DNA of 64,000 bases from positions 23,006 through 87,005 of the forward strand of contig VGFK01000001.1 of assembly GCA_016868895.1 (NCBI GenBank), read 5' to 3'. The notes below the pieces were generated by a model that ran no database searches, was not told the origin of the DNA, and worked only from the letters and a program-made list of their open reading frames with translations. Shown here piece after piece: positions 1 through 64,000 of this stretch (positions within the stretch are counted from its first letter, which is position 1; the number at the start of each line of letters is the position of its first letter). Position numbers and translations under genes: made by a program. The DNA comes from Bacteroidota bacterium (GTDB lineage: Bacteria; Bacteroidota; Bacteroidia; Chitinophagales; Chitinophagaceae).

Positions 1-570
1 GATCGGACCGGCATAGCGGACTGTGATGAATCCATCCGGGCTCACCGTTAACTTTTGATTGGAAATGTTATTTCCGTAAATATCCAACTGCAGTTCATCG
101 TCGGCACCCAAAACATAGCCTTTGGGTGTAGCAATTTTAAGATTTGGAATGAACAAAGGATCAGCACCACTGAACAAATCCGCACCAAAAACCCGTGACG
201 GTTTGGCTGGAATCTTAAAAGGCCTGCTCTCCCCCTTGTACTTGCGGATTGTCGATTTTCCATCTTTGCTATCCTCCATCGGCTCATCATCAGCACCAAT
301 CGACAACGAAACACCAGTCATCAACTTGATCCGGTTCACCAACCCTTCCAACTCCGCATCCGGCAACCCCCTGCGCTTGAACTCCTGGATCAACTGATCC
401 TCTGACATGCCGGTCGACTGCGCCTGCTGCAAGAACTGCATCAGCTGAGCATCGGTAATCTGACTGGACCGAATACTGCTCAAATTGGCGGGGATCTGGG
501 CCGCGGCAACGCCGACAAATAACAATCCCACAACAAATAAGATTCCGACTGCCTTTAGAGATTTACTCAT
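1..570 (-). CDS. Polysaccharide export protein, SLBB-domain (Wza/KpsD-like); 5' part only, runs off the left edge
   Basis: Own translation from ATG at 570: MSKSLKAVGILFVVGLLFVGVAAAQIPANLSS...ATPKGYVLGADDELQLDIYGNNISNQKLTVSPDGFITVRYAGPI. It has a signal peptide and a Poly_export-like Y.LG.GD.L motif. Not present in the ORF track. Confidence 0.8.
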   Translation of the reverse strand, partial: MSKSLKAVGILFVVGLLFVGVAAAQIPANLSSIRSSQITDAQLMQFLQQAQSTGMSEDQLIQEFKRRGLPDAELEGLVNRIKLMTGVSLSIGADDEPMEDSKDGKSTIRKYKGESRPFKIPAKPSRVFGADLFSGADPLFIPNLKIATPKGYVLGADDELQLDIYGNNISNQKLTVSPDGFITVRYAGPI

Positions 571-866
571 AAAACATTGTTTTACAAATATTAATATAAA
601 AAAAATTCTATCTTGAAAAAGAGTATAGCTTCGCTTGCTGAGTCCCATGAAACGCTCAGAATTTCCCATTTTTTCAGTCTATTTCAAGCCTTTTTTAAGG
701 CCAATCGTATTGGTTCTCAACCCATAACGCACCACACCCCCTGGTAAATTGCTTTACAGGGGTGGTTTCTACAAAAAAATTGCAATGAAATGAACCCAAA
801 ACGGGTGACACAACGATGCCAGGGTTTTTCAACATAAGATGTAGATTGTTAGTGGCTAAGACTGAA

Positions 867-901
867 CAAATCTACATATTAAGTGGGCAATAAAACGCAA
901 A
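867..901 (-). promoter_or_regulatory. Candidate Bacteroidota sigma70 promoter for the export gene (TTTG-N23-TAGATTTG)
   Basis: Minus strand has TAGATTTG at 874-867 matching TAnnTTTG and TTTG at 901-898; the spacer is longer than typical. Confidence 0.4.
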
Positions 902-904
902 AAT

Positions 905-958
905 GAATAAAAAAATAACCATCCCTGACAGATTAGATAGTCCTCGGGATCAAGGGTT
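905..958 (-). terminator. Probable intrinsic terminator after the DUF62 gene
   Basis: Minus strand ATCCCGAGGAC...GTCAGGGAT imperfect stem followed by GGTTATTTTTTTATTC. Confidence 0.45.
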
Positions 959-963
959 TACCC

Positions 964-1779
964 TCACTCAAAAAATACTTTAACAGTCTGGTAGTACTGC
1001 CGCCTTCCCTGGGTACCGGGACCGGCTCCATGGTACTCGCCCAAACCAAATAAGGGTGCGGCATGTCCCTTGTTGACCGCTATCTCCAAATACCCGGCCT
1101 CATTGAAAAAAGCCAGCTTCTCCCCTTCGGATACATCGGCGTAGTGCCGGCTGATTCGGTCAATAAACACATCCCGCAACAACACAATCTTGAAAGGGCG
1201 GTCACGCCGACTTGCTTCAAACTCTTCGCGGGTAATGTTCACAATCACATTGGCGAACCGATCAATCATCAGAATCTGCCCCTCAATATACTGATCCGAT
1301 TGAAACGTTTTCAAGAACGCTTTCTCCTGGATCTTCACTCCGGCATCGCCTATTTTATCGAACGCCATGCCACTGGCGACTTTATTGAACGCTTCAATCA
1401 ACACGGAAGCAAACAACCGAACCCCCTTCTTGCTTCCCGGTGGAATGGGGATGGCGACTGCTTCGTCAGGCCGACCGCCCAACATCATGGTGATCAAACC
1501 ATTGTCAGCCATCCCCAATACCTGTCCCCCATGCCGCACAAGCAACAAATGATCCAAATCATTGTCAAACACATTGATCATGATCAGATGAAACGACTCG
1601 GGCGGAAACGCCTTGAAAATATTCTTGCACACATAGGCCGCCTGCATAAAATTATACGGAATGATGTCGTGCGTAATATCAATAATCTGAAACCCCTCAT
1701 TCAACTTTACAATCTCGCCCTTCACGCCGCCAACCAGATGATCGCCGGAACCAAAGTCGGATGTGAAGGAGAGGAGCAT
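964..1779 (-). CDS. SAM hydrolase/halogenase family protein (DUF62)
   Basis: N-terminal SDFG motif, IIDITHDI, ADNG, IDRFANV, FNEAGYLEIAVN. Confidence 0.88.
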   Translation of the reverse strand: MLLSFTSDFGSGDHLVGGVKGEIVKLNEGFQIIDITHDIIPYNFMQAAYVCKNIFKAFPPESFHLIMINVFDNDLDHLLLVRHGGQVLGMADNGLITMMLGGRPDEAVAIPIPPGSKKGVRLFASVLIEAFNKVASGMAFDKIGDAGVKIQEKAFLKTFQSDQYIEGQILMIDRFANVIVNITREEFEASRRDRPFKIVLLRDVFIDRISRHYADVSEGEKLAFFNEAGYLEIAVNKGHAAPLFGLGEYHGAGPGTQGRRQYYQTVKVFFE

Positions 1780-1783
1780 GAGG

Positions 1784-1808
1784 GTTGTAAGTTGTAGGTT
1801 GTAGGTTA
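1784..1808. repeat. Heptamer tandem array (GTTGTAA, GTTGTAG x2, partial GTTA)
   Basis: Fills the gap between the SDR stop (1806-1808) and the DUF62 start (1779). Confidence 0.85.
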
Positions 1809-2621
1809 CTTTATGAGTTTTCCTTCTTTAAAAAAGAACTTTCGTACGAGCTTGTCGGCGAGGGAGGGGAAAAAACGGTTCAAAAAAACAGTTTGTTTAC
1901 CCTGAAACGTCATCACCACGGTGCGTTTGCGTTTTTCGATCCCATCCAAAATGATGTTCGCGCACTGGTCGGCCGACATCAAACTGGCTTCATCCAACGG
2001 TGATTCTCCCTGCGCCCTTCCCTCATGATTCAACGCCACATTGCGGATGTTGGAGGCTGTGAAACCGGGACTCACCCACATCACGTGCACGCCTTTATCA
2101 ACCAACTCTGTCTTGATCGACTCCAGCCATCCCTGCAACGCAAACTTCGAAGCGGAATACCCGCTCCTACCAGGCAATCCCCGGTATCCGGCAATGGATG
2201 AAATGCCAACAATCACTCCCTTCGATTGAATCAAATGCGGCAAGGCATAGGTCGTGCAATACATCGCTCCATTGAAATTCACATCCATCACGCGCTTGAT
2301 CACGCCTATGATAGAAGTCCCTCCCTCTTCCATCAATCCTCGCATGGAGATGCCGGCATTGTTGATCAACACATCCACCGTTCCAAATTGAGCCACCGCT
2401 TGCGAAACAATCCGCTCACAATCCCGCTCACTGGTTACATCCGCCTGCACCACACACAATTTTCCAACAGGCGCCTCGGCTTCCAATGCATGAATCTTTG
2501 ATTGATCTCGACCACAGGTCACCACCCGCGCACCACGGGCAATGGCGGCTAAGACAAGCGCGCGACCGATGCCGTCGGTTCCTCCGGTTATCACGACTGT
2601 TTTGTTGTTCAAGGTTTGCAT
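1806..2621 (-). CDS. Short-chain dehydrogenase/reductase (SDR)
   Basis: TGGTDGIG, NNAG and catalytic YSASK motifs. Confidence 0.93.
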   Translation of the reverse strand: MQTLNNKTVVITGGTDGIGRALVLAAIARGARVVTCGRDQSKIHALEAEAPVGKLCVVQADVTSERDCERIVSQAVAQFGTVDVLINNAGISMRGLMEEGGTSIIGVIKRVMDVNFNGAMYCTTYALPHLIQSKGVIVGISSIAGYRGLPGRSGYSASKFALQGWLESIKTELVDKGVHVMWVSPGFTASNIRNVALNHEGRAQGESPLDEASLMSADQCANIILDGIEKRKRTVVMTFQGKQTVFLNRFFPSLADKLVRKFFFKEGKLIK

Positions 2622-2655
2622 GATCCGATATTGAATGGGCTCATAAAGTTAAATG

Positions 2656-2681
2656 AAAAATGGTCGCCATTGAGGCGACCA
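2656..2681 (-). terminator. Intrinsic terminator downstream of tRNA-Lys
   Basis: Minus strand ATGGTCGCC-TCAAT-GGCGACCAT followed by TTTT. Confidence 0.8.
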
Positions 2682-2685
2682 TCCG

Positions 2686-2758
2686 TGAACCCGCTGGGAC
2701 TCGAACCCAGGGCCCATACATTAAAAGTGTATTGCTCTACCAACTGAGCTACGAGTTC
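2686..2758 (-). tRNA. tRNA-Lys (anticodon UUU), CCA not encoded
   Basis: GAACTCGTAGCTCAGTTGGTAGAGCAATACACTTTTAATGTATGGGCCCTGGGTTCGAGTCCCAGCGGGTTCA: 73 nt with acceptor stem, D-arm and GGTTCGA T-arm. Confidence 0.96.
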
Positions 2759-2800
2759 AATCCACTCCATAGAACGCTTTTCAGCGCCTGAAAGGGAGTG

Positions 2801-2831
2801 CAAAAATAACGGGTTTTGATATCCGAACAAA
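2801..2831 (-). promoter_or_regulatory. Bacteroidota sigma70 promoter for tRNA-Lys
   Basis: Minus strand TTTG (2831-2828), 19-nt spacer, TATTTTTG (2808-2801). Confidence 0.7.
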
Positions 2832-2853
2832 ATGAAAATGCATCCCTTTTTGT

Positions 2854-2861
2854 TACTTTTG
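2854..2861 (+). promoter_or_regulatory. -7 element (TACTTTTG) upstream of the DUF2723 gene
   Basis: Matches TAnnTTTG, ending 18 nt before ATG 2880; no clear -33 element. Confidence 0.5.
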
Positions 2862-2879
2862 TCAACTAAACAAGAACTT

Positions 2880-5800
2880 ATGTCGTTCAACAAGATCAAC
2901 AACATCGTTGGCTGGTTCGTGGCCCTGATCGCCTGCTCGGTTTACATCGTTACAGCAGAAGCAGGAGGCAGTTTGTGGGATTGCGGCGAGTTCATCAGTT
3001 CCTGTTTCAAATTACAAATACCTCACCCCCCGGGAGCACCGCTATTTGTCATCCTGGGCAGGGTGTTCATCGTTCTTTTCGGCAACGACCCTGCTACTGC
3101 TGCCAAAGCGGTCAACGTGATGAGCGCACTGGCCAGCGGATTCACGATTCTGTTTTTGTTCTGGACCATCACGCACTTTGCACGAAAAATTGTTCAACGC
3201 ACCGGCGAATCGCTGAACCAACAACAACTGTTCACCATCATGTCCGCCGGCGTTGTCGGTGCACTGGCCTATACGTTCAGTGACTCGTTCTGGTACAGCG
3301 CAGTGGAAGGTGAAGTGTACGCCCTCTCCTCTTTCTTCACCGCACTGGTGTTCTGGATGATGCTCAAATGGGAACACGCGGCTGATGAACCGGGCGCTGA
3401 TCGCTGGATCATTTTGATCTTCTTCATGATGGGACTCTCCATCGGCGTACACTTGTTGAACCTGTTGACCATCCCCGCGATTGTCATGATTTATTATTAC
3501 AAGCGGTATAAGGTCACCGGCTGGGGCACCTTTTGGGCCTTCCTCATTGGATGCATCATCACCGGCGTGGTTCAGAAAGGAGTGATTCAATACACCATCA
3601 AAGCAGCGGGACAATTTGATATTCTGTTTGTCAATTCATTTGGACTTCCTTTCTTCTCCGGATTCATTACCTTTTTTGTACTGCTGGCAGCGCTGGTCTT
3701 CCTGGGCATTCGGTATGCGAATTCCGGCAAAAGCAAGGTGGATGCGCATTTCCTGAAATTGGGACTCTGGTCGTTTACCTTCATGCTGTTGGGATACTCT
3801 ACGTACATCACCACCATGGTGCGCTCTGCAGCCAATCCGGCTATCGATATGTACAATGTCGATAATCCGATGTCGCTGGAAGGCTATCTCGGTCGCGAAC
3901 AATACGGCGATTTTCCACTGCTGTACGGACAAGTATTTACGGCTCGCCCGATCGATTACGAAGAAGGTTCGATGCGGTACGCAAAAGGAAAAGACAACTA
4001 CATAGAAGTCGGTCGCGAACAAAAACCAGTCTACGAATCTTCGGATAAAATGTTCCTCCCGCGTGTATGGGATGCAAGCAACGATCAGGGTCACGCGACG
4101 TTCTATCAACGCTGGTTGAACCTGGAAGATGGTGAAGCCCCCACTATGGCCGACAACGTGAGCTGGGCCCTGACCTATCAGATCGGGTGGATGTACTTTC
4201 GCTACTTTGGATGGAATTTCATCGGAAAGCAAAACGACCTTCAGGGCTTTGGCAACAAACGCGATGGCAACAGCATCACTGGAATAAGCACAGTCGATAA
4301 CACACTGCTGAGCAATCAGGATAAACTTCCTTCCAGCATCCGCAACAACAAAGCCAACAATAAACTCTATGCATTGCCCTTCATTTTGGGCATCCTTGGA
4401 ATACTTTATCAATACAAACGCGACAGAAAAGGATCATTCGTCTCGTTTCTGTTGTTTTTCTTTACAGGACTCGCCATTGTATTCTACCTCAACCAGGCCG
4501 GCAACCAACCCCGCGAACGGGATTATGCGTATGTCGGATCCTTCTATGCATTTGCAATATGGATTGGATTGGGCGTCATGCAAATCAACCAATGGTTGTC
4601 GCGCTTCACCAGTGCTTCCGTGGCCAATGCCTCTGCAGCACTGGTCTGCCTGCTGGCCGTTCCGGTCTTGATGGCAGCTGAAGAATGGGACGATCACGAC
4701 CGCAGTAAAAAACAAATGGCCCGCGACCTCGCCAAGAATTATCTGGAGAGTTGTGCACCCAATGCTATTCTTTTTTCGTTTGGCGATAACGACACCTATC
4801 CGCTGTGGTACGCGCAAGAAGTAGAAGGCATTCGCCGCGATGTGCGCGTCATCAACTATTCATTATTGGGTATTGATTGGTACATCAACCAGATGCGGTA
4901 CAAGGTGAATGGAAGTGCGCCGATTGATGTGATCTGGGGACCCGAAAAGATAGAAGGCGGAAAGCGCGACTACATCCGCTTCTACGAGCGCGAAGGCATC
5001 ACCGATCAAAACCGATATGTAGATCTGTATAGCTTGATGAATGATTTTGTAGGAAGCGACGACCAGGCCGCACAATTGCAAATGCAGGACGGTACGTGGA
5101 TGAATTACCTGCCGGTGAAAAAAGTCAGCGTACCCGTTGATGCAGAGAAAGTCCGCAAGAATGGTACCGTGGAGGCAGGCGACAGCATCCTGTCGGACAT
5201 CCGATTTGACATTCCAAAAGAGCTGCTGCTCAAAAACGATATGGCGGTGCTCAACATCATCGCTGCAAATAAATGGGATCGTCCCATTTATTTCACCTCT
5301 CCCTTCAATGAACTTGGCTTTGGACAATACCTGCGCAGCGATGGGCAGTCGTACCGACTGGTTCCCATCGCGGGACAAAACATGGTCAATTCCCGCGCCG
5401 CGTATGAAAACATCAAAAACAAATTTGCATACGGAAGCGCCAACATCCCGGGCGTGTATTTCGACGAAGAAAATCGTCGCCATTTGATCGGCATCCGACA
5501 ATCCATTGCAGAAGCGGCCAATCAACTAGCTATCGAAGGCGATTCCACCAAAGCCCGAGAACTGTTGAACCTTGCCGACAAAAATCTCTTGGAATCCAAC
5601 TTCCCCTATAGCATGGTGAGCCGGCAAAATCAGCACAACACCGTCAGCGTGCAGTTCCTGGAAGCCTGCTACCGAGCGGGTGAAAAGAAATTGGCGGCCA
5701 AGGTCAGTGCAGCGGTGATGAAAGACATCAACGAACAACTCGCATACTATGCGTTTTTGGGAAGTATGTCGGTCGCAGAACTGCAACAAGCCGTTCAGGA

Positions 5801-5918
5801 TTTACTCGCGAACAAAGCCGATAATTTCAGCAACGATCAACGTCAGATGTTCTTGGAGATAAGACAGGCGGTGATCATACAGGAATACATCAGGAGTTTG
5901 CAGGCAGCAGCAAATTAA
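2880..5918 (+). CDS. DUF2723 / TMEM260-family multi-TM protein, putative GT-C protein O-mannosyltransferase
   Basis: WDCGEFI, HPPGAPLF, SAVEGEVYALS and GDNDTYPLWY motifs plus many TM helices. Start taken at MSFNKINN, just after the -7 element. Confidence 0.85.
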   Translation: MSFNKINNIVGWFVALIACSVYIVTAEAGGSLWDCGEFISSCFKLQIPHPPGAPLFVILGRVFIVLFGNDPATAAKAVNVMSALASGFTILFLFWTITHFARKIVQRTGESLNQQQLFTIMSAGVVGALAYTFSDSFWYSAVEGEVYALSSFFTALVFWMMLKWEHAADEPGADRWIILIFFMMGLSIGVHLLNLLTIPAIVMIYYYKRYKVTGWGTFWAFLIGCIITGVVQKGVIQYTIKAAGQFDILFVNSFGLPFFSGFITFFVLLAALVFLGIRYANSGKSKVDAHFLKLGLWSFTFMLLGYSTYITTMVRSAANPAIDMYNVDNPMSLEGYLGREQYGDFPLLYGQVFTARPIDYEEGSMRYAKGKDNYIEVGREQKPVYESSDKMFLPRVWDASNDQGHATFYQRWLNLEDGEAPTMADNVSWALTYQIGWMYFRYFGWNFIGKQNDLQGFGNKRDGNSITGISTVDNTLLSNQDKLPSSIRNNKANNKLYALPFILGILGILYQYKRDRKGSFVSFLLFFFTGLAIVFYLNQAGNQPRERDYAYVGSFYAFAIWIGLGVMQINQWLSRFTSASVANASAALVCLLAVPVLMAAEEWDDHDRSKKQMARDLAKNYLESCAPNAILFSFGDNDTYPLWYAQEVEGIRRDVRVINYSLLGIDWYINQMRYKVNGSAPIDVIWGPEKIEGGKRDYIRFYEREGITDQNRYVDLYSLMNDFVGSDDQAAQLQMQDGTWMNYLPVKKVSVPVDAEKVRKNGTVEAGDSILSDIRFDIPKELLLKNDMAVLNIIAANKWDRPIYFTSPFNELGFGQYLRSDGQSYRLVPIAGQNMVNSRAAYENIKNKFAYGSANIPGVYFDEENRRHLIGIRQSIAEAANQLAIEGDSTKARELLNLADKNLLESNFPYSMVSRQNQHNTVSVQFLEACYRAGEKKLAAKVSAAVMKDINEQLAYYAFLGSMSVAELQQAVQDLLANKADNFSNDQRQMFLEIRQAVIIQEYIRSLQAAAN

Positions 5919-5922
5919 TCAT

Positions 5923-5973
5923 GTTGTAAGTTGTAGGTTGTATGTTGTGGGCGTGCCCGTCGTGGCGGGTTAT
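5923..5973. repeat. Heptamer array (4 units GTTGTAN/GTTGTGG) with GC-rich insert GCGTGCCCGTCGTGGCGG
   Basis: Read directly; lies between the convergent DUF2723 and AAA genes and ends on the AAA stop codon. Confidence 0.85.
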
Positions 5974-7442
5974 TGGTCGGAGAACATGGATCCCATGAGG
6001 TCGCGAAACTCGACTTTCTCGGAGAAGAGTTTTTTGCTGATCAGAGAGTAAGCACTAAGACCATAGAGCACAAACTCCATCAATAAGACTTTTTGCTTGC
6101 CGCTGGCTTTGGGATAATATTTCAAGACGATATCGGACAAACCATCGATGACATTCAGCAGTTTTTGTCGCTCGCTATCCTTCAACTGAAACAACACATT
6201 CGCCTGATTACCTGAATCGAACCAGCTGATGATGCGTTTATAGGGACTCTCTTCCTGCACCTCTTTATTCTTTTTCTTTTTGAAATCTTCTGGATCAGGG
6301 AAATATTGAACGAATACCGAACGGATGGATCGTTCCAGCAGGTTGACACTGACCTGATAGGGCCCTTCCTGCTCGCCCTCGTATACCAGTTCAATCTTAC
6401 CGGTAATGGCGGGAATGATGCCCTGCAAGTCGCTCATCCAAATCATTGAACTTTTTTCCTTGTTCAGAATGACCCGACGTTCGGCAGCACTGTAGGCATT
6501 TTCAAGCGCAGCAATGGTGAGTCGAGCTGATACTCCACTCTTTTGATCCACAAACTCACTGGAGCGCGCTTCGAATGCGATCTGTTCGATGATGCGGGTC
6601 ACAAGGTCGCTATGTTCAATGGTGCGCGATTGTGCGTCGTGCACACGCGCTTCCTGGGCGGTGATGCTGAGTGCGGCCTCCATTGATTTCGGGTAGTGCG
6701 TAAGGATTTGGCTTTCGATGCGGTCTTTCAACGGCGTTACAATCGATCCGCGATTGGTATAGTCCTCCGGATTGGCCGTAAACACAAACGCAATATCCAA
6801 CGGCATCCTCAATTTGAATCCTCTTATTTGTATATCGCCTTCCTGTAGAATATTGAAAAGGGAAACCTGAATGCGTGCCTGAAGATCCGGCAATTCATTG
6901 ATCACAAAAATGCAGCGGTTGCTGCGAGGAATAATTCCATAATGTATCACGCGTTCATCAGAGAAACTGAGTCGCAGGTTCGCCGCCTTCACCGGATCGA
7001 TGTCGCCGATGAGGTCCGCGACCGATACATCAGGTGTAGCGAGTTTCTCTCCATAGCGTTCGCTGCGGTGCAGCCAGGCAATGGGCGTTTCATCTCCTTT
7101 TTCTTCAATCAAATTGCGTGCAAAGGATGAGATGGGATGAAAGGGATCATCGTGGATTTCGCTTCCCTCTACGTAGGGAATGTATTCATCCAGTAAATCG
7201 ACCATCAATCGCGCCATCCGCGTCTTGGCTTGTCCCCTCAGCCCCAACAACAATATATTGTGACGCGAAAGAATCGCCCGCTCGGTATCGGGTATGACTG
7301 AATCTTCATATCCGATGATGCCCGGAAATCGTTCTTCGCCCGACTGCATTTTTCTGATCAGGTTTTCCCGTAACTCTTCTTTGATCGACCGCGACACATA
7401 CGCCGATGCGCGCAACTCCCCTAACGTCTGTATATCAACCAT
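5970..7442 (-). CDS. AAA+ ATPase, Mg-chelatase/MoxR-like
   Basis: LLGLRGQAKT Walker A, FVINELPDL Walker B-like, FTANPEDYTNRG, PLKDR. Confidence 0.85.
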   Translation of the reverse strand: MVDIQTLGELRASAYVSRSIKEELRENLIRKMQSGEERFPGIIGYEDSVIPDTERAILSRHNILLLGLRGQAKTRMARLMVDLLDEYIPYVEGSEIHDDPFHPISSFARNLIEEKGDETPIAWLHRSERYGEKLATPDVSVADLIGDIDPVKAANLRLSFSDERVIHYGIIPRSNRCIFVINELPDLQARIQVSLFNILQEGDIQIRGFKLRMPLDIAFVFTANPEDYTNRGSIVTPLKDRIESQILTHYPKSMEAALSITAQEARVHDAQSRTIEHSDLVTRIIEQIAFEARSSEFVDQKSGVSARLTIAALENAYSAAERRVILNKEKSSMIWMSDLQGIIPAITGKIELVYEGEQEGPYQVSVNLLERSIRSVFVQYFPDPEDFKKKKNKEVQEESPYKRIISWFDSGNQANVLFQLKDSERQKLLNVIDGLSDIVLKYYPKASGKQKVLLMEFVLYGLSAYSLISKKLFSEKVEFRDLMGSMFSDQ

Positions 7443-7515
7443 AACCTACAACTTACAACCTACAACTTACAACATACAACATACAACCTACAACCTACAA
7501 CCTATAACCTATAAC
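7439..7515. repeat. Longest heptamer array: 10 units NTAYAAC plus one degenerate unit
   Basis: CCATAAC CTACAAC TTACAAC CTACAAC TTACAAC ATACAAC ATACAAC CTACAAC CTACAAC CTATAAC CTATAAC; overlaps both the VWA stop and the AAA start. Confidence 0.95.
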
Positions 7516-8599
7516 TTTTCCTCCCCTTCTCAAAATCATCAAACACAAAACTTCCCAGCTTATCCAGGCTGGCGTAAAATGCTTTTCCATTATTGGATTC
7601 CGTGAAGGCCCGGACAAAACTCTGCAGGTACGGATCGCTGGTGATCATGAATGTCGTGATCTTGATCCGCAGCTTCTTGCATTGCGCCGCCAGGTTCAAG
7701 CATTTGGTCGTGATCTTCCGATCCAAACCAAAAGCGTTTTTATAATATTTTTTTCCTTCTTTCAAACAGGTTGGCTTTCCGTCGGTGATCATGAAAATCT
7801 GCTTATTCGCATTTTTCCTTCTCCGTAAAATATCCATTGCCAGTTCTAGTCCCGCCACTGTGTTGGTATGGTAGGGACCCACTTGCAGATACGGCAGGTC
7901 CTTGATTTCAATGGGCCAGGCATCATTACCGAAGACCACGATATCGAGGGTGTCTTTTGGATATTTTGTCTTGATCAGTTCGCTCAGGGCCATGGCGACT
8001 TTCTTCGCAGGGGTGATGCGATCCTCGCCGTAGAGAATCATTGAATGCGAGATGTCGATCATCAACACCGTTGAGGTTTGTGTTTTGTAATCTGTTTCAC
8101 GAATCTCGAGATCGCCTTCGTTCAATGAGAATTGATCAATTCCGGAAGTGATTTGAGAATTGCGAATCGAGTTGACCATATCGATTTGTTCCAGTCGGTC
8201 GCCAAACTGAAATGGTCGCGTTTCTGAATTGGCCTCATCTCCTTGTCCGCTCTTATACGTAGCGTGATTTCCTTTTTTGGATTTGGCCAGTTTTCCAAAA
8301 ATATCTTCCAGGGAGCGTTTGCGAATGGTTTGCTCAGTTTTGGGCGTGATGTGAATCTCTCCTTTGCGGTTGTCTTCGTCCACATACCCTTTTTGCTTGA
8401 GGTCCTCAATAAAATCACCAATCCCGTATTGAGGCGTAGAGAAATCGTATTGCTTATCGAGCTCCGTCATCCAGCTAAGCGCTTCTTCTGCATCGCCGTT
8501 GGTGTAGTTCAGGAGCTGCATGAACATGTCCAGCATTTTTTCGAAAGGCGACCCTCCCGCATTCCCCGGCACAAACTTTGAAAACCGAAACCCTTTCAT
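7502..8599 (-). CDS. VWA domain protein, partner of the AAA ATPase
   Basis: MIDAS motif DISHS, TNTVAGL, ITDGKPT. Confidence 0.88.
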   Translation of the reverse strand: MKGFRFSKFVPGNAGGSPFEKMLDMFMQLLNYTNGDAEEALSWMTELDKQYDFSTPQYGIGDFIEDLKQKGYVDEDNRKGEIHITPKTEQTIRKRSLEDIFGKLAKSKKGNHATYKSGQGDEANSETRPFQFGDRLEQIDMVNSIRNSQITSGIDQFSLNEGDLEIRETDYKTQTSTVLMIDISHSMILYGEDRITPAKKVAMALSELIKTKYPKDTLDIVVFGNDAWPIEIKDLPYLQVGPYHTNTVAGLELAMDILRRRKNANKQIFMITDGKPTCLKEGKKYYKNAFGLDRKITTKCLNLAAQCKKLRIKITTFMITSDPYLQSFVRAFTESNNGKAFYASLDKLGSFVFDDFEKGRKSYRL

Positions 8600-8693
8600 G
8601 AAAAAAGTTGAACGATGAAATTACAACTTAATAACGTTTTCTGTTGGCAATGGTTCGCCAAAAAAGGGTAAAGCAGATATGATTGAAAAAGAC

Positions 8694-9710
8694 TTACAGC
8701 AGGTTGACTTCTGCTTCCAGCTGCAGTCCAAAGCGGTGTTGAACCGATTGCTGAATCCGTTGCGCAAGTTCCAACAGTTTAGCTCCCGTTGCGCCGCCGT
8801 AATTCACCAGGACCAGTGCCTGTTTATCGTAGCAACCGCATGGGCCTTCCCGAAATCCTTTCCAGCCGCATTGCTCGATCAACCAACCGGCGGCGAGCTT
8901 GACTCCACCTGCTGATGGATAGGAGGGAATATCGGGATGAGCCGATTTCAATCGTTCGAATGTTGCCTGATCGACTGTTGGGTTTTTAAAAAAACTTCCG
9001 GCATTGCCCAATACCTTGGGATCCGGCAACTTGGAAGAACGGATGTCCATGACCGCCTGCGCAACATCCCGTATGGTGGGCTCCTGTATTTCTTTTTTCT
9101 TCAGCACCTCACGGATAGCACCGTAATCCAGGTGCAATGCATGAGAAGATGCAGAAAGATTCAACACCACTTCGGTAATGATGTAGCGGTCCTTTGCCGT
9201 TGTTTTGAAAATGCTGCTGCGGTAACCAAATGTACAATCATCGCTGAACAACGTGACAAACGCATGTGTCATTCGATCCCACGCTTTCAGAGAATGAAAA
9301 ACATCTTTTTTTTCAACCCCATAGGCGCCGATGTTTTGGACGGGAGCTGCTCCAATGGTTCCGGGAATCAGTGCTAAATTTTCTATTCCACCCCAGTTGT
9401 GTTTGATGCAGTGCATCACACAGTCGTGCCAGTTTTCACCTGCACCAAACGCAACACGAACAACATCCAGTGAAGTTTCCACAACCCGAATCCCTTTGAT
9501 GGAATTGAGAATGACCAGTCGCTCGACATCTTGTGTAAACAGGATATTGCTGCCCGAACCCAGGACCAAGGGGACTCCCGATTGAAACACGTCCGTTTGT
9601 GCAAGTGCTTGCAACTCTTCTTCGGTGGTGATCGCAGCAAACCATTTTGCCTTGACTTCCACCCCGAACGTATTGAACTGCTGTAACGATATATCCCGTT
9701 CAATCAACAT
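8694..9710 (-). CDS. murB: UDP-N-acetylenolpyruvoylglucosamine reductase
   Basis: NTFGV, LGSGSNILF, GAAPVQNIGAYGVE, GNAGSFFKNP, HALVLVN-like KQALVLVNYG; ATG at 9710. Confidence 0.96.
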   Translation of the reverse strand: MLIERDISLQQFNTFGVEVKAKWFAAITTEEELQALAQTDVFQSGVPLVLGSGSNILFTQDVERLVILNSIKGIRVVETSLDVVRVAFGAGENWHDCVMHCIKHNWGGIENLALIPGTIGAAPVQNIGAYGVEKKDVFHSLKAWDRMTHAFVTLFSDDCTFGYRSSIFKTTAKDRYIITEVVLNLSASSHALHLDYGAIREVLKKKEIQEPTIRDVAQAVMDIRSSKLPDPKVLGNAGSFFKNPTVDQATFERLKSAHPDIPSYPSAGGVKLAAGWLIEQCGWKGFREGPCGCYDKQALVLVNYGGATGAKLLELAQRIQQSVQHRFGLQLEAEVNLL

Positions 9711-9743
9711 ACAACCCACAACTTACAACTTACAACATACAAC
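9709..9743. repeat. Heptamer array, 5 units (ATACAAC CCACAAC TTACAAC TTACAAC ATACAAC)
   Basis: Fills the gap between the YfiT stop and the murB start; the murB ATG overlaps the last unit. Confidence 0.9.
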
Positions 9744-9747
9744 TCTC

Positions 9748-10275
9748 TCACCACTGCATCTCCTCCCTCAAATTCGTGACATGTGCAGCATGGTGCTTGC
9801 CGTGCCAGGAATAGATGATTAAGAGCGTCCACAGCGTCATGGTTGTTTTTTGTTCCGGATGAAAGATGGTGCGCTGCCACTGTTCATCGGTGATGGTCTT
9901 AAGCAGTTCGTACCAGCGGTGGTGCAGTGCGTGCAACAGGGTTATGGAATAATTGACCGGAACATTTTTCACATCTGCCGTTTCGCCCCACGCATTTTGG
10001 ATATAGGGTTTGATGGTGGGCTTGTCCTCGGTCAGTCCCAGTTTAAACCGAATGAACGCGTTCATGTGGGAATCGGCCACATGGTGAATCACTTGTGTGA
10101 GCGTCCAACCCCCTTCGCGATAAGGGGTATTCAGTTGATCTTCGTTCAGGTTCAATACAGCATATTCCAGCATGCGTGGAAGAAACAGAATGTCGGCCAG
10201 TCGCGCCTCTTTTTCTTGTTCAGAAAATTCTACTTGCTGCCATTTACCGATGGGGTAACGAGGGTCTGTTGTCAT
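9748..10275 (-). CDS. YfiT/BstA-family bacillithiol transferase (DinB superfamily)
   Basis: DPRYPIG, YREGGWT..QVIHHVADSHMNA, WHGKHHAAH metal-binding histidines. Confidence 0.88.
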   Translation of the reverse strand: MTTDPRYPIGKWQQVEFSEQEKEARLADILFLPRMLEYAVLNLNEDQLNTPYREGGWTLTQVIHHVADSHMNAFIRFKLGLTEDKPTIKPYIQNAWGETADVKNVPVNYSITLLHALHHRWYELLKTITDEQWQRTIFHPEQKTTMTLWTLLIIYSWHGKHHAAHVTNLREEMQW

Positions 10276-11078
10276 TGGTTGGTTTTTACAATCTCGATCA
10301 ATTCCACTTCAAAAATAAGGGTCGATCCTCCGGGAATGTCGGCGCCTGCGCCTTGTTCACCGTAAGCGAGTTGGTAGGGAATGTAGAATTTGTATTTGGA
10401 GCCGACCGGCATCAACTGCACGCCTTCAGTCCATCCGCGGATCACTTGATTCAAGGGGAAAGAAGTCGGCTCACCCCTATCCCTCGAACTGTCAAACTTC
10501 TTGCCATTGAGCAGAAATCCTTCGTAATGCACTTTCACGTTATCGCTCATCGCAGGTTTGGGTCCCGTGCCTTCTGTTATCACCTCGTACTGAAGTCCGC
10601 TGCTGGTTGATTTGACACCCGGCTTCTTGGCATTTTCTTTCAGGAATTTTTCTCCTTCATCAATATTGGGCTGGATTTTTACTTTCACCATGCGCTGCAT
10701 TTGCGACCGAAGAATAGAATCGGCCTGCTCCGGAGTGCACATCGCTTTGGAGGCCATGGCATCTTCAAATCCTTTCGCCAAAGCAGCGGGATTGATCGCA
10801 GAAATTCCTTGTGTCTTGAAAAAATTTCCGTCCAACACCCCAATGGCATAGCTCAATGAATCGGATTCGTTTTTCAACACGACTGCTGCAGGTTTTTGCG
10901 GAGCAGTTTTTGATAGAGGCGGTTGGGTAGCAGGCGACTTGGATAATGGAGGCTGTGTAGTCGGCGCCTTGGAAACAGGCGGTTTCGTTGTCGGAGCTTT
11001 TGTAGTCGCTGACTTGTTCTGCGCCTGCACCTGGATTCCCATGGCAAACACCATCACACTGATCAGGAGTTTATTCAT
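10272..11078 (-). CDS. FKBP-type peptidyl-prolyl isomerase (FkpA/FklB-like), exported
   Basis: Signal peptide, DSLSYAIG, SGLQYEV, VHYEG, FDSS, VIRGWTEG, IPYQLAYG. Confidence 0.93.
   Translation of the reverse strand: MNKLLISVMVFAMGIQVQAQNKSATTKAPTTKPPVSKAPTTQPPLSKSPATQPPLSKTAPQKPAAVVLKNESDSLSYAIGVLDGNFFKTQGISAINPAALAKGFEDAMASKAMCTPEQADSILRSQMQRMVKVKIQPNIDEGEKFLKENAKKPGVKSTSSGLQYEVITEGTGPKPAMSDNVKVHYEGFLLNGKKFDSSRDRGEPTSFPLNQVIRGWTEGVQLMPVGSKYKFYIPYQLAYGEQGAGADIPGGSTLIFEVELIEIVKTNQ
10891..11010 (-). repeat. Degenerate 30-bp coding repeat, about 4 units (Pro/Thr/Lys-rich linker)
   Basis: Encodes ATTKAPTTKP PVSKAPTTQP PLSKSPATQP PLSKTAPQKP. Confidence 0.75.
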
Positions 11079-11096
11079 GTTGTTGAGTTGATTCAG

Positions 11097-11642
11097 TTAA
11101 TCGAATGCGTTTTCAAAGCCCTTTCCTTTGAGGGAATGAACTTTTGTTTCTACTTCTTTTTTCATTTTAGTTTTAAAATCGACCAGCTTCTTTTGAAGAG
11201 CGGCGCTGTTGGTCGATAAAATGGATGCGGCCAGTATGCCCGCATTTTTTGCTCCGTTTAGCGCGACCGTCGCCACCGGAATGCCATTGGGCATTTGCAA
11301 TATCGACAGTACGGAATCCCAGCCATCAATGGAGTTGGAGGATTTGATCGGAACGCCGATGACCGGCAAGGTGGTGACAGAGGCCACCATACCAGGAAGA
11401 TGAGCGGCGCCTCCGGCGCCGGCAACGATGACTTTAATTCCCCGCTTCGCTGCTGAAGTAGCAAACCGCATGAGTCGCTCTGGTGTGCGGTGTGCCGACA
11501 CGACCGTGAGCTCAAACGCGATGCTAAATTCTTTCAACTGTTCGGCAGCGGCGTTCATCACCGGAAGATCGCTGTCGCTTCCCATGATGATGCTCACCAC
11601 CGGCTTTTTTTTGAGTTTGGGAGAAGATTTTTTTACGGCCAT
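11097..11642 (-). CDS. purE: N5-CAIR mutase
   Basis: [31 protein letters not shown]. Confidence 0.97.
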
Positions 11643-11648
11643 ATTAAA

Positions 11649-12776
11649 TTAGTGTTGTGCCTTGACCAGCAAGGTCGTTTTGATCTGGTGAGCCTGTTGC
11701 AGGAGTTGCGGAACATCATCACCCATCAGCGTAACGTGTCCCATTTTCCTGCCGGGTTTGGTCGACTGCTTCCCGTAAAGATGAACAAAAGCATTGGGAA
11801 TGGCAAGCACCGCTTTCAATCCTTCGTACCGAACGGGTCCCACTTCCCCCTCCGCTCCTAGAATATTCAGCATGACCGACGATTGTATCATTTCGGTATT
11901 GCCCAACGGATAACCCAGCAGAATCCTCCACAACATATCGAACTGAGAACTGTAATGGGCTTCGATGGTGTGGTGACCCGAATTGTGCACACGCGGGGCG
12001 GTTTCGTTGACCCAGACTTCGCCTTGCTTGTCGACAAACATCTCCACCGCAAATAAACCCGGTGACGCAAATCCGGTGGCGACTTTCACCGCCAGCGCAT
12101 TTGCTTTTTCCACTACAGCGGCACTGATGCCTGCGGGACAGACCTGTACATCCAATACATTCAAGACGGGATCGAATACCATTTCCACGGCAGGATAAAT
12201 GGCCGTCGAACCGTCTTGTCCCACCGCCACCGAAACTGCAATTTCTTTATCAATATCCACCAGCTTTTCCAACACGGACGGTGCATCAAAACCTTTAGCG
12301 ATGTCATCGTTGTGTAAAATCAATTGTACCCCTTTTCCATCGTATCCCCCTTTAGCCAGTTTTTGGGCAGCTGGCAGAAAATCCAAGTGACCATTCAGCT
12401 CATCTCGCGTGTGTATAACCCTGTATGCAGGGGATTGTATACCCTGTTGCTGATAGAATTTTTTTTGCCCGATCTTGTCCTTGATCGTCCTTAAGCATGC
12501 TGATCGAGGTATGATCTTAACTCCCTGATCTTCAAGATACTGAAGGGCATCCACGTTCACATGTTCGATCTCAGTGGTCAGAACATCCATTTGCATTCCA
12601 AAGCTGACCACGTCGTCATATGATGAAAAATTTCCTGTGTATAAATTTTTCCCTACATTGGAAGCCGGACAATTTGGATCGCTTTCCAAAATGTGGACAT
12701 CCACTGGATAATTCGGTGCCTCCTGCAGAAGCATCCTTCCCAATTGACCCCCTCCCAAAATCCCTATCCTGAGCAT
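11649..12776 (-). CDS. purK: N5-CAIR synthetase
   Basis: IGILGGGQLGRM, GGYDGKG, NETAPRVHNSGH, HLYGK, GRKMGH; start trimmed to MLRIGIL. Confidence 0.96.
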   Translation of the reverse strand: MLRIGILGGGQLGRMLLQEAPNYPVDVHILESDPNCPASNVGKNLYTGNFSSYDDVVSFGMQMDVLTTEIEHVNVDALQYLEDQGVKIIPRSACLRTIKDKIGQKKFYQQQGIQSPAYRVIHTRDELNGHLDFLPAAQKLAKGGYDGKGVQLILHNDDIAKGFDAPSVLEKLVDIDKEIAVSVAVGQDGSTAIYPAVEMVFDPVLNVLDVQVCPAGISAAVVEKANALAVKVATGFASPGLFAVEMFVDKQGEVWVNETAPRVHNSGHHTIEAHYSSQFDMLWRILLGYPLGNTEMIQSSVMLNILGAEGEVGPVRYEGLKAVLAIPNAFVHLYGKQSTKPGRKMGHVTLMGDDVPQLLQQAHQIKTTLLVKAQH

Positions 12777-12886
12777 AATAAATTGAAATTCACCTCGTTT
12801 ATTATGTTGACCCTGCAAATATCCTACAAGTTATTTGGATTGAAAAGATTATTAAATTTGATGAAATGTATTGCCCCGGCAATAAC

Positions 12887-13642
12887 ATGCGGACCAATAT
12901 CCTGATACTGTTTTCCACCTTGCTCATCCTGAGCAATGTGCAGGCGCAAAGTGCCTTGAACCCTTATGCACATGCATTTGATCGCGTATCCGACGCCTTC
13001 AAGAATAAAGAAGACCTGCTGAAAAAAGAATTTGAATCCAAAGGTCTTGCCTGGCCGGTCAAGCATATCTATATCCGCTCTTTCAAGTACAACAGCGAAC
13101 TGCAGGTCTGGGTGAAAGAACAGGAAACCGGATCCTACAAGCATTTCAAGAGTTATAGAGTATGCGCTCTGGCGGGCTCCATGGGACCCAAACGCATGGA
13201 AGGCGACTACCAGGTACCGGAAGGATTTTACTTCATCAACGAATTCAACCCCAACAGTCAGTACCATCTATCACTGGGACTGAACTATCCGAACGCATCC
13301 GATAAAAAACTATCCGATCCAATCAAGCCGGGTGGTGAAATCTATATCCACGGCAGCTGCGTGACCGTCGGGTGCATTCCGCTGACCGATCCCATGATCG
13401 AAGAGCTCTATGTGCTGGCTTCACATGCAAAAGGCGGAGGACAAGATTTTATTCCGGTGCACATCTTCTCAGCCAAATTCGATCATCCCAAAAGCGCTGA
13501 ATACCTCGAAAAACTCTACACCATCGATCCTTCGCTGCGAGCCTTTGAAAACAACATGCGCAAGGCATACGATTATTTCGAAGAGCATCGTAAATTGCCG
13601 GTCGTAGCCGTAGCCCCAGACGGGAGATACGTGTTCTACTGA
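12887..13642 (+). CDS. L,D-transpeptidase/carboxypeptidase family (YafK/DpaA-like), exported
   Basis: GPK..EGD.QVPEGFY, YHLSLGLNYPN, IYIHGSCVTVGC catalytic HxxxxxxGC motif. Confidence 0.88.
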   Translation: MRTNILILFSTLLILSNVQAQSALNPYAHAFDRVSDAFKNKEDLLKKEFESKGLAWPVKHIYIRSFKYNSELQVWVKEQETGSYKHFKSYRVCALAGSMGPKRMEGDYQVPEGFYFINEFNPNSQYHLSLGLNYPNASDKKLSDPIKPGGEIYIHGSCVTVGCIPLTDPMIEELYVLASHAKGGGQDFIPVHIFSAKFDHPKSAEYLEKLYTIDPSLRAFENNMRKAYDYFEEHRKLPVVAVAPDGRYVFY

Positions 13643-13647
13643 TCCAC

Positions 13648-14400
13648 ATGATCCAAGTAGAGAATCTCAAAAAGTGTTACGGAACCTTTGAAGCAGTCAA
13701 AGGCATCAGCTTTGAAGTAAAAGAAGGTGAAATCTTTGGATTGCTCGGTCCCAATGGCGCGGGCAAATCCACCACCCTGGAAATCATGGAAACCCTGCGG
13801 GATAAAACATCCGGCACCGTGACCATTGCGGGATTCGATCTGGATCGTCAACCTGATGAAATCAAAAAAATAATTGGAGTGCAATTGCAGACTTCCGGAT
13901 TTTATCCGGGACTGCGACTCATCGAGCTGGTGAACCTGTTCAACGGGCTCTACAACAAAGCGGTGGATCCGATACAGTTGTTGTCGGCCGTAAACCTGGA
14001 GGACAAAGCAACCGCCCAGTACAAGTCGCTCAGCGGTGGACAAAAACAGCGTTTCTCCATTGCTACTACCCTGATCAACGATCCGCGGATTATTTTTTTG
14101 GATGAGCCGACTACGGGACTCGATCCTCAGGCCAGAAGAAACCTGTGGGACCTGATCCGAAACATCCGCAACAAAGGCACGACGGTGATCATCACTACGC
14201 ACTACATGGATGAGGCAGAATACCTCTGCGATCGTGTAGCGATCATGGATGCAGGTAAAATCATTGCGCTCGATCCACCCGATCGACTCATCGATCAGTT
14301 GCTATCGTCTGGTTTTGAAAAACAAAAAGAAAACAAAGGGGCCAACCTGGAGGATGTATTCATCCACCTCACCGGTCACGCATTGAGAGAAGAAAAATGA
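13648..14400 (+). CDS. ABC-2 type transporter ATP-binding subunit
   Basis: GPNGAGKST, LSGGQKQR, FLDEPTTGLD, TTHYMDEAE. Confidence 0.95.
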   Translation: MIQVENLKKCYGTFEAVKGISFEVKEGEIFGLLGPNGAGKSTTLEIMETLRDKTSGTVTIAGFDLDRQPDEIKKIIGVQLQTSGFYPGLRLIELVNLFNGLYNKAVDPIQLLSAVNLEDKATAQYKSLSGGQKQRFSIATTLINDPRIIFLDEPTTGLDPQARRNLWDLIRNIRNKGTTVIITTHYMDEAEYLCDRVAIMDAGKIIALDPPDRLIDQLLSSGFEKQKENKGANLEDVFIHLTGHALREEK

Positions 14401-15104
14401 ACGTTGCACAGTTAGCGAAATACATCGATCATTCTCTGTTGCATCCGACCATGACCGATCAGGATCTGGAAAACGGCTGCGCAACGGCCATTGCATATGG
14501 AACGGCGACCGTTTGCATCAAGCCCTATGCGGTGAAATGGGCAGCTGAGCGACTCAAAGGCAGCGGTGTGGGCGTGTGCACGGTGATTGGATTTCCGCAC
14601 GGCAGCAACACCACTGATCTGAAAGTGATTGAAACCATTGAAGCCTGCCGCAACGGCGCCTCCGAAATCGACATGGTGGTCAACATCGGAAAAGCAATCA
14701 GCGGCGATTGGGAATATGTTGCCCATGAAATCGATCAGATCCAATCGGCCTGTCTCGAACACAACGCCATCCTCAAGGTCATTTTTGAAAATGATTTTTT
14801 GAATACCGCACAGAAAATTGAACTCTGTCGCATCTGCTCCGAACTCCACGTGGCATTTGTAAAAACATCCACCGGATATGGATTTGTGAAGCAAGCCGAT
14901 GGATCGTTTGTCACCAAAGGAGCGACATTGGACGATCTGAAACTCATGCGGGATGCGTGTCCACCCGCCATCCAACTCAAAGCCGCCGGCGGGATTCGTT
15001 CTTTACCTGAACTGCTCGCGGCCATTGATGCCGGCGCCACACGCATTGGCTCAACTGCAACTGCATCAATATTAGAAGAAGCGCGTAAACAGTTTAGCCA
15101 GTGA
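14397..15104 (+). CDS. deoC: Deoxyribose-phosphate aldolase
   Basis: IDHSLL, VIGFPHG, EIDMV, FVKTSTG, KAAGGIR, RIGST. Confidence 0.96.
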   Translation: MNVAQLAKYIDHSLLHPTMTDQDLENGCATAIAYGTATVCIKPYAVKWAAERLKGSGVGVCTVIGFPHGSNTTDLKVIETIEACRNGASEIDMVVNIGKAISGDWEYVAHEIDQIQSACLEHNAILKVIFENDFLNTAQKIELCRICSELHVAFVKTSTGYGFVKQADGSFVTKGATLDDLKLMRDACPPAIQLKAAGGIRSLPELLAAIDAGATRIGSTATASILEEARKQFSQ

Positions 15105-16699
15105 AATCGGAATGCAGATACCTGGATTACCGGTCCACCGCCCTCTTTTCTTCGCTGGTGCTCGACTACCTGGATCAACATTCTGCGCTGGAACCTTTCA
15201 TTGAACACGCTCCTACGCTTGACGGCATGCGTTCGGCCATGGAAGCCCGGAAAAAATTCCCGACCCATCGCGCATTGATCCGCTCCACTTTTGAACAGGC
15301 GTATGCAGGACAGAGCACCGCTGAGCAAGCGCGCAACATTGAATGGCTCAGTGCAGAGACCACGTTCACCGTGTGCACGGCGCACCAGCCCAATATTTTT
15401 ACCGGTTATTTGTATTTCATTTACAAGACGGCGCATACCATTGCGTTGTGCCGCTCGCTCAAAGCCGCATTTCCGGAGAATGATTTTGTCCCGGTGTTTT
15501 ACATCGGCAGTGAGGACAACGATCTAGATGAACTTTCTGTTTTTCAGCTGAATGGCAAACCCTTTCGCTGGGAAACCGATCAGACCGGCGCTGTGGGTCG
15601 CATGCAATCCGATGCCGGCATTCAGCAACTCATTGAAGAGATCAGAAAAGAGGTATCGCATTTCCCTTATGCGCAGCAACTGATTGATCTGCTCAAAAAG
15701 GCCTACGCAAAGGGGAACACGATGGCCGATGCCATTTTCATTTTGTTGAACGAAATGTTTGGAGCAGAAGGATTGCTGGTGTTGCAACCCGATGATGCCG
15801 CACTCAAGCAATCGTTTGTCGCGGTCATGAAAGACGACCTCGTGCACTCCAGAGCTGAGCGGATTGTGGGACAAAGCATCGAGGCATTATCCCGCCAGTA
15901 TAAGGTACAGGTGAATCCGCGTACGGTGAATTTATTTTATTTGCGCGATGGCATTCGCAACCGCATTGATAAGCGGGGCGAGCAGTATTCAGTCGACGGC
16001 ACCGTGATTCGTTTTCAGCAATCGGAGATCTTGCAAGAGCTCAAGGAACATCCCGAGCGGTTCAGTCCAAACGTCATCCTGCGCGGACTCTATCAGGAAA
16101 CCATTTTACCCAACATTGCATTCATCGGTGGAGGCTCGGAAGTCGCCTATTGGATGGAACTCCGTTCGCTCTTTGAACATTACGGAGTGCCTTATCCCGT
16201 ATTGGTATTGCGCAACAGTTTCCTGGTCGTGGATGCAGCACATTGGAGCAAGCTCGAGGCATTGGGCATTCACGAAGCCGATCTGTTCAAGGATGAAACA
16301 ATCGTGGCCAATGAAGTGATCCAGCGATGGGCAGTGGCAGATATTCATTTGTCCAAGGAGACCGCTGAGAGCCGTGCGCTTTTCGAACACCTCAAGCAGC
16401 GGGCGGGGGCAATCGACAGAACCCTCGTTCAGCATGTGCACGCATTGGAGGTAGGTTTCCTGAAACGGATGGAGTCGCTCGAGAAAAAAATGCTCCGTGC
16501 CGAGCGAAAAAAACAATCTACGCAATTGCAACGCATCTGGAAACTCAAATCAGCGCTGTTTCCGCAAGGGAGTTTACAGGAACGCAAGTGGAATGTGCTG
16601 CCGTATTACGCGCAGTATGGTCCCGCATTCATCCACACCATCCTCCGCCATTCGCTCGCTCTCGAACAGCAGTTCGGTATTGTAATTATTGAAGAGTGA
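15101..16699 (+). CDS. bshC: Bacillithiol biosynthesis cysteine-adding enzyme
   Basis: TAHQPNIFTG..YFIYK, SEDND.DE, SPNVILR, GGGSEVAYW, LQER. Confidence 0.93.
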   Translation: MKSECRYLDYRSTALFSSLVLDYLDQHSALEPFIEHAPTLDGMRSAMEARKKFPTHRALIRSTFEQAYAGQSTAEQARNIEWLSAETTFTVCTAHQPNIFTGYLYFIYKTAHTIALCRSLKAAFPENDFVPVFYIGSEDNDLDELSVFQLNGKPFRWETDQTGAVGRMQSDAGIQQLIEEIRKEVSHFPYAQQLIDLLKKAYAKGNTMADAIFILLNEMFGAEGLLVLQPDDAALKQSFVAVMKDDLVHSRAERIVGQSIEALSRQYKVQVNPRTVNLFYLRDGIRNRIDKRGEQYSVDGTVIRFQQSEILQELKEHPERFSPNVILRGLYQETILPNIAFIGGGSEVAYWMELRSLFEHYGVPYPVLVLRNSFLVVDAAHWSKLEALGIHEADLFKDETIVANEVIQRWAVADIHLSKETAESRALFEHLKQRAGAIDRTLVQHVHALEVGFLKRMESLEKKMLRAERKKQSTQLQRIWKLKSALFPQGSLQERKWNVLPYYAQYGPAFIHTILRHSLALEQQFGIVIIEE

Positions 16700-16705
16700 T
16701 TCGGC

Positions 16706-18013
16706 TCAGAGCAATTCGCCTTCGAGGTCGTAATCGTAAGCGGTAGTGATGCGAACCTGCACAAAATCGCCCGGATGCAATGTTCGGGTGGTGCGGATGA
16801 TGACTTCGTTATCGACTTCTACGCTGTCGAATTCCGTGCGACCGATGTAGCGGCCGGCTTCTTTTTTATCGACGATCACGTTCAGCACTTCGCCCACGCG
16901 GCGCTGATTTTTTTCATAGCTGATCTCCTGTTGAAATTCAATGATTTCCTGGGCGCGGGATTCTTTTTCCTCAGCTGAAAGTGTGTCTTCCAATGCGTAC
17001 GCTCCGGTATCTTCCTCATGCGAGTACGTAAAGATGCCCACGCGATCGAATTGCATATCGCTTAAAAATTGCTTGAGTTCTTCCACGTCTTCGCGCGTTT
17101 CACCGGGAAAGCCTGCAATCAGCGTGGTGCGCAGGCAGATGCTGGGAATGCGGTTTCGGATGTCCGCGATGAGATCGCGCATTTGCTGTTGGGTGATTTG
17201 CCGCTTCATGGCGTTCAGCATCCGATCGCTTGCATGCTGCAGCGGCATGTCGAGATAATTACAAATTTTCGGTTCCTCCTTCATCACATCTATGATGTCG
17301 ATCGGAAATTTAGAAGGATAGGCATAGTGCAGGCGGATCCATTCGATTCCTTCTACCCGTGCCAATTGGCGCAATAAATCGGGGAGTCGACGTTCTTTGT
17401 ACAAATCCAAACCATAGTAGGTCAGCTCTTGGGCGATCAGCATGATTTCTTTCACGCCCGATTGAACGAGGCGCTTGGCTTCCGTCACCAGTTCTTCAAT
17501 GGGTTTGCTGCGGTGTTGTCCGCGCATCAGCGGGATGGCACAGAACGAGCAGGTGCGGTTGCACCCTTCGCTGATTTTCATGTAGGCGTAGTGCGAAGGA
17601 GTGCTGAGGAGTCGCTCGCCCACCAGTTCCGTTTTGTAATCGGCGTTCAGCGTAGCCAGCAAGGCTGGCAATTCCATGGTGCCAAAGAAGGCATCCACTT
17701 CAGGAATTTCAGCTTCGAGGTTGTTTTTGTAGCGTTCGCTCAGGCAACCGGTGACGTAGACCTTATCCAGTTTGCCTTTCTTTTTGAGTTCAACCTGATC
17801 GAGGATCGTGTTGATGCTTTCTTCTTTTGCTTTATCGATGAAGCCGCAGGTGTTGACGATGACGATGTTGTGATCGAGTCGTGTGTTCTCGTGCACAACA
17901 TCCATGTGGTTGGCATGCAGTTGTCCGCTCAGCAATTCGCTGTCGACCATATTCTTACTGCATCCCAGCGTGATGATGTTGATCTTATCTTTTTTACGTG
18001 TGCGCGATTTCAT
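16706..18013 (-). CDS. rimO: Ribosomal protein S12 methylthiotransferase
   Basis: TLGCSKN.VDSE, NTCGFI, EGCNRTCSFCAIP, C-terminal TRAM domain. Confidence 0.96.
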   Translation of the reverse strand: MKSRTRKKDKINIITLGCSKNMVDSELLSGQLHANHMDVVHENTRLDHNIVIVNTCGFIDKAKEESINTILDQVELKKKGKLDKVYVTGCLSERYKNNLEAEIPEVDAFFGTMELPALLATLNADYKTELVGERLLSTPSHYAYMKISEGCNRTCSFCAIPLMRGQHRSKPIEELVTEAKRLVQSGVKEIMLIAQELTYYGLDLYKERRLPDLLRQLARVEGIEWIRLHYAYPSKFPIDIIDVMKEEPKICNYLDMPLQHASDRMLNAMKRQITQQQMRDLIADIRNRIPSICLRTTLIAGFPGETREDVEELKQFLSDMQFDRVGIFTYSHEEDTGAYALEDTLSAEEKESRAQEIIEFQQEISYEKNQRRVGEVLNVIVDKKEAGRYIGRTEFDSVEVDNEVIIRTTRTLHPGDFVQVRITTAYDYDLEGELL

Positions 18014-18966
18014 GAGGCGAAGAGTCCCTCCACAAACGCTTTAGGTTCAAACACAATGAGGTCCTCTGCTTTCTCGCCCACACCGATGAACTTGACCGGG
18101 ATCTTGAATTGATTAGCGATGGCCAGAACGATGCCGCCTTTGGCAGTGCCATCCAGTTTGGTGATGGCCAGTGCAGAGACGTTGGTCGCCGCAGAAAAAT
18201 GCTTTGCCTGTTCCATCGCGTTTTGTCCGGTTGTCCCATCCAACACCAGCAGGGTTTCGTGGGGTGCATCGGGGATGACTTTTTGGATCACGCGCCGGAT
18301 CTTGCTCAGTTCTTCCATCAGGTGAGCTTTGTTGTGGAGGCGACCTGCTGTATCGATGATCAGAATATCGGAGCCGCGTGCGACGGCACTGTTGACCGCG
18401 TCGAATGCAACGGATGCGGGATCGCTGCCCATTTCTTTTTTGACGATGGGAACACCGGCGCGTTCGCTCCAGATGGTGAGTTGATCGACTGCCGCAGCAC
18501 GGAAGGTATCGGCAGCGCCGAGCAGCACGGATTTGCCGGCCGACTTGAAATTGGTCGCCAGCTTCCCAATGGTTGTCGTCTTCCCTACTCCATTTACCCC
18601 TACCACCAGCATCACAAAGGGCTTTTTGCCTTCCGGCAGGTTGAATTGCTTGAGTGTATCCGATTCGTCTTCCACCAGAATGGATCGGATCTCCTCTTTG
18701 AGAATTCCATTCAGCTCGTCGGTCCCCAGGTACTTATCCCGTGCCACCCGCGCCTGAATACGTTCGATGAGGGAAATAGTCGTGTCTACGCCTACATCCG
18801 CTGAAATGAGTGCTTCCTCCAGTTGATCCAGCACTTCATCGTCGACCTGACTTTTTCCGGCAATGGCTTTGGTGATGCGGGAAAAGAATCCTTCCCGGGT
18901 TTTCTCCAACCCCTTCTGCAGTTGCTCCTTCTCTTTCTTGCCGAACAATGTATCAAACAATCCCAT
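18010..18966 (-). CDS. ftsY: Signal recognition particle receptor
   Basis: GVNGVGKTTT, DTFRAAA, DTAGR, TKLDGTAKGG. Confidence 0.98.
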   Translation of the reverse strand: MGLFDTLFGKKEKEQLQKGLEKTREGFFSRITKAIAGKSQVDDEVLDQLEEALISADVGVDTTISLIERIQARVARDKYLGTDELNGILKEEIRSILVEDESDTLKQFNLPEGKKPFVMLVVGVNGVGKTTTIGKLATNFKSAGKSVLLGAADTFRAAAVDQLTIWSERAGVPIVKKEMGSDPASVAFDAVNSAVARGSDILIIDTAGRLHNKAHLMEELSKIRRVIQKVIPDAPHETLLVLDGTTGQNAMEQAKHFSAATNVSALAITKLDGTAKGGIVLAIANQFKIPVKFIGVGEKAEDLIVFEPKAFVEGLFAS

Positions 18967-18977
18967 GGATCTCCGTT

Positions 18978-19020
18978 AAAAAACAAAAGCTGTCCCGATC
19001 AATTCAACGGAACAGCTTTG
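18978..19020 (-). terminator. Intrinsic terminator after the rpmB-rpmG-DUF4295 unit
   Basis: Minus strand AAAGCTGTTCCG...CGGGACAGCTTT followed by TGTTTTTT. Confidence 0.7.
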
Positions 19021-19039
19021 GTCATTGGAATGAATGCGT

Positions 19040-19210
19040 TTACTGTGCGAGGTATTCCTTGATGTTGTCCTTGTGCACGATACCTTCTTTGAAGGTGTAG
19101 GCCCCTGACTTCGAGCTTTTCACGGCCCGGATCACTTTGGTCCAGTTCTTTGCTTCTGCTGAAGCCTTGAGGTCTTTTACTTTCGCGTTCTTGGAAGTTG
19201 CCTTTGCCAT
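19040..19210 (-). CDS. DUF4295-family small basic protein (56 aa)
   Basis: Own translation MAKATSKNAKVKDLKASAEAKNWTKVIRAVKSSKSGAYTFKEGIVHKDNIKEYLAQ*, at the position this family occupies between rpmG and ftsY in Bacteroidota. Too short for the ORF track. Confidence 0.85.
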   Translation of the reverse strand: MAKATSKNAKVKDLKASAEAKNWTKVIRAVKSSKSGAYTFKEGIVHKDNIKEYLAQ

Positions 19211-19220
19211 AACTGTTCAA

Positions 19221-19403
19221 TTATTTGATTTCCTTGTGAAGGGTATACTTTTTCAGAAGTGGATTGTACTTCTTAAGCTCCAGGCGCTCTGGGGTGTTCT
19301 TTTTGTTCTTGGTGGTGATGTAGCGACTGGTGCCGGCTACTCCGGTAGTCTTGTGCTCTGTGCACTCCAAAATCACCTGAACCCTATTTCCTTTCTTAGC
19401 CAT
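19221..19403 (-). CDS. rpmG: 50S ribosomal protein L33
   Basis: [16 protein letters not shown]...[19 protein letters not shown]. Confidence 0.97.
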
Positions 19404-19420
19404 TTCGGTAAGTTTAAAAA

Positions 19421-19657
19421 TTAGATGTTGACCCCGTTGGCCCTCAGTTCTTTCACCACACTGTAGAGTCCGTTTTTGTTGATGGTACGAATCGCCTCAG
19501 AAGAAAGCTTGAGGGTGATCCATTTGTCCTCTTCCGCCAGGAAGAAGCGCTTGGTCTGAAGGTTGGGCAGAAAACGACGCTTGGTCTTGATGTTCGAATG
19601 CGACACCTTGTGACCGGTGATGGGGCGCTTACCTGTGACCTGACATACACGTGCCAT
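19421..19657 (-). CDS. rpmB: 50S ribosomal protein L28
   Basis: [10 protein letters not shown]...[15 protein letters not shown]. Confidence 0.98.
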
Positions 19658-19677
19658 AAACTCTTTTTTTGGGAGAG

Positions 19678-19709
19678 CAAAACTAACTCAAATTCCCGTC
19701 AAAAACAAA
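19678..19709 (-). promoter_or_regulatory. Bacteroidota sigma70 promoter for rpmB
   Basis: TTTG (19709-19706), 20-nt spacer, TAGTTTTG (19685-19678). Confidence 0.78.
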
Positions 19710-19759
19710 AATCTTCTGGATTGGGGTTTCCCCGTAACCAGGACCTGATAACCAATGCC

Positions 19760-21166
19760 TTAAATATCGATCGCCTCACCATAGGCCGCGGCTACCGCCT
19801 CCTTGACCGCCTCACTCATCGTGGGGTGCGGATGAACGGCATTGAGGATTTCGTGGTGGGTGGTTTCCAGTTTGCGGGCAACGACCACTTCCGCGATCAT
19901 TTCCGTCACCCCGGCCCCAATCATGTGGGCACCCAGGAATTCACCGTATTTGGCATCGAAGATCACCTTTACAAATCCGTCGGTATTGCCCGCTGCGCTG
20001 GCTTTGCCGCTGGCCATGAAGGGAAACTTGCCCACCTTGACCTCATATCCGGCATCTTTTGCAGCTTTCTCGGTATAGCCCACAGAGGCAATTTCGGGAC
20101 TGCAATAGGTACAGCCGGGGATGTTGTTATAATCCATGGGTTGTGGGAGGTGATTGTATTTTTTCTCCAGGTATCCGATGGCTTCTGCTGCGTTGATGCC
20201 TTCTTTGGCTGCAACGTGCGCCAGTGCTTGTCCCGGTGAGCAATCGCCAATCGCATAAATCCCCGGCACGGAAGTCTGTTGGGTTTTATCGACCACGATG
20301 CGGCCTTTATCGACACGGATACCGGTCTCTTCCAATCCGGTGTTCTCAATGTTGGGTTGAATGCCCACGGCACTCAGCAGGATATCGGCTTCCAGGACCG
20401 ATTCACCCGAAGCATTCTTCACACTGGCTTTCACGCCGTTTCCGGCGGTATCCACCTTGGTGACTTCGCTGGAGGTGAGCACCGTGATGCCTTTTTTCTT
20501 GAGTTGTTTTTCCAATTCCTTGCTCACGTCTTCATCTTCAACTGGGACAATGCGGGGCATGAATTCCACGATGGTCACTTTGGTTCCCATCGCATTGTAA
20601 AAATCGGCGAACTCGACGCCGATCGCTCCGCTGCCGACTACAATCATGGAGGCAGGCTGACCCGGCAGGACCATGGCTTCTCGGTAACCGATGATTTTTT
20701 TACCGTCCTGGGGGAGGTTGGGAAGTTGTCGGCTTCTGGCCCCTGTGGCGATAATGATGTATTTGCCTTCTACCACTTGCTTTTTGCCGGCGGCAGAAGT
20801 GACTTCAATGCGACCCTTGCCAGCGATTTTGCCGTAGCCCATGATCACATCGATCTTGTTTTTTTTCATCAGGAACTGTACTCCCTTGCTCATTTTATCC
20901 GCCACACCCCTGCTGCGTTTTACCACCGCGCCGAAATCGTGTTCCACACTGCCGGCCTTGATGCCGTAATCGCTGCTGTGTTTGAGGTACTCGTATACTT
21001 GCGCGCTTTTCAGCAACGCTTTGGTGGGGATGCAACCCCAGTTCAGGCAGACGCCGCCCAGGCTTTCTTTTTCAATGATTGCCACCTTGAAACCGAGTTG
21101 AGAAGCACGGATCGCGGCGGGATAGCCACCGGGACCACTGCCCAGAACGAGTACGTCGTATGCCAT
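19760..21166 (-). CDS. lpdA: Dihydrolipoamide dehydrogenase
   Basis: GSGPGGY, GGVCLNWGCIPTK redox disulfide, HPTMSE. Confidence 0.97.
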   Translation of the reverse strand: MAYDVLVLGSGPGGYPAAIRASQLGFKVAIIEKESLGGVCLNWGCIPTKALLKSAQVYEYLKHSSDYGIKAGSVEHDFGAVVKRSRGVADKMSKGVQFLMKKNKIDVIMGYGKIAGKGRIEVTSAAGKKQVVEGKYIIIATGARSRQLPNLPQDGKKIIGYREAMVLPGQPASMIVVGSGAIGVEFADFYNAMGTKVTIVEFMPRIVPVEDEDVSKELEKQLKKKGITVLTSSEVTKVDTAGNGVKASVKNASGESVLEADILLSAVGIQPNIENTGLEETGIRVDKGRIVVDKTQQTSVPGIYAIGDCSPGQALAHVAAKEGINAAEAIGYLEKKYNHLPQPMDYNNIPGCTYCSPEIASVGYTEKAAKDAGYEVKVGKFPFMASGKASAAGNTDGFVKVIFDAKYGEFLGAHMIGAGVTEMIAEVVVARKLETTHHEILNAVHPHPTMSEAVKEAVAAAYGEAIDI

Positions 21167-21188
21167 GTGATGGAAGTTATTTGAGCCG

Positions 21189-21196
21189 CAAAATTA
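21189..21196 (-). promoter_or_regulatory. -7 element (TAATTTTG) for lpdA
   Basis: Matches TAnnTTTG, 22 nt upstream of the ATG. Confidence 0.55.
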
Positions 21197-21201
21197 GAGA
21201 A

Positions 21202-22221
21202 TTATTTCCTTTTGATCAGGACAACAGATGGAACCGATCGTTCTACACCATTGTCACCTGGACGAACGGTCGCACGGTTATTGATAATCATGCTGGTAGA
21301 ACCTCCTCCATCTAAGTTAATCGCATTGGTGCAACCGAGTTCTTTGAGGAAAAGCGCCAGGTTAGCGAGATTGATCCCAGGATACCCGTTTGCGGTGTTA
21401 TCGCCCTCCACTGTCAGCAGAATGACTATACCTCCTGCAGTATACCCAATGGCAGATCGGGGTCGTGAAGTCGTATTATTAATGTCGATCAGCTCTTCTT
21501 TATCGGTTATGCGCACCTCCCCTCCTTTCAACAGCATCGGCGATCCACCTACCGCATAGGGCGGGCTCCACTCCGTTCCGCCCGCAGGAAAAGCTTCATC
21601 CGGAATGGGCTGAGGGGCTGCTCCAATGAGATTGGCAGCGGGTGCGGGATATTGATAGACCCGATCGTTTCCTGTGCCTATGTTATACATCCATACCGTA
21701 GAGGGATCACCCGTCGATGAAATTCCAAATGCAGCGCGGGTTGGATAATACGGTGTACTGGAACCATTGTAGGTGCGGTTGACTGATTTGATATTGGGAG
21801 AAAGGACGGTATTGTATTTGATCAAGCTATACGATTGGTTGCCTCCAAAATATCCTCCATTCATGCAGGCATAAACAATTCCAGTTTCTTGCGCATAAAA
21901 TTCGCTTGGTTTTTTAGACGTAGTCGACAACGTCGGTTTGAATTCCAGGTAACTGATCTTGGGATTGAAGGCCACTGCAAATGCCTTGATCTTAGCATCG
22001 CGAAACAAGGTATCGAATGTGTACGCTTCAATTCCCTCTGGAAATCCATTGGATAAGTTGATGTCGAATTTCCAACCGGCTGGAAGTGTGATGAGTTTTG
22101 CAACAGCTGGTGGTGTAGGAGGCGGAGCGGGATTAGGACCGGGACCAGCATTGGGAGATTTATTGCAGGCGACTGCAATTACAATCAATACCATCCATTT
22201 CAAAGCATGTACTCGTTTCAT
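21202..22221 (-). CDS. Phosphodiester glycosidase family (NAGPA/DUF2233) lipoprotein
   Basis: Lipobox VAC, Pro-rich linker, NGGYF, RPRSAIG, INLDGGGSTSM. Confidence 0.88.
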   Translation of the reverse strand: MKRVHALKWMVLIVIAVACNKSPNAGPGPNPAPPPTPPAVAKLITLPAGWKFDINLSNGFPEGIEAYTFDTLFRDAKIKAFAVAFNPKISYLEFKPTLSTTSKKPSEFYAQETGIVYACMNGGYFGGNQSYSLIKYNTVLSPNIKSVNRTYNGSSTPYYPTRAAFGISSTGDPSTVWMYNIGTGNDRVYQYPAPAANLIGAAPQPIPDEAFPAGGTEWSPPYAVGGSPMLLKGGEVRITDKEELIDINNTTSRPRSAIGYTAGGIVILLTVEGDNTANGYPGINLANLALFLKELGCTNAINLDGGGSTSMIINNRATVRPGDNGVERSVPSVVLIKRK

Positions 22222-23294
22222 TGGTATATCTGTTTTTTATACCGGTTCAATGTTTCATAATAAAAAAACACCTCCCCATTGAACCCGTATTTTCGATTCA
22301 ACTGAATCATCCCTGACAGCATCTCTTCACTCGCCTGATATCCATCGCCGAGTGAGACCAGAATACCAGGAAAAACTTTTTGTTTTAAAGATGGCGGGAC
22401 TTGTGATTGCAACTCGCCCAGAATTTTTTCATATGCATCCAACTTATACCGATAGAGTTGTGGAAAAACATAGTCGGCATAACCTCCCTTCAACCACTCT
22501 GGCCAATCCTGCAAGTATTGCTCTTTGGACCAAGGATAAATACTGGGAGCCCATGAAACAATACAAGATGGTTTTGCATTTTTGACAGCGCCATAGAGCT
22601 CTTTTCCAAACTCACTAAGACGATCAGCTTTCCATTGCAAAAACGAAAGATCGTTGGGAGTATCCATTGGAAGATCACGGCCAACAGATGTTTGATAGAG
22701 TTTGCGGGTATATGAATCCCAACCTCCTTCAGCAGGCATGGCAGGCAAACGATCATCACCCTGCACGCCATCTACGCTATACCTCTTCACTACTTCCAGT
22801 ACCAATTCTTTTAAGAGTTGTTGAGGTCCAGTATGCAACGCGTTCCACCAATAGAATCCATTTTTCTGCAACAGTTTTCCGGACCGGTCCCTTCCTACCC
22901 ACTCGGGATAACGACTGAACCAAGGAGAGGTGGTGTCGCGATAACCATAGGAAAATCCAAATTCAAACCACGCATGCACTTGAATGGAGCGAGCATGTGC
23001 AACATCGATCAATTCTTGAATTGGATCTCTGCCCGCAAACAATGGATCTTGTTCAATGCCGATGTAGCGCTTCACAACTGCGCTGGGATACATCGTGAGT
23101 CCTTTATTCCACACGACTACAAAAATGGTATTGATGCCTTGATCTTTGCATTGATCGACTGCACGCACGATACTGTCACGTGAATAGAGCACGCGACTTC
23201 CTACGTTGGTCATCCATATACCCCGAATGGGTTGCACTTGTGCAAAGGAAGACCATCCCGATAACAACAATAGAACAGCAAGCATGTATTTCAT
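22218..23294 (-). CDS. GHL10/DUF187-type glycoside hydrolase, SPI signal
   Basis: RGIWMT, VHAWFEFG, DGVQGDDR, PQLYR. Confidence 0.85.
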   Translation of the reverse strand: MKYMLAVLLLLSGWSSFAQVQPIRGIWMTNVGSRVLYSRDSIVRAVDQCKDQGINTIFVVVWNKGLTMYPSAVVKRYIGIEQDPLFAGRDPIQELIDVAHARSIQVHAWFEFGFSYGYRDTTSPWFSRYPEWVGRDRSGKLLQKNGFYWWNALHTGPQQLLKELVLEVVKRYSVDGVQGDDRLPAMPAEGGWDSYTRKLYQTSVGRDLPMDTPNDLSFLQWKADRLSEFGKELYGAVKNAKPSCIVSWAPSIYPWSKEQYLQDWPEWLKGGYADYVFPQLYRYKLDAYEKILGELQSQVPPSLKQKVFPGILVSLGDGYQASEEMLSGMIQLNRKYGFNGEVFFYYETLNRYKKQIYQ

Positions 23295-23295
23295 A

Positions 23296-24240
23296 TCATG
23301 CGTGATTGGTGTATTCTTTATAACGATTATAAAGATGATGGGCTTGGATGTAGGCCGACTGTGGGCTCATAAAATGCGAGAATTCAAATGTGATTGCTTC
23401 TTGGTAACCAGCGCGAGCGGCTACCTCCAATTTGAGTCGCATTTTTTCAAATTTGATCGGCAGGAATTTAATCGGCATGTCGCGGTCGAACGACTCGGTA
23501 TTGGTCCATGCATGCATTCCATGTGCATCCGCCAATTGTTTGTTCACCACCAGGTATTCTTCCAATTCGTGTATGTCCACATGGCCATCCTGAAAGGCAA
23601 CGACATCTACAGTTCCCTGGATGCCATCAAAAATTTCTTTCCATTCCCGCTCATGCTCCTGGATCGTTACGACTGCATCTTTGCGAAGCGCTGCATCGTG
23701 CGCCATGACTGCCTTGGGACCATCAATCCACGGAGAGATCAATGTTTGCAGGTGTTGGTCTTTTTCTTTACCGGCGAGTCCTAACGTGCGAAACGCCTCA
23801 ATGGCGCCTTTGGTTTTGCGACTGATTTCCATACTCAAGTACCAACCCTTGAATGAAGCGTGATGGCCGTAACGCGACCACACCTCATCGATCACATAGC
23901 GGTTGGCATCGATTTCGTGTTGCATATCCCCTGTATCCCAATATTTTCCTGAATCGTACAGTCCAAAATAAAAATCCATTCCATAGTGATCGGATAGCTC
24001 AAGAAACATATTCACCAGGTCTTCAGAAGGACGATGGCAATTGTATTGCTTGATTAAATATTCCGATGGGTAGGTGAGAAATTTGCGATATCCCGATCGG
24101 ATGAGGATCACTTTTCCAATACCAGTTGCTTTCATGTATTGAAAATCCTGCTCCCACTCTTTCCTACTCCAATTCTGATGTGGGATATCGTGGCTGATTT
24201 CGTCTAAAAAAGTACCTGTGATCTTCACCTGTTTAATCAT
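23296..24240 (-). CDS. DUF4434-family putative glycoside hydrolase (TIM barrel), no signal peptide
   Basis: ITGTFLDEISHDIPHQNW, GLYDSG, GWYLSME, FQDGH, WTNTESF, ITFEFSHFMSP. Confidence 0.78.
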   Translation of the reverse strand: MIKQVKITGTFLDEISHDIPHQNWSRKEWEQDFQYMKATGIGKVILIRSGYRKFLTYPSEYLIKQYNCHRPSEDLVNMFLELSDHYGMDFYFGLYDSGKYWDTGDMQHEIDANRYVIDEVWSRYGHHASFKGWYLSMEISRKTKGAIEAFRTLGLAGKEKDQHLQTLISPWIDGPKAVMAHDAALRKDAVVTIQEHEREWKEIFDGIQGTVDVVAFQDGHVDIHELEEYLVVNKQLADAHGMHAWTNTESFDRDMPIKFLPIKFEKMRLKLEVAARAGYQEAITFEFSHFMSPQSAYIQAHHLYNRYKEYTNHA

Positions 24241-26086
24241 TTAATCGATCCCACCAAAACTTTTTGAGCAGATACGAACTGACAAAAAAGATGATGGTCC
24301 ATATGGCCAACTGTGTATTGTTTTTAATCATGAAGTACATCGGAATCACCACCTGCGCCATCTGCCAAATCATTCCAATCACGACATTGAAAGCGTCACG
24401 TTTGAATGAAGTAGTTGATTTCCAGTCCGGTTCTTGTTGCAACAGCTTTTTGCGGATCGGTCCCCACCATCCCCACGGCTGGGTATCGCGATAAAATCGG
24501 ATCACCTGTTCTTCATTTTCCAATGGTGCAATATACGTTCCGATCACGCATCCTATCAGGGAAACCCCCAAGACTAAAGGAAACAAAAAGATGTCGGGCA
24601 AGTTGGGTGCTAACGCAAAAAGATCGAGCACCTGTGGTTTGAAAAAAAGAATGATGGTGCTGATGACAAGTCCTGCTACCATTCCCCCAAAATATCCATA
24701 CCCATTGAATCGCCACCAAACCCACTTGAGCATGTTGCCAGCAGCATATCCACCATAAAGAGCAGAAGTGATCCAGAGAGTCAGTCGATTCAAAGATTCG
24801 GCATTGAAACCAAAACCTATGCCTAAAATCACTAAGATCAAAGAGGCATATAAACTATAGCGAATTAGGACTTCCGCAGGGGCATCCGGACGAATGTATT
24901 TCTTATAGATGTCGTTGACGATGTATGCCGGTGCCGCATTGATGATCGCAGAGAAGGTCCCCATGAATGCCGCCAACAGACCGGCGATCAGCAGTCCCTT
25001 GAATCCGATGGGCACAAACTTATTGATTGCCAACGGCAAGACCTTTTCAAAATCGATGTTGGCACCCATTGCGGCCATCTCCGGCTGAAGGTAAACCAAT
25101 CCCAACACCGCGAACCCCGCCACCATCAGGTAACGCGGGATGTACATCACCAGAATGGTACTCATGCTCATCTTGGCAGCATCTGATGGCGTTCGTGTAC
25201 TGAGGATGCGCTGCATATCGTAACTCGGAACGGGACCCGCAATGGAAGCAAATATTCCTTTGAAAACCATCATCATCAGCAGCGCACCAAACCATCCAAA
25301 ACCATCTGAAGCAATTTTATCATTGACCAACGGATAGGGTGTGGCGGTCCAATCGAGATCAAGTTGCCAACCCGACCAAAGATTATCCCATCCAGCTGGA
25401 ACAACTGCCGCAATCTGTTCAGCTGTCACCTGTGTATACCCAATATAGGCTACCAATAAAGCACTGAGCGTCATCAACACAAACTGCAACACCTCCGTTG
25501 CCACAACACTGTACATCCCCCCTTTCACGGTATATACCGTGGTGATGCCACAAATCAACAGCGCATAGGCGCGTTCGTTGGGAATGACCCAATTGCCAAT
25601 GCGAAACGAAAGATCATAGGGAAGAATAGAAGTGCAGAACTTTCCGATGCCTTCAAAAAAATAGGCCATGAAGCCCATCACACTCACCAGCGCGAACACT
25701 ACTATAATTATGTAGGAAAGCGTTGCACCCCTTCCTTCTCCAAATCGAAAGCTGATCCACTGAGCACCCGTCATGGCATTGCTGCGCCGCATCCATACTG
25801 CCAGGAAAACAAATACAAAGACCTGATTCCATACCGGCCAGAGCCAAGGAATCCAGGCACTTTTTAATCCATAAACAAATAAAATCATGACCGTCCACAT
25901 GCTTCCACTGATGTCCCACATACCTGAAGCGTTGGAAAGTCCCAACGTATACCATTTCATAGAATTCCCACCGAGAAAATACGACTGTAAATCACGCGAC
26001 GCCAACCGGGATAAGTAAAAGCCCGCCACAAGCGTAAGACCCAAATATGCCAGGATGATCAGTAAATCAAGCAGATGAAGTGACAC
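24233..26086 (-). CDS. Sodium:solute symporter (SSS family)
   Basis: GTG start; many TM segments; YFLGGNSMKWY, MQRILS, LAAFMGT motifs. Confidence 0.9.
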   Translation of the reverse strand: MSLHLLDLLIILAYLGLTLVAGFYLSRLASRDLQSYFLGGNSMKWYTLGLSNASGMWDISGSMWTVMILFVYGLKSAWIPWLWPVWNQVFVFVFLAVWMRRSNAMTGAQWISFRFGEGRGATLSYIIIVVFALVSVMGFMAYFFEGIGKFCTSILPYDLSFRIGNWVIPNERAYALLICGITTVYTVKGGMYSVVATEVLQFVLMTLSALLVAYIGYTQVTAEQIAAVVPAGWDNLWSGWQLDLDWTATPYPLVNDKIASDGFGWFGALLMMMVFKGIFASIAGPVPSYDMQRILSTRTPSDAAKMSMSTILVMYIPRYLMVAGFAVLGLVYLQPEMAAMGANIDFEKVLPLAINKFVPIGFKGLLIAGLLAAFMGTFSAIINAAPAYIVNDIYKKYIRPDAPAEVLIRYSLYASLILVILGIGFGFNAESLNRLTLWITSALYGGYAAGNMLKWVWWRFNGYGYFGGMVAGLVISTIILFFKPQVLDLFALAPNLPDIFLFPLVLGVSLIGCVIGTYIAPLENEEQVIRFYRDTQPWGWWGPIRKKLLQQEPDWKSTTSFKRDAFNVVIGMIWQMAQVVIPMYFMIKNNTQLAIWTIIFFVSSYLLKKFWWDRLND

Positions 26087-26128
26087 AACGGATCTTTAAT
26101 AATTTTTATAAAGCTAATTATAAATAAT

Positions 26129-26148
26129 AATTATTTTTAAAAATAATT
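26129..26148. promoter_or_regulatory. Perfect 20-bp palindrome in a divergent promoter region; candidate ROK operator
   Basis: AATTATTTTTAAAAATAATT between the SSS and GHL10 starts. Confidence 0.45.
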
Positions 26149-26160
26149 TCCCCTTCAATC

Positions 26161-27330
26161 ATGCTTCAGCGTTGCTTAAAAATAGTGCGCGCAATCGGTA
26201 TTCTTCTGCTGTTTGCCATGTTAATAAGTGGATGTAAAAAAAACGCAGGTGAAGATCCCCCTGTTCGACCTCCCGGTCCGGTGGAACCGGTATGGGATCC
26301 GAATGCCATGCGCGGAGTGTGGATCACTACCACAGCGAGTACGGCGCTGGACAATCTGGATAACATTCAGGCAACGGTAACGGCCTGCAAAAAAGCAGGG
26401 ATCAACCATTTATTTGTAGTCGTTTACAACAACGCCCGCACGATTTATCCCAGCGAAGTCATGAACCGGTTGATTGGTGTTCGTCAGTTGGAAAAATTTT
26501 CTGGTCGCGATCCCCTCAAAGAAATCATCACTGCCGGAAAGGCTGCAGGATTGAAAGTCCATGCCTGGTTCGAATATGGTTTTTCATCATCCTACAGTGC
26601 ACAAGGTGGGTCGATCATTCGCGCAAAGCCCAATTGGGCGGCCCTGGATCAGAACAGAAGTTTGGTGGTGAAAAACGGGTTCGATTGGCTCAATGCGTTC
26701 GACCCCGAAGTGCAGCAGTTCATGATTGATCTGTTCAAAGAAGTTGCAACCAATTATGATGTAGATGGCGTGCAGGGCGATGACCGTCTCCCTGCTGTCC
26801 CTTCTTCTGCAGGTTACGATGATTATACCGTTGCAGAGTATAAAAAAGAGCACAGCAATGCATTTCCAACAACCAACATCAAAGATCCGGCTTGGCTAAA
26901 GTGGCGAGCTAATCGTTTGAATGGATACATGAAACGATTGTATACAGAAATGAAATCCATTCGATCAACGTTGCAAGTCACCATGTCACCTTCTCCCTAT
27001 CCGTTTTCGTTGGAGGAATACTTGCAGGATTGGCCAACGTGGGTGGACAGCGGATGGGTAGATGCCGTTATACCACAATGTTACCGATATGAAATTGGCC
27101 CCTATTCCACCACCCTTCAACAGCAAAAATCATATTACCGCAGCTCGACGATTCCCTTGTATCCGGGAGTGCTGGTAAAATCAGGAACCTATGTAGCCAG
27201 TGCAGGGTTTTTAACGCAAATGATTCAGGCAAATCGCAATGCAGGATTTAGAGGTGAGGTGTTCTTTTTTTACGAGGGACTCAAAGATGCATTGCCGTGG
27301 TTTGAAGGACAATATCCATTCATTAAATAA
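26161..27330 (+). CDS. GHL10/DUF187-type glycoside hydrolase, lipoprotein
   Basis: Lipobox ISGC, MRGVWIT, VHAWFEYG, DGVQGDDR, PQCYRY. Confidence 0.85.
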   Translation: MLQRCLKIVRAIGILLLFAMLISGCKKNAGEDPPVRPPGPVEPVWDPNAMRGVWITTTASTALDNLDNIQATVTACKKAGINHLFVVVYNNARTIYPSEVMNRLIGVRQLEKFSGRDPLKEIITAGKAAGLKVHAWFEYGFSSSYSAQGGSIIRAKPNWAALDQNRSLVVKNGFDWLNAFDPEVQQFMIDLFKEVATNYDVDGVQGDDRLPAVPSSAGYDDYTVAEYKKEHSNAFPTTNIKDPAWLKWRANRLNGYMKRLYTEMKSIRSTLQVTMSPSPYPFSLEEYLQDWPTWVDSGWVDAVIPQCYRYEIGPYSTTLQQQKSYYRSSTIPLYPGVLVKSGTYVASAGFLTQMIQANRNAGFRGEVFFFYEGLKDALPWFEGQYPFIK

Positions 27331-27337
27331 TCCAGTC

Positions 27338-29500
27338 ATGAAAAAAATTGGGACGGGTCTTCTGCTGATGTGGGTGGTGGCCTGCCAACAACCAGCTGTT
27401 GATCCATTGAAACAGGTAGATCTATTTTTAGGAACAGGTGGACACGGTCACGTGCATCCTGCAGCCACAGTGCCTTTTGGAATGGTGCAGGTGGGTCCCG
27501 ATAATGGAGTAGATGGATGGGATTGGTGCAGTGGATATCATTACAGCAGCACAACCATCGCCGGTTTCAGTCATACGCATCTCAGCGGAACAGGCATTGG
27601 AGATGGGTATGATATTTCGGTATTGCCATTGACCAATACCGATAGCATGCAAGAGGAGCGGATTCACCTTCCATTTTCACACGAGAATGAAACTGCCTTT
27701 CCGGGATACTACCGAGTGCAATTGGACAATGGAGTGAATTGTGAAATGACTGCAACAGACCGATCGGCCTTACACCGGTATCAGTTTCCAACCGATACCG
27801 GCTGGTTGCGTTGGGATCCGAGCTATCATCAGAACTGGGATGCAGTCGATTCAGCAGAGGTTTGGGCAGTGAACGATACCACCATTGCTGGATACAAGCA
27901 TTCAACCGGTTGGGCAAAGAATCAGCGCGTCTACTTTCAAGCAGTTTTCAATCAACCCATCAAACAAGTTGCATTCATTGGCGACAGCACGTGGGAAGTG
28001 GGCAATGAATTGAACGGAACAGGTAAAAAAGGAAGAAGCCTGAAACTCTTGCTGCAATTCGCATCAGCAACATTGCTTGAAGTGCGTGTAGGAATCAGCA
28101 ATGTGTCGTATGCGTCTGCTCAATTATCAAACACAGAAAATGCCGGTCGCAATTTTGAATCGGTTCAAACAGCAGCAGCGAGCAAATGGACAACTGCGCT
28201 ATCCTTCATCCGAATCAAAACAAAGGATGAGCAGATGATGAAACGATTTTATACTGCCGCCTATCGCACCTGTATGGCACCCTCCTTGTATTCGGACGGT
28301 GAAGGAAGGTATCGAAATGCGGATGGACGTCTGCTGCAAATGAAAAAAAATACTTCCAAGTACACGATTTTTTCAACCTGGGATACATTTCGAGCACTGC
28401 ACCCATTGTTTACCTTAACCCAACCCGATCGCGTTGCCGAATGGATGAACAGTTTACTGCAATTTTATCGCGATAATGGTCGATTGCCCGTGTGGGACAT
28501 CAGCAGTTGGGATGCCAACACCATGACAGGATTTCATTCTGTTCCCATTTTGGCCGATGCCATCTTAAAGAACATCAAGGGATTTGATCATGCAGAAGCT
28601 TATGCGGCCTTGAAAGCTTCAGCAGAACAACCCATACGGGGAACGCCCTACTTTAATCAGTTTGGGTACTTGCCACATGATTTACATGGGTGGAGTGTAA
28701 CCTATACCCTGGAATATGCATTCGATAATTGGTGCATTGCACAGGTGGCACGCAAATTGGGATTTACAGAAGAAGCAGTGCGTTATGAACAACGGGCAGA
28801 AAATTACAAAAACCTGTTCGATCCTGCTACTGGGTTCATGCGTGGAAAATTGAGTAATGGAAAATGGGTAGAGCCATTCGATCCCTATGTTTCAGAGCAT
28901 GGGTTTGAGGGACAATACATTGAAGGAACCGCTTGGCAGCACAGCTTTTTTGTCCCCCACAACATAAACGGATTAGCCGCATTATATGGCGGAAAGGAAC
29001 GATTGATTTCAAAATTGGATACGCTTTTCACAACAGCATCTGTTTTAAAAGGTGATAATGTTTCCATTGATGTAACAGGATTGATTGGCCAGTATGCACA
29101 CGGCAATGAACCCTCGCACCACATTGCGTATATGTATACTGCGTTGGGTAGGCCAGATAAAGCGGCAAAATGGATTCGTGTCATTGCCGACAGCATGTAC
29201 AAAACCGGTCCCGATGGATTATCCGGCAACGACGATTGCGGTCAGATGAGCGCGTGGTTTTTGTTCAGCACCATGGGTATGTATCCGATGAATCCGGCAT
29301 CTGGAGAATACGTAGTTGGATATCCTTTATTGGAAGAGGCCACGATTCAAGTATCCGGGGGGAAATCAGTTACCATTCAGCGCAAGGGAAATGGCAAGAG
29401 CGTAATCAAGATCATCATCAACGGGAAACAACAGGACAAGTGGGTGATTCAGCACCAGCAGTTGATGCAAGGAGGAACCATTGAATTGCATACAGAGTAA
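27338..29500 (+). CDS. GH92 alpha-mannosidase family, lipoprotein
   Basis: PFGMVQVGPD, GFSHTHLSGTG, STWDTFRALHP, YAHGNEPSHH, GNDDCGQMSAW; start trimmed to MKKIGTG. Confidence 0.95.
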   Translation: MKKIGTGLLLMWVVACQQPAVDPLKQVDLFLGTGGHGHVHPAATVPFGMVQVGPDNGVDGWDWCSGYHYSSTTIAGFSHTHLSGTGIGDGYDISVLPLTNTDSMQEERIHLPFSHENETAFPGYYRVQLDNGVNCEMTATDRSALHRYQFPTDTGWLRWDPSYHQNWDAVDSAEVWAVNDTTIAGYKHSTGWAKNQRVYFQAVFNQPIKQVAFIGDSTWEVGNELNGTGKKGRSLKLLLQFASATLLEVRVGISNVSYASAQLSNTENAGRNFESVQTAAASKWTTALSFIRIKTKDEQMMKRFYTAAYRTCMAPSLYSDGEGRYRNADGRLLQMKKNTSKYTIFSTWDTFRALHPLFTLTQPDRVAEWMNSLLQFYRDNGRLPVWDISSWDANTMTGFHSVPILADAILKNIKGFDHAEAYAALKASAEQPIRGTPYFNQFGYLPHDLHGWSVTYTLEYAFDNWCIAQVARKLGFTEEAVRYEQRAENYKNLFDPATGFMRGKLSNGKWVEPFDPYVSEHGFEGQYIEGTAWQHSFFVPHNINGLAALYGGKERLISKLDTLFTTASVLKGDNVSIDVTGLIGQYAHGNEPSHHIAYMYTALGRPDKAAKWIRVIADSMYKTGPDGLSGNDDCGQMSAWFLFSTMGMYPMNPASGEYVVGYPLLEEATIQVSGGKSVTIQRKGNGKSVIKIIINGKQQDKWVIQHQQLMQGGTIELHTE

Positions 29501-29516
29501 GTCCTCATTGAATGGA

Positions 29517-29550
29517 TAAAAATACGGGCCGCGCTTCGCGCGGCCCGTAT
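29517..29550. terminator. Perfect 13-bp hairpin between convergent GH92 and SusD
   Basis: ATACGGGCCGCGC-TTC-GCGCGGCCCGTAT; U-tract follows on the minus strand. Confidence 0.85.
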
Positions 29551-29574
29551 GGCTTTGTATCCTTAGAAGCTATT

Positions 29575-31356
29575 TTACCATCCCGGATTCTGCGTGATGC
29601 CTTTGTTGGCATCGATCTCGAATTGAGGTATAGGCCAACGCTTGTATTTTGAGTTGGCGTTATTTCTAATCTGATTGCGGAAACGGATCCGTTGATTGAT
29701 GCTGGAAGTATAGTTGGGTACTTCGTTTGCATCAAAAGTAGGACGAGCGGGAGCCACGAGAGGATTTGTGGCGTAGCCAACAATGGGGCCACTATTCGCA
29801 CTCTCATAGATGTCCCAGCGACGCAGATCAAACAGACGCTGTCCTTCACCTGCAAACTCTACAACACGCTCGCGACGAATGATCTGGCGGAGTTCAGCCT
29901 GGCCGGTGGCAGTGACTGCAGGTTGACCAACACGGGTACGCACCTGATTGACGGCCGCGAGAACCGTTGCATCAATTTCATTCAACTCGGTCTTTGCTTC
30001 CGCATACATCAACAGTATATCTGCATAACGCATCAAGATATATCCCGTTTTAGTTTCCCAGATGTATTGGGTAGAGTCAATGTATTTTCTCCAAACATAC
30101 CCCACACCGCCAATATTACCGGTTGCACTTACCTGCCATTGAATACCAGCTGCCTGAGCACCGATCCAGTCGTTGTTACCGGTTACGTTATCAAATGCAT
30201 TGGTATTCCAATTGAACCTTCTGCGAATATTGCTATGAATATTGAAGATGGTTTTTTCTTTGGGTTGCACATATGGGAGCGATGGCGTCTTGAGGGTGTT
30301 GTATACCATGGTATCACCAGGCATATAAATGGTCCAACGCAGACGGCTATCGCGGTTCGCGCGAGGGTTCAGCGGATCGTAAACAGTTGACTGATCGATG
30401 CGCTTTCCATCATTTCCTTCATAACGATCAACGAGCGCTTGGGTAGGAAAGTGGCTGCTCTGTGAGTTGGTTACCTGACGGGGAACACCGAGAATCGGGC
30501 CCCAGTTTTGCGGATCCAACAAATCGGTTGGATACGCCTGATTGAACATGATCTCTCTGTTCGCATTTGCGTTTTGTCCTGCTAAGAGAAACAGATTGGG
30601 ATAGCTGGGGTTGAGACCATACTGTCCAAGATCCATTACAGCTTTTGTAGCTGTGGCAGCTGTACGATAATCTTTGATGAGCAGGGCAAGTTTGGCTTTG
30701 AGTCCCAATGCCACCCCCCTGTTTACGCGGCCTTGCGCGATAACGGGCTGTGAGTTGGCTGCAGCAAATGCAGCAGATGCTTCATCCAGATCTTTGTAGA
30801 GCTCTGCAACTATGGTTGCAACGGGTGTGCGGGTAGCCGACAGTACTTCTGTAACGGAAGGAGTTTTGTTGTACCAAGGCACATCACCGAACATGTACAT
30901 CAAATGAAAATAGGCCCATGCGCGAAGCACCAGCGCTTCAGCGCGAATCCGTCCATAGGTTGTTGCAGGTACAAAAGTCTTACCCGTTTCCATTCCACCT
31001 AGGTGTTGGTTGGAACGCTGGATCAACCGGAAGGCCTGACTCCAGCAGGTGTTGACCAGTGTGTTATTGATCAGGAAGGGTCCACCATCCCCCATCGCCA
31101 CAGCATCTTCGGCATTGCCGCCGCGTTTGATGGCCAGATCGGTTGAGGCTTCTACTGCAAATAAAAGGGGCGTGTTGTTGGGAAAAGCCCAGAAGGCCGC
31201 ACCGTACACACCGTTGAGGCTAAGTTGCATTTCTTCCTGATTGGCAAGAAAGTTGGTGGATGAAGAAGCATCCAATGGCTTCCTATCCAAAAACTTACTG
31301 CACCCTGCGGCACCCAGCAGGAGTGTGAGGAAGGAGAAGTATATTAACTTTTTCAT
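29575..31356 (-). CDS. RagB/SusD outer-membrane lipoprotein
   Basis: Lipobox AGC, LRAWAYFHL, MRYADILLMYAEA, RRERVVEFAGEG.RLFDLRRW, QNPGW. Confidence 0.95.
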   Translation of the reverse strand: MKKLIYFSFLTLLLGAAGCSKFLDRKPLDASSSTNFLANQEEMQLSLNGVYGAAFWAFPNNTPLLFAVEASTDLAIKRGGNAEDAVAMGDGGPFLINNTLVNTCWSQAFRLIQRSNQHLGGMETGKTFVPATTYGRIRAEALVLRAWAYFHLMYMFGDVPWYNKTPSVTEVLSATRTPVATIVAELYKDLDEASAAFAAANSQPVIAQGRVNRGVALGLKAKLALLIKDYRTAATATKAVMDLGQYGLNPSYPNLFLLAGQNANANREIMFNQAYPTDLLDPQNWGPILGVPRQVTNSQSSHFPTQALVDRYEGNDGKRIDQSTVYDPLNPRANRDSRLRWTIYMPGDTMVYNTLKTPSLPYVQPKEKTIFNIHSNIRRRFNWNTNAFDNVTGNNDWIGAQAAGIQWQVSATGNIGGVGYVWRKYIDSTQYIWETKTGYILMRYADILLMYAEAKTELNEIDATVLAAVNQVRTRVGQPAVTATGQAELRQIIRRERVVEFAGEGQRLFDLRRWDIYESANSGPIVGYATNPLVAPARPTFDANEVPNYTSSINQRIRFRNQIRNNANSKYKRWPIPQFEIDANKGITQNPGW

Positions 31357-31374
31357 ATCTCGAGTTTTTCTTGT

Positions 31375-34300
31375 TTAGAAATTAACGTTCAACCCTGCTG
31401 TATAGGTCCGCATCACCGGATAGAATTCCGCATTGGCGTTATTGATCTCCGGATCAAATCCATTCCATGCCTTGGTTGATGTGAAGAGATTTTGTCCACT
31501 GACAAACACCCTTACTGAGCTGATTTTGGCTTTCTTCAACACGGATGTTGGAATGGTATATCCCAGGTTCACGTTTTTGAGACGGAAATAGGCTGCACTT
31601 CTGATCCACCAATCGGAAACCAGAAAATTGTTTCCACCAAAACCAGAAGGAAGCAATCGTGGGAAAAGTGCAGCTGTATTATCAGGTCTCCAGGAGTCCT
31701 TTTGAATATCCAACAAGGAGGCAATGAAATCAGAGCTGGCAAAAGGAACTGCACCCGTACCGCTGAGGTAATTGTTGCGCTTTCCAACGCCCTGACCAAA
31801 AATGTTCAAATCAAAATTGCCGTACGAAAGATTCAGGTTAATGCTGTACTCATAACGAGGGAATGCGTTACCCAAGAACGTACGGTCATTGGCATCGATC
31901 TTTCCATCGGGCTTGCCATCGGGACCGCTGAGATCTGCGTATTTCATATCACCGGGCTTAGGTCCTGTTGTGGGGACTGAGCTCCAAGGAATTCCAAACT
32001 GAACAGCAGAGTTTTTGATATCGTTGCTGTCGGCAAAAAATCCAAGTGATTGATATCCATAGAATGAACCCAACGCATATCCAACTGCACTGCGGGTAGA
32101 ACCTCCATCAAGGAAAGGAAGTCCCTCAATCAACCCATTCACGGTATTGCGCACATCAGAAAGCATGGCTGTAACATCCACATTGAGTTTCTTGAACGAT
32201 TTCTTGTAGTTCACTGAAACCTCCCAGCCTTTGTTTTCCATATTGCCAGCATTCACAAAAGGATTAGAGAGTCCACCAGCCGATGCAGGAAGAACACGCG
32301 GAAGAATCATGTCCTTCAGCGTCTTCACATAGTAATCAGCAGTGAACGTCAGTCCATTTTTCAAACTCAAATCCAATCCTACATTGAACTGTTTTGAAGT
32401 CTCCCAACCAATCAATGGATTAGGGAACTGCAAAATAGCAACACCGACGGTTGTTGCATTATTAAAGTATGCATTGGTTCCGTTGGTGGGATTGGAATAG
32501 TTGGATTGACCATAGAATGCATCAAACGCATAGAAGGAACTGAAGTTCTGGTTACCGTTCCCACCGATCGATGCTCTTAATTTACCAAATGTGAATACAT
32601 CAGAGAGACCACTCAGGAATTCTTCTTTGGTGAAGATCCATCCGGCGGATGCAGAACCAAAATTACCCCACTGCTTATCATTCGCTTGAGAAAAACGTGA
32701 AGAACCATCTCTTCTACCGTTCAACTCCAACAAGTACTTGTCTTTGAACGCATAGTTCACGCGACCAAAGAAACCCGCCAATGCCAATTCAGAAACACCT
32801 GCATTGTTATCGCGTGCGCCAGTACCCAAATTCAAATAAGGTTGATTGGGATTGATGAAGCCTTGGCGACTCGCACCGAAGAAATAGTTGCTGTACAATT
32901 CACTTTGTCCACCTGCCATAAATTTCAACGAATGATCTTCACCGAGTTTTACATTATAGGTAGCCTGTGCAGTATAGTTTTGGTAGGTGTCGTTTCTCCA
33001 GGCTTCTGACAACGAAGTGTTACCGGGCCATACTGCGATGCGGTCGTATCCTTGCGTTGTCAAATTGGGTTGGAAGATATCCGCATTCTTCACAAATGTC
33101 TTGGTATACGGATTACGCTTTTCACGCCCCCAATACGCCTCGATTTCCAATCCCTGAATTGGGCGGAGACTGAATCCGAATCGCGTCAACAACGTGTTGC
33201 CTTGTGTAACGGAATTACCGGTGGCTTCAGCCATGGCAATCGGATTGCGGTTGTTGGTCTGTGCAGCAGTACCGTACTGACCGGGACCGTATTTTCCACC
33301 CCCTAAGGCAGGGAGACCAATTGCCTGGCGAATGATAAACTCGGGACTTCCTGTTGAAGGATTGATGGTCTTATTGGAATTATAAGCCAGCACCCCGTTG
33401 AAGGTCAACCACTTGTTCAATTTGAATTCAGGATTGAAGCGGATATCAAATTTCTCAAAGCTGTTGTTGGGTATGAGCCCTTGCTGGTTCATGTAGCTAA
33501 ACGAAGTGAATACATTTACTTTTTCACCACCGGACGCCAATTGAACGTTGTGGTTTTGCAGCAACCCGCTATTGGTCAATACTTCCTTCAGCCAATCGGT
33601 ATTGATGACGTCCAGGTTGTTGCCTGCAGGATTGAAAACGTACTTGTCAATCAAGGTCTGGGGATACACAACTGCACTGGGATTGCCCGTACGGTTTTTT
33701 TCAGCTTCATTGCTGTACACCATGTGATCCACTGCATTTACGCGCTTGGGCAATGCAGTGAAGGATTGTTGGGTAAAGAAATTATTGTAGCTGACTTTCA
33801 TTCCCTGCTGGGTAGCCCGCTTCGTTTTCACTACAATGACCCCACTGGAAGCACGGTTACCATAAATCGCAGTCGATGCCGCATCTTTCAAGATCGTCAC
33901 ATTCTCAATGGCATTGGGATCAATTTGGTTTAAGGCGTCCAAACCTGAGCCGGTTGGCATGAGCAATCCATCGATCACTACGAGTGGGGTACTGTTGCCT
34001 TGAATGGAACTCTCACCGCGAATGCGGATGAAAGCACCATCAGCTCCGGGTCGGCCCGATTGTTGTTGCACCGTTACGCCAGGCGCCAATCCTTGCAGTA
34101 CCTGGCTGGCACTGGATACTTGACGTTTGGTGATCGTTGCATTGTTCAATGAAACAACCGATCCAGTTAAATTGGTACGGCGCTGCGTACCATATCCCAC
34201 TACGACCACCTCACTGAGGTTGGAGGCAGTAGATTGAAGCGCGATTTCCATGGATGCACCAGCGGCCTGCACTTCTTTGGTGCCAAAACCAATGGCGGTC

Positions 34301-34512
34301 ACCACAAGCGTCTGACCAGCAGATGCTTCAATGACGAAGTTTCCATCCACATTGGTGCGGGTGGCCTTGGTAGTACCCTTGACCAGCACCGTTGCTCCTT
34401 CAACAGGAGTGGAGTTTTCTGCGTTGATGACTCTTCCACCGACCTTGGTTTGGGCATATGCCAAGTGAAGGGTCGCAGCAAAGAGCATCAACAGAAGCGT
34501 TAGTTTTTTCAT
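31375..34512 (-). CDS. SusC/RagA TonB-dependent transporter
   Basis: EVVVVGYGTQ, LKDAASTAIYG.RASSGV, GRRDGSSRF, C-terminal NVNF. Confidence 0.97.
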   Translation of the reverse strand: MKKLTLLLMLFAATLHLAYAQTKVGGRVINAENSTPVEGATVLVKGTTKATRTNVDGNFVIEASAGQTLVVTAIGFGTKEVQAAGASMEIALQSTASNLSEVVVVGYGTQRRTNLTGSVVSLNNATITKRQVSSASQVLQGLAPGVTVQQQSGRPGADGAFIRIRGESSIQGNSTPLVVIDGLLMPTGSGLDALNQIDPNAIENVTILKDAASTAIYGNRASSGVIVVKTKRATQQGMKVSYNNFFTQQSFTALPKRVNAVDHMVYSNEAEKNRTGNPSAVVYPQTLIDKYVFNPAGNNLDVINTDWLKEVLTNSGLLQNHNVQLASGGEKVNVFTSFSYMNQQGLIPNNSFEKFDIRFNPEFKLNKWLTFNGVLAYNSNKTINPSTGSPEFIIRQAIGLPALGGGKYGPGQYGTAAQTNNRNPIAMAEATGNSVTQGNTLLTRFGFSLRPIQGLEIEAYWGREKRNPYTKTFVKNADIFQPNLTTQGYDRIAVWPGNTSLSEAWRNDTYQNYTAQATYNVKLGEDHSLKFMAGGQSELYSNYFFGASRQGFINPNQPYLNLGTGARDNNAGVSELALAGFFGRVNYAFKDKYLLELNGRRDGSSRFSQANDKQWGNFGSASAGWIFTKEEFLSGLSDVFTFGKLRASIGGNGNQNFSSFYAFDAFYGQSNYSNPTNGTNAYFNNATTVGVAILQFPNPLIGWETSKQFNVGLDLSLKNGLTFTADYYVKTLKDMILPRVLPASAGGLSNPFVNAGNMENKGWEVSVNYKKSFKKLNVDVTAMLSDVRNTVNGLIEGLPFLDGGSTRSAVGYALGSFYGYQSLGFFADSNDIKNSAVQFGIPWSSVPTTGPKPGDMKYADLSGPDGKPDGKIDANDRTFLGNAFPRYEYSINLNLSYGNFDLNIFGQGVGKRNNYLSGTGAVPFASSDFIASLLDIQKDSWRPDNTAALFPRLLPSGFGGNNFLVSDWWIRSAAYFRLKNVNLGYTIPTSVLKKAKISSVRVFVSGQNLFTSTKAWNGFDPEINNANAEFYPVMRTYTAGLNVNF

Positions 34513-34536
34513 GTGACTGTTTGTGTTGATTAATTG

Positions 34537-36417
34537 CTATAATGATTGAATTTCTCCTTGGTGATCAATGGAAACGCGCATGAATGGATCGATCAACCGA
34601 TCGATCAATACAGCAAATTGTCCCCTTGTTATAAACTTCGTCGGCTCCATACCCATGATTCCAGCTGCTTCAGATGCCGACCATACGACAGAATCTTCTT
34701 CCTTTAATTGCAGTCCGTATCGTAGACTTGCAGTTTGTACTACTAGTTGCTTGGCTTCCGCAATCGACAACCACAATCCCTTTGCATTGAAGTCGCTCAG
34801 CCACTCCTTTCCATTGCTTCGCAGGGTATCTACATTTACGTGCTGATCAGGATAGAACCAGGTTTGATTGGCCCATTTATACGGTATTCCTTTACCTCTG
34901 AGCAATCCGGTAGCTCCAACTCGATGGATACTTGAGAACTGTGGATGCGTAGGTGCAACATCTATATAAGGAAGGATCATGGCCTTTTGCTCAAGGAGTA
35001 AAGTTTGTACTGCTCTTATTGGGACTGCTCGAGGAGCAACTCCTTTTTTAACAGCTAAAGCTGCCAACGCACCAGCAGCCTGACCAATCAGCATCACACA
35101 GGGTTGCAATCGGGTTGCACCATTGATGATGTTACTGACACTGATATTTTTTTCAGCAGAAATGACTCCATCCATTGTTGCAGGAATGAGTGCGCCCAAT
35201 GGAATAGTGAAAGAGGGAACCGGATAAAAATCCAATTGCTGGGGAGCTAGTGGATTTTTTTTATGGTGATGATCCACCGGATAATCGCCTACTGCAATTC
35301 CAGTGCGGTAAAGATCTGTTGCCTGCTCAAAGGGTTGAGCAAGATGCAACATATTGAATCGTACGACTCCTTTTATTCTGCGGGACTCACGGTGGTATGG
35401 AATCAATGCAAGTTTGTCACTTGTTGGAAATTCATCATCTGCCAATCCTAAATGACGGTAACCCAATTGGTGTTGAATGAAATAAACGAATCGAAGCGTT
35501 TGTTCTTTAGCCAAAGCATATCCGCTGTCTTGTGCAGCACGATCTAGACCAATGGGATTAAAATAAAAATCATTCCCATAGTTGGGCCAGTTCAACATGA
35601 ATTTTCCATTGGGGAGTCGACCGTAATTGAGCAGGGTTTGCGCATTTACTGTCGGTTTCTTGCGCGAGGAATCAGTATGATAATCGCTACAAGCTCCGTC
35701 GAATTCTGCCGGTGAATAGTTTCGCGGTTTTACGATCGTGCAGTCCGCATCTTTTCCATAATCCTTGAGAATTGCAACGTAGGTGAGGTCCTGAATGATT
35801 CCGGCTCCGTTTCCTACTTCAATCTGTTCAGTTCGTGCCACCTCAGGTTCCAATCCCACGTCAAACACAACACCTGCGGCAGCAATGGCATCCCCTAATT
35901 CCGTTGCATCAATCACAACATTTGCACGTACTTCGAGTTTATCTCCAGTAACGCTATGGATAAACTGTGCACCCTGAACCTTGTTGCTATCCTTCATCAC
36001 ATTGGACAATGTCCATCCGAATTCGGTAACCAATGCCGCCTCTTTAGCAACCATGGTCTTAAAAATACGGTCTGCCACATGCGGCTCAAATAAGGTATTG
36101 CTCACCCATCCAGTTTCAACTTTGGTTGGCCCTCCATAATGGGTATAGATCATTTCCCTGAACTCATTCCAAATTCCTGATGGAATAGTGTGGTTACCAT
36201 CAAATGCAGAAACTCCTGCAGCACTGATCATTCCTCCCAACCAGGACGTTTCTTCCACAAGCAGCGTCTTAACACCTGATCGCGCACTTTGAAGAGCGGC
36301 AGTAACGCCCGATGCTCCTCCACCGATAACCAATACATCCGTCTGTACCTGCTTGATTTCTGAACAGGAGTTCAGCAGCAGTGCAACAACAATGATGATG
36401 TGGTTAAGACTTTTCAT
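34537..36417 (-). CDS. FAD-dependent oxidoreductase (FAD_oxidored-like), predicted lipoprotein
   Basis: Lipobox LNSC, VIGGGASG, DATELGD, YHRESRRI, GDYPVDHH, TRLQPCVMLIGQAAG. Confidence 0.85.
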   Translation of the reverse strand: MKSLNHIIIVVALLLNSCSEIKQVQTDVLVIGGGASGVTAALQSARSGVKTLLVEETSWLGGMISAAGVSAFDGNHTIPSGIWNEFREMIYTHYGGPTKVETGWVSNTLFEPHVADRIFKTMVAKEAALVTEFGWTLSNVMKDSNKVQGAQFIHSVTGDKLEVRANVVIDATELGDAIAAAGVVFDVGLEPEVARTEQIEVGNGAGIIQDLTYVAILKDYGKDADCTIVKPRNYSPAEFDGACSDYHTDSSRKKPTVNAQTLLNYGRLPNGKFMLNWPNYGNDFYFNPIGLDRAAQDSGYALAKEQTLRFVYFIQHQLGYRHLGLADDEFPTSDKLALIPYHRESRRIKGVVRFNMLHLAQPFEQATDLYRTGIAVGDYPVDHHHKKNPLAPQQLDFYPVPSFTIPLGALIPATMDGVISAEKNISVSNIINGATRLQPCVMLIGQAAGALAALAVKKGVAPRAVPIRAVQTLLLEQKAMILPYIDVAPTHPQFSSIHRVGATGLLRGKGIPYKWANQTWFYPDQHVNVDTLRSNGKEWLSDFNAKGLWLSIAEAKQLVVQTASLRYGLQLKEEDSVVWSASEAAGIMGMEPTKFITRGQFAVLIDRLIDPFMRVSIDHQGEIQSL

Positions 36418-36429
36418 TCTATGGATTCC

Positions 36430-37647
36430 TTAATTAGTTGTTGTGGATGATAATGAATTAAATGATTGCGCAACCATGAGGAGTCCGCGCGGAATATGAA
36501 AACAGCCCTTCCATTTACCCCCTTTTGCAGTGTGCAAGGGCTCACCGTTGCGGTGGAGGTATCCAAACCACTCTCCATAGATTGGGTCTCGGAATTTTTC
36601 CCAGGTATATTCATGAACTTTTTCAAACCAACTTAAACAACGTGTATCTCCGGTAAAAGCATAACCTTTTGCTAATGCGACCAATGTTTCGATGTGTACC
36701 CACCACAGTTTCTGATCCCACTCTAACTGCTGCATGGGTTTTTGAAATAAATCCAAAAAGTAAAAAATTCCACCCTGCTCATTGTCCCAGGCATGATTAA
36801 CTGTATGGAGCATGATGTCTTTTGCCTTAGTAATCAGGGCCGGATCGTTGATGCGCTTGCCAATATCCATGATGAACCACATGGCTTCGATGGCATGGCC
36901 ATGATTAAGGATTCTTCCTTCAAATGAATCGACGATTGAATGGTCGGTGCTGACATTTTCAACCACGAGTCCGTGTTCGGGTCGATAAAATACATTCATC
37001 ACCTGGTCCACTACTTCTGGAATGATCGCATCCACGCGATCTTTTCCCAAGATGTGTTCCATCTCAAGAGCCAGGTTGCACAAGATCATGGGGAGGGTGA
37101 AATTCTTCATCGGTCGCGTCCCAGTTATCGTTTTATTGAACTGACCTTTCCAGTTGTGCTGTCGCTTCCAAATACTTTCAAACGTTTCAGCTGCAATCTG
37201 CTGATAGGTTGCACTTGGCGCTATGGCATGCAATGCAGAGAAACCCATCGCCGCAAAACAATCGCTAAAAATATTGTGCGCATGGGTAAGTGGCTTACCA
37301 TCTGCTTGCAATGAAAAATGCCAATGTCCTTGTTCGTTTCTACCATGCTGCTGCAAGAATCGGGCTCCATGCAAAGCAAATTCCCGCCACTCATCACGCT
37401 GCTGAACTACTCGGAACATGGTTGAGAAGGTCCATACTTGTCGGCCCTGCAACCAAACAAACTTATCGGTATCGTATACCTCTCCCTCACGCGTCAGGCA
37501 AGTAAAATACCCCCCATGTTGAGCATCCTTGCTATACCGCAACCAAAACGGAAGAATGTTATTGCACAATTCATCGACATAAAGTCGTCCGTAATTCATC
37601 CCGCCTACTGCAGTTTGAAGGGAGGGCCAAGTCGTTGCCTGTTCCAT
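36430..37647 (-). CDS. N-acylglucosamine 2-epimerase (AGE family)
   Basis: GGYFTCL, WLQGRQVW, GHAIEAMW, KLWWVHIE, KGGKWKGCFHIPR; alternative start at 37599. Confidence 0.92.
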   Translation of the reverse strand: MEQATTWPSLQTAVGGMNYGRLYVDELCNNILPFWLRYSKDAQHGGYFTCLTREGEVYDTDKFVWLQGRQVWTFSTMFRVVQQRDEWREFALHGARFLQQHGRNEQGHWHFSLQADGKPLTHAHNIFSDCFAAMGFSALHAIAPSATYQQIAAETFESIWKRQHNWKGQFNKTITGTRPMKNFTLPMILCNLALEMEHILGKDRVDAIIPEVVDQVMNVFYRPEHGLVVENVSTDHSIVDSFEGRILNHGHAIEAMWFIMDIGKRINDPALITKAKDIMLHTVNHAWDNEQGGIFYFLDLFQKPMQQLEWDQKLWWVHIETLVALAKGYAFTGDTRCLSWFEKVHEYTWEKFRDPIYGEWFGYLHRNGEPLHTAKGGKWKGCFHIPRGLLMVAQSFNSLSSTTTN

Positions 37648-37788
37648 TAACAAAATTTATTTTCAAAGAACGTAATTTATAAATATTTTACTTAAAGAGT
37701 CAACTTTATTAATTTTTTTATTAATTAATGTCCCTTCGAACTGAACAAAAAAGCCAGTCGTTTCGGGAAAAGAGAATAAATTAGTCCG

Positions 37789-39027
37789 ATGGCAAGCAAG
37801 CGCAAGAAGGTCAATTTTGAATTGTTCAGCCTGGGTTCATCGTCGGGTGTGGCCTACAAGAATAAGGCCCTGAAGAAGCAGATCATCCAGTTCATCGATA
37901 ACCGGGGCAGTAGTTCCATAACCGAATTGAGCAAAGAACTCACCACCAGCGTACCCAAAACAACGGCATTGGTGGGCGAATTGATCACGGAGTGGTTACT
38001 ACAGGATGAGGGTAAAATCGATTCTACTGGAGGGAGAAGAGCAAGTGTCTTTGGACTGGTGTCGGATGCTTGCTTTTTTTTAGGTGTGGATGTAAAGAAG
38101 TACCATATTAATGTTGGGTTGATGGATTTTCAAAAAAGGATGGTGACCCACAAGGACAAGTTGCCCTTCAAGATGGAGAACACAGCAGAGTCTCTTAAAA
38201 AACTCATACAACTCATCAAGGATTTTATCTCCCATTCACAAATTGAGCGTGCACGAATTTTAGGCTGCGGAATCAATCTAACCGGAAGAATCAATCAGCA
38301 TACCGGTCACAGCTATAGTTTTTACCATTTCAAGGAAGAGCCTTTGGCTGAGGTGATTCAGCAGGAAATCGGAATTCCTGCGTATTTGGAAAACGATTCC
38401 CGCTCCATGGCCTTTGGAGAATTCTATTCAGGTGAATTGAGCAGTGAACGCAATGTGTTATTCGTAAACCTCGACTATGGCATCGGATTGGGCATTGTGG
38501 TGGATGGAAAAATCTATTATGGTCGTTCAGGATTCAGCGGCGAGTTCGGGCATATTCCGTTGTTCGACAATGAAATCATCTGCCACTGCGGAAAGAAAGG
38601 ATGCCTGGAGACGGAAGCCTCCGGTTGGGCCCTTATTCGAAAATTCAAGGAACGGCTGGAAAAAGGCTCTTCTTCATCGGCAGTGAAAAAAAATACATCT
38701 GCCAGCGAGATTACCCTGGAGGACATCATCACGGCTGCCAAAAACGAAGACACCCTCTGCATTGAATTATTGAGCGAGATCGGGGAACAGCTGGGAAAGG
38801 GATTGGCCGTGCTGATCAATGTTTTCAATCCGGAGCTGATCATCCTCGGCGGAACACTTTCAGAGACCGGCGATTACATTCGGCTTCCGGCACGAAGCGT
38901 ATTGAATAAATTTTCATTGAGCCTGATGAACAACGATACTTCGCTTCGGATATCGCGATTGGGCGAGCGTGCAGGTGTAATAGGAGCCTGCCTCATCGCC
39001 CGCTTAAAAGTCATCAACAACACTTAA
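37789..39027 (+). CDS. ROK-family transcriptional repressor
   Basis: N-terminal wHTH, STGGRR, GEFGHIP, CHCGKKGCLETEAS zinc motif. Confidence 0.93.
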   Translation: MASKRKKVNFELFSLGSSSGVAYKNKALKKQIIQFIDNRGSSSITELSKELTTSVPKTTALVGELITEWLLQDEGKIDSTGGRRASVFGLVSDACFFLGVDVKKYHINVGLMDFQKRMVTHKDKLPFKMENTAESLKKLIQLIKDFISHSQIERARILGCGINLTGRINQHTGHSYSFYHFKEEPLAEVIQQEIGIPAYLENDSRSMAFGEFYSGELSSERNVLFVNLDYGIGLGIVVDGKIYYGRSGFSGEFGHIPLFDNEIICHCGKKGCLETEASGWALIRKFKERLEKGSSSSAVKKNTSASEITLEDIITAAKNEDTLCIELLSEIGEQLGKGLAVLINVFNPELIILGGTLSETGDYIRLPARSVLNKFSLSLMNNDTSLRISRLGERAGVIGACLIARLKVINNT

Positions 39028-39028
39028 C

Positions 39029-39074
39029 CTACAACCCGCCTAGGCGGGCACACCTACAACCTACAACGTACAAC
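39029..39074. repeat. Heptamer array (4 units) with perfect 14-bp palindrome CCCGCCTAGGCGGG
   Basis: TAAC CTACAAC CCGCCTAGGCGGGCACAC CTACAAC CTACAAC GTACAAC, between convergent ROK and proS. Confidence 0.9.
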
Positions 39075-39075
39075 C

Positions 39076-40554
39076 CTAATACGCTACAGCAAACAACACC
39101 CGCTGCTTACTCGGCTTACCCGAATACACGCATGCGCCTTCTTCTGTTGAGTTGTTGAGCGGGATGCAGCGGATGGTGGCCTTGGTCTCGTCTTTGATTT
39201 TCTCTTCGGTCTCACCGGTTCCATCCCAATGCGCAGAAATGAATCCGCCTTTTTGTTCCAGGACTTCTTTGAACTCCGACCAGCTGTTCACGGAGGTGAT
39301 GTGGGAGTCGCGGTACTGCAAGGCGCGTTGATACAAGTTGTGTTGAATTTCGTCCAGGAGCTGGACGATATAGTGGTCCAGGCCCGCCGCGGGCACGGAC
39401 GATTTTTCTTTGGTGTCGCGGCGGGCCACTTCTACCACGCCGTTTTCAATGTCTTTAGGACCAATCGCGATGCGCACAGGCACTCCTTTGAGTTCGTATT
39501 CCGCAAATTTCCAACCCGGCCGCGAATTGTCGTTGTCGTCGTACTTGACAGAAATTCCTTTTTGTTTGAGCTGCGCCATGATGGCATGGACGTTTTGGTC
39601 GACCAGCATCTTTTGTTCCGGTCCCTTGTAAATCGGCACAATCACCACTTGCAAGGGAGCAATGCGAGGAGGCAACACCAACCCTTCATCATCGCTGTGC
39701 GCCATCACCAGTGCACCAATCAAGCGCGTTGACACTCCCCAGGAAGTGGCCCACACGAATTCCTGCTTGTTTTCTTTGGTGAGGTATTTTACGTCAAATG
39801 CTTTTGCAAAATTTTGTCCCAGGAAATGTGAAGTCCCCGCCTGCAGCGCTTTCCCATCCTGCATCAAGGCTTCGATGCAATAGGTCTCCAATGCACCCGC
39901 AAAGCGCTCGTTGGGCGACTTAACCCCTTTCATGACGGGCAACGCCATGTAGTTTTCAACGAAATCGGCATATACATGCAACATTTTTTCTGCTTCCTCA
40001 ATGGCCTCTTGGGCAGTCGCATGTGCAGTGTGTCCTTCCTGCCACAAAAACTCTGCTGTACGTAAAAAGAGTCGGGTCCTCATTTCCCAGCGAACCACAT
40101 TGGCCCATTGGTTGATGAGCAGCGGGAGGTCGCGGTACGACTGTATCCAGTCCTTGTATGCATTCCAAATGATGGCTTCGCTGGTGGGCCGCACGATGAG
40201 CTCTTCTTCCAACTGGGCCTCAGGATCCACCATCAACTTTCCTTTCTGATTGGGGTCCCCTTTCAACCGGTAGTGGGTGACCACTGCACATTCTTTGGCA
40301 AAGCCTTCAGCGTGACCTTCTTCTTTTTCCAGAAACGACTTAGGAACGAAGAGTGGAAAATAGGCATTGGTGTGACCGGTGTCTTTGAACATCTTATCCA
40401 AGACATCGCGCATGTTTTCCCACAGGGTGTATCCATACGGCTTGATCACCATGCATCCGCGTACTGCGGAATAGTCGGCCAGTCCCCCCTTTAGTACCAA
40501 ATCATTGTACCACTGGGAATAATCGCTTGCCCGTTTGGTCACCTCATTGCCCAT
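39076..40554 (-). CDS. proS: Prolyl-tRNA synthetase (eukaryote/archaea-like type)
   Basis: [45 protein letters not shown]-terminal FAVAY. Confidence 0.98.
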
Positions 40555-40637
40555 AACTCAAATAATTTAACAATTTTTAACCGTGAAACAGCAACTTTTG
40601 ACGCTTTGAAACGTCTAATTTTAAAGTTGCGTTAGCG

Positions 40638-40645
40638 CAAAAGTA
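40638..40645 (-). promoter_or_regulatory. -7 element (TACTTTTG), candidate proS promoter
   Basis: Matches TAnnTTTG in the divergent intergenic region. Confidence 0.5.
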
Positions 40646-40676
40646 GTAACTTCGAACCAATGATAAATCGCATCAT

Positions 40677-41447
40677 ATGAAGAGGACCTTACTTGTCGTG
40701 TTGCTGGGTTCCATGGTAATGGGATGCAGCACTGCTTACCGAAGCGGACAAACCCCTGATGATGTTTATTATTCGCCAACTCCATCGAACAGCGGATATG
40801 TAAACGTGGATGATTATGACCAACGCGAAGGATACGACGCATCCCGCACTCCGCTGAACGAGCGTTACCTGCGGATGAAGACCTTCGGTGGTTCACGCTG
40901 GAGAGCATTTGACGATGATTTTGCTTACTGGAACAATCCGTATTGGAACAACAGTTTATACTTCGACGGATTCAATCGCGGCTGGGGCTGGGGAACCGGC
41001 ATCGGGTTTGGAAGTCCCTTCATCGGAGGAATGTTCGGTCCATCGTACATCGGTTCTTCCTTATTTTACAGTCCCTTCTCTCCTTATTTCTATGGAGCTC
41101 CCGTAGTCGTGATCAACAACCCCAAGTTCATCACCCCGCGCTCAACCGGTCCGCGCACCTACAACCTCGGCAATTACAATCCACCTTCCCAACAAAATTT
41201 CAATTCGAAATACGGAAGTGGCGTGTACCGTTCCGGAGGTGGACAATACTATAACAATAATTCCGGTAGTCCACGCGGCGGTTACAACCCAAGAAGCAGC
41301 AACAGCGGCTACAATGGATCGCCCATGCGGACCTTCTCCAACAGCAACAGCGGAGGCTCCAGCAATTACAGCAACAGCTCGAGCGGAAGTTCTTCCGGAA
41401 GCAGCGGTTCTGCTCCTGTTCGTTCGTTTGGTCGCGGCGGCAATTGA
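40677..41447 (+). CDS. Uncharacterised lipoprotein with G/S/N/Y-rich low-complexity C-terminus
   Basis: Lipobox VMGC, TPDDVYYSP motif, aromatic/Gly-rich middle, SNSGGSS tail. Confidence 0.8.
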   Translation: MKRTLLVVLLGSMVMGCSTAYRSGQTPDDVYYSPTPSNSGYVNVDDYDQREGYDASRTPLNERYLRMKTFGGSRWRAFDDDFAYWNNPYWNNSLYFDGFNRGWGWGTGIGFGSPFIGGMFGPSYIGSSLFYSPFSPYFYGAPVVVINNPKFITPRSTGPRTYNLGNYNPPSQQNFNSKYGSGVYRSGGGQYYNNNSGSPRGGYNPRSSNSGYNGSPMRTFSNSNSGGSSNYSNSSSGSSSGSSGSAPVRSFGRGGN

Positions 41448-41461
41448 GATCTGACACCATC

Positions 41462-42994
41462 ATGAGACTACTTCTTTCCCTCCTCGGGATACTCTTCTTA
41501 CACCCCGTTCTCGCACAGGAACCGGTCGACGCCCTGCGGTATTCCATGACCGGTATCGGCGGAACAGCCCGCGCACGTGCGATCGGCGGTGCCGTAACTT
41601 CACTGGGAGGCGATATTTCTACGGCCATGGTGAATCCAGCGGGACTCGCATTTTTTAAAACGAGTGAGTTTGTGTTTACGCCTTCGCTGGGACTCAATTC
41701 AACCCGTACGAATTATTTAAATGGGGATGCGCGCAGCAAAAAAACAGCATTCGATATCAGCAACCTGGGCGTGGCCATGCCGCGCGATGGCTCAATGAAC
41801 GGACAATGGAGAAATTTTACCTTTGGCGTGGGCATCAACCGCACCGTAAATTTCAATAACCAGACTCGATTACAAGGCACGAACAACGAAAGTTCCTATT
41901 CTGAAAAATACCTGGAAGAACTGATCAACAACAATGTGACGGATCCCAATCGTGCGGCCACTCAATTTCCATTTGGATCCAGCCTCGCGCTCAACACCTA
42001 TTTGATCGATACGGTATCGGGACCCGGCGGCACCGTGCGCGGTTACAGAAGCCTGGCTACTCCACAAACCGGAGTCACACAAAATCAACGCGTAGACACC
42101 AAAGGAAGCTTAAATGATTATTTCATTGCGGCCAGTGGGAATTTTCAAGACCGCTTGTACATCGGAGGTGCGTTGACCTTTAATCGATTGGAATATGAGC
42201 GTACCATCACCTACCGCGAATCGGATGCAACCAACAACAAGAACAACAACTTCAATTATTTTGAAACCGTTGAGAACCTGGTCACCGAAGGATTGGGCGT
42301 GGGATTGAAAGTGGGACTCATTGTCAGACCTGTGCAGCAATTGCGCATCGGATTCTCGTATCACTCCCCTGTCTTTTACAACCTGGATGATTTCTACTCA
42401 ACCAGTATGACGACCGATGTGGAAGGATATCAGGGACAAACCGTGCTGAAACAAAGTTCGTTTGATCTCAACAACGGAGATCCCGGCGAATTTCAATATG
42501 ATTTCAGAACACCCTCCCGCATGAACGTGGGCATCTCCTATGTGTTTCAAGAAGTGGAAGATGTAACCAAGCAACGTGGATTCATCAGCGCCGATGCAGA
42601 GTTCATCAATTATGGAAAGTCGCGATTCTCAACTGCCAGCCTCGCCAGCGGCGTCAACTACCTGGATGAACTCAACAAGGCAGTGGGCGAACAATTCCGA
42701 TCGGCCATCAATTTCCGCGTGGGAGGTGAATTGAAATTCAACACCATCATGGTACGTGCCGGCTACAATGCACTCAGCAATGCCTACAGCAACGGAGAGC
42801 TGAAAGCAGCACAAAGCAACATCAGCGGAGGACTGGGATGGCGCAATAAAGGATTGATTGTCGATCTGACCTATGTGCACCAAATGATCAAGGATGTAAA
42901 TTTCCCCTATACACTCGGCAACGGATTTTACGCTCCCGGAATGGTCAAAGGAAATAACGGAAACATCATCCTCACCTTCGGAATGAAATTCTGA
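41462..42994 (+). CDS. OmpP1/FadL-family outer-membrane beta-barrel
   Basis: Signal peptide, DALRYS..GIGGTARARAIGGA...LGGDIS...NPAGL, C-terminal GMKF. Confidence 0.85.
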   Translation: MRLLLSLLGILFLHPVLAQEPVDALRYSMTGIGGTARARAIGGAVTSLGGDISTAMVNPAGLAFFKTSEFVFTPSLGLNSTRTNYLNGDARSKKTAFDISNLGVAMPRDGSMNGQWRNFTFGVGINRTVNFNNQTRLQGTNNESSYSEKYLEELINNNVTDPNRAATQFPFGSSLALNTYLIDTVSGPGGTVRGYRSLATPQTGVTQNQRVDTKGSLNDYFIAASGNFQDRLYIGGALTFNRLEYERTITYRESDATNNKNNNFNYFETVENLVTEGLGVGLKVGLIVRPVQQLRIGFSYHSPVFYNLDDFYSTSMTTDVEGYQGQTVLKQSSFDLNNGDPGEFQYDFRTPSRMNVGISYVFQEVEDVTKQRGFISADAEFINYGKSRFSTASLASGVNYLDELNKAVGEQFRSAINFRVGGELKFNTIMVRAGYNALSNAYSNGELKAAQSNISGGLGWRNKGLIVDLTYVHQMIKDVNFPYTLGNGFYAPGMVKGNNGNIILTFGMKF

Positions 42995-43024
42995 GCCATC
43001 CGCTTTTTTCACTAATTTGCTCAC

Positions 43025-43597
43025 ATGGCCGTCCTCAAGTTTCGTGTCTTTTACGAAGAAGATGATACCGTGTACCGGGATCTTGCCATCCTGCACGAAC
43101 AGTCCTTCTTTGAACTGCACCAATGCATTCTCGCGGCATTTGAATTCGACAGCATCCATTCGGCCAGTTTTTACCGAAGCAACGACAACTGGCAGCGCGG
43201 AAGGGCCATCAGCCTCGAAAAATACGAAGGTGTAGCGTATAAGGTTGATCCACTCGACATGTTTGATACCACCATCGGTTCGGAGATTCGCGATACGGGG
43301 CAAAAATTTGTGTACGTATACGACTTTGTGAAGAACTGGACCTTCCTGGTTCAACTGATCGGCGTTTCAAAAGACGTCAACGCTAAACTCACTTATCCTT
43401 CGGTCATCCGCAAAGAAGGAATCGGTCCCAGCCAATATGGCATCAAAAGCATTTTGGGTGATCGCTTCGCGGATGTGGAAGAGAAATACGATCTCACCTC
43501 CCTGGGTGAAGGATTTTCAGACGAAGGAGGAGAAGGCACAGATGGTGAAGACGACGGACTCACCGATGAGGGACAAGACGAAGACACCTCTATTTAG
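43025..43597 (+). CDS. pRiA4b ORF-3-like (TnpR-like) domain protein with acidic tail
   Basis: RDLAI...FFELHQCILAAFEFD, YVYDFVKNWTF; Asp/Glu-rich C-terminus. Confidence 0.6.
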   Translation: MAVLKFRVFYEEDDTVYRDLAILHEQSFFELHQCILAAFEFDSIHSASFYRSNDNWQRGRAISLEKYEGVAYKVDPLDMFDTTIGSEIRDTGQKFVYVYDFVKNWTFLVQLIGVSKDVNAKLTYPSVIRKEGIGPSQYGIKSILGDRFADVEEKYDLTSLGEGFSDEGGEGTDGEDDGLTDEGQDEDTSI

Positions 43598-43620
43598 TTT
43601 TTACTGCTCATACAACAACT

Positions 43621-44472
43621 ATGGATCAGCACATCATCAACCTGTATGACGAGTACACCCACAAGCCGCTATCACGGAACGAATTCATGAAACGATTGGT
43701 TGCGCTGACCGGCAGTGTGGCTGCGGCAAACGCCATACTTCCCTTAATAGAAGTCAACCCGGTACACGCAGCAATGACCTCCGATGAACACCTCTTTACC
43801 GAAACCATCCATTACCCGGGTGTTAAGGGAGAAATGCAGGCCTACGTGGCACGCCCCCTTGCAGTAAAAAAATATCCGGTCGTGATTGTCATACACGAAA
43901 ACAGGGGACTCAATAAACACATCGAAGACGTTACGCGAAGGGCTGCTCAGGCAGGATTCCTGGCCATCGCCCCCAATGCACTGGCCCCCTTGGGCGGAAC
44001 ACCAGAGAATGAAGATGAGGCGCGACAAAAATTCACGCAACTCAAACAGGAAGACAGCATTCAAAATTTTATTCGTGTAGTGGACTACATCTCTACCCGA
44101 AAAGATGCGACGGATAAGATTGGATGCGTTGGCTTCTGCTGGGGAGGCGCAATGGCCAACACCCTTGCTGTTTCTATTCCTTCACTGAAAGCAGCAGTTG
44201 CGTTTTACGGTCGACCGCCTGAAACCAAAGATGTACCCAACATCAAAGCTGCTGTTCAATTGCATTATGCTTCACTGGACGAACGCGTGAATGCTGGTAT
44301 CGCCGTCTATGAAGCCGCCCTCAAGGAAAACAAGGTGCGCTTCGAACTGTACATGTACGAACAGGTGAACCATGCCTTTCATAATGATACGGCTCCCACG
44401 CGCTACAATGAAGCAGCTGCCAAGTTGGCCTGGAAACGGACCATCGAATTTTTCAACACGCACCTCAACTGA
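43621..44472 (+). CDS. Dienelactone hydrolase family (YghX-like)
   Basis: IHENRGLN, GFCWGG nucleophile, HAFHND; Tat-like SRNEFMKRL leader. Confidence 0.9.
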   Translation: MDQHIINLYDEYTHKPLSRNEFMKRLVALTGSVAAANAILPLIEVNPVHAAMTSDEHLFTETIHYPGVKGEMQAYVARPLAVKKYPVVIVIHENRGLNKHIEDVTRRAAQAGFLAIAPNALAPLGGTPENEDEARQKFTQLKQEDSIQNFIRVVDYISTRKDATDKIGCVGFCWGGAMANTLAVSIPSLKAAVAFYGRPPETKDVPNIKAAVQLHYASLDERVNAGIAVYEAALKENKVRFELYMYEQVNHAFHNDTAPTRYNEAAAKLAWKRTIEFFNTHLN

Positions 44473-44477
44473 TCGCA

Positions 44478-45326
44478 CTGAATAAAAAATGCATCATCAT
44501 AGCCGGTCCAACAGCCTCGGGAAAAACCGCAGCTGCCATCGAGCTGGCCCTTGGGTTGTCGACTGAAATCGTTTCAGCAGATTCACGGCAATGCTACCGT
44601 GAATTGCGCATCGGTGTTGCGCGTCCGACCGAAAGCGAGCTCGCACGCGTACCCCATCACTTCATCGCCAATCATTCCATCCACGAAACCATCACCGCTG
44701 CAGGTTTTGCCCGGGAAGCCGCAGGCTACATCAACACCATTCTTTCCGTTGCAGATCACGTGGTGGTCTGCGGAGGAACGGGACTCTACATCAAAGCCCT
44801 GGTTGAAGGATTGGACCAGATTCCGGAGACGCCATCAACGGTGCGGGACTCGGTCATCCAACTGTATCATGAAAAAGGGATCGAAGGCTTGAAAAATGAA
44901 TTGCTTTTTCGCGACCCTGCATCTGCGGAACAAATCGATCTTCAAAATCCCCAGCGCATGATGCGGGCATTGGAAGTCATCCTGCACACTGGAATTTCTA
45001 TTGCTTCGTTTCAGCAACAAAAATCCTCTCGCCTTTCGTTCAACGGAGAACCCATTGAAATAGAATACCGCATGCTTCAGCTCGACCGCGAAGTATTGTA
45101 TCACCGCATCAACGAGCGCGTGGACAAGATGATGGAAGCAGGACTGGAAGAAGAGGTTCGGAATCTGCATCCGCATCGCGCATTGGGTCCGCTGCAAACC
45201 GTCGGTTACCAGGAATTATTCGACTACATCGAAGGGAAGTGTTCGCGGGATGAGGCGGTAGAAAAAATCAAGCAACACACCCGGAATTATGCCAAGCGGC
45301 AAATCACCTGGTTCAAGAAGGTGTAA
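44478..45326 (+). CDS. miaA: tRNA dimethylallyltransferase, apparent CTG start
   Basis: The in-frame P-loop IAGPTASGKT lies upstream of the ORF-track start; ADSRQCY, CGGTGLY, YAKRQITWF. Confidence 0.93.
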   Translation: MNKKCIIIAGPTASGKTAAAIELALGLSTEIVSADSRQCYRELRIGVARPTESELARVPHHFIANHSIHETITAAGFAREAAGYINTILSVADHVVVCGGTGLYIKALVEGLDQIPETPSTVRDSVIQLYHEKGIEGLKNELLFRDPASAEQIDLQNPQRMMRALEVILHTGISIASFQQQKSSRLSFNGEPIEIEYRMLQLDREVLYHRINERVDKMMEAGLEEEVRNLHPHRALGPLQTVGYQELFDYIEGKCSRDEAVEKIKQHTRNYAKRQITWFKKV

Positions 45327-46749
45327 CCGGGGATAGTCCCAATTTCGCTGCTTCTTCAATCATGAGTGCATGAGCCGAATCATACGAGTTGTCAATCACA
45401 CCATCCAGAATCGCTTCTCGGATAGCAGTCTTTATCAATCCGACTTCTCTGCATGGCAATAAATTGAACGTACGCATGATGATCTCGCCGGTGATGGGCG
45501 GTTGCCAGTTTCGGATTTTATCTTTTTCTTCAACCGCTTTGAGTCGCTCCCGCACCATTTCAAAATTGGCACGGTAACGCCTTAATTTCGATTCATTTTT
45601 TGAAGTGATATCGGCTTCGCAGAGCGTCATCAGGTCCTCCAAATCTTCTCCGGCATCGAAGAGGAGTCGGCGGATTGCAGAGTCCGTGATATTTTCTTTG
45701 GTTAGGCTGATCGGACGCAGGTGCAATTCCACCAGCTTGCGGACATACCGCATGGGTTCGTTCAGCGGGAGCTTCCATTTGGTGAAGATCTTGGGGACCA
45801 TGCGACCGCCAATGACTTCATGTCCGTGAAACGTCCATCCTGTTCCCTTCTCAAATTTTTTTGTCGCCGGTTTTGCTATATCGTGCAACAACGCCGCCCA
45901 ACGCAACCAGAGGTTATTGGTGAACGGTGCAATGTTATCGACCACCTGAAGGGTATGGTAAAAATTATCCTTGTGCCCTTTTCCGTCCACATATTCAGCT
46001 CCTGCCAGTTCAATCAGCTGAGGAAAAATTTCCTTGAGCAGTCCCGTTTTATACAACAGATCCAATCCAATGGAAGGTTTGTCCGACAGCAGTATTTTAT
46101 TGAACTCATCGCTGATGCGTTCCTGGCTGATGATGGCGATGCGGTGCGCGGTATCGGTGATGCCCAACAGGGTTGCAGAGTGAATGGTAAAATTCAACTG
46201 CGATGCAAACCGAATGGCCCGCAGCATGCGCAAGGGATCATCGCTGAATGTGGCGTTTGGCGACAGCGGCGTACGGATGATGCGCTGTTCCAAATCCTTC
46301 AATCCATTGAAGGGATCTATCACCGAAGGGTGTTCATCGCGTGAACTTTTGGCATGCAATTCAAATGCAAGCGCATTGATGGTGAAATCACGACGCTCCT
46401 GATCATCTTGCAAGGAACCCGCTTCCACAACAGGATTACGGGAATCCCGCTGATAGCTCTCTTTGCGGGCACCCACAAATTCTACATCAAAGCCATCCGC
46501 AAAAAAATGAGCCGTGCCAAAATTTTTGAACCAGGAAACTTTTGGGGAAGGATGAAACCGAGCGGCACAGGCATTGGCCAATTCAATGGCATCACCCAAA
46601 CAGACAATATCAATATCATTGCACGAGCGACCCAGCAACTTATCGCGCACAAATCCACCTACCACAAACGAACGCAGGTTCGATTGCGTCGATGCATCAG
46701 CAATTTTGCCGATGAGCGACAATTCCTGTGGATTCAACTGGAGTTGCAT
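45313..46749 (-). CDS. cca: CCA-adding tRNA nucleotidyltransferase with HD domain
   Basis: VGGFVRD, DIDIV, RRDFTINA, DDPLRMLRA, LLHDIAKP. Confidence 0.92.
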   Translation of the reverse strand: MQLQLNPQELSLIGKIADASTQSNLRSFVVGGFVRDKLLGRSCNDIDIVCLGDAIELANACAARFHPSPKVSWFKNFGTAHFFADGFDVEFVGARKESYQRDSRNPVVEAGSLQDDQERRDFTINALAFELHAKSSRDEHPSVIDPFNGLKDLEQRIIRTPLSPNATFSDDPLRMLRAIRFASQLNFTIHSATLLGITDTAHRIAIISQERISDEFNKILLSDKPSIGLDLLYKTGLLKEIFPQLIELAGAEYVDGKGHKDNFYHTLQVVDNIAPFTNNLWLRWAALLHDIAKPATKKFEKGTGWTFHGHEVIGGRMVPKIFTKWKLPLNEPMRYVRKLVELHLRPISLTKENITDSAIRRLLFDAGEDLEDLMTLCEADITSKNESKLRRYRANFEMVRERLKAVEEKDKIRNWQPPITGEIIMRTFNLLPCREVGLIKTAIREAILDGVIDNSYDSAHALMIEEAAKLGLSPVTPS

Positions 46750-46751
46750 GG

Positions 46752-47564
46752 TTATACCGATACGTTAAAATCGCGCAAGGCATCGTTGAGACTGGTCTTC
46801 AAATCCGTACTGGGTTTGCGCTGACCAATGATCAGTGCACATCCTACCTGATACGTACCCGCGGGAAATGCTTTGGCATAGGATCCTGGAATCACCACGG
46901 ACCGAGCGGGCACACGTCCTTTGTATTCCACCGGTTCTGCACCGCTGACGTCAATGATTTTGGTTGATTTGGTGAGCACCACATTTGCACCCAACACGGC
47001 CTCCTTTTCTACGATGACTCCTTCGACCACAATGCAGCGACTGCCAATGAAGCATCCATCTTCGATGATCACCGGCGAAGCTTGCAAGGGTTCGAGTACA
47101 CCGCCGATACCGACGCCGCCACTGAGGTGCACTCCTTTGCCGATTTGTGCGCAGCTTCCTACGGTTGCCCAGGTATCGACCATTGTGCCCTCATCCACAT
47201 AGGCACCGATGTTTACATACGAAGGCATCAGCACCACATTTTTTGCCAGGTAAGCGCCGTAGCGGGCAACGGCATGGGGCACGGCGCGAACGCCGAGGGA
47301 TTTATAATCTTTTTTCAGCAGCATTTTATCATAGAACTCAAACGGAGCCAGTTCCCAGGTTTGCATTTGCTGAATACCAAAATACATGAGGATGGCTTGT
47401 TTCACCCACTCGTTTACGATCCACTCCTCTCCTTCTTTGTGTGCAATGCGCAAGCGACCCTTATCTACTTCTTCAATGACCTGTCGAACGGCATCCGCGT
47501 ATCCGTTTTCTTTTAAGCGTTCACGGTTCTCCCATGCTGCAGCGATTTGTTCCCTCAATTGCAT
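46752..47564 (-). CDS. dapD: Tetrahydrodipicolinate N-succinyltransferase
   Basis: WIVNEWVKQAIL, MPSYVNIGAYVDEGTMVDTWATVGSCAQIG, GGVLEPLQA. Confidence 0.96.
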   Translation of the reverse strand: MQLREQIAAAWENRERLKENGYADAVRQVIEEVDKGRLRIAHKEGEEWIVNEWVKQAILMYFGIQQMQTWELAPFEFYDKMLLKKDYKSLGVRAVPHAVARYGAYLAKNVVLMPSYVNIGAYVDEGTMVDTWATVGSCAQIGKGVHLSGGVGIGGVLEPLQASPVIIEDGCFIGSRCIVVEGVIVEKEAVLGANVVLTKSTKIIDVSGAEPVEYKGRVPARSVVIPGSYAKAFPAGTYQVGCALIIGQRKPSTDLKTSLNDALRDFNVSV

Positions 47565-47578
47565 ATCTTCAATTTGCG

Positions 47579-47586
47579 CAAATATA
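47579..47586 (-). promoter_or_regulatory. -7 element (TATATTTG) for dapD-cca
   Basis: Matches TAnnTTTG, 14 nt upstream of the ATG. Confidence 0.5.
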
Positions 47587-47591
47587 CAACC

Positions 47592-48641
47592 ATGGTCCCC
47601 ATTTCAACCTGCGTAGTCAGTTACGGTATTTCATCCAAGACCTTTCACTTGCCCTTTCTCACCACGCAGTCGGGCTATAGCCTAGACATGATTCTGGAGC
47701 GCAGCGGCAGCACTGCACTCGAAAAATTTCCCTCCATTAAGCTGGCACATGCGTTTGAAGATGTGTTGAGCGACGCATCGATTGAATTGGTGGTCATTAC
47801 CAGTCCCAACACCACCCACTTTACGTATGCTAAATCTGCGCTGCTGGCCGGAAAGCACGTGGTCGTGGAGAAGCCATTTACCACCACGCATGCTGAAGCA
47901 CTGGAGCTGGTAGCTCTTGCCGAGCAAACCGGAAAAATCTGTTCAGTGTTTCACAATCGCCGCTACGTAGCCGATTTTCTCACGATGAAGCAGGTCATTG
48001 AAACAGGATTACTCGGCGAGGTAAAAGAATTTTTTGCACACTATGATCGGTTTCGACCCGATCCTCGCACCTATGGTGTTTGGCGCGAACACGAATTGCC
48101 CGGAAGCGGAGTGTTTTTTGATTTGGGTCCCCACTTGATCGATCAGGCACTTGTGCTGTTTGGAATGCCTTCTGCCATTACTGCCGACATTCGGAGGATG
48201 AAAGACTACTCCAAAGTGGATGATTATTTTGACGTGCGTCTCCACTATGATTCGCTCATCGTGACCCTGCATTCCAGCATGTTGGTGCGGGAGATGGGAC
48301 CGCGGTACATGATCCATGGCACCAAAGGATCGTTCATCAAGCATGGGGAAGATCCGCAGGAAGAATTATTGAAAGCAGGACATCTTCCTGTCGGTCCCGA
48401 TTGGGGAAAAGAGGATCCTCAGTCGTATGGCTTGTTGCACACCGAGATCAACGGAGAGTTGGTCAGGCAGATCTATCCATCGGTGCAGGGTGGTTTTGGC
48501 AAGTACTACGAACATCTTCATGCCAGTATTCGCAACGGGGCACCCTTGCAGGAGACACCCGAACACGGTCGACGTGTCATTCAACTGATTGAATGTGCAT
48601 TCGAAAGCAGTCGACAGCGCCGCACTATAGATATTGGTTGA
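47592..48641 (+). CDS. Gfo/Idh/MocA oxidoreductase (YdgJ/IolW-like)
   Basis: [33 protein letters not shown]. Confidence 0.9.
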
Positions 48642-49953
48642 TGATGTTTTCCAGCCATTCTTGACGACCGCTAATTTGCCTGGGTTCTCCACTTTTGAAC
48701 GCGTAGTCGCGCAGGTCTTCCAGCGTCAGTTTTCCATCTTCAAATTGTTTTCCTGCTCCGCTGTCGAATGACGCATAGCGTTCTTTTCGGAACCAAGTAT
48801 ACGGTGATTCTTTTAGGATACGATCGGCCGTCACAAGCGCTCGTGCAAAAGCATCCATTCCTCCGATGTGGGCATAGAAGAGGTCTTCACCATCGGTAGA
48901 ATTGCGCCGTGTTTTGGCATCAAAGTTTACTCCGCCGCCTGCAAAACCTTTTGCTTCCAGGATGATGAGCATCGATTCCACCAGTTCGTTGAGGTGCGTG
49001 GGAAATTGATCGGTATCCCATCCGTTTTGTGCATCTCCGCGGTTGGCATCGATGCTGCCCAGCATGCCTGCATCGGCTGCGGTTTGCAATTCATGCTGGA
49101 AGGTATGTCCCGCCAGCGTTGCATGATTGACTTCGATGTTGAGTTTAAAATCCTTGTCAAGTCCGTGCTGCCTCAAAAACCCAATTACCGTCGCCGCATC
49201 ATAATCATACTGGTGCTTGGTGGGTTCGCAGGGCTTGGGTTCAATGAAGAAAGTTCCCTTGAATCCTTTTTTGTGCGCATAATCTTTTGCCATGTGCAGA
49301 AAGCGCGCCAGGTGATCCTGTTCGCGTTTCATGTTGGTGTTGAGCAGCGACATGTAGCCTTCTCTTCCGCCCCAGAACACATAATTCTCTCCACCCAATT
49401 GGATGGTGGCATCCAGTGCATTTTTCACTTGTGTCGCCGCATGGGCCACCACGTTGAAGTCGGGATTGGTACTGGCTCCGTTCATGTAGCGGGGATTGGA
49501 GAACACATTGGCCGTGCCCCACAATAGTTTCACACCGCTTGCTTTTTGTTTCATGCCGGCGTAGTCGACAATCGCCGCAAGGTTGCTTTCGTACGCAGCA
49601 AGGCTGTTGCCTTCGTCGACCAGATCCACGTCGTGAAAACAATAATACGGAACACCCAGTTTGGTAATGAATTCAAACGCGGCATCCATTTTATCCTTTG
49701 CGCGATCCAGGGCACTGGCGGAAGATTCCCATGGCAGGAATTTTGTTCCGGGACCAAACGGGTCGGCGCCGGTATTGCAGAAGCTGTGCCAATAGGCAAT
49801 GGCGAAACGAAAATGTTCTTTCATCGTCTTTCCCGCAACCAGCTGGTCTTCGTTGTACCATTTAAAAGCCAGTGGATTGTCGGATGCATTCCCTTCGAAT
49901 GGAATCTTACCAATGCCTGGGAAGAATTCTTTGTTGCCGAGTGTGAGGGACAT
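48625..49953 (-). CDS. xylA: Xylose isomerase (class II)
   Basis: [46 protein letters not shown]. Confidence 0.98.
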
Positions 49954-49962
49954 AATGTGAGT

Positions 49963-50002
49963 GTTGTAGGTTGTACGTTGTAGGTTGTACGTTGTATGTT
50001 AT
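49963..50002. repeat. Heptamer array, 5 units (GTTGTAG GTTGTAC GTTGTAG GTTGTAC GTTGTAT) plus GTTAT
   Basis: Between the xylB stop (49999-50001) and the xylA start. Confidence 0.9.
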
Positions 50003-51489
50003 GGGTGATGACCCTTGTTTAGAAGGGTGCGCCAATTGAAATACGCTTCCCGGTAGCGGGATTGAAGGTGCGGGTCCGGTTCGAAACACGCAATGCCTTG
50101 CAACCCGTTGAAAGTCTCGGTTCTGTTGGCGAAGACCATAGCGCCCGCGCCTGCGGCGCGGGCAGCACCTTGGGCTCCGTCGGTATTGAATAATTCTACA
50201 CAGGCGCCCGTGGTATTGACAAACGCTTCCGTGAAGACTTCACTCAGGAACATGTTGGCCTTTCCCGCGCGGACCGTTGACACACTCAATCCCATCTCCA
50301 TCATGATTTCTATCCCATAGAACAACGAGAACACAATTCCCTCCTGTGCTGCACGCGCCAGATGGGAACGGTTGTGCCGATTGAAATGGAGTCCGCGGAT
50401 GGTCGACCCGGGATCACTGTTCTCGAGCACCCGCTCGGCCCCGTTTCCGAACGGAAAGCAGAGGAGTCCCTCTGCCCCAATCGGCGACTTACTGGCCAGC
50501 TGATTGATCTCGGGATAGGACAATCCCGCAAATGCATTTTTCTGCAACCAGCTGTTGAGAATACCGGTGCCGTTGATGCAGAGCAGGACGCCATAGCGAG
50601 GATCCTGTGGCTGATGATTGACGTGAATAAATGTATTGACCCGAGAACGCTCATCATACGATGGGGTATCGATCACTCCGTAAACCACTCCGGAGGTACC
50701 GGCCGTTGCAGCGACCTCACCCGGCTCGAGCACATTGAGGGAATAGGCATTATTGGGTTGATCACCGGCGCGATAAGTGATCGGAATTTCCGGGGCAAGT
50801 CCCAACGCTTCTGCCGCGGCAGCAGTGAGTCGACCTTGTTCCCCAAATTGGGGAACGCTTGCGCAGATCAACGACTCATTGATGCCATAATAATCAAACA
50901 ACGCGTGCGCGATGCAATGCGATTGCACATCCCACATCACCCCTTCGGATAAACCGGACAAGGTGGTGCGCATTTCACCGGTAAGCCGATATGCGATGTA
51001 ATCACCCGGCAACATGACTTTGTGGATGCGCGCATACACATCCGGTTCATTGTCCTTGACCCATTTGAGCTTGGATGCCGTAAGGTTACCCGGCGAATTG
51101 AGGTAATGCGATAAGCAATGGTGTTGCCCCAAGGATTGAAAAGCGGTGCGACCCAAATCTACTGCACGGCCATCGCACCAAATGATGGCAGGGCGAACCG
51201 GCTCACCGTTTTTGTCGACTGCTACCAATCCATGCATCTGATAGGAAATTCCAATGGCTGCGACATCGTCTTTTTTACATGCGACTTCTTCCTTTAATTG
51301 GGCGACTGCAATGCAGAGTTCTTTCCACCAGGTTGAAGGATCCTGTTCCGCACATCCCTGTCGGGGCGATTCAATGATCATTTCCGTTGAGGGCGAATGA
51401 GCGGTAGCGACTGCTCGACCCGTTTCAATGTCCAACAACGCACATTTCACAGAAGATGATCCAATATCCAATCCCAACAAATACCTCAT
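49999..51489 (-). CDS. xylB: Xylulokinase (FGGY family)
   Basis: GLDIGSSSVK, QMHGLV, IIWCDGR, AGDQPNNA; adjacent to xylA. Confidence 0.93.
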   Translation of the reverse strand: MRYLLGLDIGSSSVKCALLDIETGRAVATAHSPSTEMIIESPRQGCAEQDPSTWWKELCIAVAQLKEEVACKKDDVAAIGISYQMHGLVAVDKNGEPVRPAIIWCDGRAVDLGRTAFQSLGQHHCLSHYLNSPGNLTASKLKWVKDNEPDVYARIHKVMLPGDYIAYRLTGEMRTTLSGLSEGVMWDVQSHCIAHALFDYYGINESLICASVPQFGEQGRLTAAAAEALGLAPEIPITYRAGDQPNNAYSLNVLEPGEVAATAGTSGVVYGVIDTPSYDERSRVNTFIHVNHQPQDPRYGVLLCINGTGILNSWLQKNAFAGLSYPEINQLASKSPIGAEGLLCFPFGNGAERVLENSDPGSTIRGLHFNRHNRSHLARAAQEGIVFSLFYGIEIMMEMGLSVSTVRAGKANMFLSEVFTEAFVNTTGACVELFNTDGAQGAARAAGAGAMVFANRTETFNGLQGIACFEPDPHLQSRYREAYFNWRTLLNKGHHP

Positions 51490-51493
51490 CCGA

Positions 51494-52618
51494 TCAACGT
51501 TGAATTGAAAAGCGATAAATGGTTTGTCCCTTCCACTGCTCCCGGGCTTTCAGCACCGCAGATGGAAAATTCGGTTGATTGGGAGCATCCGGAAACTGTT
51601 GCGTTTCCAGGCAGAACCCCGTACGGAACTGATACGCCGTTCCTCTTCCTTTTTCGGTTCCGTTCAAAAAATTTCCCGTGTAAAACTGAACGCCCGGCTG
51701 CGTGGTAAAAACTTCCATTTTGCGGCCCGAACGCGGTTCTACGACTTCGACAGCCGCTTCTTCATTCGATGCATTCAAAACAAAATTGTGATCGTATCCT
51801 TTACCGCGAAGGAGTTGTTCGTCGGGTTGTTGTATGTCGGTGCCGATGGATTTTGCGTTCATGAAATCAAACGGTGTACCCTTTACATCGCGCAGCTCCC
51901 CTGAGGGAATCAGTGAGCTATCGACCGGCGTAAACTGCTTAGCCCGCATCTTGACTACATGATCCAAAATCTGTTTCGATGGATCACCACTCAAATTGAA
52001 ATAGGCATGATTGGTGAGGTTCACCACGGTTGTTTTATCGGTTGTTGCGGTATAATCGATCACGAGGCTGTTATCGATGCGCAGGGAATAGAGCACCGTG
52101 ACGTTCATTTTTCCGGGATAACCGTTCGCCCCGTCGGGTATCTCGATGGTGAAACGAACAGCATCATTCATTTTTCGTGCCTTCCAAACCTGCTTATCGA
52201 TGCTGTTGATGCCGCCGTGCAGGGCATTGTCGCCATCATTTTTAGGAACAGTGTATTCCTGACCATCGAGGGTAAACTGCGCACCCCCGATGCGGTTGGC
52301 AAAGCGTCCCACCACGCATCCGAAATAAGATTTCCCCGCACGCAGATTCGTGAGGTTGTCATAGGACAAGGTAACATCTTCGATTTTTCCGTTTTTATCC
52401 GGTGTGCGGATTGCAACGATTGTCGCACCGTAATTGCTCAATTCCACTTCCATTCCGTTTTCATTGCGCAGGAGGAAGAGGTCGACTGATTTGCCATCGA
52501 TGGTATCGGAAAATGCGTGCATGCGTTCTGGTTCTGGTGAAGGATGAAGTTCCGGTTCAACCACACAAGCCGCAAACGCTGTTATCAACAAGGGAAAGAA
52601 AAAAAACAGCGGTTTCAT
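51494..52618 (-). CDS. galM: Aldose 1-epimerase (mutarotase), predicted lipoprotein
   Basis: Lipobox FAAC, GRFANRI, LHGG, NLTNHAYFNL, GYDHNF, FCLETQ. Confidence 0.95.
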   Translation of the reverse strand: MKPLFFFFPLLITAFAACVVEPELHPSPEPERMHAFSDTIDGKSVDLFLLRNENGMEVELSNYGATIVAIRTPDKNGKIEDVTLSYDNLTNLRAGKSYFGCVVGRFANRIGGAQFTLDGQEYTVPKNDGDNALHGGINSIDKQVWKARKMNDAVRFTIEIPDGANGYPGKMNVTVLYSLRIDNSLVIDYTATTDKTTVVNLTNHAYFNLSGDPSKQILDHVVKMRAKQFTPVDSSLIPSGELRDVKGTPFDFMNAKSIGTDIQQPDEQLLRGKGYDHNFVLNASNEEAAVEVVEPRSGRKMEVFTTQPGVQFYTGNFLNGTEKGRGTAYQFRTGFCLETQQFPDAPNQPNFPSAVLKAREQWKGQTIYRFSIQR

Positions 52619-52627
52619 GCGGTTGGT

Positions 52628-53785
52628 TTAAATCGCACAGGCACCATCGCCTGTATGTGCAATATATGATTTTGGCAGGATTCCATACTTTGATTGATAG
52701 ACCGTATTCACTGTTTCGAGCAGGTGATCCACGTGGGATTGTTCAACGATGTTGATGGTGCATCCGCCAAAGCCTCCGCCCATCATGCGCGCGCCCATCA
52801 CACCGTTTATGGGTTGCACCGTTTCAACTAAAACGTCGAGCTCCGGGCAACTCACGGAATAGTCGTTGCGAAGGCTCTGATGTGAAGCATACATCAATTG
52901 TCCCGCTGATTTCCAGTCGGCATGCCTCACCAACCGCTTCAGATCCAACACACGTTGGTTTTCTCCCACAACATGCCGGGCACGCGCGAACAGAATGGGG
53001 TCAAGGACCGGGCGTTGCGTTTTCAGAAGGGGTAAAGTCAGGTCGCGAAGCGAAACAAGCGAATGACCGAGGCGATTGAAATGTTCCACCACGGCCTCGC
53101 ATTCTTGTCGCCTGACATTGTATTCCGACGAAGCCAATTCGTGTTTGATGCCCGTATCCAGCAACAGGATGACATACTGCTGCATGTTCAAGGGAACATA
53201 GTGGAAGTCAAGCGAGCGACAATCCAGCAGCAGGGCCTGATCTTTTTTTGCGTGGATGCTGGCAAACATATCCATGATTCCGCATTGGAGTCCCACGTAC
53301 TCATTCTCCGCCTGCTGTGCGATGCGGGTCAGCTCCATATTGGAAAAATGAAATTGAAACAGCTCATTGAACGCACAGGCAAACACCGATTCCAGCGCAG
53401 CAGAAGAAGAGAGTCCCGCCCCTATTGGAATGTCCGCAGTGAAAACAGCGTTGAAGTTGCCGACCGACTTCCCGCGATGGGCCATGGAATGAATGACGCC
53501 AAGGATGTAGGCGGCCCAGGGGGGGCAGGCATCCGGCAAAGCAGTCGCCTCAAATTCAAACGTTTCCCCCAGATCATGGGCGATCAGTGAGGATCGCGCC
53601 TCCTTCGTCGGCGCGATCCTCACCCTACAACACAAATCGATTCCCGCGGGCAATACATATCCCCCGTTATAATCCGTATGCTCACCAATCACGTTGATGC
53701 GACCGGGCGATTGAAACAGCCTCGGTTCACCGCCAAAGCGCTCTTGAAAAACTGTTCGTATAGAGGAAAATCCGGAATGGGTCAT
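52628..53785 (-). CDS. galK: Galactokinase
   Basis: PGRINVIGEHTDYN, PIGAGLSSSAA, CGIMD, GARMMGGGFGGC. Confidence 0.96.
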   Translation of the reverse strand: MTHSGFSSIRTVFQERFGGEPRLFQSPGRINVIGEHTDYNGGYVLPAGIDLCCRVRIAPTKEARSSLIAHDLGETFEFEATALPDACPPWAAYILGVIHSMAHRGKSVGNFNAVFTADIPIGAGLSSSAALESVFACAFNELFQFHFSNMELTRIAQQAENEYVGLQCGIMDMFASIHAKKDQALLLDCRSLDFHYVPLNMQQYVILLLDTGIKHELASSEYNVRRQECEAVVEHFNRLGHSLVSLRDLTLPLLKTQRPVLDPILFARARHVVGENQRVLDLKRLVRHADWKSAGQLMYASHQSLRNDYSVSCPELDVLVETVQPINGVMGARMMGGGFGGCTINIVEQSHVDHLLETVNTVYQSKYGILPKSYIAHTGDGACAI

Positions 53786-53974
53786 GCTGAATTAAAAATA
53801 CTGATTTGCCAATAAACAACTTGTTCACAAGGGTTTACCCTCGAATCGAACCTTCAGGCTCCGAATCTGTTACGAATTACGGAAAAAAGCCGCTCCAACA
53901 GGTCAGATCAACCGCTTTGGCTTTTTACAAAGGGGTAAAATGATGAAATTTGCGCTTCAAATCGAGGAGGGTAT

Positions 53975-55423
53975 ATGCCGGAGGAACATGAAGATATTTT
54001 AGAACAGGTTACGACCTCGGAATACAAGTACGGGTTCGTTACGGCCATCGAGGCCGATGAGGCCCCCAGGGGATTGTCGGAAGACACGGTTCGGTTCATT
54101 TCTGCAAAGAAAAATGAGCCGGAATGGCTATTGGAGCACCGGTTAAAATCCTTTCGTCAGTGGTTGAATATGGAAGAGCCTCAATGGCCCAATGTCACCT
54201 ACCCGAAAATTGATTTTCAGGACATCATCTATTATTCAGCCCCGAAACAGAAAATTGCTCCCAAAAGTCTGGATGAAATCGACCCTGAACTGAGAAAAAC
54301 ATTTGAGAAGCTGGGCATCTCGCTGGACGAACAAAAAAGAATTTCAGGAGTGGCGGTGGATGCGGTGATGGACAGCATTTCGGTGGCGACCACCTTCAAA
54401 GACGAATTGTCGAAAGTCGGCGTCATCTTCTGTTCCATGAGCGAAGCCGTTCAGGAGCATCCGGAACTAGTGAAAAAATATTTGGGATCGGTAGTGCCGG
54501 CAACCGACAACTATTTCTCTGCACTGAATGCAGCGGTCTTCAGCGATGGTTCATTTTGCTACATTCCAAAAGGAGTGCGATGCCCCATGGAATTATCGAC
54601 CTACTTCCGCATCAATGCCGCGAACACCGGACAGTTTGAGCGCACCCTCATCGTAGCCGAAGAAGGAAGTTACGTGAGCTATTTAGAAGGATGCACCGCT
54701 CCTCAGCGCGACGAAAACCAGTTGCACGCTGCGGTAGTGGAACTGGTGGCCATGGAGAAAGCAGAGATCAAATACTCAACCGTACAAAACTGGTATCCTG
54801 GTGATAAAGAAGGCAAAGGCGGTATTTATAATTTCGTGACCAAGCGCGGCATTTGTGCCGGTTCGCATGCAAAGATTTCCTGGACTCAAGTAGAAACAGG
54901 ATCCAGTGTCACCTGGAAATATCCTTCCGTGATTTTGAAAGGCGACTACAGCATTGGAGAATTTTATTCCGTTGCCGTCACCAATAATTATCAACAGGCT
55001 GATACCGGAACCAAGATGGTCCACTTGGGCAAAAACACCCGGAGCCGCATTGTATCTAAAGGCATCTCAGCTGGAAAAAGTCAGAATTCCTATCGAGGAT
55101 TAGTGAGCGTTTCAAAAAATGCAGATAATGCGCGCAACTTTTCACAGTGCGATTCCATGTTGCTGGGCGACAAATGCGGGGCACATACGTTTCCGTACAT
55201 CGAAGTGAAAAACAACACAGCGATTGTGGAGCACGAAGCCACCACATCCAAGATCGGCGAAGACCAGATTTTCTATTGCAACCAACGGGGCATGGATACT
55301 GAAACGGCAGTCGCACTGATCATCAACGGATTTGCAAAAGAAGTCATGAACCAGCTCCCCATGGAGTTTGCCGTAGAGGCACAAAAACTCCTGGCCATTA
55401 GTTTGGAGGGAAGCGTAGGATAA
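53975..55423 (+). CDS. sufB: Fe-S cluster assembly scaffold SufB
   Basis: [40 protein letters not shown]. Confidence 0.98.
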
Positions 55424-55450
55424 CAACAAATACAGTATCAATAGCACATT

Positions 55451-56212
55451 ATGCTCAAGATTGAAAACTTACAGGCACGGATAGAAGAGAAAGAAATTTT
55501 AAAGGGAATCAACTTGGACATCAAGCCAGGTGAGGTACATGCGATCATGGGTCCCAACGGCTCCGGTAAAAGCACACTGGCTTCTGTACTGGCTGGCCGC
55601 GAAGCGTATGAAGTAACTGGCGGATCGGCTGATTTCCTTGGAAAAGATTTATTGGAAATGGCTCCTGAGGACCGGGCCAAGGAAGGGTTGTTTCTGGCAT
55701 TTCAGTATCCGGTTGAAATACCCGGAGTCAGCACCACAAATTTCATCAAGACAGCCGTAAATGAAAAACGCAAGTACCAAGGATTGGAACCCTTGGATGC
55801 TGCGCAGTTTTTAAAAACGATGAAAGAGAAAATGCAATTGGTTCAAATCAACCAGTCGCTTCTCTCCCGCTCGCTGAACGAAGGATTTTCCGGTGGCGAG
55901 AAAAAAAGAAATGAAATCTTTCAAATGGCCATGCTCGAACCCAAGTTGGCGATCTTGGATGAAACCGATTCTGGATTGGATATCGATGCGCTGCGCATCG
56001 TGGCCAATGGCGTGAACCAGTTGCGGAGCAAGGACAATGCATTCCTGGTGGTCACGCACTACCAGCGTTTGCTGGATTACATCGTGCCCGATTTCGTGCA
56101 CGTATTGTACAACGGTAAGATTGTACGTTCCGGAACCAAAGAACTGGCACTGGAACTGGAAGAAAAAGGATATGATTTCATCAAGGCTGAACTGGAAGCC
56201 GCAACCGTTTAA
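55451..56212 (+). CDS. sufC: Fe-S assembly ATPase SufC
   Basis: GPNGSGKST, FQYPVEIPGV, FSGGEKKRNE, DETDSGLDID. Confidence 0.98.
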   Translation: MLKIENLQARIEEKEILKGINLDIKPGEVHAIMGPNGSGKSTLASVLAGREAYEVTGGSADFLGKDLLEMAPEDRAKEGLFLAFQYPVEIPGVSTTNFIKTAVNEKRKYQGLEPLDAAQFLKTMKEKMQLVQINQSLLSRSLNEGFSGGEKKRNEIFQMAMLEPKLAILDETDSGLDIDALRIVANGVNQLRSKDNAFLVVTHYQRLLDYIVPDFVHVLYNGKIVRSGTKELALELEEKGYDFIKAELEAATV

Positions 56213-56218
56213 TTGATC

Positions 56219-57517
56219 ATGGAGAATAACATGCTGAATTCGGCATTTCAAACCATACAGGCTGAAGCGGGTCATTTGTCCTCGTTTCAGCAACAGAACT
56301 GGTCGAGTTTTGATCAGTGGGGACTCCCTGCGCTCAAGCACGAAGAGTGGAAATATACCCGCATCCGCACGGTGTTTCGCGACGACATGCAGGTAGTCGC
56401 TGAAGGCACCGGTCTCACTCCAGCTATCATCCAACAGCATTTCCTTCCGGGAGAGCTCTCCAAGAATGCAATTGTATTTGTCAACGGCATGTATCAACCC
56501 AGCCTCTCCCGCGTTTCTGCTCCTTCAACCGAACTTGTTGTAAAAGCGTTGTCGGCTGCTGCAGGCGACGAAGATGCTGCGTTTGTAAAACAACACCTTG
56601 GTCACTCCCAGCAATACCACCGCGATGGCATCAATGCTCTCAACGGAGCCTTTGCAGCGGGTGGAGTTTTTATTCGAGCAAAAAAAGGAAAGCAGGTACA
56701 GGACCCCGTTGTCATCTACCATTTTTCCGATGCGCAATCGGGCTTTCGTTTTTCGCAACCCCGCATCCTTGTGCATGCTGAAGCCGCTTCTGAAATGCAG
56801 GTGCTCGAGACCTATATCAAAATCGGAAACGAGGAGAGCCTCACCAATGAAGTAATCGAACTGTGCGCAGAAACAGACGCGCATGTTCATTATGTGAAAC
56901 TACAGAATGAAGGGACGCGCTCCAACCATACCGGCACCACACATATTCGGCAGTTGGGTAGATGCAATACGCATGCAGTCACGATTACCCTCAGCGGCAA
57001 TGTGGTCCGAAACAATCTGAACATGATCATGGAGGCAGCCAACAGTGAAAGCCACATGTACGGGTTGTATTTGCTGAATGGGAAAACACTGGCCGACAAC
57101 CACACCATTGTAGACAACCAGATGCCCAATTGCCTGAGCAATGAGTTGTACAAGGGCATCGTGGATGATCAATCGACCGGTGTATTCAACGGAAAGATTT
57201 TCGTGCGTCAAGACGCTCAAAAAACGAACGCCTATCAGTCCAATAAAAATATATTAATCGGCGAACAGGCATCCGCCAATACCAAACCCCAGTTGGAAAT
57301 TTTCGCAGACGATGTAAAATGTTCACACGGGTGCACAGTTGGAAAACTCGACGAGAATGCGCTGTTCTATCTCAAGGCACGGGGCATCCCCGACGACAAA
57401 GCAAAGGCCCTGTTGTTGCATGCATTTGCGGTGGATATCCTGGACCAGATCAAAAACGAATCGATTCGCGCATATGCCGATCAGTTGATTTCAGCGCGAC
57501 TCTCATACAGCGAGTAA
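56219..57517 (+). CDS. sufD: Fe-S assembly protein SufD
   Basis: EEWKYT, VFNGKI.V, AQKT.AYQ, KPQLEIFADDVKCSHG. Confidence 0.96.
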   Translation: MENNMLNSAFQTIQAEAGHLSSFQQQNWSSFDQWGLPALKHEEWKYTRIRTVFRDDMQVVAEGTGLTPAIIQQHFLPGELSKNAIVFVNGMYQPSLSRVSAPSTELVVKALSAAAGDEDAAFVKQHLGHSQQYHRDGINALNGAFAAGGVFIRAKKGKQVQDPVVIYHFSDAQSGFRFSQPRILVHAEAASEMQVLETYIKIGNEESLTNEVIELCAETDAHVHYVKLQNEGTRSNHTGTTHIRQLGRCNTHAVTITLSGNVVRNNLNMIMEAANSESHMYGLYLLNGKTLADNHTIVDNQMPNCLSNELYKGIVDDQSTGVFNGKIFVRQDAQKTNAYQSNKNILIGEQASANTKPQLEIFADDVKCSHGCTVGKLDENALFYLKARGIPDDKAKALLLHAFAVDILDQIKNESIRAYADQLISARLSYSE

Positions 57518-58750
57518 ATGTCGACCGGCACACCATATGATGTCCATTCTATTCGCCAGCGGTTCCCAATTCTGAACAGGAAAGTCAAAGGAAAGGATCT
57601 CATTTATTTCGATAACGCCGCTACCGCTCAAAAGCCGGTTGAAGTCATAGATGCACTCACCCAGTATTACTCGTATTACAATGCCAATATTCACCGTGGC
57701 CTTCACACCCTTGCAGATGAAGCCACAGCTGCATTTGAAGCAACCCGGGAAGCCGTAAAAGAATTCATTGGTGCTGCTCATTCGGAAGAAATTATTTTCA
57801 CAAAAGGAACAACCGAGAGCATCAACCTCATCGCAGCAGCATGGGGAGAAGCATGTTTATCCGCTGGTGATGAAATCATCCTCTCCTCGTTGGAGCACCA
57901 TGCCAACATTGTTCCCTGGCAGATGGTTGCCCAGAAAAAAGGAGCCACCATTCGGGTCATTCCTATGAATGACCAGGGCGAAATGGATATGGCTGGATTT
58001 CATGCGCTCCTGAATGATAAAACAAAAATGGTTGCCGTCGTTCACGCTTCCAATGCACTCGGCATCATTCAACCGGTTGAAGAGATCATTCGTTCTGCGC
58101 ATCAACACGGTGCGGTTGTGTTGATCGACGGCGCGCAATCCAGTGTTCACCTGGACATCAACGTACGGGAAATGGATTGCGATTTTTACGTTTTCTCGGG
58201 GCATAAGGTATACGGTCCTACCGGCACCGGCGTACTCTACGGAAAAAAACATATTCTCAACAGCATGTCTCCTTTTTTAGGTGGAGGGGAGATGATCAAA
58301 GAAGTGAGTTTTGAACAAACTACCTATAACGAATTGCCGTTTAAGTTTGAAGCAGGAACGCCCAATATTGCAGATGTGATTGCCTTGCGTTCCGCATTAG
58401 CATTCATAACTGAGCTGGGAAAATCAGCGATCCGAATGCACGAAGACGTGTTACTGAAATATGCAACTGCGCAACTGCAAAAGATTGAAGGAGTACAGAT
58501 CATTGGGGAGGTCGAGAACAAAGTTCCGGTCGTTTCATTTGTTGCAGCGGGGGCACATCCTCAGGATCTGGCGTACCTGCTCGACAACAACGGTATTGCT
58601 GTCCGCACCGGACACCACTGTGCGCAGCCGCTGATGAAGCGATTGGGTATCGTCGGCACGACCCGTGTTTCGTTTGGTGCTTACAACACTCAAGAGGAAG
58701 TTGATGTCTTTATAACGGCATTGGAAAAATCGCTCAAGATGCTCAGGTAA
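57518..58750 (+). CDS. sufS: Cysteine desulfurase SufS
   Basis: YFDNAAT, EHHAN, SGHK (PLP lysine), VRTGHHCAQP. Confidence 0.97.
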   Translation: MSTGTPYDVHSIRQRFPILNRKVKGKDLIYFDNAATAQKPVEVIDALTQYYSYYNANIHRGLHTLADEATAAFEATREAVKEFIGAAHSEEIIFTKGTTESINLIAAAWGEACLSAGDEIILSSLEHHANIVPWQMVAQKKGATIRVIPMNDQGEMDMAGFHALLNDKTKMVAVVHASNALGIIQPVEEIIRSAHQHGAVVLIDGAQSSVHLDINVREMDCDFYVFSGHKVYGPTGTGVLYGKKHILNSMSPFLGGGEMIKEVSFEQTTYNELPFKFEAGTPNIADVIALRSALAFITELGKSAIRMHEDVLLKYATAQLQKIEGVQIIGEVENKVPVVSFVAAGAHPQDLAYLLDNNGIAVRTGHHCAQPLMKRLGIVGTTRVSFGAYNTQEEVDVFITALEKSLKMLR

Positions 58751-59193
58751 TGGAAAATCAAAGAACCATAGAAGAAATTGAGCAGCAGCTGGTGGATGAT
58801 TTTGCATTGTTTGAAACCTGGGAAGAGAAGTACGAATACATCATCGATCTGGGAAAGAAACTCATACCCCTCAGCGATGCATTTAAAATAGATGCGTATA
58901 AAATCAAAGGATGTCAGTCCAGCGTATGGATTCATTCCCACTATGAAAACGGACGCGTTTTTTTTGAAGGCGACAGTGATGCGGTGATTGTCAGGGGACT
59001 GGTTGCAATAGTCATCACTGTTTTAAATGGTCAATCACCGACTGCCATTGCAGAAGCGCCCCTATCCTTTATTGATGCCATTGGGTTGCGGTCGCATCTG
59101 GCCCAAACGCGCGCTAACGGACTCAGTGCCATGCTCAAGCAAATGAAACTGGAGGCAAGCATTTTAGGTGGACAATCTTCTTCTCACCCATAA
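58750..59193 (+). CDS. sufE: Sulfur acceptor SufE
   Basis: YEYIIDLGK, IKGCQSSVW, DSDAVIVRGL, RANGL. Confidence 0.95.
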   Translation: MENQRTIEEIEQQLVDDFALFETWEEKYEYIIDLGKKLIPLSDAFKIDAYKIKGCQSSVWIHSHYENGRVFFEGDSDAVIVRGLVAIVITVLNGQSPTAIAEAPLSFIDAIGLRSHLAQTRANGLSAMLKQMKLEASILGGQSSSHP

Positions 59194-59205
59194 AGAATCC
59201 TAAGG

Positions 59206-59520
59206 ATGAAAACAACCGAACAACTCAAAGAAGAAGTAATTGAAAAAATCAAAACCGTTTTTGATCCCGAATTACCGGTCAACATCTGGGAATTGGGATT
59301 GATTTACGAAGTGAATATTGTTCCGATCAACAATGTACAGGTCATCATGACCCTGACCGCACCAAGTTGTCCGGCCGCCCAAACCCTCCCCCACGACGTG
59401 GATCAAAAAATCAGAGAAGTCGAGGGCATCAACGATGTGTTTGTGGAAATCACCTGGACGCCGGCATGGAACAAAGACATGATGAGCGAAGAAGCAAAAC
59501 TAGAATTAGGTTTTCTTTAG
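59206..59520 (+). CDS. sufT: SufT/DUF59 Fe-S assembly factor
   Basis: VFDPELPVNIWELGLIY, MTLTAPSCP, W.PAW...MMSEEA. Confidence 0.88.
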   Translation: MKTTEQLKEEVIEKIKTVFDPELPVNIWELGLIYEVNIVPINNVQVIMTLTAPSCPAAQTLPHDVDQKIREVEGINDVFVEITWTPAWNKDMMSEEAKLELGFL

Positions 59521-59551
59521 TTGCTCGCCAATTTCCCCTTAGATTTAGGAT

Positions 59552-60433
59552 ATGAAATGCAGGCTTCGACTCCAACTGCTTTTGTTCTCTTGCGCACTCT
59601 GTCTTTCTGCAGTTGCGCAAATCAAAATTCCGCAGGAATGGAAGGGGAAAATCAAAGAGGGAAAAAATACCTATGCGTATACCTTGGCAATTGAGCGCAG
59701 GGTGGGTGACAGTATTTTTGGGATTTCTACCAGCGCTTCACAAGGTTTTTTCTGTGAAACCGCCTTTCGGGGGATGGTCAGTGGCACGATGTACCGCATT
59801 CGCGAAACCCGCATCATTCGCATGAACTATAAGGGAACAGAAGAGGTCTGCTTGATGGAATTGCAGTTGAATGCGACCGATAAAAAAATGAACGGCACGT
59901 TTTCGTCCAGCAACAGCAAACGCAAAGACTGTGGATCGGGATCCGTCGCCTTAACCAGAACAGAGCAACAGGAAAAAGAAGCAATCGCTGCGGCTGCACC
60001 CTCTCAAGCAGAAAAAATAGTACGATCGCCCTCATCACCACTGCCTCTTCCGCAAAGCAGTATTTCAGTAAAAAGAGAATTGGACAAGAGGGAGCTGCAG
60101 GTCATAGACCGGCTTCAATTTTTGGAAGACAGTGCGGTGGTAACCATCTACGATAACGGAGTCATAGACGATGATTTTATTTCACTGGTCATCAATGATC
60201 GCATAGTGTTTGATAAGGTGAAATTGGGAACCACTCCGTTGTCGTATACCCTGAAGCGAAAAGAAGGCGAGCGCTTTTCCATCGCCTTTCATGCCGAAAC
60301 CCTGGGAACCATCCCGCCGAATACGGGACTCATCATCATCACGGCAGGTCCGAAGCGAAAAGAGCTGCTGTTCTCATCAGACCTTCAAAAAACAGCTGCA
60401 GTTCTGATTGAACTTATAGAAAAAGTTCCTTAA
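59552..60433 (+). CDS. Hypothetical exported protein, two domains with a Pro/Ser linker
   Basis: Signal peptide; C-terminal IYDNGVIDDDFISL...AETLGTIPPNTG; no family recognised. Confidence 0.7.
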   Translation: MKCRLRLQLLLFSCALCLSAVAQIKIPQEWKGKIKEGKNTYAYTLAIERRVGDSIFGISTSASQGFFCETAFRGMVSGTMYRIRETRIIRMNYKGTEEVCLMELQLNATDKKMNGTFSSSNSKRKDCGSGSVALTRTEQQEKEAIAAAAPSQAEKIVRSPSSPLPLPQSSISVKRELDKRELQVIDRLQFLEDSAVVTIYDNGVIDDDFISLVINDRIVFDKVKLGTTPLSYTLKRKEGERFSIAFHAETLGTIPPNTGLIIITAGPKRKELLFSSDLQKTAAVLIELIEKVP

Positions 60434-60452
60434 ATTAGTTAAACAAACTGCC

Positions 60453-60875
60453 ATGAAAAGAATACTCGTTTTACTACCGGCACTTGTCATTTTTTTGACA
60501 TCCGCAATCCCACCCAGCGTGGAGCCAGCAAAACCTCTTCCTCAAGTAATTGGGGTTGACTACCAAACAGCCAAAGTAAATTTGGAAGCGTACAAAGGCG
60601 GCAAACTGAGCCTCAAAGAAAAAATAGGCTTGAAAGTCGCCACTTCCAAAAACATGCAAGCCGAAGGTGCAGGCAAAAGCCAGCTGGCTGCGTTCTTACT
60701 TGCGCTCCTGATTGGAGCTTTGGGCATCCACCGTTTCTACCTGGGATATACCACAATTGGCATCATTCAACTGTTAACCCTTGGCGGTCTGGGCATTTGG
60801 GCACTGATTGATATGATCCTGATCCTTACCGGTGATCTGAAGCCGAAGGACGGCGACTATGCGAAGAAACTGTAA
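60453..60875 (+). CDS. TM2 domain-containing protein
   Basis: KSQLAAFLLALLIGALGIHRFYLG...TLGGLGIWALID. Confidence 0.9.
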   Translation: MKRILVLLPALVIFLTSAIPPSVEPAKPLPQVIGVDYQTAKVNLEAYKGGKLSLKEKIGLKVATSKNMQAEGAGKSQLAAFLLALLIGALGIHRFYLGYTTIGIIQLLTLGGLGIWALIDMILILTGDLKPKDGDYAKKL

Positions 60876-60902
60876 TTGCTCTTTAAGAAAAAGCAATCTC
60901 AT

Positions 60903-60938
60903 TTGGTGGGTGAACGTTTATAACGCTTCACCCACCAA
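60903..60938. terminator. Hairpin between convergent TM2 and DUF4397 genes
   Basis: TTGGTGGGTGAA-N12-TTCACCCACCAA; lacks a long U-tract. Confidence 0.65.
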
Positions 60939-60966
60939 TCGTTTAGTGAATTAGTTCGCAATGATT

Positions 60967-61716
60967 TTAGTTGTTTGCAAAGATAGATACCGAGCGCACA
61001 CTGGTTCCGCTTGTAGCGCGATGTGAACCGCGGTATGCAACCGTATAGCTTCGTTTACGGGTCAAGCTGATGTTTGACAATGTTGCCAAAACAGTGGTTG
61101 TTCCTGCCAATCTCACTTGAAATCCTTCACCCGCTAGTTCAGAAGGATAAGGAGTGAAATCGGTCACGGCCGTATATCCAACATTTGCTGCAACCACTTC
61201 GTTGCGCACAACAGAGAAAAAATCGACTGCCGGGGTGGACGCTAACCCGTTGTATGCAAAATTCGCAAACCGAAGACGAACGCTCGTGTCTACAGGCTCA
61301 ATGACCTGAAGTGGCAATAACTTGTATTTCATTGCATTGATTGTATCATATAGAAACAGTGTGTAGCGTTGTCCAGCGGACATTTCTTCAGCAAATCCAA
61401 GCGGCAACTGTGTTGTAGTGCGTAGAGTATCCCTGATCAAAAACTGGCGAAGCCCCGGTTGCAGTTGAAAGCCTACACCTGTCGCCGGAAATAATCCTCC
61501 GGATGTCAATAAAGCGCCGGTCACGGGTTTAGTGTCTACATAAATGAAGTTTCGGGAAGCGCCAACGGTAGCCAGGAAAACCTGCATGACTCCCTTGTTG
61601 GAGAATTCATTATTCAATTCAATTTTTTCATCAAACGACTTTTCACATGAAAGCAGTCCCAGCATGAATAATGCGGCTCCCGTTGAGATGATTTGAATAT
61701 ACTTGTTCATTGACAT
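60967..61716 (-). CDS. DUF4397-like surface lipoprotein (SusE-position gene)
   Basis: Lipobox LLSC; VRLRFANF....PAVDF; located downstream of SusD. Confidence 0.7.
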   Translation of the reverse strand: MSMNKYIQIISTGAALFMLGLLSCEKSFDEKIELNNEFSNKGVMQVFLATVGASRNFIYVDTKPVTGALLTSGGLFPATGVGFQLQPGLRQFLIRDTLRTTTQLPLGFAEEMSAGQRYTLFLYDTINAMKYKLLPLQVIEPVDTSVRLRFANFAYNGLASTPAVDFFSVVRNEVVAANVGYTAVTDFTPYPSELAGEGFQVRLAGTTTVLATLSNISLTRKRSYTVAYRGSHRATSGTSVRSVSIFANN

Positions 61717-61733
61717 ACGTTTAATGTGGATAA

Positions 61734-63365
61734 TCAGGGTTTAGAGAACCATTGTTCTTTGGTGTGGTAATCAAGTGCTCTTCCTCCAACTGCGTCAAGA
61801 GCAACGATGTTGTAGAGGAATTCTGAATTGAATCGAGGCCGACACCGATACGCCCATGCACCTTTGTTGTCTGGCCACAAATCAGTACCAACAGGGGGTT
61901 CAAAGTTTCGGTAAACTTGTTGACCGGTTACAGCGTCAAGATCCGTATAATGATATCGACGCATATCTGTCCACGTTTCAATCAATCCATGGCCATACAT
62001 GGCGATGTATTTTTGAAGCATGATATGAGACAAGGTTATCGTGGCTGGTGCTACAGCGGCATTGGCAATGAACCCGGATTTCGAGGCAGGAGTAATCTGC
62101 CTGCTGGTGGGAATATTGCTTTGGAACGATCCTGTTAAATAATCAATACTGAGGTTGATCCCATCCAAATAGGATTGTCGAGCTGCAGCAAAATTCTTTT
62201 TCCGGTAATGTGCTTCTGCCTTGATGAACTGAATTTCGGCAGCTGTAATGATTGGGAATTCTGCACCATTTCTAAAGATATAACGGGCGCCGAGGTCATC
62301 GCCAGGCGCGGTAGTACTGGCAAATGCGCCTCCCCAAAAGTTTTGGGGCTGATCAGCTGTCACCAAACCATCTGTTCCTTTATTCGGACGTACTCCAATG
62401 TAGGTTCCATTGGTGTTTTCGCGAATCAGGTAAGGCGCTCGAGGGTCAACAACACCTTGAAACATCGGGTTTCTTCCGGCTAAGAGATCAGCAATGAATT
62501 TTGTTTGACGCAATGCACCAGTATTGACGCGGAATGGTCCGTAAAAATTATAGGTGCCGGAAAGTCCCTGTGCAAGAAATTTGGCACTTGCATTGTCTGC
62601 ATTTGCATTGATCCCAAGGTTAGCATAAAAGAGAACCGAATCAGCGTTGTAAGATGACTTATTGGTCAAATGATTGAACGAGCGGGCCAAGACCGAATAA
62701 ACGAACTTCTTCCACTTGTTGACATCCCCATTATAAAAGAATGCATCACCCTTTGCCAGATTAGCCTGACTTGCTCCGTCACCTGTTTTATTGAGGTAGC
62801 TGATGGCTAAATGGGCCAATCGACGCGACTCTGCATACATTTCCTCCTGAGAATCATAATTGAAAACAAGAAGTGTAGGGTCCAGGGCTTGTTTGAGAAT
62901 TGCTTCACCATAGGTATTGGTCAATGTTAACCAGCTCCAAGCCCGAATGGCATGGCCTACTCCTACATAATCCCATTTTTTTTCTTCTTCGGCCCATTCA
63001 ATCATCCTGGAAAGATTAAGTCCCATACCATAATAATGCATGGCCCAGACCGATCCCAGGATGTCGCTGCCTCCGGTTGCCCCGCCCATGCGGTCATATT
63101 GGTTGCCCGCTGTGTTGGTCGCCCAAAATTGAACATACCTACCTATGTACAGACCGTCGTTTGCAGTTCCATACGCACTGCCCTGCGCGGAAGAACTACC
63201 AACAAAGTTTCCAATGATACCAGGAAGCAGTGTTTCTACCGGAACCCGCACATTTGCATTGGGATTCCGATAGGCGTCATCGATTTCCTTGCTGCAGGAT
63301 CCAAGACCAAAGAGGATGGCCATTAACAGCAGAATGGAAAGGTGTGTCGTGAATATCTTTTTCAT
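61734..63365 (-). CDS. SusD/RagB-like lipoprotein (SusD-like_2 type)
   Basis: Lipobox GSC-SKEIDD, NPN, WKKFVYSVLAR, FIKAEA, IMLQKYIAM, ETWTDMRR. Confidence 0.9.
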   Translation of the reverse strand: MKKIFTTHLSILLLMAILFGLGSCSKEIDDAYRNPNANVRVPVETLLPGIIGNFVGSSSAQGSAYGTANDGLYIGRYVQFWATNTAGNQYDRMGGATGGSDILGSVWAMHYYGMGLNLSRMIEWAEEEKKWDYVGVGHAIRAWSWLTLTNTYGEAILKQALDPTLLVFNYDSQEEMYAESRRLAHLAISYLNKTGDGASQANLAKGDAFFYNGDVNKWKKFVYSVLARSFNHLTNKSSYNADSVLFYANLGINANADNASAKFLAQGLSGTYNFYGPFRVNTGALRQTKFIADLLAGRNPMFQGVVDPRAPYLIRENTNGTYIGVRPNKGTDGLVTADQPQNFWGGAFASTTAPGDDLGARYIFRNGAEFPIITAAEIQFIKAEAHYRKKNFAAARQSYLDGINLSIDYLTGSFQSNIPTSRQITPASKSGFIANAAVAPATITLSHIMLQKYIAMYGHGLIETWTDMRRYHYTDLDAVTGQQVYRNFEPPVGTDLWPDNKGAWAYRCRPRFNSEFLYNIVALDAVGGRALDYHTKEQWFSKP

Positions 63366-63383
63366 GGTGCAAAAATTTGTGGT

Positions 63384-64000
63384 TTAGAATGAAGCACGGA
63401 TTCCAAAATTGAGTTGCAATGGAGAAGGAAGTGTAGCATAGTCAAAGCCAAAAGCACCAACACCTAAGCTACCAGCCGTATTTCCATTTACAGCAGGATC
63501 TGCCCCACTGTAATTCGTCAATAGAATTAAATCATTTCCAGTGACAAATGCACTGAGTGCTTTAAATGCTTTAGAATTTCCCATCGGGAAAGAGTAGCTC
63601 AGTGTTATATCCCTCAACCGGAACCAATTAACATCCCGCTGTATGAATGCCTCTTCAGGCATGAATGCATTGTAGTAATCGTTTTGATAGGCCGGCACAA
63701 CCACAATTGAATTTTCTGTTGGATTGGTATTTTGTTGTCCATCGTTGAGCACGCCGCTGATCACCCGTGGCGTGTAACGATCCGCAGTAAGTTTACTGCG
63801 ACCAATACGGGTTAAAAACATATTGGTTCCGTTGAAAATATCGCCACCCATTTTAAGATCCCACAGCATGCTCAGTCGCCAGTTTCTATACCGGAAAGAG
63901 TTGTTCCATCCCAGGGTAAATGCAGGATTTCGATCTCCACGGACCTTGAACAATCCGTCCAAGACTGGCAAACCGTTTGAAGGATTAATCAGTATTCTGC
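63384..64000 (-). CDS. SusC/RagA TonB-dependent transporter, 3' end only
   Basis: GWNNSFRY, GGDIFNGT, WFRLRDITLSY, YSGADP, C-terminal RASF; frame stays open beyond the window edge. Confidence 0.93.
   Translation of the reverse strand, partial: RILINPSNGLPVLDGLFKVRGDRNPAFTLGWNNSFRYRNWRLSMLWDLKMGGDIFNGTNMFLTRIGRSKLTADRYTPRVISGVLNDGQQNTNPTENSIVVVPAYQNDYYNAFMPEEAFIQRDVNWFRLRDITLSYSFPMGNSKAFKALSAFVTGNDLILLTNYSGADPAVNGNTAGSLGVGAFGFDYATLPSPLQLNFGIRASF

Follow-up and report, generated by a model that had tools for sequence, protein, structure and literature searches.

Heptamers are the commonest class of long simple-sequence repeat in bacteria according to Mrazek (2007), as cited in MacGregor (2015, PMC4679880). 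Repeats of the STRR/TAACTGA type form lineage-specific intergenic arrays of 2-10 heptamer units that differ by 7-nt indels between strains; they also occur in some Bacteroidetes, and their function is unknown (MacGregor 2015, PMC4679880). The GGGAATC heptamers of Xanthomonas and the GGGGAYT heptamers of Nostoc mostly form arrays of about four units with some free positions, and about 90% of these arrays are intergenic (Rehm et al. 2015, PMC4692102). They are located close to where the upstream ORF ends; many are convergent inverted pairs able to form stem-loops, and sister species have them at the same gaps but with varying length and sequence (PMC4692102). Tandem heptamers are also found in the intervening sequences of 23S rRNA in Coxiella burnetii and Leptospira, where an S23p/PF05635 ORF sits in a stem (Warrier et al. 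2016, PMC4990558). The terminal inverted repeats of this stem contain heptamers in strain-variable number, and RNase III cleaves the stem in Coxiella (PMC4990558).

Here we analyzed a stretch of 64,000 nucleotides (the window) from a 1.75-Mb Chitinophagaceae MAG (G000), a small freshwater-type Bacteroidota genome, in which a sequence-only reading had described six intergenic arrays of the 7-bp unit NTACAAC.

Results

Tandem Repeats Finder identified period-7 arrays at 1783-1807, 5923-5948, 7443-7515, 9705-9744, 39052-39075 and 49963-50000 of the window. The two-unit pattern TAYAACNTAYAAC, with up to one mismatch allowed, had 26 matches, every one inside the six arrays; shuffled versions of the window gave an expectation of 0.46 and a maximum of 2. 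Independent assemblies (JGI, ENA and Logan) reproduce the arrays base for base, which rules out an assembly artefact. All six described arrays are thus confirmed as real and far above chance, and the genes that flank them are housekeeping genes.

Array 1 (1784-1808, minus strand) reads TAAC followed by CTACAAC CTACAAC TTACAAC, with the three units at 1784-1804 and then GTTA. The 26-nt gap that it fills separates the stop codon of an SDR gene (1806-1808) from the start codon of a SAM hydroxide adenosyltransferase gene (1777-1779), and the UACAAC strand is in the mRNA. Array 2 (5923-5950, minus strand) has the four units CCACAAC ATACAAC CTACAAC TTACAAC and is adjoined at 5951-5973 (also minus strand) by an 18-nt GC hairpin cassette, CCGCCACGACGGGCACGC (5951-5968), and ATAAC, which includes the TAA of an AAA-ATPase gene. 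This gap is convergent, between a TMEM260-like gene (plus strand, stop at 5916-5918) and the AAA-ATPase gene (minus strand, stop at 5970-5972). Array 3 (7439-7515, plus strand) consists of a degenerate CCATAAC and ten units (7446-7515). On one side is a VWA gene, whose TAG (7502-7504) is within the array, and on the other the ATG of the AAA-ATPase gene (7440-7442); here the GUUGUAN strand is in the mRNA.

The five units of array 4 (9709-9743, plus strand) separate the yfiT stop (9748-9750) from the murB start. Array 5 occupies a convergent gap on the plus strand: one CTACAAC unit (39029-39035) directly 3' of the TAA-C of a ROK regulator gene, a GC hairpin cassette of 18 nt, CCGCCTAGGCGGGCACAC (39036-39053), and three further units, CTACAAC CTACAAC GTACAAC (39054-39074), that end 1 nt short of the proS stop (39076-39078). 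Array 6 (49963-50002, minus strand) reads ATAAC followed by ATACAAC GTACAAC CTACAAC GTACAAC CTACAAC, with its five units at 49963-49997, and separates the xylB stop (49999-50001) from the xylA start (49951-49953) in an apparent xylBA operon. It has a 14-nt superperiod, and superperiods of 14 and 21 nt occur in several arrays. The earlier description needs one correction: the arrays at 5923 and 39029 are non-uniform and each contain a GC-rich cassette.

The arrays had been described as anchored on start and stop codons. The underlying observations are correct: the TAA of the SDR, AAA-ATPase, ROK and xylB genes plus a C makes up the 5' edge (TAAC) of the array in its NTACAAC reading, and an ATG is built into the terminal unit of two arrays (murB, 9708-9710, inside GTTGTATG at array 4; AAA-ATPase inside GGTTATGG at array 3). 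TAA and TAG are contained in GTTGTAR units and ATG in GTTGTATG, and the NTACAAC strand has no stop codon. The apparent anchoring has a simpler cause in gap length: in relatives, the spaces that the arrays fill measure only 3-15 nt, so that the arrays become fused with the codons at their edges.

Approximately 24 arrays are present in the genome, with a modal length of 3-5 units, and 22 of 23 are intergenic even though the genome is 93% coding. The proposed genome-wide spread was not borne out: nearly all arrays fall within about 120 kb (contigs C1, 0-73 kb, C5, 0-34 kb, and C10), roughly 7% of the assembly. Unit position 1 is nearly free (0.11 bits) and positions 2-7 carry 1.1-1.9 bits, as the placement of most variation at the first base would have it, with the core figures partly circular because the arrays were gathered by core match. 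The six-base core of the NTACAAC type is shared by about 24 loci and by at least five species, and a reversed-pattern control had no match in 82 genomes. The common unit and polarity, the cassette found twice in the same phase, and some 18 copies elsewhere identify one dispersed family and not six microsatellites. Convergent gaps hold 8 of 20 arrays, versus 18.5% of all gaps, and only one of the 20 is divergent; among clear cases in co-directional gaps, four single arrays are sense and three antisense. We found no link to a replication origin or terminus, with dnaA at C1:344 kb and no GC-skew switch within contigs. The genome has no reverse transcriptase and no RAYT/TnpA (PF01797) gene of the kind suspected to be linked to the arrays, no transposase or target-site duplication was seen for the arrays, and no new array insertion was seen among the near-identical strains compared.

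The GC cassette (consensus CCGCCNNGGCGGGCACRC) occurs seven times in the genome, each time within an NTACAAC array at the ends of convergent genes and in the same phase; two copies are decayed. It is present at 7 of 8 convergent array sites versus 0 of about 11 other array sites. No U-run follows it on the NTACAAC strand, only GUUGUAGGUU follows it on the other strand, and a consensus terminator scan did not flag it, leaving the cassette a weak candidate for a terminator.

Array length shifts between strains in 7-nt steps, which agrees with the proposed expansion by slippage: the ten units of array 3 are six in a strain 98.4% identical. One N position of array 3 was the sole difference from another assembly across 10.5 kb, and several Logan contigs terminate at the edge of this array. 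The sister species G006 (77-83% nucleotide identity) has an array in all 12 of the G000 gaps covered by the G006 contigs that were fetched. Unit numbers and N bases differ between the two, and cores are almost invariant in both. The cassette of array 5 has no counterpart in the orthologous G006 array. For the PF05635 gene adjoining arrays, the two species differ by a pS of 0.52 and a dS of 0.88. The confinement to about 120 kb is seen in both.

The form most typical of relatives is the inverted pair (GTTGTAN)n-spacer-(NTACAAC)n, which folds as a long hairpin with sharp outer ends and degenerate inner ends (..GTTAAC..). The polarity GTTGTA...TACAAC was found in 16 of 16 inverted pairs of relatives and in all three cassettes. 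RNA folding gave -37 kcal/mol for paired arrays (z -7.7 and -9.5) and no fold for single arrays. The streamlined G000 genome has mostly single arms, or one arm and the 18-nt hairpin. Where array 2 lies (C1 28.9k), the G044 ortholog is an inverted pair of 4+4 units; the C3 1.5k gap holds a pair in G049, and the C5 14.9k gap holds a pair in G006 and one arm plus GC cassette in G000. Closely related genomes have different units in the same gaps. More than 20 relatives have an array-free yfiT-murB gap of 3-15 nt, with no seed resembling the heptamer unit. Paired arrays are often located where other relatives carry ordinary terminators: in six relatives the convergent AAA/TMEM260 gap contains canonical bidirectional terminator hairpins, and most of the others have heptamer hairpins there.

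The gene linked to the repeat is not a RAYT but the genome's only PF05635/TIGR02436 gene (C5:9402-9892), a four-helix-bundle "rRNA intervening-sequence" gene. No other gene is enclosed by the repeat, and both arms around this one are the heptamer unit of the arrays. Of the 13 arrays on C5, 12 lie within 25 kb of it. Comparison with G006 gave a dN/dS of 0.08, indicating strong purifying selection. The PDB relative of its product is 2gsc, a homopentameric toroid according to Warrier et al. (PMC4990558).

Across the genus, 31 PF05635 genes were inspected, and nearly all of them lie between inverted arrays of 7-9-nt units. Three arm-unit predictions were set before dispersed repeats were searched. 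GGGACAN had 11-73 matches in five genomes with such arms and 0-1 in five others, GGGATGA had 12-29 in all four predicted genomes, and GGGAGAA had 21 and 17 in G049 and G056 and 0-1 in G044, G000 and G006. The arm units belong to each genome's own dispersed repeats, a concordance that could reflect shared ancestry or simply a gene lying within a hairpin of the prevailing family. In the clade of the G000-type protein, 8 of 10 genomes have GTTGT-core arms. The tie between arrays and gene is nevertheless loose. Random samples of PF05635-negative genomes still contained period-7 arrays (three in G003, three in G016 and 19 in 190 kb of G048), and PF05635-positive G077 had none in the 132 kb sampled. 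The commonest arrays of G023 and G071 are unlike their own arm unit. In G044 and G007, which have one or two PF05635 genes, the arrays are distributed over many contigs and are not clustered around the gene. Finally, the cassettes of G012 and G041 at one locus are 58% identical with unrelated arms.

Discussion

We propose, with a probability of about 0.6, that the six arrays are copies of a lineage-specific heptamer family (GTTGTAN/NTACAAC) of "heptamer-word hairpin" repeats that fill intergenic gaps across a Chitinophagaceae genus. Arrays would arrive as ready-made repeat DNA, either inserted or acquired through conversion by another copy, and would not grow from local seeds. Single arrays may derive from pairs through loss of one arm, a direction suggested by only three or four gaps. 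At convergent genes, the paired form and the GC cassette would act as 3' RNA hairpins (termination, RNase III cutting or mRNA stabilization), and single arms would have no role of their own in the expression of flanking genes. A sequence-specific process would preserve the six core bases and let position 1 drift; it could be conversion between copies from a constrained master, or a factor that reads a 6-nt core at 7-nt intervals. As the agent of this upkeep, the four-helix-bundle protein is no more than a candidate. Regional clustering falls outside this explanation and is not explained by it.

Independent neutral microsatellites, produced by polymerase slippage in place and alike through mutational bias only, would account for the slippage-type length changes and the 14- and 21-nt superperiods, and heptamers are both a favored slippage length and the commonest bacterial class of long repeat. 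This model is already hard to hold, and we consider it very improbable: one core with a free first position recurs at about 24 loci in at least five species and is intact after a dS of about 0.9, seven arrays carry an identical 18-nt cassette in one and the same phase, pair polarity is 16 to 0, the empty yfiT-murB gaps of relatives contain no seed, and the reversed pattern is absent from 82 genomes. Such constancy would suit a host operator, in which a DNA-binding protein reads contiguous 7-bp heptads and marks a nucleoid or partition domain. The conserved core with one free base, strict 7-bp spacing, tolerance of both orientations, maintenance at that divergence and confinement to about 120 kb in two species are all in its favor. 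However, units differ among close genomes at the same gaps, unlike the site of a conserved regulator, arrays avoid divergent, promoter-bearing gaps, and the arrays of relatives are hairpin pairs at terminator positions. With no candidate protein identified and no origin or terminus link from the position of dnaA or from GC skew inside contigs, we regard this explanation as improbable.

A role in RNA would be equally doubtful. Single arrays are structure-free as RNA and could serve as CA- or GU-rich leaders that tune downstream translation initiation in Bacteroidota, which lack Shine-Dalgarno pairing, or as sites for a TRAP/HutP-type protein; MacGregor proposed such a role for TAACTGA repeats (PMC4679880). 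However, occurrence in either orientation together with unstructured RNA argues against one RNA-level role for single arrays. In addition, 8 of 20 arrays are flanked by a stop codon on each side, downstream genes are unrelated in function, and relatives manage without an array at the same junction. An S23p/PF05635 replicator is unlikely too, but somewhat less so: a ring oligomer would bind the 6-nt core every 7 nt in DNA or RNA, keep cores constant, and seed or maintain gene-less copies preferentially near its own gene, by analogy with REPIN-RAYT. The gene alone is enclosed by the repeat and is under purifying selection (dN/dS 0.08 versus G006), its PDB relative 2gsc is described as a homopentameric toroid, the modal array length is 3-5 units, arm units matched dispersed units in all three pre-stated tests, GTTGT-core arms recur in 8 of 10 clade genomes, and 12 of 13 C5 arrays are within 25 kb. 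Against it stand the arrays of G048, G003 and G016 without the gene, the array-free 132 kb of G077, the dominant arrays of G023 and G071 unlike the arm unit, the dispersal over many contigs in G044 and G007 with one or two such genes, the unrelated arms of the 58% identical G012/G041 cassettes, and a protein without a known nuclease or recombinase fold.

Contiguous 7-bp units, direct or inverted, also make up the heptad operators bound by the omega repressor (plasmid pSM19035), with a rule on the permitted relative orientations. Omega sites are on a plasmid and upstream of promoters, whereas the arrays described here avoid promoter-bearing gaps and have no identified ribbon-helix-helix partner. 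REP/REPIN-RAYT systems share with the heptamer family extragenic hairpin doublets, vertical inheritance in fixed gaps, a preference for gene 3' ends, and one single-copy gene flanked by its own repeat. They differ in that the heptamer family has no RAYT (PF01797), its arms are tandem heptamers and not a single imperfect palindrome, and its associated gene lacks a known catalytic fold and is not associated one-to-one.

The layout of G000:C5:9402-9892, a PF05635 gene between heptamer inverted repeats, is that of an S23p intervening sequence. However, S23p insertions are in rRNA, the C5 cassette lies between protein-coding genes, and the six window arrays are gene-less. In Beggiatoaceae, TAACTGA repeats mostly share one orientation and immediately precede start codons, unlike NTACAAC arrays, which are mixed in orientation and favor 3' ends and convergent gaps. 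The units of Xanthomonas and Nostoc are G-rich and quadruplex-capable and GTTGTAN/NTACAAC is not, their families are chromosome-wide and this one is in about 7% of the assembly, and they are tied to no gene family in PMC4692102, in contrast to the PF05635 link here. The likeness to cyanobacterial STRRs drawn by the sequence-only reading is apt (PMC4679880, PMC4692102). As in Xanthomonas and Nostoc, the GTTGTAN/NTACAAC heptamers are tandem and intergenic, form inverted pairs and occupy gaps common to sister species, and the repeat is of a known kind, with STRR, Xanthomonas GGGAATC and TAACTGA.

Heptamer arrays in the window

Tandem Repeats Finder reported period-7 arrays at all six places where the sequence-only reading had put them (1784-1808, 5923-5973, 7439-7515, 9709-9743, 39029-39074 and 49963-50002). 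A two-unit pattern, TAYAACNTAYAAC, with at most 1 mismatch, matched 26 times against 0.46 expected from shuffles, and every match fell within these six places. The unit is NTACAAC (GTTGTAN on the opposite strand); position 1 can be almost any base, and a C-to-T change recurs at position 4. Read from the sequence, each array occupies nearly the entire space between two ORFs, and the codon details described earlier were also confirmed: at four TAA stops the next base is C, so that 'TAAC' forms the array's 5' edge, while the ATG of murB lies within GTTGTATG and that of an AAA-ATPase gene within GGTTATGG. The TAG stop of the VWA gene falls within the 10-unit array. The arrays at 5923 and 39029 proved to be heptamer arrays as described, but not uninterrupted ones, each containing an 18-nt GC-rich palindromic cassette (5951-5968 and 39036-39053). 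At gathering score, Rfam 15 matched only the tRNA-Lys in the window and no known RNA family at the arrays. A consensus promoter and terminator scan matched nothing at the arrays, and no promoter-like site spans them.

The window corresponds to C1:23006-87005 of a 1.75-Mb genome (G000; 11 contigs, C1-C11, 95.8% complete) whose proS is 76-89% identical to proS of Chitinophagaceae and 'Sphingobacteriales' MAGs and isolates. Its genes encode core functions (murB, purEK, bshC, ftsY, a SusC/D polysaccharide locus, proS, xylAB and one tRNA-Lys), its GC, GC3 and tetranucleotide composition is ordinary, and it is not a mobile island. The genome is streamlined, with median gaps of 3 nt between convergent and 18-19 nt between co-directional pairs, and there is no room for any terminator hairpin at most 3' ends. 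Downstream of the minus-strand tRNA-Lys(UUU) lies the best canonical terminator hairpin of the first 12 kb (11-bp stem with a T-run; window 2658-2758), so ordinary terminators are used by this organism where present.

Distribution across the genome

Three whole-genome scans of G000 (strict, TRF and loose) yielded about 24 arrays of at least three units. By a crude gene set 93% of the DNA is coding, yet 22 of 23 arrays fall between ORFs; arrays are not equally frequent in coding sequence, and the intergenic bias described from the window holds for the whole genome. The sole intragenic copy is a five-unit NTACAAC array in plsX (C5:1349-1383), in frame near the N-terminus and read ..YFNLQRTTNNVQL... 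A GC cassette and a four-unit array (C5:4002-4055) together encode the last ~17 residues of a DUF3810 protein (..HQPATADKHTTYNLQHTTF*); because the NTACAAC strand is stop-free, this ORF continues past the array to a TAA and overlaps the gene that converges on it.

The family does not extend genome-wide. Nearly all arrays lie within ~120 kb, and the remaining ~1.6 Mb of the genome is empty: eight are at C1 0.9-73 kb, 12 at C5 1.3-33.4 kb, and one each on C10, at C1 536 kb and at C3 1.5 kb, with one decayed copy at C5 54.4 kb. Contigs C2, C4, C6-C9 and C11, 42% of the genome, have none (chance ~4e-6 if 23 arrays were placed at random). The same confinement to ~120 kb was seen in the sister species, G006.

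We considered several explanations for this clustering. Foreign origin or chimeric assembly was rejected because the cluster has ordinary GC, GC3 and tetranucleotide distances, carries housekeeping core genes, and is as similar to G006 inside as outside. No tie to a replication origin or terminus emerged either: dnaA lies at C1:344 kb and GC skew changes sign inside no contig. Nor could C5, C10 and C1 be joined into one region: distant relatives are rearranged, and contig walking met an IS3 copy and an AT-rich strain-variable island. On C5, 12 of 13 arrays lie at most 25 kb from the single gene-bearing copy of the family, the PF05635 cassette, which would fit action near that gene. However, dispersed arrays in two other genomes of the genus, G044 and G007, are unclustered, so local hopping around the gene is not a general rule.

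C5 starts with an IS3-type orfA fragment (C5:3-269), with the AT-rich variable island beyond it in some strains, and a ribbon-helix-helix/PemK toxin-antitoxin pair lies at C5:2396-2957. A second, minor heptamer family (GTTGACN/GTTAACN) is inverted and flanks a gene for a Wzz-like chain-length determinant (C1:892-944 and 2026-2054). Its words are multi-copy in G048, G003, G016, G056 and G044, and three of these genomes lack PF05635.

Conservation in a sister species and among strains

The true pattern was found in 13 of 82 genomes of the genus and in none of 16 other sampled genera of the order; the reversed, uncomplemented pattern, used as a control, had no match in any of the 82. G006, whose YfiT is 93% identical to that of G000, has 37 three-unit matches on eight small contigs, six of which align to exactly the array-bearing parts of G000 at 75-83% nucleotide identity. 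Every G000 gap covered by the G006 contigs examined (12/12) has an array in G006 too; orientation and outer flanks agree between the species. The arrays were inherited from the common ancestor of the two species. At these shared gaps N bases differ, and so do unit numbers, in steps of 7 nt x n. Divergence in the adjacent PF05635 gene (pS 0.52, dS 0.88) places neutral sites near saturation, and still the six-base core hardly varies in either species. Slippage is insufficient alone, because it homogenises units within one array and leaves unexplained why 24 arrays in two species keep one consensus. We infer that sequence-specific constraint or homogenisation between copies must also act.

Slippage itself, proposed earlier as the route of expansion, was supported by comparison with other assemblies encoding an identical YfiT. 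The array at 7439-7515 has 10 units in G000 and 6 in a 98.4%-identical strain, and in a 99.99%-identical assembly the one base that differs in 10.5 kb is at an N position of this array. Shorter arrays are identical between strains; only the long array varies, so long arrays are the slippage hot spots. Several Logan contigs from other samples stop exactly at the edge of the same 10-unit array, which probably reflects length heterogeneity in those populations; such arrays therefore break short-read assemblies.

Inverted pairs, single arms and the GC cassette

In five relatives (G044, G049, G056, G024 and G096) the NTACAAC unit occurs mostly as two arrays per gap. The order 5'-(GTTGTAN)n-spacer-(NTACAAC)n-3' was seen in 16 of 16 pairs of relatives and the opposite order in none. 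The outer ends of pairs are sharp and the inner ends decay to ..GTT / AAC.., often around GGTTAACC, which explains the 'TAAC' before single arrays whether or not a stop codon is present. Pairs fold at ~-37 kcal/mol on either strand (z -7.7 and -9.5), whereas folding gave no RNA structure for the single arrays of the window. G000 itself has one gene-free inverted pair (C5 20994/21053) in addition to the gene-bearing pair at C5 9402/9872. The convergent inverted arrangement thus holds at the level of the family, and the six window arrays, which enclose no gene, are single arms. At three gaps a pair in a relative corresponds to one arm in G000, namely C1 28.9k (pair in G044), C3 1.5k (pair in G049) and C5 14.9k (pair in G006, one arm plus a GC cassette in G000). 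At the VWA-to-AAA gap the G044 arrays run in the opposite orientation. These comparisons suggest that single arrays are pairs minus one arm. Pairs and GC cassettes are also predicted to function as hairpins, with no role for single arms.

The GC cassette, AAC-CCGCCNNGGCGGGCACRC-CYACAAC, has seven copies in G000, two of them decayed, all in the cluster and always within an NTACAAC array in constant phase. It occurs at 7 of 8 convergent array sites and at none of ~11 co-directional or divergent sites. Orthologous G006 arrays are without it, so it spread among arrays after the split, and it is the one direct sign in G000 of sequence moving between arrays. Comparable short GC hairpins are embedded in the heptamer arrays of other members of the genus. 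Its stem is 5-6 bp, no clean U-run follows, and the consensus terminator scan passed it over; its location solely at convergent ends, together with canonical terminators in the same gap of relatives, is positional evidence for a terminator.

Occupied and empty gaps in relatives

The history of individual gaps bears on how the arrays arose. In over 20 relatives, the nearest outgroups (G013, G086 and G073) among them, the yfiT-murB gap is 3-15 nt, free of arrays and without a proto-unit. Arrays occur there only in G000 and G006 (GTTGTAN) and, with a different unit (GTTAACN), in G044. The array therefore probably came as ready-made repeat DNA into a tiny gap. This also reinterprets the anchoring on start and stop codons put forward in the sequence-only reading: codons do abut or sit inside arrays, but as a consequence of the array filling a tiny gap. 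No target-site duplication is visible between the filled and empty yfiT-murB sites. Of the MITE hallmarks, inverted arms are present; a matching transposase was not identified, the IS3 fragment with which C5 opens being unrelated.

The VWA-AAA and AAA/TMEM260 gaps carry arrays in most members of the genus, with genome-specific units (GTTATGN, GGGACGN, GGCACGA, GGGATGA, GGTTGAAG and 9-mers). At the convergent AAA-ATPase/TMEM260 gap (window 5919-5969), six relatives (loci L335-L337, L341, L342 and L344) have canonical bidirectional terminators such as AAAAAGGGGTGTACCA...TGGTACACCCCTTTTT, and most other members of the genus have heptamer or 9-mer hairpins in their place. Paired arrays therefore occupy terminator positions. 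Convergent gaps make up 18.5% of G000 gaps yet hold 8 of 20 arrays; divergent, promoter-bearing gaps hold one of 20, an arm of the PF05635 cassette.

The PF05635 gene and its flanking arms

G000 has exactly one PF05635 gene (C5:9502-9870), a TIGR02436 'four helix bundle protein' with a PDB relative, 2gsc (XCC0516). It lies outside the window in a cassette (C5:9402-9892) whose arms, (GTTGTAN)4 at 9402-9429 and (NTACAAC)3 at 9865-9892, are in the standard pair order and share their unit with the window arrays. The latter are not cassettes but gene-less, mostly single-armed copies of the family. The protein and its G006 orthologue share 86% identity at a dN/dS of 0.08, and the gene is therefore a working gene. 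Between more distant species it changes much faster than the genes beside it: the G000 and G044 orthologues are 44% identical, against 70-90% for flanking genes.

PF05635 genes occur in 52 of the 82 genus genomes, with 1-11 in each. Nearly all of the 31 inspected are flanked by inverted 7-9-nt arrays, the G/T-rich arm being on the 5' side of the gene, and the arm unit varies from cassette to cassette. Three predictions relating arm units to dispersed units were fixed before searching, and all three held. Genomes with GGGGACA arms have 11-73 dispersed GGGACAN matches, compared with 0-1 in others. The four genomes with GGGATGA arms have 12-29 matches, and a fifth GGGATGA-positive genome, G061, turned out to have a second cassette with GGGATGA arms. 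G049 and G056, which share an orthologous cassette with GGGAGAA arms, have 21 and 17 dispersed matches; G044 has GGGGACA arms at that locus and a single GGGAGAA match. Cassette arms and dispersed arrays therefore change together between species.

However, the gene is neither necessary nor sufficient for arrays. We counted period-7 arrays in random samples of 76-200 kb per genome. Among genomes lacking PF05635, G066, G022 and G002 had none, G073 had one, G003 and G016 had three each, and G048 had 19; among genomes with the gene, G077 had none and G023 had six, of a unit unlike its own arms. In G071, GGGACGA arrays coexist with GTTGAAG arms. Genomes each use a small set of repeat words, one of them in the cassette. 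The PF05635 gene may be the agent, a passenger in the hairpin, or an element targeting hairpin loops.

Two further readings were rejected. A linked RAYT/TnpA-like transposase, raised in the sequence-only reading, was not found: there is no PF01797 match in the 95.8%-complete G000, and controls matched in 6 of 14 genomes. A diversity-generating role of the four-helix-bundle gene (DGR/Avd) was dismissed because G000 has no reverse transcriptase (PF00078). A bolder proposal is that the arrays were left as a footprint by an undescribed system for propagating repeats, in which hairpin arrays and the enclosed S23p/PF05635 gene form a vertically inherited replicator and a ring-shaped protein reads the 6-nt core every 7 nt, seeding copies near its own gene. 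We regard this as unlikely, at a probability of roughly 0.15. If true, it would account for cores that stay constant over dS ~0.9 while arm units and dispersed copies change jointly between species, and seeding near its own gene would give the 120-kb cluster. Such a system would resemble REPIN-RAYT but without a known transposase.

Comparison with known repeat systems

Intergenic heptamer repeats of cyanobacteria, Xanthomonas, Beggiatoaceae and Bacteroidota have been seen for decades without an accepted origin or function. G000 is an unusually clean case, with essentially one repeat family and, enclosed by it, one four-helix-bundle gene of the kind seen in rRNA intervening sequences, and it also offers 12/12 shared sister gaps, strain-level length variation and empty sites in the nearest relatives. 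Any model is constrained by six core bases fixed and one drifting at near-saturated neutral divergence, by the same gaps being used genus-wide with genome-specific units that sometimes replace ordinary terminators, and by the limitation of the family to one chromosomal neighbourhood. A sequence-specific agent, if found, would explain widespread bacterial 'junk' repeats and might give the S23p/TIGR02436 family a function. If there is no agent, the arrays are still useful as fast strain markers. They also call for caution in gene calling, as start and stop codons, and even the C-terminal residues of a protein, can come from an array.

Phase-variable contingency loci have a repeat within an ORF or between the -35 and -10 elements, toggling a surface or restriction-modification gene. 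The arrays here run stop-to-start or stop-to-stop and are flanked by housekeeping genes (murB, proS, xylAB and the purEK neighbourhood), and we rejected this explanation. REP/REPIN-RAYT systems also differ, in that their repeat is imperfectly palindromic, 20-40 nt long, and has a conserved 5' tetranucleotide; here the repeats are tandem heptamers and only the GC cassette is palindromic.

The arrays most likely belong to the heptamer-repeat class that comprises the cyanobacterial STRR and the TAACTGA repeats of Beggiatoaceae and Bacteroidetes (PMC4679880), together with the Xanthomonas/Nostoc repeats. Like heptanucleotide long repeats and STRR-like sequences, they are tandem 7-nt units above chance, mainly intergenic, with copy number varying in unit steps. 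Xanthomonas repeats have a mode of ~4 units, are ~90% intergenic, lie beside the end of the upstream ORF, form 70 convergent inverted pairs, and occupy identical gaps in sister species with varying lengths (PMC4692102), a close match to the G000 family in length mode, intergenic position, inverted pairs and shared gaps. We regard the family as a variant within this class; regional confinement of this kind was not found in the literature searched. It also ties the repeats to S23p/TIGR02436 genes in a way that is clean and open to test; in that literature, no link between PF05635 proteins and dispersed heptamer arrays was found except in the description of the Coxiella 23S rRNA intervening sequence. 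That element combines an S23p gene, a 28-bp terminal stem and variable-number tandem heptamers, and RNase III cuts it at the first repeat (PMC4990558); the gene-bearing copy of G000 shares its layout.

Follow-up and report, generated by a model that had tools for sequence, protein, structure and literature searches.

The window, a 64,000-nucleotide stretch of the genome of a Bacteroidota bacterium, carries at positions 21202–39027 an 11-gene locus that we tentatively read, with slightly less than an even chance of being right, as a ROK-repressed PUL for the stepwise breakdown of a HexNAc-rich envelope glycan with a HexNAc-1-phosphate anchor. The substrate is likely an envelope glycan of other microbes that is rich in N-acetylhexosamine and contains ManNAc and GlcNAc and, here, also alpha-mannose. 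The best-fitting class is that of murein-linked secondary wall polysaccharides together with their ManNAc-GlcNAc-1-P linkage units. The locus belongs to a widespread family, and the enzymes it encodes suggest ManNAc/GlcNAc polymers of foreign microbial envelopes as the target.

Locus organization and predicted ROK control

A Pfam search of the open reading frames recovered all 11 genes and families, with their coordinates, that a preliminary description of the locus had listed. They form four transcription units:

21202–22221, minus strand: NAGPA-like phosphodiester glycosidase, lipoprotein (PF09992, 95.6 bits)
22218–23294, minus strand: GHL10a, TIM-barrel glycosidase-like (PF02638, 186.7 bits)
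23296–24240, minus strand: DUF4434, TIM-barrel enzyme (PF14488, 265.9 bits)
24233–26086, minus strand: SSS (sodium:solute) symporter, inner-membrane importer (PF00474 and TIGR00813)
26092–26114, no strand: weaker candidate ROK operator, SSS/GHL10b divergent region (PWM 10.3 bits)
26161–27330, plus strand: GHL10b, lipoprotein (PF02638, 200.9 bits)
27338–29500, plus strand: GH92 alpha-mannosidase, lipoprotein (PF07971 and PF17678; TIGR01180 at 608 bits)
29522–29550, no strand: bidirectional terminator hairpin at the GH92/SusD convergence (13-bp stem)
29575–31356, minus strand: SusD-like surface glycan-binding lipoprotein (PF07980 and PF14322)
31375–34512, minus strand: SusC-like TonB-dependent transporter (CarboxypepD_reg, Plug and barrel domains)
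34537–36417, minus strand: PF12831 FAD-binding lipoprotein (PF12831, 302 bits)
36430–37653, minus strand: AGE, N-acyl-D-glucosamine 2-epimerase, cytoplasmic (PF07221)
37704–37726, no strand: strong candidate ROK operator, AGE/ROK divergent region (PWM 18.7 bits)
37789–39027, plus strand: ROK-family transcriptional regulator (PF00480)

Intergenic gaps within the arms range from −8 to +24 nt, with overlaps of 4 nt between the NAGPA-like and GHL10a genes and 8 nt between those of DUF4434 and SSS. The arms are split by two divergent intergenic regions of 74 and 135 nt, and the terminator between GH92 and SusD, with ten G-C pairs in its 13-bp stem, is seen on both strands. On either side of the locus lie housekeeping genes, one Lpd-like and one for ProRS. 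The GH92 reading frame opens at 27239, and the likely start at 27338, set by the 720-aa orthologue in the nearest relative (L091), gives a 720-aa protein with a lipoprotein signal (MKKIG...VVAC). The true start of AGE may lie some codons downstream of its 5' call.

The ROK protein, which corresponds to BT0433 'NanR' of B. thetaiotaomicron, is NagC/Mlc-like with an N-terminal DNA-binding extension; it matches NagC at 203 bits and Mlc at 194 bits in an alignment that spans residues 32–405, N-terminal part included. We scanned the small, 1.75-Mb genome with a PWM for a 23-bp AT-rich operator motif derived from 44 sites in other genomes, the window genome being excluded. The top match genome-wide is the site CTTTATTAATTTTTTTATTAATT in the AGE/ROK region (18.7 bits), followed by a 12.9-bit match inside argS. 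The SSS/GHL10b site (10.3 bits) ranks fifth among the seven matches genome-wide that exceed 9 bits and adjoins a perfect 20-bp palindrome, AATTATTTTTAAAAATAATT, at 26129–26148; related loci carry 17–24-bit sites at the same operator position, and this intergenic region is conserved in the related locus L004. The ROK/AGE region of related genomes contains a 13–22-bit site in all six independent cases. Because conserved candidate operators occupy both divergent promoter regions, these sequence features support ROK control of all arms, and thus the earlier proposal of a PUL governed by its own ROK regulator.

A trimmed version of a widespread locus type

The gene order is identical in all seven related genomes examined (six Chitinophagales and the closest metagenome contig), which argues against a chance grouping. 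Shuffled versions occur across Bacteroidota, B. thetaiotaomicron BT0433–BT0438 among them. The locus is not unique to the window; it is a trimmed, reduced copy of a locus type that is conserved in Chitinophagales and widespread in Bacteroidota. A search for characterised PULs with the same gene set found none.

The partners found across 83 loci are GHL10 (62), AGE (40), the FAD protein (22), NAGPA (20), ROK (19) and GH92 (18). Sister loci add further partners on a HexNAc theme, namely GH20, NagB-II, HGSNAT-like DUF5009 and SGNH esterases. Because NAGPA, GH92 and the FAD protein are missing from many sister loci, none of the three defines the common substrate of the family. Four of the enzyme families (GHL10, DUF4434, bacterial NAGPA-like and PF12831) are without a defined reaction; the expectation of undescribed activities is thus supported for GHL10, DUF4434 and the PF12831 protein in such a setting.

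GHL10 enzymes and the link to cell-wall glycans

GHL10a has a type-I signal peptide and is predicted to be periplasmic. GHL10b, which is 43% identical to it, has a lipoprotein signal (...LISGC) and a proline-rich tether and is a candidate endo-acting enzyme. The GHL10 gene neighbours GH92 in 15 of 18 loci. The only solved relative of GHL10a is C. difficile Cwp19 (PDB 5OQ2), whose DGVxxDD motif is kept in GHL10a and whose DD is kept in the GHL10b alignment. Cwp19 is similar to PgaB, a PNAG hydrolase, and its gene lies in a wall-polymer locus.

Lysis of Micrococcus cells by Cwp19, the only GHL10 enzyme both studied and solved, and its reported lytic transglycosylase activity favor an alternative in which the locus scavenges peptidoglycan. 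The GHL10 enzymes would then be muramidases or lytic transglycosylases acting on the murein of other bacteria, DUF4434 would act like NagZ on an imported HexNAc disaccharide, and NAGPA, helped by the esterases and the DUF5009 acetyltransferase that sister loci encode, would remove modifications that block lysis. The SGNH esterases, HGSNAT-like DUF5009 and GH20 of those loci are consistent with this scheme, and AnmK and MurQ, both encoded in the genome, could finish the pathway; these two genes lie elsewhere, with no operator match above 9 bits nearby, and the canonical muropeptide route is separate from the window locus. In 69 of 82 loci a transporter is encoded no more than 3–4 genes away from DUF4434, and in other loci an AmpG-like MFS (30 sister loci) or a sugar-porter MFS transporter replaces SSS at the same position, but the importer in the window genome is an SSS symporter, not an AmpG-like one. 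Cwp19 itself works at a rate 13–66 times below that of lysozyme, and the authors of the study questioned whether murein is the main substrate of Cwp19. Murein contains neither ManNAc nor mannose, so the adjacency of DUF4434 and AGE (33 of 40 loci) and the presence of GH92 would go unexplained, and the locus has no amidase or peptidase. We consider peptidoglycan scavenging unlikely.

DUF4434, AGE and a ManNAc-containing product

DUF4434 has no signal peptide and is predicted to be cytoplasmic. It is about 64–68% identical to PDB 4H41 (B. thetaiotaomicron BT_0435), and identity across Bacteroidota exceeds 67%. Its structural model places E138 after strand 4 and E249 after strand 7, as in clan GH-A, and the nearest fold besides 4H41 is that of Cwp19. 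DUF4434 is a glycosidase candidate, with an imported di- or oligosaccharide that contains ManNAc as its presumed substrate. AGE scores 597.4 bits against the NCBIfam AGE equivalog, just under the cut-off of 600, and closely matches solved GlcNAc 2-epimerases (PDB 6F04, 1e-147; 2GZ6, 9e-145).

E. coli YbcH is a full-length DUF4434 protein (235 bits) whose gene lies in the nfrBA-ybcH operon, which encodes the secretion system for the NGR exopolysaccharide, a polymer postulated to be ManNAc-based. This operon and the DUF4434–AGE adjacency both strengthen the earlier suggestion of a ManNAc-containing substrate. They also favor a second alternative, in which the target is a secreted exopolysaccharide built on ManNAc, for example the proteobacterial Nfr/NGR glycan, with GHL10 as endo-hydrolase, DUF4434 splitting imported ManNAc oligomers and AGE converting the ManNAc; the O-acetyltransferases of the Achromobacter NGR cluster would be the counterpart of the esterases in sister loci. 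However, YbcH is very distant from the window protein (BLASTP between the two gave no significant match, and Pfam membership and short motifs are what they have in common), the composition of NGR is itself a postulate, and both GH92 and a NAGPA with a conserved sugar-phosphate loop would be left without a role. We regard this alternative, too, as improbable.

The NAGPA-like protein, GH92 and the phosphodiester question

The NAGPA-like protein has a lipoprotein signal (...VIAVAC) and a proline-rich tether, and GHL10 is the neighbour of its gene in 18 of 20 loci. Its residues 304–308 form the invariant DGGGS within AINLDGGGS; vertebrate NAGPA is identical there, 19 of 20 NAGPA-like orthologues keep DGGGS, and in human NAGPA this loop binds GlcNAc-1-P. 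The PF09992 match is confined to the C-terminal two thirds of the domain, and any mapping of the phosphate-binding Arg and Thr of human NAGPA onto the window protein is tentative; the NAGPA paper gives human–bacterial identity as below 20%. The phosphodiester linkage put forward in the preliminary description thus gains sequence support from the retained loop. No phosphatase or phosphodiesterase was recognised across the 83 loci, which makes poly(sugar-1-phosphate) chains unlikely as the bulk substrate, although such an enzyme could be hidden in one of several partner gene clusters that match no Pfam family. A single linkage-unit phosphodiester, with the phosphate staying on the murein side, fits better with the lack of a recognised phosphatase.

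By its closest relatives, GH92 appears to be an ordinary B. thetaiotaomicron-type alpha-mannosidase: the closest PDB entry is 6F8Z (4e-163), and the phosphomannan-uncapping CcMan5 (2XSG) matches at only 1.8e-38. Phosphomannan, one of the substrates first suggested, is therefore not specifically indicated. A related possibility, that the targets are phosphorylated mannose glycans of eukaryotes (GlcNAc-1-P-6-Man-capped N-glycans of protists or algae, or yeast-type phosphomannan), would have NAGPA uncap the glycan and GH92 trim its mannose. NAGPA is defined by its action on GlcNAc-1-P-6-Man, GH92 enzymes act on N-glycans and mannan, and sister loci have GH20-like genes. Beyond the distance of GH92 from CcMan5, however, neither an endo-beta-N-acetylglucosaminidase (GH18/GH85) nor a phosphatase was recognised, the functions of AGE, DUF4434 and both GHL10 enzymes would be superfluous, and NAGPA and GH92 are both absent from most sister loci, so that we find this possibility very unlikely.

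The PF12831 protein has a lipoprotein signal (...LLNSC) and occurs in 22 of the 83 loci, often divergent from ROK. Its model, at a confident pLDDT of 87, resembles no solved structure closely (TM ≤0.33); the protein may catalyse an oxidative step.

No sign of a sialic acid pathway

The whole genome contains no GH33 sialidase match above the cut-off and no candidate NanA-type lyase. Its only second DHDPS-family gene adjoins proline-racemase-like and aldehyde-dehydrogenase-like open reading frames (both identified by eye), a neighborhood that looks like a hydroxyproline-type cluster. AGE therefore does not serve sialic acid catabolism and the ManNAc must have another origin, in agreement with the initial view that this is not a standard sialic acid locus. 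A pathway for sialic or other nonulosonic acids with DUF4434 as a non-canonical lyase yielding ManNAc, although suggested by the in silico label 'NanR; sialic acid' of the BT0433 regulon, by the use of AGE as ManNAc epimerase in the Bacteroides sialic acid route and by TIM-barrel aldolases among the weak DUF4434 fold matches, is scarcely credible given the missing sialidase and lyase, the GH-A-like glutamate pair of DUF4434, the periplasmic YbcH of a polysaccharide secretion system and the fact that B. thetaiotaomicron, which carries the counterpart genes, is not known to grow on sialic acid.

Proposed pathway

Gene families and predicted locations suggest the following route for an envelope glycan with a HexNAc-1-phosphate anchor, each reaction being inferred. 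The NAGPA-like lipoprotein would cleave the HexNAc-1-phosphate glycosidic bond and free the chain, which the GHL10b lipoprotein would fragment. Oligosaccharides would enter through SusC/SusD, the SusD gene being one of only 3–4 in the genome. In the periplasm, GH92 would strip alpha-mannose, GHL10a would trim further and the FAD lipoprotein would act, possibly by oxidation. A small HexNAc product would be imported by the SSS symporter and hydrolysed by cytoplasmic DUF4434 to ManNAc, which AGE would convert to GlcNAc for the ROK-kinase and NagB-II route, whose genes are encoded elsewhere in the genome. A HexNAc-derived effector would release the ROK repressor from its AT-rich operators, so that the four transcription units are all induced. 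Linkage units account for little of the wall mass, so a PUL for them alone is not obviously economical. If the host lives in freshwater, as we assume, cyanobacterial peptidoglycan-bound polysaccharide, whose composition is described in older literature, would fit too.

Comparison with known systems

Among individual proteins, vertebrate NAGPA shares the PF09992 domain and the identical AINLDGGGS loop, but similarity is very low beyond the C-terminal portion of the domain, and the window protein is a bacterial lipoprotein without an EGF stalk. Cwp19 shares the GHL10 TIM barrel, the DGVxxDD motif and a link to cell-wall glycans; similarity to the window GHL10 proteins is low (phmmer E 1e-9 to 3e-11), and Cwp19 is a Gram-positive S-layer autolysin, not a PUL enzyme. 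YbcH shares the full-length DUF4434 domain, the GWY(I/L)SxE and QDG motifs and a genomic link to ManNAc, with pairwise similarity that is not significant; it is periplasmic or membrane-anchored in a secretion system, whereas the window DUF4434 is predicted to be cytoplasmic and catabolic.

B. thetaiotaomicron VPI-5482 BT0433–BT0438, predicted in silico as a ROK 'NanR' regulon and labelled 'sialic acid; GlcNAc' (Ravcheev et al. 2013, PMC3878776), likewise groups ROK, a DUF4434 orthologue, an inner-membrane sugar importer and AGE, with no lyase of its own. It differs in carrying an MFS importer, a Nudix protein and a GH89 alpha-N-acetylglucosaminidase, and as listed it is without the SSS, two GHL10, NAGPA, GH92, PF12831 and SusC/D genes of the window locus. 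The nanLET-rokA and nanOU-nanH clusters of Bacteroides and Tannerella share an AGE-type ManNAc-to-GlcNAc epimerase and ROK-family proteins, and the Tannerella cluster also shares SusC/D-type uptake; in contrast, the window locus and genome are without a sialidase or NanL/NanA lyase, and the locus adds GHL10, NAGPA, GH92 and FAD genes. With Sus-paradigm PULs, the window locus has in common the side-by-side SusC and SusD genes, lipoprotein enzymes at the surface and in the periplasm, an importer in the inner membrane, enzymes that finish degradation in the cytoplasm, and a regulator encoded within the locus. Its enzymes other than GH92 come from families without a defined reaction, and whereas Sus-paradigm PULs use hybrid two-component, SusR-type or ECF sigma/anti-sigma regulators, the window locus uses a ROK repressor.

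Gene content and organization of the locus

The 11 genes that the preliminary description assigned to window positions 21202-39027 are present exactly as listed, according to Pfam and NCBIfam annotation: a NAGPA-like protein, two GHL10 proteins, DUF4434, an SSS symporter, GH92, SusD, SusC, a PF12831 (FAD) protein, AGE and a ROK regulator. The last is NagC/Mlc-like and carries an N-terminal DNA-binding extension. The individual features discussed here are as follows (window coordinates).

22218-23294 (-), GHL10a
26092-26114, predicted operator in the SSS/GHL10b intergenic region
26129-26148, perfect 20-bp palindrome AATTATTTTTAAAAATAATT, 13 nt upstream of the GHL10b start and adjoining the predicted operator
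26161-27330 (+), GHL10b
27338, most likely start of GH92
29522-29550, strong bidirectional terminator
29575-31356, SusD
31375-34512, SusC
37599-37653, region of the AGE start
37704-37726, predicted operator between ROK and AGE

The adjacency of SusC and SusD, which are separated by 18 nt, identifies the locus as a PUL, and exported glycan-degrading enzymes are encoded alongside them: GH92, both GHL10 proteins and the NAGPA-like protein each have a lipoprotein or type-I signal. N-terminal sequences mark five products as lipoproteins (the NAGPA-like protein, GHL10b, GH92, SusD and the PF12831 protein) and show a type-I signal peptide on GHL10a. No signal was found on DUF4434, AGE or ROK, which should therefore be cytoplasmic. 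Genes within an arm are spaced by no more than 24 nt or overlap by 4-8 nt, and the four transcription units are set apart by the bidirectional terminator and by two intergenic regions between divergent genes, 74 and 135 nt long. Housekeeping genes flank the locus on both sides. The window spans positions 23006-87005 of contig C1 in the host genome. Upstream of the locus, and unrelated to it, lies a gene for a BshC-type bacillithiol biosynthesis protein (15101-16699), whose neighbors encode an ABC ATPase and a DeoC-like aldolase.

Two gene starts merit revision. For GH92, the most likely start is 27338 (MKKIG..., a lipoprotein signal) rather than 27239, because its orthologue in the relative L091 is called at 720 residues. 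The AGE start probably lies a few codons downstream of the TTG at 37653, as orthologues of AGE align from residue 3 to residue 23.

Predicted operators in the divergent promoter regions

An unseeded motif search drifted into G+C-rich noise, and we instead used a seeded position weight matrix (PWM) built from 44 sites of other genomes, from which the host genome (G000) and its nearest relative were excluded. The resulting operator model is a 23-bp AT-rich motif (approximately TTwTTAA-N7-TTAwTAA). When the whole host genome was scanned on both strands, the highest score (18.7 bits) fell on the site between ROK and AGE, followed by a 12.9-bit match inside argS; the site in the SSS/GHL10b intergenic region ranked fifth (10.3 bits). 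All six ROK/AGE regions from related genomes outside the training set contain a site of 13-22 bits, and a site is also present in 15 of the 18 ROK upstream regions in our first locus set. The three matches next in score to the ROK/AGE site, in argS, guaB and a spurious-looking open reading frame (ORF), were taken as chance rather than as operators because all of them lie inside ORFs, and the genome matches above this score revealed no wider regulon.

The two divergent regions with predicted operators serve all four transcription units. Conserved predicted operators in both of these promoter regions provide good in silico support for the earlier claim of ROK control and for co-regulation of the arms. 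The palindrome next to the 10.3-bit site is conserved in the nearest relative (L004); because it scores below 9 bits in the operator model, it may belong to a promoter or to another class of operator.

The locus belongs to a widespread family

The preliminary description singled out the locus as its best candidate for a new system in the window. The locus is not specific to the window and belongs to a widespread family. At least 577 DUF4434 matches were confirmed in our genome scan; at E <= 1e-20, the number of matching proteins is 5,827. Orthologues across Bacteroidota share 67-89% identity, and this type of locus occurs in soil, freshwater and gut members of the phylum, Bacteroides thetaiotaomicron included. 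To survey partners, we clustered all ORFs of 83 loci around DUF4434 orthologues.

Table. Families encoded in the 83 loci around DUF4434 orthologues
GHL10, 62/83
SGNH esterase, 54/83
SusD, 47/83
HGSNAT-like DUF5009, 40/83
AGE, 40/83
AmpG-like MFS importer, 30/83
SSS importer, 29/83
PF12831, 22/83
NAGPA, 20/83
ROK, 19/83
GH92, 18/83
Sugar-porter MFS importer, 14/83

GH20, NagB-II and CstA are further partners in some of these loci. Several pairs are fixed neighbors, namely AGE-DUF4434 (33/40 loci), GHL10-NAGPA (18/20) and GH92-GHL10 (15/18). A CstA-type transporter is encoded no more than two genes away from AGE in six sister loci (L039, L049, L050, L057, L062 and L080), and in five of them the two genes are immediate neighbors. 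Escherichia coli CstA imports pyruvate or peptides, a hint that some versions of the locus also yield peptides or pyruvate, the latter for example from pyruvylated ManNAc.

The synteny search proposed earlier recovered the exact gene order of the window in six of six extended Chitinophagales genomes: ROK divergent from AGE-FAD-SusC-SusD, followed by GH92-GHL10 divergent from importer-DUF4434-GHL10-NAGPA. The closest metagenome contig shares this order and has the same flanks. Relatives with this order additionally encode DUF5009 and an SGNH esterase and, in some cases, a GH20-like protein. The host genome has no DUF5009, GH20-like or AmpG-like gene anywhere, and the esterase gene is missing from the locus. 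This genome (1.75 Mb, 95.8% complete) has only three to four SusD genes and has nevertheless retained the 18-kb locus. Given its small size, its few SusD genes and the partners missing relative to larger relatives, the window locus is a trimmed copy in a streamlined genome.

Candidate substrates and enzyme activities

We tentatively favor the reading of the locus as a PUL for an amino-sugar envelope glycan of other microbes, composed of ManNAc and GlcNAc (with α-mannose here) and joined through HexNAc-1-phosphate, to which we assign a probability just short of even. What the substrate is, what each enzyme does and which effector acts on the regulator are all inferred. The class that fits best comprises murein-linked secondary wall polysaccharides together with their ManNAc-GlcNAc-1-P linkage units. 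No phosphatase was recognized in any of the 83 loci, which fits a single anchor phosphodiester, with the phosphate left on murein, better than poly(sugar-1-phosphate) chains. Cyanobacterial peptidoglycan bears a phosphodiester-linked polysaccharide containing mannosamine, glucosamine and mannose; such a substrate would suit a Chitinophagales bacterium if it lives in freshwater.

The proposed phosphodiester draws sequence support from the NAGPA-like protein, which scores 95.6 bits against PF09992 (cut-off 25) over profile positions 60-168 of 169 only. Its DGGGS sugar-phosphate loop (residues 304-308, inside AINLDGGGS) is kept in 19 of 20 orthologues, and the AINLDGGGS loop holds GlcNAc-1-phosphate in human NAGPA. 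Where the vertebrate A-R-T-A segment has its Thr, the alignment shows a Ser in the window protein, and the other phosphate- and N-acetyl-binding residues lie outside the aligned stretch.

GHL10a and GHL10b are 43% identical, score 186.7 and 200.9 bits against PF02638, respectively, and both keep the Asp-Asp motif typical of Cwp19 (DGVQGDD). Cwp19, the only GHL10 protein of solved structure, is similar to PgaB, a PNAG hydrolase; the usual nucleophile is missing from it, and its gene belongs to a wall-polymer locus. Murein itself is an unlikely substrate in our assessment. The locus does not match the AmpG-NagZ-AnmK-MurQ recycling route: the host genome has no AmpG-like gene, and AnmK and MurQ are encoded elsewhere, with no operator match above 9 bits near either. 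The genome also contains a NagB-II gene (C4:148695-150593, on another contig) in which domains for a glucosamine-6-P isomerase and a PIG-L deacetylase are fused. Because no canonical NagA was found over cut-off in the genome, deacetylation may fall to the PIG-L domain.

The DUF4434 protein is an orthologue of BT_0435, whose structure is solved (PDB 4H41). In the structural model, E138 follows strand 4 (130-135) and E249 follows strand 7 (243-248), a placement like that in clan GH-A retaining glycosidases; of 82 orthologues, 77 keep the first of the two motifs and 70 the second. After 4H41, the nearest fold is that of Cwp19. E. coli YbcH is a full-length DUF4434 protein (235 bits) whose gene lies in nfrBA-ybcH, a system that requires UDP-ManNAc and whose product is thought to be a ManNAc-based polymer. 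YbcH thus ties DUF4434 to ManNAc a second time by genomic context, independently of the first tie. The two proteins are very distant: YbcH gave no significant alignment with the window protein by BLASTP or with a Bacteroidota-clade profile, and the two are tied by Pfam membership and short motifs only. An NGR-like ManNAc exopolysaccharide, which the YbcH connection brings to mind, is likewise an improbable substrate.

GH92 scores above cut-offs for PF17678 (241.7 bits), PF07971 (526.2 bits) and TIGR01180 (608 bits), and its closest structures, 6F8Z (4e-163) and 6F91, are deposited as putative α-1,2-mannosidases, presumably from B. thetaiotaomicron. The phosphomannan-uncapping subtype typified by CcMan5 (2XSG) was rejected as remote (1.8e-38 versus 4e-163 for 6F8Z). 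We consider eukaryotic phosphorylated mannose glycans a very unlikely substrate.

A nonulosonic acid route is highly unlikely. In line with the preliminary description, which excluded a standard sialic-acid locus, the locus is not a sialic acid system: across the whole host genome, no BNR_2 match over cut-off marks a sialidase (GH33), and there is no candidate N-acetylneuraminate lyase. Of the two DHDPS-family genes, one looks like dapA, judging by the two-copy pattern, and the other (C9:5000-20000, another contig) lies beside an SSS symporter and, by eye, aldehyde-dehydrogenase-like and proline-racemase-like ORFs, in what looks like a hydroxyproline catabolic cluster. AGE scores 597.4 bits against the NCBIfam AGE equivalog, just below the cut-off of 600, and is similar over its full length to PDB 6F04 (1e-147) and 2GZ6 (9e-145), with cellobiose 2-epimerases at 1e-22 or worse; these comparisons place it close to GlcNAc 2-epimerases of solved structure. 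Because the host genome has no sialic acid route, AGE would need another source of ManNAc.

The PF12831 lipoprotein gave a confident model (pLDDT 87), and a fold search with this model returned no close solved relative. Because it retrieved only generic flavin-domain matches (TM <=0.33), no function could be drawn for this protein.

Within the envelope-glycan reading, we consider possible, albeit doubtful, a previously undescribed mode of feeding on wall-anchored glycopolymers. The NAGPA homologue would cut the universal anchor between HexNAc-1-phosphate and muramic acid, and the GHL10 enzymes would depolymerize the chain once freed. DUF4434 would be the first N-acetylmannosaminidase, and the PF12831 lipoprotein, a structural orphan, would act on an amino sugar outside the cytoplasm in a new flavin-dependent step.

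The preliminary description had proposed a ROK-controlled PUL for a phosphodiester-linked HexNAc/mannose glycan. This proposal is supported in part: the locus is a PUL with in silico support for ROK control, the exclusion of sialic acid holds, and the putative phosphodiester gains sequence support from the conserved NAGPA sugar-phosphate loop. The GH92 does not specifically indicate phosphomannan.

Comparison with known systems

Our literature search on DUF4434, GHL10, DUF4985/DUF5009/DUF5018, BT0434-BT0438 and PF12831 found no characterized system, nor any mention of an N-acetylmannosaminidase. In line with the earlier suggestion that their activities are undescribed, it found no function for DUF4434, PF12831 or, in Bacteroidota, GHL10. 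Four enzyme families of the locus have no defined reaction. If true, the wall-glycopolymer reading would supply four protein families with their first functions and reveal what the BT0433-BT0438 products act on. With the substrate in hand, it would become clear how Bacteroidota recycle the amino-sugar polymers that other microbes make, and the locus could yield the first enzymes for ManNAc linkages and bacterial sugar-1-phosphate anchors as tools for cell-wall glycobiology. Because solved or confidently modeled structures are at hand and carriers include cultured, genetically tractable bacteria, the question is directly testable.

Among described systems, the closest is a B. thetaiotaomicron regulon predicted by computation, that of BT0433 ('NanR'), which comprises ROK, Nudix, DUF4434, MFS, AGE and GH89 (PMC3878776); GH89 is its sole product to have been assayed. 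ROK, a DUF4434 orthologue, an importer and AGE are grouped in the window locus as in BT0433-BT0438, although the importer is an SSS symporter here and an MFS protein in B. thetaiotaomicron. The locus is an uncharacterized variant of the PUL paradigm that is not unique to the window, and identification of its substrate would correct the 'sialic acid' label on the B. thetaiotaomicron genes.

Follow-up and report, generated by a model that had tools for sequence, protein, structure and literature searches.

What reaction would a protein of the DUF4434 family catalyze when it is encoded hard against a sodium/solute symporter, in a locus that also carries an N-acylglucosamine 2-epimerase (AGE)? The question is raised by a 64,000-nucleotide stretch of Bacteroidota DNA (contig VGFK01000001.1; hereafter the window), for which an initial annotation had proposed that the three proteins import, epimerize and cleave a disaccharide. 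As judged from sequence, the SSS/DUF4434/AGE set is a module conserved among Bacteroidota, and its probable role is to take up a small amino-sugar glycoside and free N-acetylmannosamine (ManNAc) from it.

Layout of the locus and location of its products

The SSS-family Na+/solute symporter (617 residues; 24233..26086, minus strand) matches PF00474 at full length (positions 1-406 of 406; E 1.6e-23) and TIGR00813 at E 1e-28, the latter with a score below the curated cut-off, so that its assignment is at the superfamily level only (TC 2.A.21). Its similarity to SGLT/vSGLT is remote (E 7e-8), and that to the sialic acid carrier SiaT, 5NV9, remoter still (E 1e-4); we propose that the protein is an inner-membrane importer of a small glycoside. 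On the same strand, the gene for the DUF4434 protein (314 residues; 23296..24240; PF14488, E 6.3e-79) begins with an ATG at 24240-24238, while the symporter gene ends with a TAA at 24235-24233. The junction, read directly from the sequence as ATGATTAA, bears out the 8-nt overlap (24233..24240, minus strand) recorded in the initial annotation, and we label it translational coupling. Two further minus-strand genes belong to the same operon, one encoding an exported GHL10 protein (22218..23294; PF02638, E 7.2e-55; match to Cwp19, E 1.3e-9) and the other a NAGPA-like phosphodiester glycosidase lipoprotein (21202..22221; PF09992, E 5e-27; NAGPA structures, E 1e-7). E. coli DigH is a second GHL10 enzyme beside Cwp19. 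Because these four genes are tightly packed (an 8-nt overlap, then a 1-nt gap, then a 4-nt overlap) and the same gene set recurs across Bacteroidota, the arrangement is not one of chance. A promoter and terminator scan of 19500-27500, which does not cover Bacteroidota promoters, returned no more sites than shuffled sequence.

A divergent arm on the plus strand encodes a second GHL10 protein, a lipoprotein whose N-terminus we inspected (26161..27330; PF02638, E 3.4e-59), and a lipoprotein of the GH92 α-mannosidase family (likely start 27338, end 29500; PF07971, E 1.1e-157). The AGE gene (36430..37653, minus strand; PF07221, E 5.3e-70; likely true start Met19, MNYGRLY...) lies 12.2 kb upstream of DUF4434 and heads another minus-strand arm, which continues with an exported FAD-oxidoreductase-like lipoprotein (34537..36417; PF12831, E 1.1e-89) and the outer-membrane uptake pair SusC (31375..34512; TIGR04056, E 2.5e-240) and SusD (29575..31356; PF07980, E 3.2e-50). 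Divergent from AGE stands the gene for a ROK-family protein (37789..39027, plus strand; PF00480, E 8.5e-55 over residues 98-405), a probable NagC-like regulator with an N-terminal extension of ~97 residues ahead of the PF00480 domain. With adjoining SusC and SusD genes, two GHL10 genes, GH92, NAGPA, the FAD-oxidoreductase-like gene and the ROK regulator, the window locus is a ROK-controlled, Sus-like polysaccharide utilization locus (PUL) that holds SSS, DUF4434 and AGE.

Every enzyme of the locus carries a signal peptide except DUF4434 and AGE, just as had been claimed for these two. The DUF4434 protein starts (MIKQVKITGTF) in what is its first barrel strand, and its open reading frame is already the longest in that frame, so that no N-terminal extension is possible and there is no room for a signal peptide. 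The AGE protein likewise has neither a hydrophobic N-terminus nor a signal peptide. Among the exported proteins, the FAD-oxidoreductase-like lipoprotein has a GGGASG motif directly after its lipobox, LLNSC; sequence searches matched the FAD-binding motif alone, and its AF2 model (pLDDT 86) has no close fold neighbor, returning generic two-domain flavoproteins at TM <=0.34. This protein may modify the sugar before import.

Fold of the DUF4434 protein and nature of the epimerase

Residues 7-297 of the DUF4434 protein span the whole of the PF14488 profile (positions 1-283 of 283; 265.9 bits against a gathering cut-off of 30). Its AF2 model (pLDDT 93) is a (β/α)8 barrel of eight strand-helix units that superimposes on PDB entry 4H41, the BT_0435 protein of Bacteroides thetaiotaomicron, with Z 45 and an rmsd of 1.6 Å over 307 residues. 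The two are orthologues of ~65% identity. The next fold neighbors, at Z 17-21, are Cwp19 (GHL10) and GH164, GH42, GH5 and GH53 chains, a generic set of retaining clan GH-A enzymes plus GHL10 at ~10% identity, and a search of the ESM Atlas returned DUF4434 clusters alone.

Two glutamates, Glu138 in a GWYLSxE motif and Glu249 in NxES, are near-invariant, being retained by 90% or more of 30 diverse family members. In the model they follow strand 4 (130-134) and strand 7 (243-247), respectively, so placed that Glu138 is the candidate acid/base and Glu249 the candidate nucleophile of what may be a retaining glycosidase releasing ManNAc. The asparagine that usually precedes the acid/base glutamate in clan GH-A is absent, position 137 being a methionine here and variable across the family, and for this reason we call the protein clan GH-A-like, with no CAZy family assignment. 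Within that label, the modeled fold and the glutamate pair point to hydrolysis.

The epimerase, for its part, is by sequence a genuine monosaccharide GlcNAc/ManNAc 2-epimerase. Residues 22-402 match the characterized Nostoc and Anabaena GlcNAc 2-epimerases at E 1e-147 (6F04) and 9e-145 (2GZ6), and the counterparts of the Anabaena catalytic residues R57, H239, E308 and H372 are all kept. The best match to a cellobiose 2-epimerase, at E 2.8e-22, covers part of the protein only. Since this is a monosaccharide epimerase, epimerization should come after cleavage, on the free monosaccharide.

Conserved neighborhood, transporters and relatives

We compared the window with 80 related DUF4434 loci from Chitinophagales, Sphingobacteriales, Cytophagales, Flavobacteriales and Bacteroidales. 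AGE is found in 36 of them, as the immediate neighbor of DUF4434 in 32, and was not seen within the fetched flanks of the other 44. Across 251 Bacteroidota genomes, all ten with a strong DUF4434 match encode AGE, as opposed to 19 of the 241 others. The association of DUF4434 with AGE, whose absence would have told against the initial annotation, is thus real and strong. The cytoplasmic and inner-membrane module that it drew from SSS, DUF4434 and AGE holds as to locations and association, but not as to contiguity: AGE lies outside the 23296-26086 segment occupied by the other two genes, 12.2 kb from DUF4434 rather than adjacent to it.

A transporter from one of three families is present in 68 of the 80 loci, and in 64 it sits directly up- or downstream of DUF4434. 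In 22 loci a signal-less DUF4434 gene has an SSS gene upstream, and in 26 an AmpG-family-like MFS protein (TIGR00901, E 3.7e-34) takes its place at a signal-less DUF4434. The proposal that DUF4434 is not exported holds for the window protein and for the 61 loci in which the protein is signal-less; it fails for 18 Tat-exported proteins that form a single derived clade including BT_0435. Sixteen of these were placed in the tree, a quick IQ-TREE run in which they group with SH-aLRT 99 and from which the Tat-type proteins of loci L036 and L066, missed by the motif filter, were left out. In 16 of the 18 Tat-type loci, the gene directly downstream encodes a XylE-like sugar (monosaccharide) porter. 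As the changes in location and transporter amount to one evolutionary event, they are not a statistical correlation; such a switch is what is expected of a small importable glycoside with monosaccharide products. In this clade DUF4434 is periplasmic while AGE is still cytoplasmic, an arrangement that refines rather than refutes the model. The cytoplasmic and Tat-exported pair illustrates how a catabolic step can shift from one side of the inner membrane to the other, accompanied by a matching change of transporter.

Other neighbors recur as well. A divergent ROK gene is found in 17 of the related loci and the FAD-oxidoreductase-like gene in 21. Phosphodiester enzymes (NAGPA, Metallophos) are recurrent, and a NagX-like N-acetyltransferase, SGNH and SASA esterases and GH20 also occur in related loci.

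The BT_0435 locus belongs to the same PUL family, with BT0437 (AGE), BT0438 (GH89), BT0439/40 (SusC/D), BT0446 (DUF5009), BT0447/49 (GHL10) and BT0448 (phosphoesterase). BT_0435 itself differs from the window protein in having ~53 extra N-terminal residues, its residues 56-366 matching our model, and we place it in the periplasm because of this extra N-terminus and the twin-arginine signal of its close relatives. The 4H41 structure is a structural-genomics entry whose one functional label is "putative alpha-L-fucosidase." A far more divergent relative, E. coli YbcH, matches PF14488 at full length (E 1.5e-69) and shares the GWY(L/I)SxE and QDG motifs with the window protein, at 16% identity over the 138 columns aligned by hhalign. 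YbcH is encoded in nfrBA-ybcH together with a synthase for which UDP-ManNAc is the proposed precursor and a ManNAc polymer the proposed product (PMC8669469, PMC8669472), and may thereby provide an independent link between the DUF4434 family and ManNAc. Unlike the window protein, which belongs to a catabolic locus, YbcH is periplasmic and membrane-anchored in a biosynthetic machine; its described role is auxiliary or that of a scaffold, and no hydrolase role has been proposed.

A proposed route from imported glycoside to GlcNAc

From the gene identities, cellular locations, conserved synteny and fold we infer a substrate, a hydrolytic chemistry and a source polymer. The exported proteins (both GHL10 proteins and the NAGPA-like, GH92 and FAD-oxidoreductase-like proteins) would trim a HexNAc-rich surface glycan, bacterial in origin and probably phosphodiester-bearing, to a small glycoside, which the SSS symporter would bring across the inner membrane. 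Cytoplasmic DUF4434 would then hydrolyze this glycoside, most simply a ManNAc-β-1,4-HexNAc disaccharide, and free ManNAc for AGE to convert to GlcNAc. The GlcNAc could then pass to fructose-6-phosphate by way of a ROK kinase and a NagB-PIG-L fusion, whose genes lie elsewhere in the genome. We give this sequence of import, hydrolysis by DUF4434 and epimerization of ManNAc to GlcNAc a probability of about one half. That DUF4434 cleaves an imported, HexNAc-containing small glycoside, as the initial annotation held, is our best reading too; that the glycoside contains ManNAc is the best reading of a gene neighborhood, and a neighborhood cannot name a substrate. On the other side of the ledger, a ManNAc glycan gives no reason for GH92, an α-mannosidase family; in the window 12 kb separate AGE from DUF4434; and no AGE was seen in the flanks fetched for 44 of the 80 loci.

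The missing Asn-Glu motif of clan GH-A bears on whether DUF4434 is a classical glycosidase at all. It might instead strip a non-sugar substituent (a pyruvate ketal, lactyl ether, phosphate or phosphodiester) off an imported ManNAc derivative, or act on a sugar modified by the FAD-oxidoreductase-like protein, and the recurrence of that lipoprotein (21 loci) and of the NAGPA and Metallophos enzymes would suit such a role. A conserved glutamate behind each of strands 4 and 7 and a fold of the GH-A/GHL10 kind, however, best suit glycoside hydrolysis, and the neutral-sugar porter of the exported clade suits ordinary monosaccharide products; we regard such a role as an outside chance, if the foremost of the alternatives.

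The GH92 gene invites another reading, in which DUF4434 would be a cytoplasmic β-mannosidase for the Man-β-1,4-GlcNAc left as the N-glycan core after GH92 trimming, replacing the GH130 enzyme of Bacteroides, with AGE loosely connected. GH92 is present in the window locus and in 17 related loci, β-mannosidases and mannanases of GH164 and GH5 are among the best fold neighbors of DUF4434 after GHL10 (Z 18-19), and no GH130 was found in the source genome. These neighbors are, though, generic clan GH-A structures at ~10% identity, and no endo-β-N-acetylglucosaminidase family (GH18 or GH85) is seen in the window locus. GH92 occurs in just 17 of the 80 loci, to be set against AGE in ten out of ten strong-DUF4434 genomes, and the release of mannose would leave AGE without a substrate. 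We judge this reading unlikely.

Similarly unlikely, in our estimation, is that the PUL serves cell-wall utilization, with DUF4434 cleaving a HexNAc disaccharide of peptidoglycan (GlcNAc-MurNAc or MurNAc-GlcNAc) taken up by AmpG-like or SSS import, and AGE dealing with minor ManNAc from teichoic-acid linkage units. Cwp19, the characterized GHL10 member that turned up in the literature searched, acts on peptidoglycan as a lytic transglycosylase (PMC6016235, PMC5765458), and the NagX-like N-acetyltransferase, SGNH esterases and GH20 of related loci would suit a modified cell wall. The AmpG-family-like alternative importer also recalls AmpG-NagZ recycling, in which a HexNAc disaccharide enters through an AmpG-type permease and is split by a cytoplasmic glycosidase. 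There, however, the glycosidase is of family GH3 rather than DUF4434, and MurNAc-processing enzymes rather than AGE act downstream. The constant neighbor of DUF4434 is AGE, not MurNAc kinase or etherase genes, none of which was seen in the 80 loci, and the link to YbcH suggests ManNAc rather than MurNAc.

Two further readings carry far less weight. The initial annotation had likened the module to the Bacteroides mannan route, and on that pattern an AGE-family enzyme would epimerize the reducing end of the disaccharide before DUF4434 split it as a phosphorylase. The parts list is indeed the same as in Bacteroides fragilis: a cation symporter that imports a disaccharide, an AGE-superfamily enzyme and a cleaving enzyme, both cytoplasmic. 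The B. fragilis enzymes, however, are a cellobiose 2-epimerase and a GH130 mannosylglucose phosphorylase, while the closest matches of the window AGE are monosaccharide GlcNAc 2-epimerases (E 1e-147), with cellobiose 2-epimerases trailing at E 1e-22, the GH-A-like fold of DUF4434 is unrelated to GH130, and no GH130 (PF04041) was found in the source genome (95.8% complete) or in the locus. In the Tat clade, with DUF4434 in the periplasm and AGE in the cytoplasm, AGE cannot act first. The parallel is thus not supported, and this order of events is very improbable; our proposal has cleavage before epimerization and HexNAc in place of mannose and glucose.

Finally, related loci resemble the sialic acid clusters of Bacteroidota (NanL, NanE of AGE type, NanT, NanOU, NanS, GH20) in having an AGE-type epimerase by an inner-membrane transporter, SusC/D, O-acetyl esterases (SGNH and SASA) and GH20, with ManNAc as the intermediate, and DUF4434 stands in them at the ManNAc-generating step, with no sialidase or sialate lyase seen in these loci. 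We reject its standing in for N-acetylneuraminate lyase, which would yield ManNAc and pyruvate from imported sialic acid, as the least credible reading: no lysine that could form the Schiff base is found in the invariant or near-invariant columns of the family alignment, SSS is no nearer to SiaT than to sugar carriers, and B. thetaiotaomicron, which has BT_0435 and AGE, is known not to grow on sialic acid. Nor does the source genome encode a sialate lyase as a source of ManNAc; a second gene of the DHDPS family was considered and rejected, as it sits in a hydroxyproline cluster beside genes for an aldehyde dehydrogenase and a member of the proline-racemase family. The nanA cut-off (TIGR00683) is reached by none of the ten strong-DUF4434 genomes, a result that is weak alone because the model is strict, and three of the ten, in which DUF4434 and AGE are adjacent, have just one DHDPS-family gene.

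ManNAc is found in teichoic-acid linkage units, secondary cell-wall polymers and capsules, and the phage-receptor glycan of Nfr is proposed to contain it. To our knowledge, no enzyme that hydrolyzes ManNAc glycosides is known, and the literature searched contains no mention of such an N-acetylmannosaminidase. The same literature holds no relevant description of DUF4434 or of structure 4H41, no assay of any member of the family, no paper naming BT0435 or BT0436 as whole words, and, in searches on teichoic-acid and peptidoglycan PULs, DUF5009, DUF4985 and PF12831, no description of this type of locus. Tentatively, and with somewhat less than even confidence, we extend hydrolysis of a ManNAc glycoside to the family as a whole: DUF4434 would be the founding family of N-acetylmannosaminidases, releasing ManNAc for AGE in the cytoplasm or the periplasm, with a transporter to match; YbcH would be a polymer-trimming hydrolase in the Nfr machines of proteobacteria; and the PUL family that includes BT0435-BT0454 would be devoted to ManNAc-containing cell-wall or exopolysaccharide polymers. 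If the activity is confirmed, DUF4434 would join the glycoside hydrolases as a new family, one whose crystal structure, 4H41, is already in hand, and would suggest a function for E. coli YbcH. It would also provide a reason for AGE genes in bacteria with no sialic acid pathway, B. thetaiotaomicron among them, and a substrate class for a PUL family whose members, spread over the Bacteroidota, come from habitats as different as soil, freshwater and the gut.

Layout of the locus

The region at 21202-39027 is a single Sus-like PUL, in which a divergent ROK-family gene accompanies three arms. The first arm, on the minus strand, encodes an N-acylglucosamine 2-epimerase (AGE, 36430-37653), a FAD-oxidoreductase-like lipoprotein (FADox, PF12831), SusC and SusD; the second, on the plus strand, a GHL10 lipoprotein and GH92; and the third, again on the minus strand, a sodium:solute symporter (SSS), DUF4434, an exported GHL10 and a NAGPA-like lipoprotein, of which the successive genes overlap by 8 nt, stand 1 nt apart and overlap by 4 nt. 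Profile matches bear out the initial annotation of SSS (617 aa, 24233-26086; PF00474, E 1.6e-23; TIGR00813, E 1e-28) and DUF4434 (314 aa, 23296-24240; PF14488, E 6.3e-79, full-length at profile positions 1-283 of 283), and direct reading of their junction, ATGATTAA, confirms that the DUF4434 start overlaps the SSS stop by 8 nt. That annotation placed the entire module at 23296-26086, which holds for these two genes and not for AGE, 12.2 kb away. The symporter's relationship to sugar carriers, as to SiaT, is no more than distant.

All enzymes of the PUL carry a Sec or lipoprotein signal except DUF4434 and AGE, the two for which absence of a signal peptide had been claimed. For DUF4434 such a peptide is impossible in the window, since the ORF, already the longest frame, opens with the first barrel strand (MIKQVKITGTF).

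The source genome, although only 1.75 Mb (95.8% complete), still retains this 18-kb PUL. Taken at its longest, the GH92 frame opens at 27239, with a 92-nt overlap with the GHL10 gene; a start at 27338, 8 nt past the GHL10 stop, gives a lipoprotein-like N-terminus (MKKIGTGLLLMWVVAC) and is the likelier. FADox (34537-36417, minus strand) bears a Sec-type lipoprotein signal, LLNSC, directly followed by a dinucleotide-binding GGGASG motif; export of periplasmic flavoproteins is usually by Tat. An invariant D-Y-x-x-D-H-H-H (residues 378-385) is common to 18 FADox homologues and lies in a loop modelled with low confidence; no close fold neighbour of the model was found (best TM <=0.34).

The DUF4434 fold and its candidate catalytic residues

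The closest known object to the window DUF4434 is BT_0435 of B. thetaiotaomicron (PDB 4H41, ~65% identical), a structural-genomics entry labelled 'putative alpha-L-fucosidase'. The AF2 model is a (beta/alpha)8 barrel (pLDDT 93) whose best structural match is 4H41 (Z 45), followed by Cwp19 (GHL10, Z 21), a GH164 beta-mannosidase (Z 19) and then GH42, GH5 and GH53 enzymes, all of these beyond 4H41 at ~10% identity. The family is small, at 817 clusters at 50% identity. Two glutamates are near-invariant in a set of 30 diverse members: Glu138, which follows strand 4 (GWYLSxE), and Glu249, which follows strand 7 (NxES), the candidates for acid/base and nucleophile. No conserved lysine was found in the alignment. 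Because the Asn that usually precedes the acid/base Glu is absent, we term DUF4434 GH-A-like and assign it to no CAZy family. Where the 2-acetamido group and the leaving group are cis, assistance to catalysis of the GH20 type is not available, so that a two-carboxylate enzyme would be chemically sensible.

Conservation, compartment and transporter

A scan of species-representative genomes yielded 80 loci with DUF4434 orthologues at 66-81% identity, drawn from Chitinophagales, Sphingobacteriales, Cytophagales, Flavobacteriales and Bacteroidales. Upon clustering all of their ORFs, a transporter from one of three families is seen in 68 of the 80, and AGE in 36, in 32 as the immediate DUF4434 neighbour. 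Also recurrent are GHL10 with or without DUF4985 (52), SGNH esterases (49), NagX-like DUF5009 (34), FADox (21), NAGPA (18), GH92 (17) and ROK (17), together with NagB-PIG-L, GH20, SASA and Metallophos; a compact form, ROK | FADox-SSS-DUF4434-AGE, is present in several orders. AGE occurs in 10/10 Bacteroidota genomes with a strong DUF4434 match and in 19 of the other 241 (251 in all), counts that are descriptive, without a statistical test, because the genomes are related. The proposed co-occurrence of DUF4434 with AGE is thus clearly upheld. The same gene families occur in the BT_0435 region: AGE (BT0437, BT0453), GH89 (BT0438), DUF5009 (BT0446), GHL10 (BT0447, BT0449), a phosphoesterase (BT0448) and a sugar porter (BT0454).

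Some loci, L003 and L008 among them, place as many as four exported SGNH esterase paralogues in tandem between importer and DUF4434, which suggests a target glycan bearing several kinds of O-acyl groups. Two Prevotellaceae loci, L067 (2856-5537) and L057, encode an 893-aa fusion of GHL10, DUF4985 and a calcineurin-like phosphoesterase, physically linking glycanase-like and phosphodiesterase-like activities in this PUL family. A signal-less DUF4434 (69% identity) on a contig labelled Devosiaceae (Pseudomonadota; L058) lacks the usual neighbours and falls within the Chitinophaga branch of the tree; either an alphaproteobacterium acquired the gene or the contig was misbinned.

Of the 77 loci that the tree includes, 61 have a DUF4434 that starts at the barrel. 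BT_0435, whose residues 56-366 align to the window model, and 18 loci (L035, L036, L048, L054, L055, L057, L059, L063, L065-L067, L069, L070, L072, L075, L077-L079) instead have a twin-arginine signal of ~55 N-terminal residues, often with a lipobox cysteine. Export of DUF4434, which the initial annotation took as counter-evidence to a cytoplasmic pathway, is absent from the window and the 61 signal-less loci and present in the Tat clade. The 16 Tat forms in the tree, from Bacteroidales and three Flavobacterium genomes, group together as a single clade inside the signal-less forms (quick tree, SH-aLRT 99). Signal-less DUF4434 stands behind SSS in 22 loci and behind an AmpG-family-like MFS (TIGR00901, E 3.7e-34) in 26, and a XylE-like sugar porter follows 16 Tat forms, with no crossover between the two transporter sets; the change of compartment and transporter is a single evolutionary event, not a correlation. 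Such a joint change is as expected for a small importable glycoside substrate with neutral monosaccharide products. AGE is cytoplasmic alongside both forms, and hence its step must follow that of DUF4434, in the Tat clade at least. The three Flavobacterium Tat copies (L072, L078, L079) branch among those of Bacteroidales, suggesting that the Tat form moved between orders together with its sugar porter.

ManNAc and the proposed pathway

AGE enzymes interconvert ManNAc and GlcNAc, and their catabolic use requires a source of ManNAc. The window AGE matches characterised GlcNAc 2-epimerases over residues 22-402 (Nostoc, E 1e-147; Anabaena, E 9e-145) and conserves, at the aligned positions, all four catalytic residues of the Anabaena enzyme, whereas its matches to cellobiose 2-epimerases reach only E 1e-22. 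The likeness first drawn to the Bacteroides symporter/cellobiose 2-epimerase/GH130 route consequently survives in outline only; of that pathway interpretation, the conserved module stands and the GH130 parallel does not.

No sialate lyase was found in the 1.75-Mb source genome, where the second gene of the DHDPS family belongs to a hydroxyproline cluster. Among the 10 genomes with DUF4434 and AGE, none reaches the nanA cut-off (TIGR00683, a strict profile, so that a below-cut-off result is weak taken alone), and three have a single DHDPS-family gene only. The hydroxyproline cluster (locus L082, contig C9) includes an aldehyde dehydrogenase and a proline racemase family gene; next to this cluster and a GH95, at 3108-5786, the domains of a TonB-dependent receptor are divided between neighbouring ORFs (Plug, 3108-4589; beta-barrel, 4599-5786), which may be a frameshift or a pseudogene. 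The source genome encodes a ROK kinase and a NagB-PIG-L fusion that could carry GlcNAc onward. Neither canonical NagA (TIGR00221) nor DUF5009 was found in it, and the 656-aa fusion (contig C4) probably provides the GlcNAc-6-P deacetylase and deaminase steps.

A further connection comes from E. coli YbcH, encoded by the third gene of nfrBA-ybcH, which matches PF14488 over its full length (E 1.5e-69) and has the motifs GWYISAE and QDG. Many exopolysaccharide machines carry a periplasmic hydrolase directed at the polymer they make (BcsZ, PgaB, PslG), and by this analogy YbcH may reasonably be considered a ManNAc-specific hydrolase. NfrB is proposed to polymerise UDP-ManNAc into a ManNAc polymer, and YbcH is described as a dispensable periplasmic auxiliary protein, a hydrolase role being mentioned in neither paper (PMC8669469, PMC8669472). 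AGE-linked PULs and nfrBA-ybcH thus tie the family to ManNAc in two unrelated settings; the word 'acetylmannosaminidase' does not occur in the literature searched.

We propose that the exported enzymes of the PUL would trim a HexNAc-rich bacterial surface polymer, probably with phosphodiester links and, in related loci, also O-acetyl and de-N-acetylated residues, to a small ManNAc glycoside, most simply a ManNAc-beta-1,4-HexNAc disaccharide. This would be imported by SSS and hydrolysed by DUF4434 through Glu138 and Glu249, with AGE then converting ManNAc to GlcNAc. The glycoside might derive from teichoic-acid linkage units, from secondary cell-wall polymers of the Bacillus type or from ManNAc polymers of the Nfr type. 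The scheme accounts for neither GH92 nor FADox. The SSS-DUF4434-AGE module is real and conserved, and is a good candidate to supply a novel glycosidase activity.
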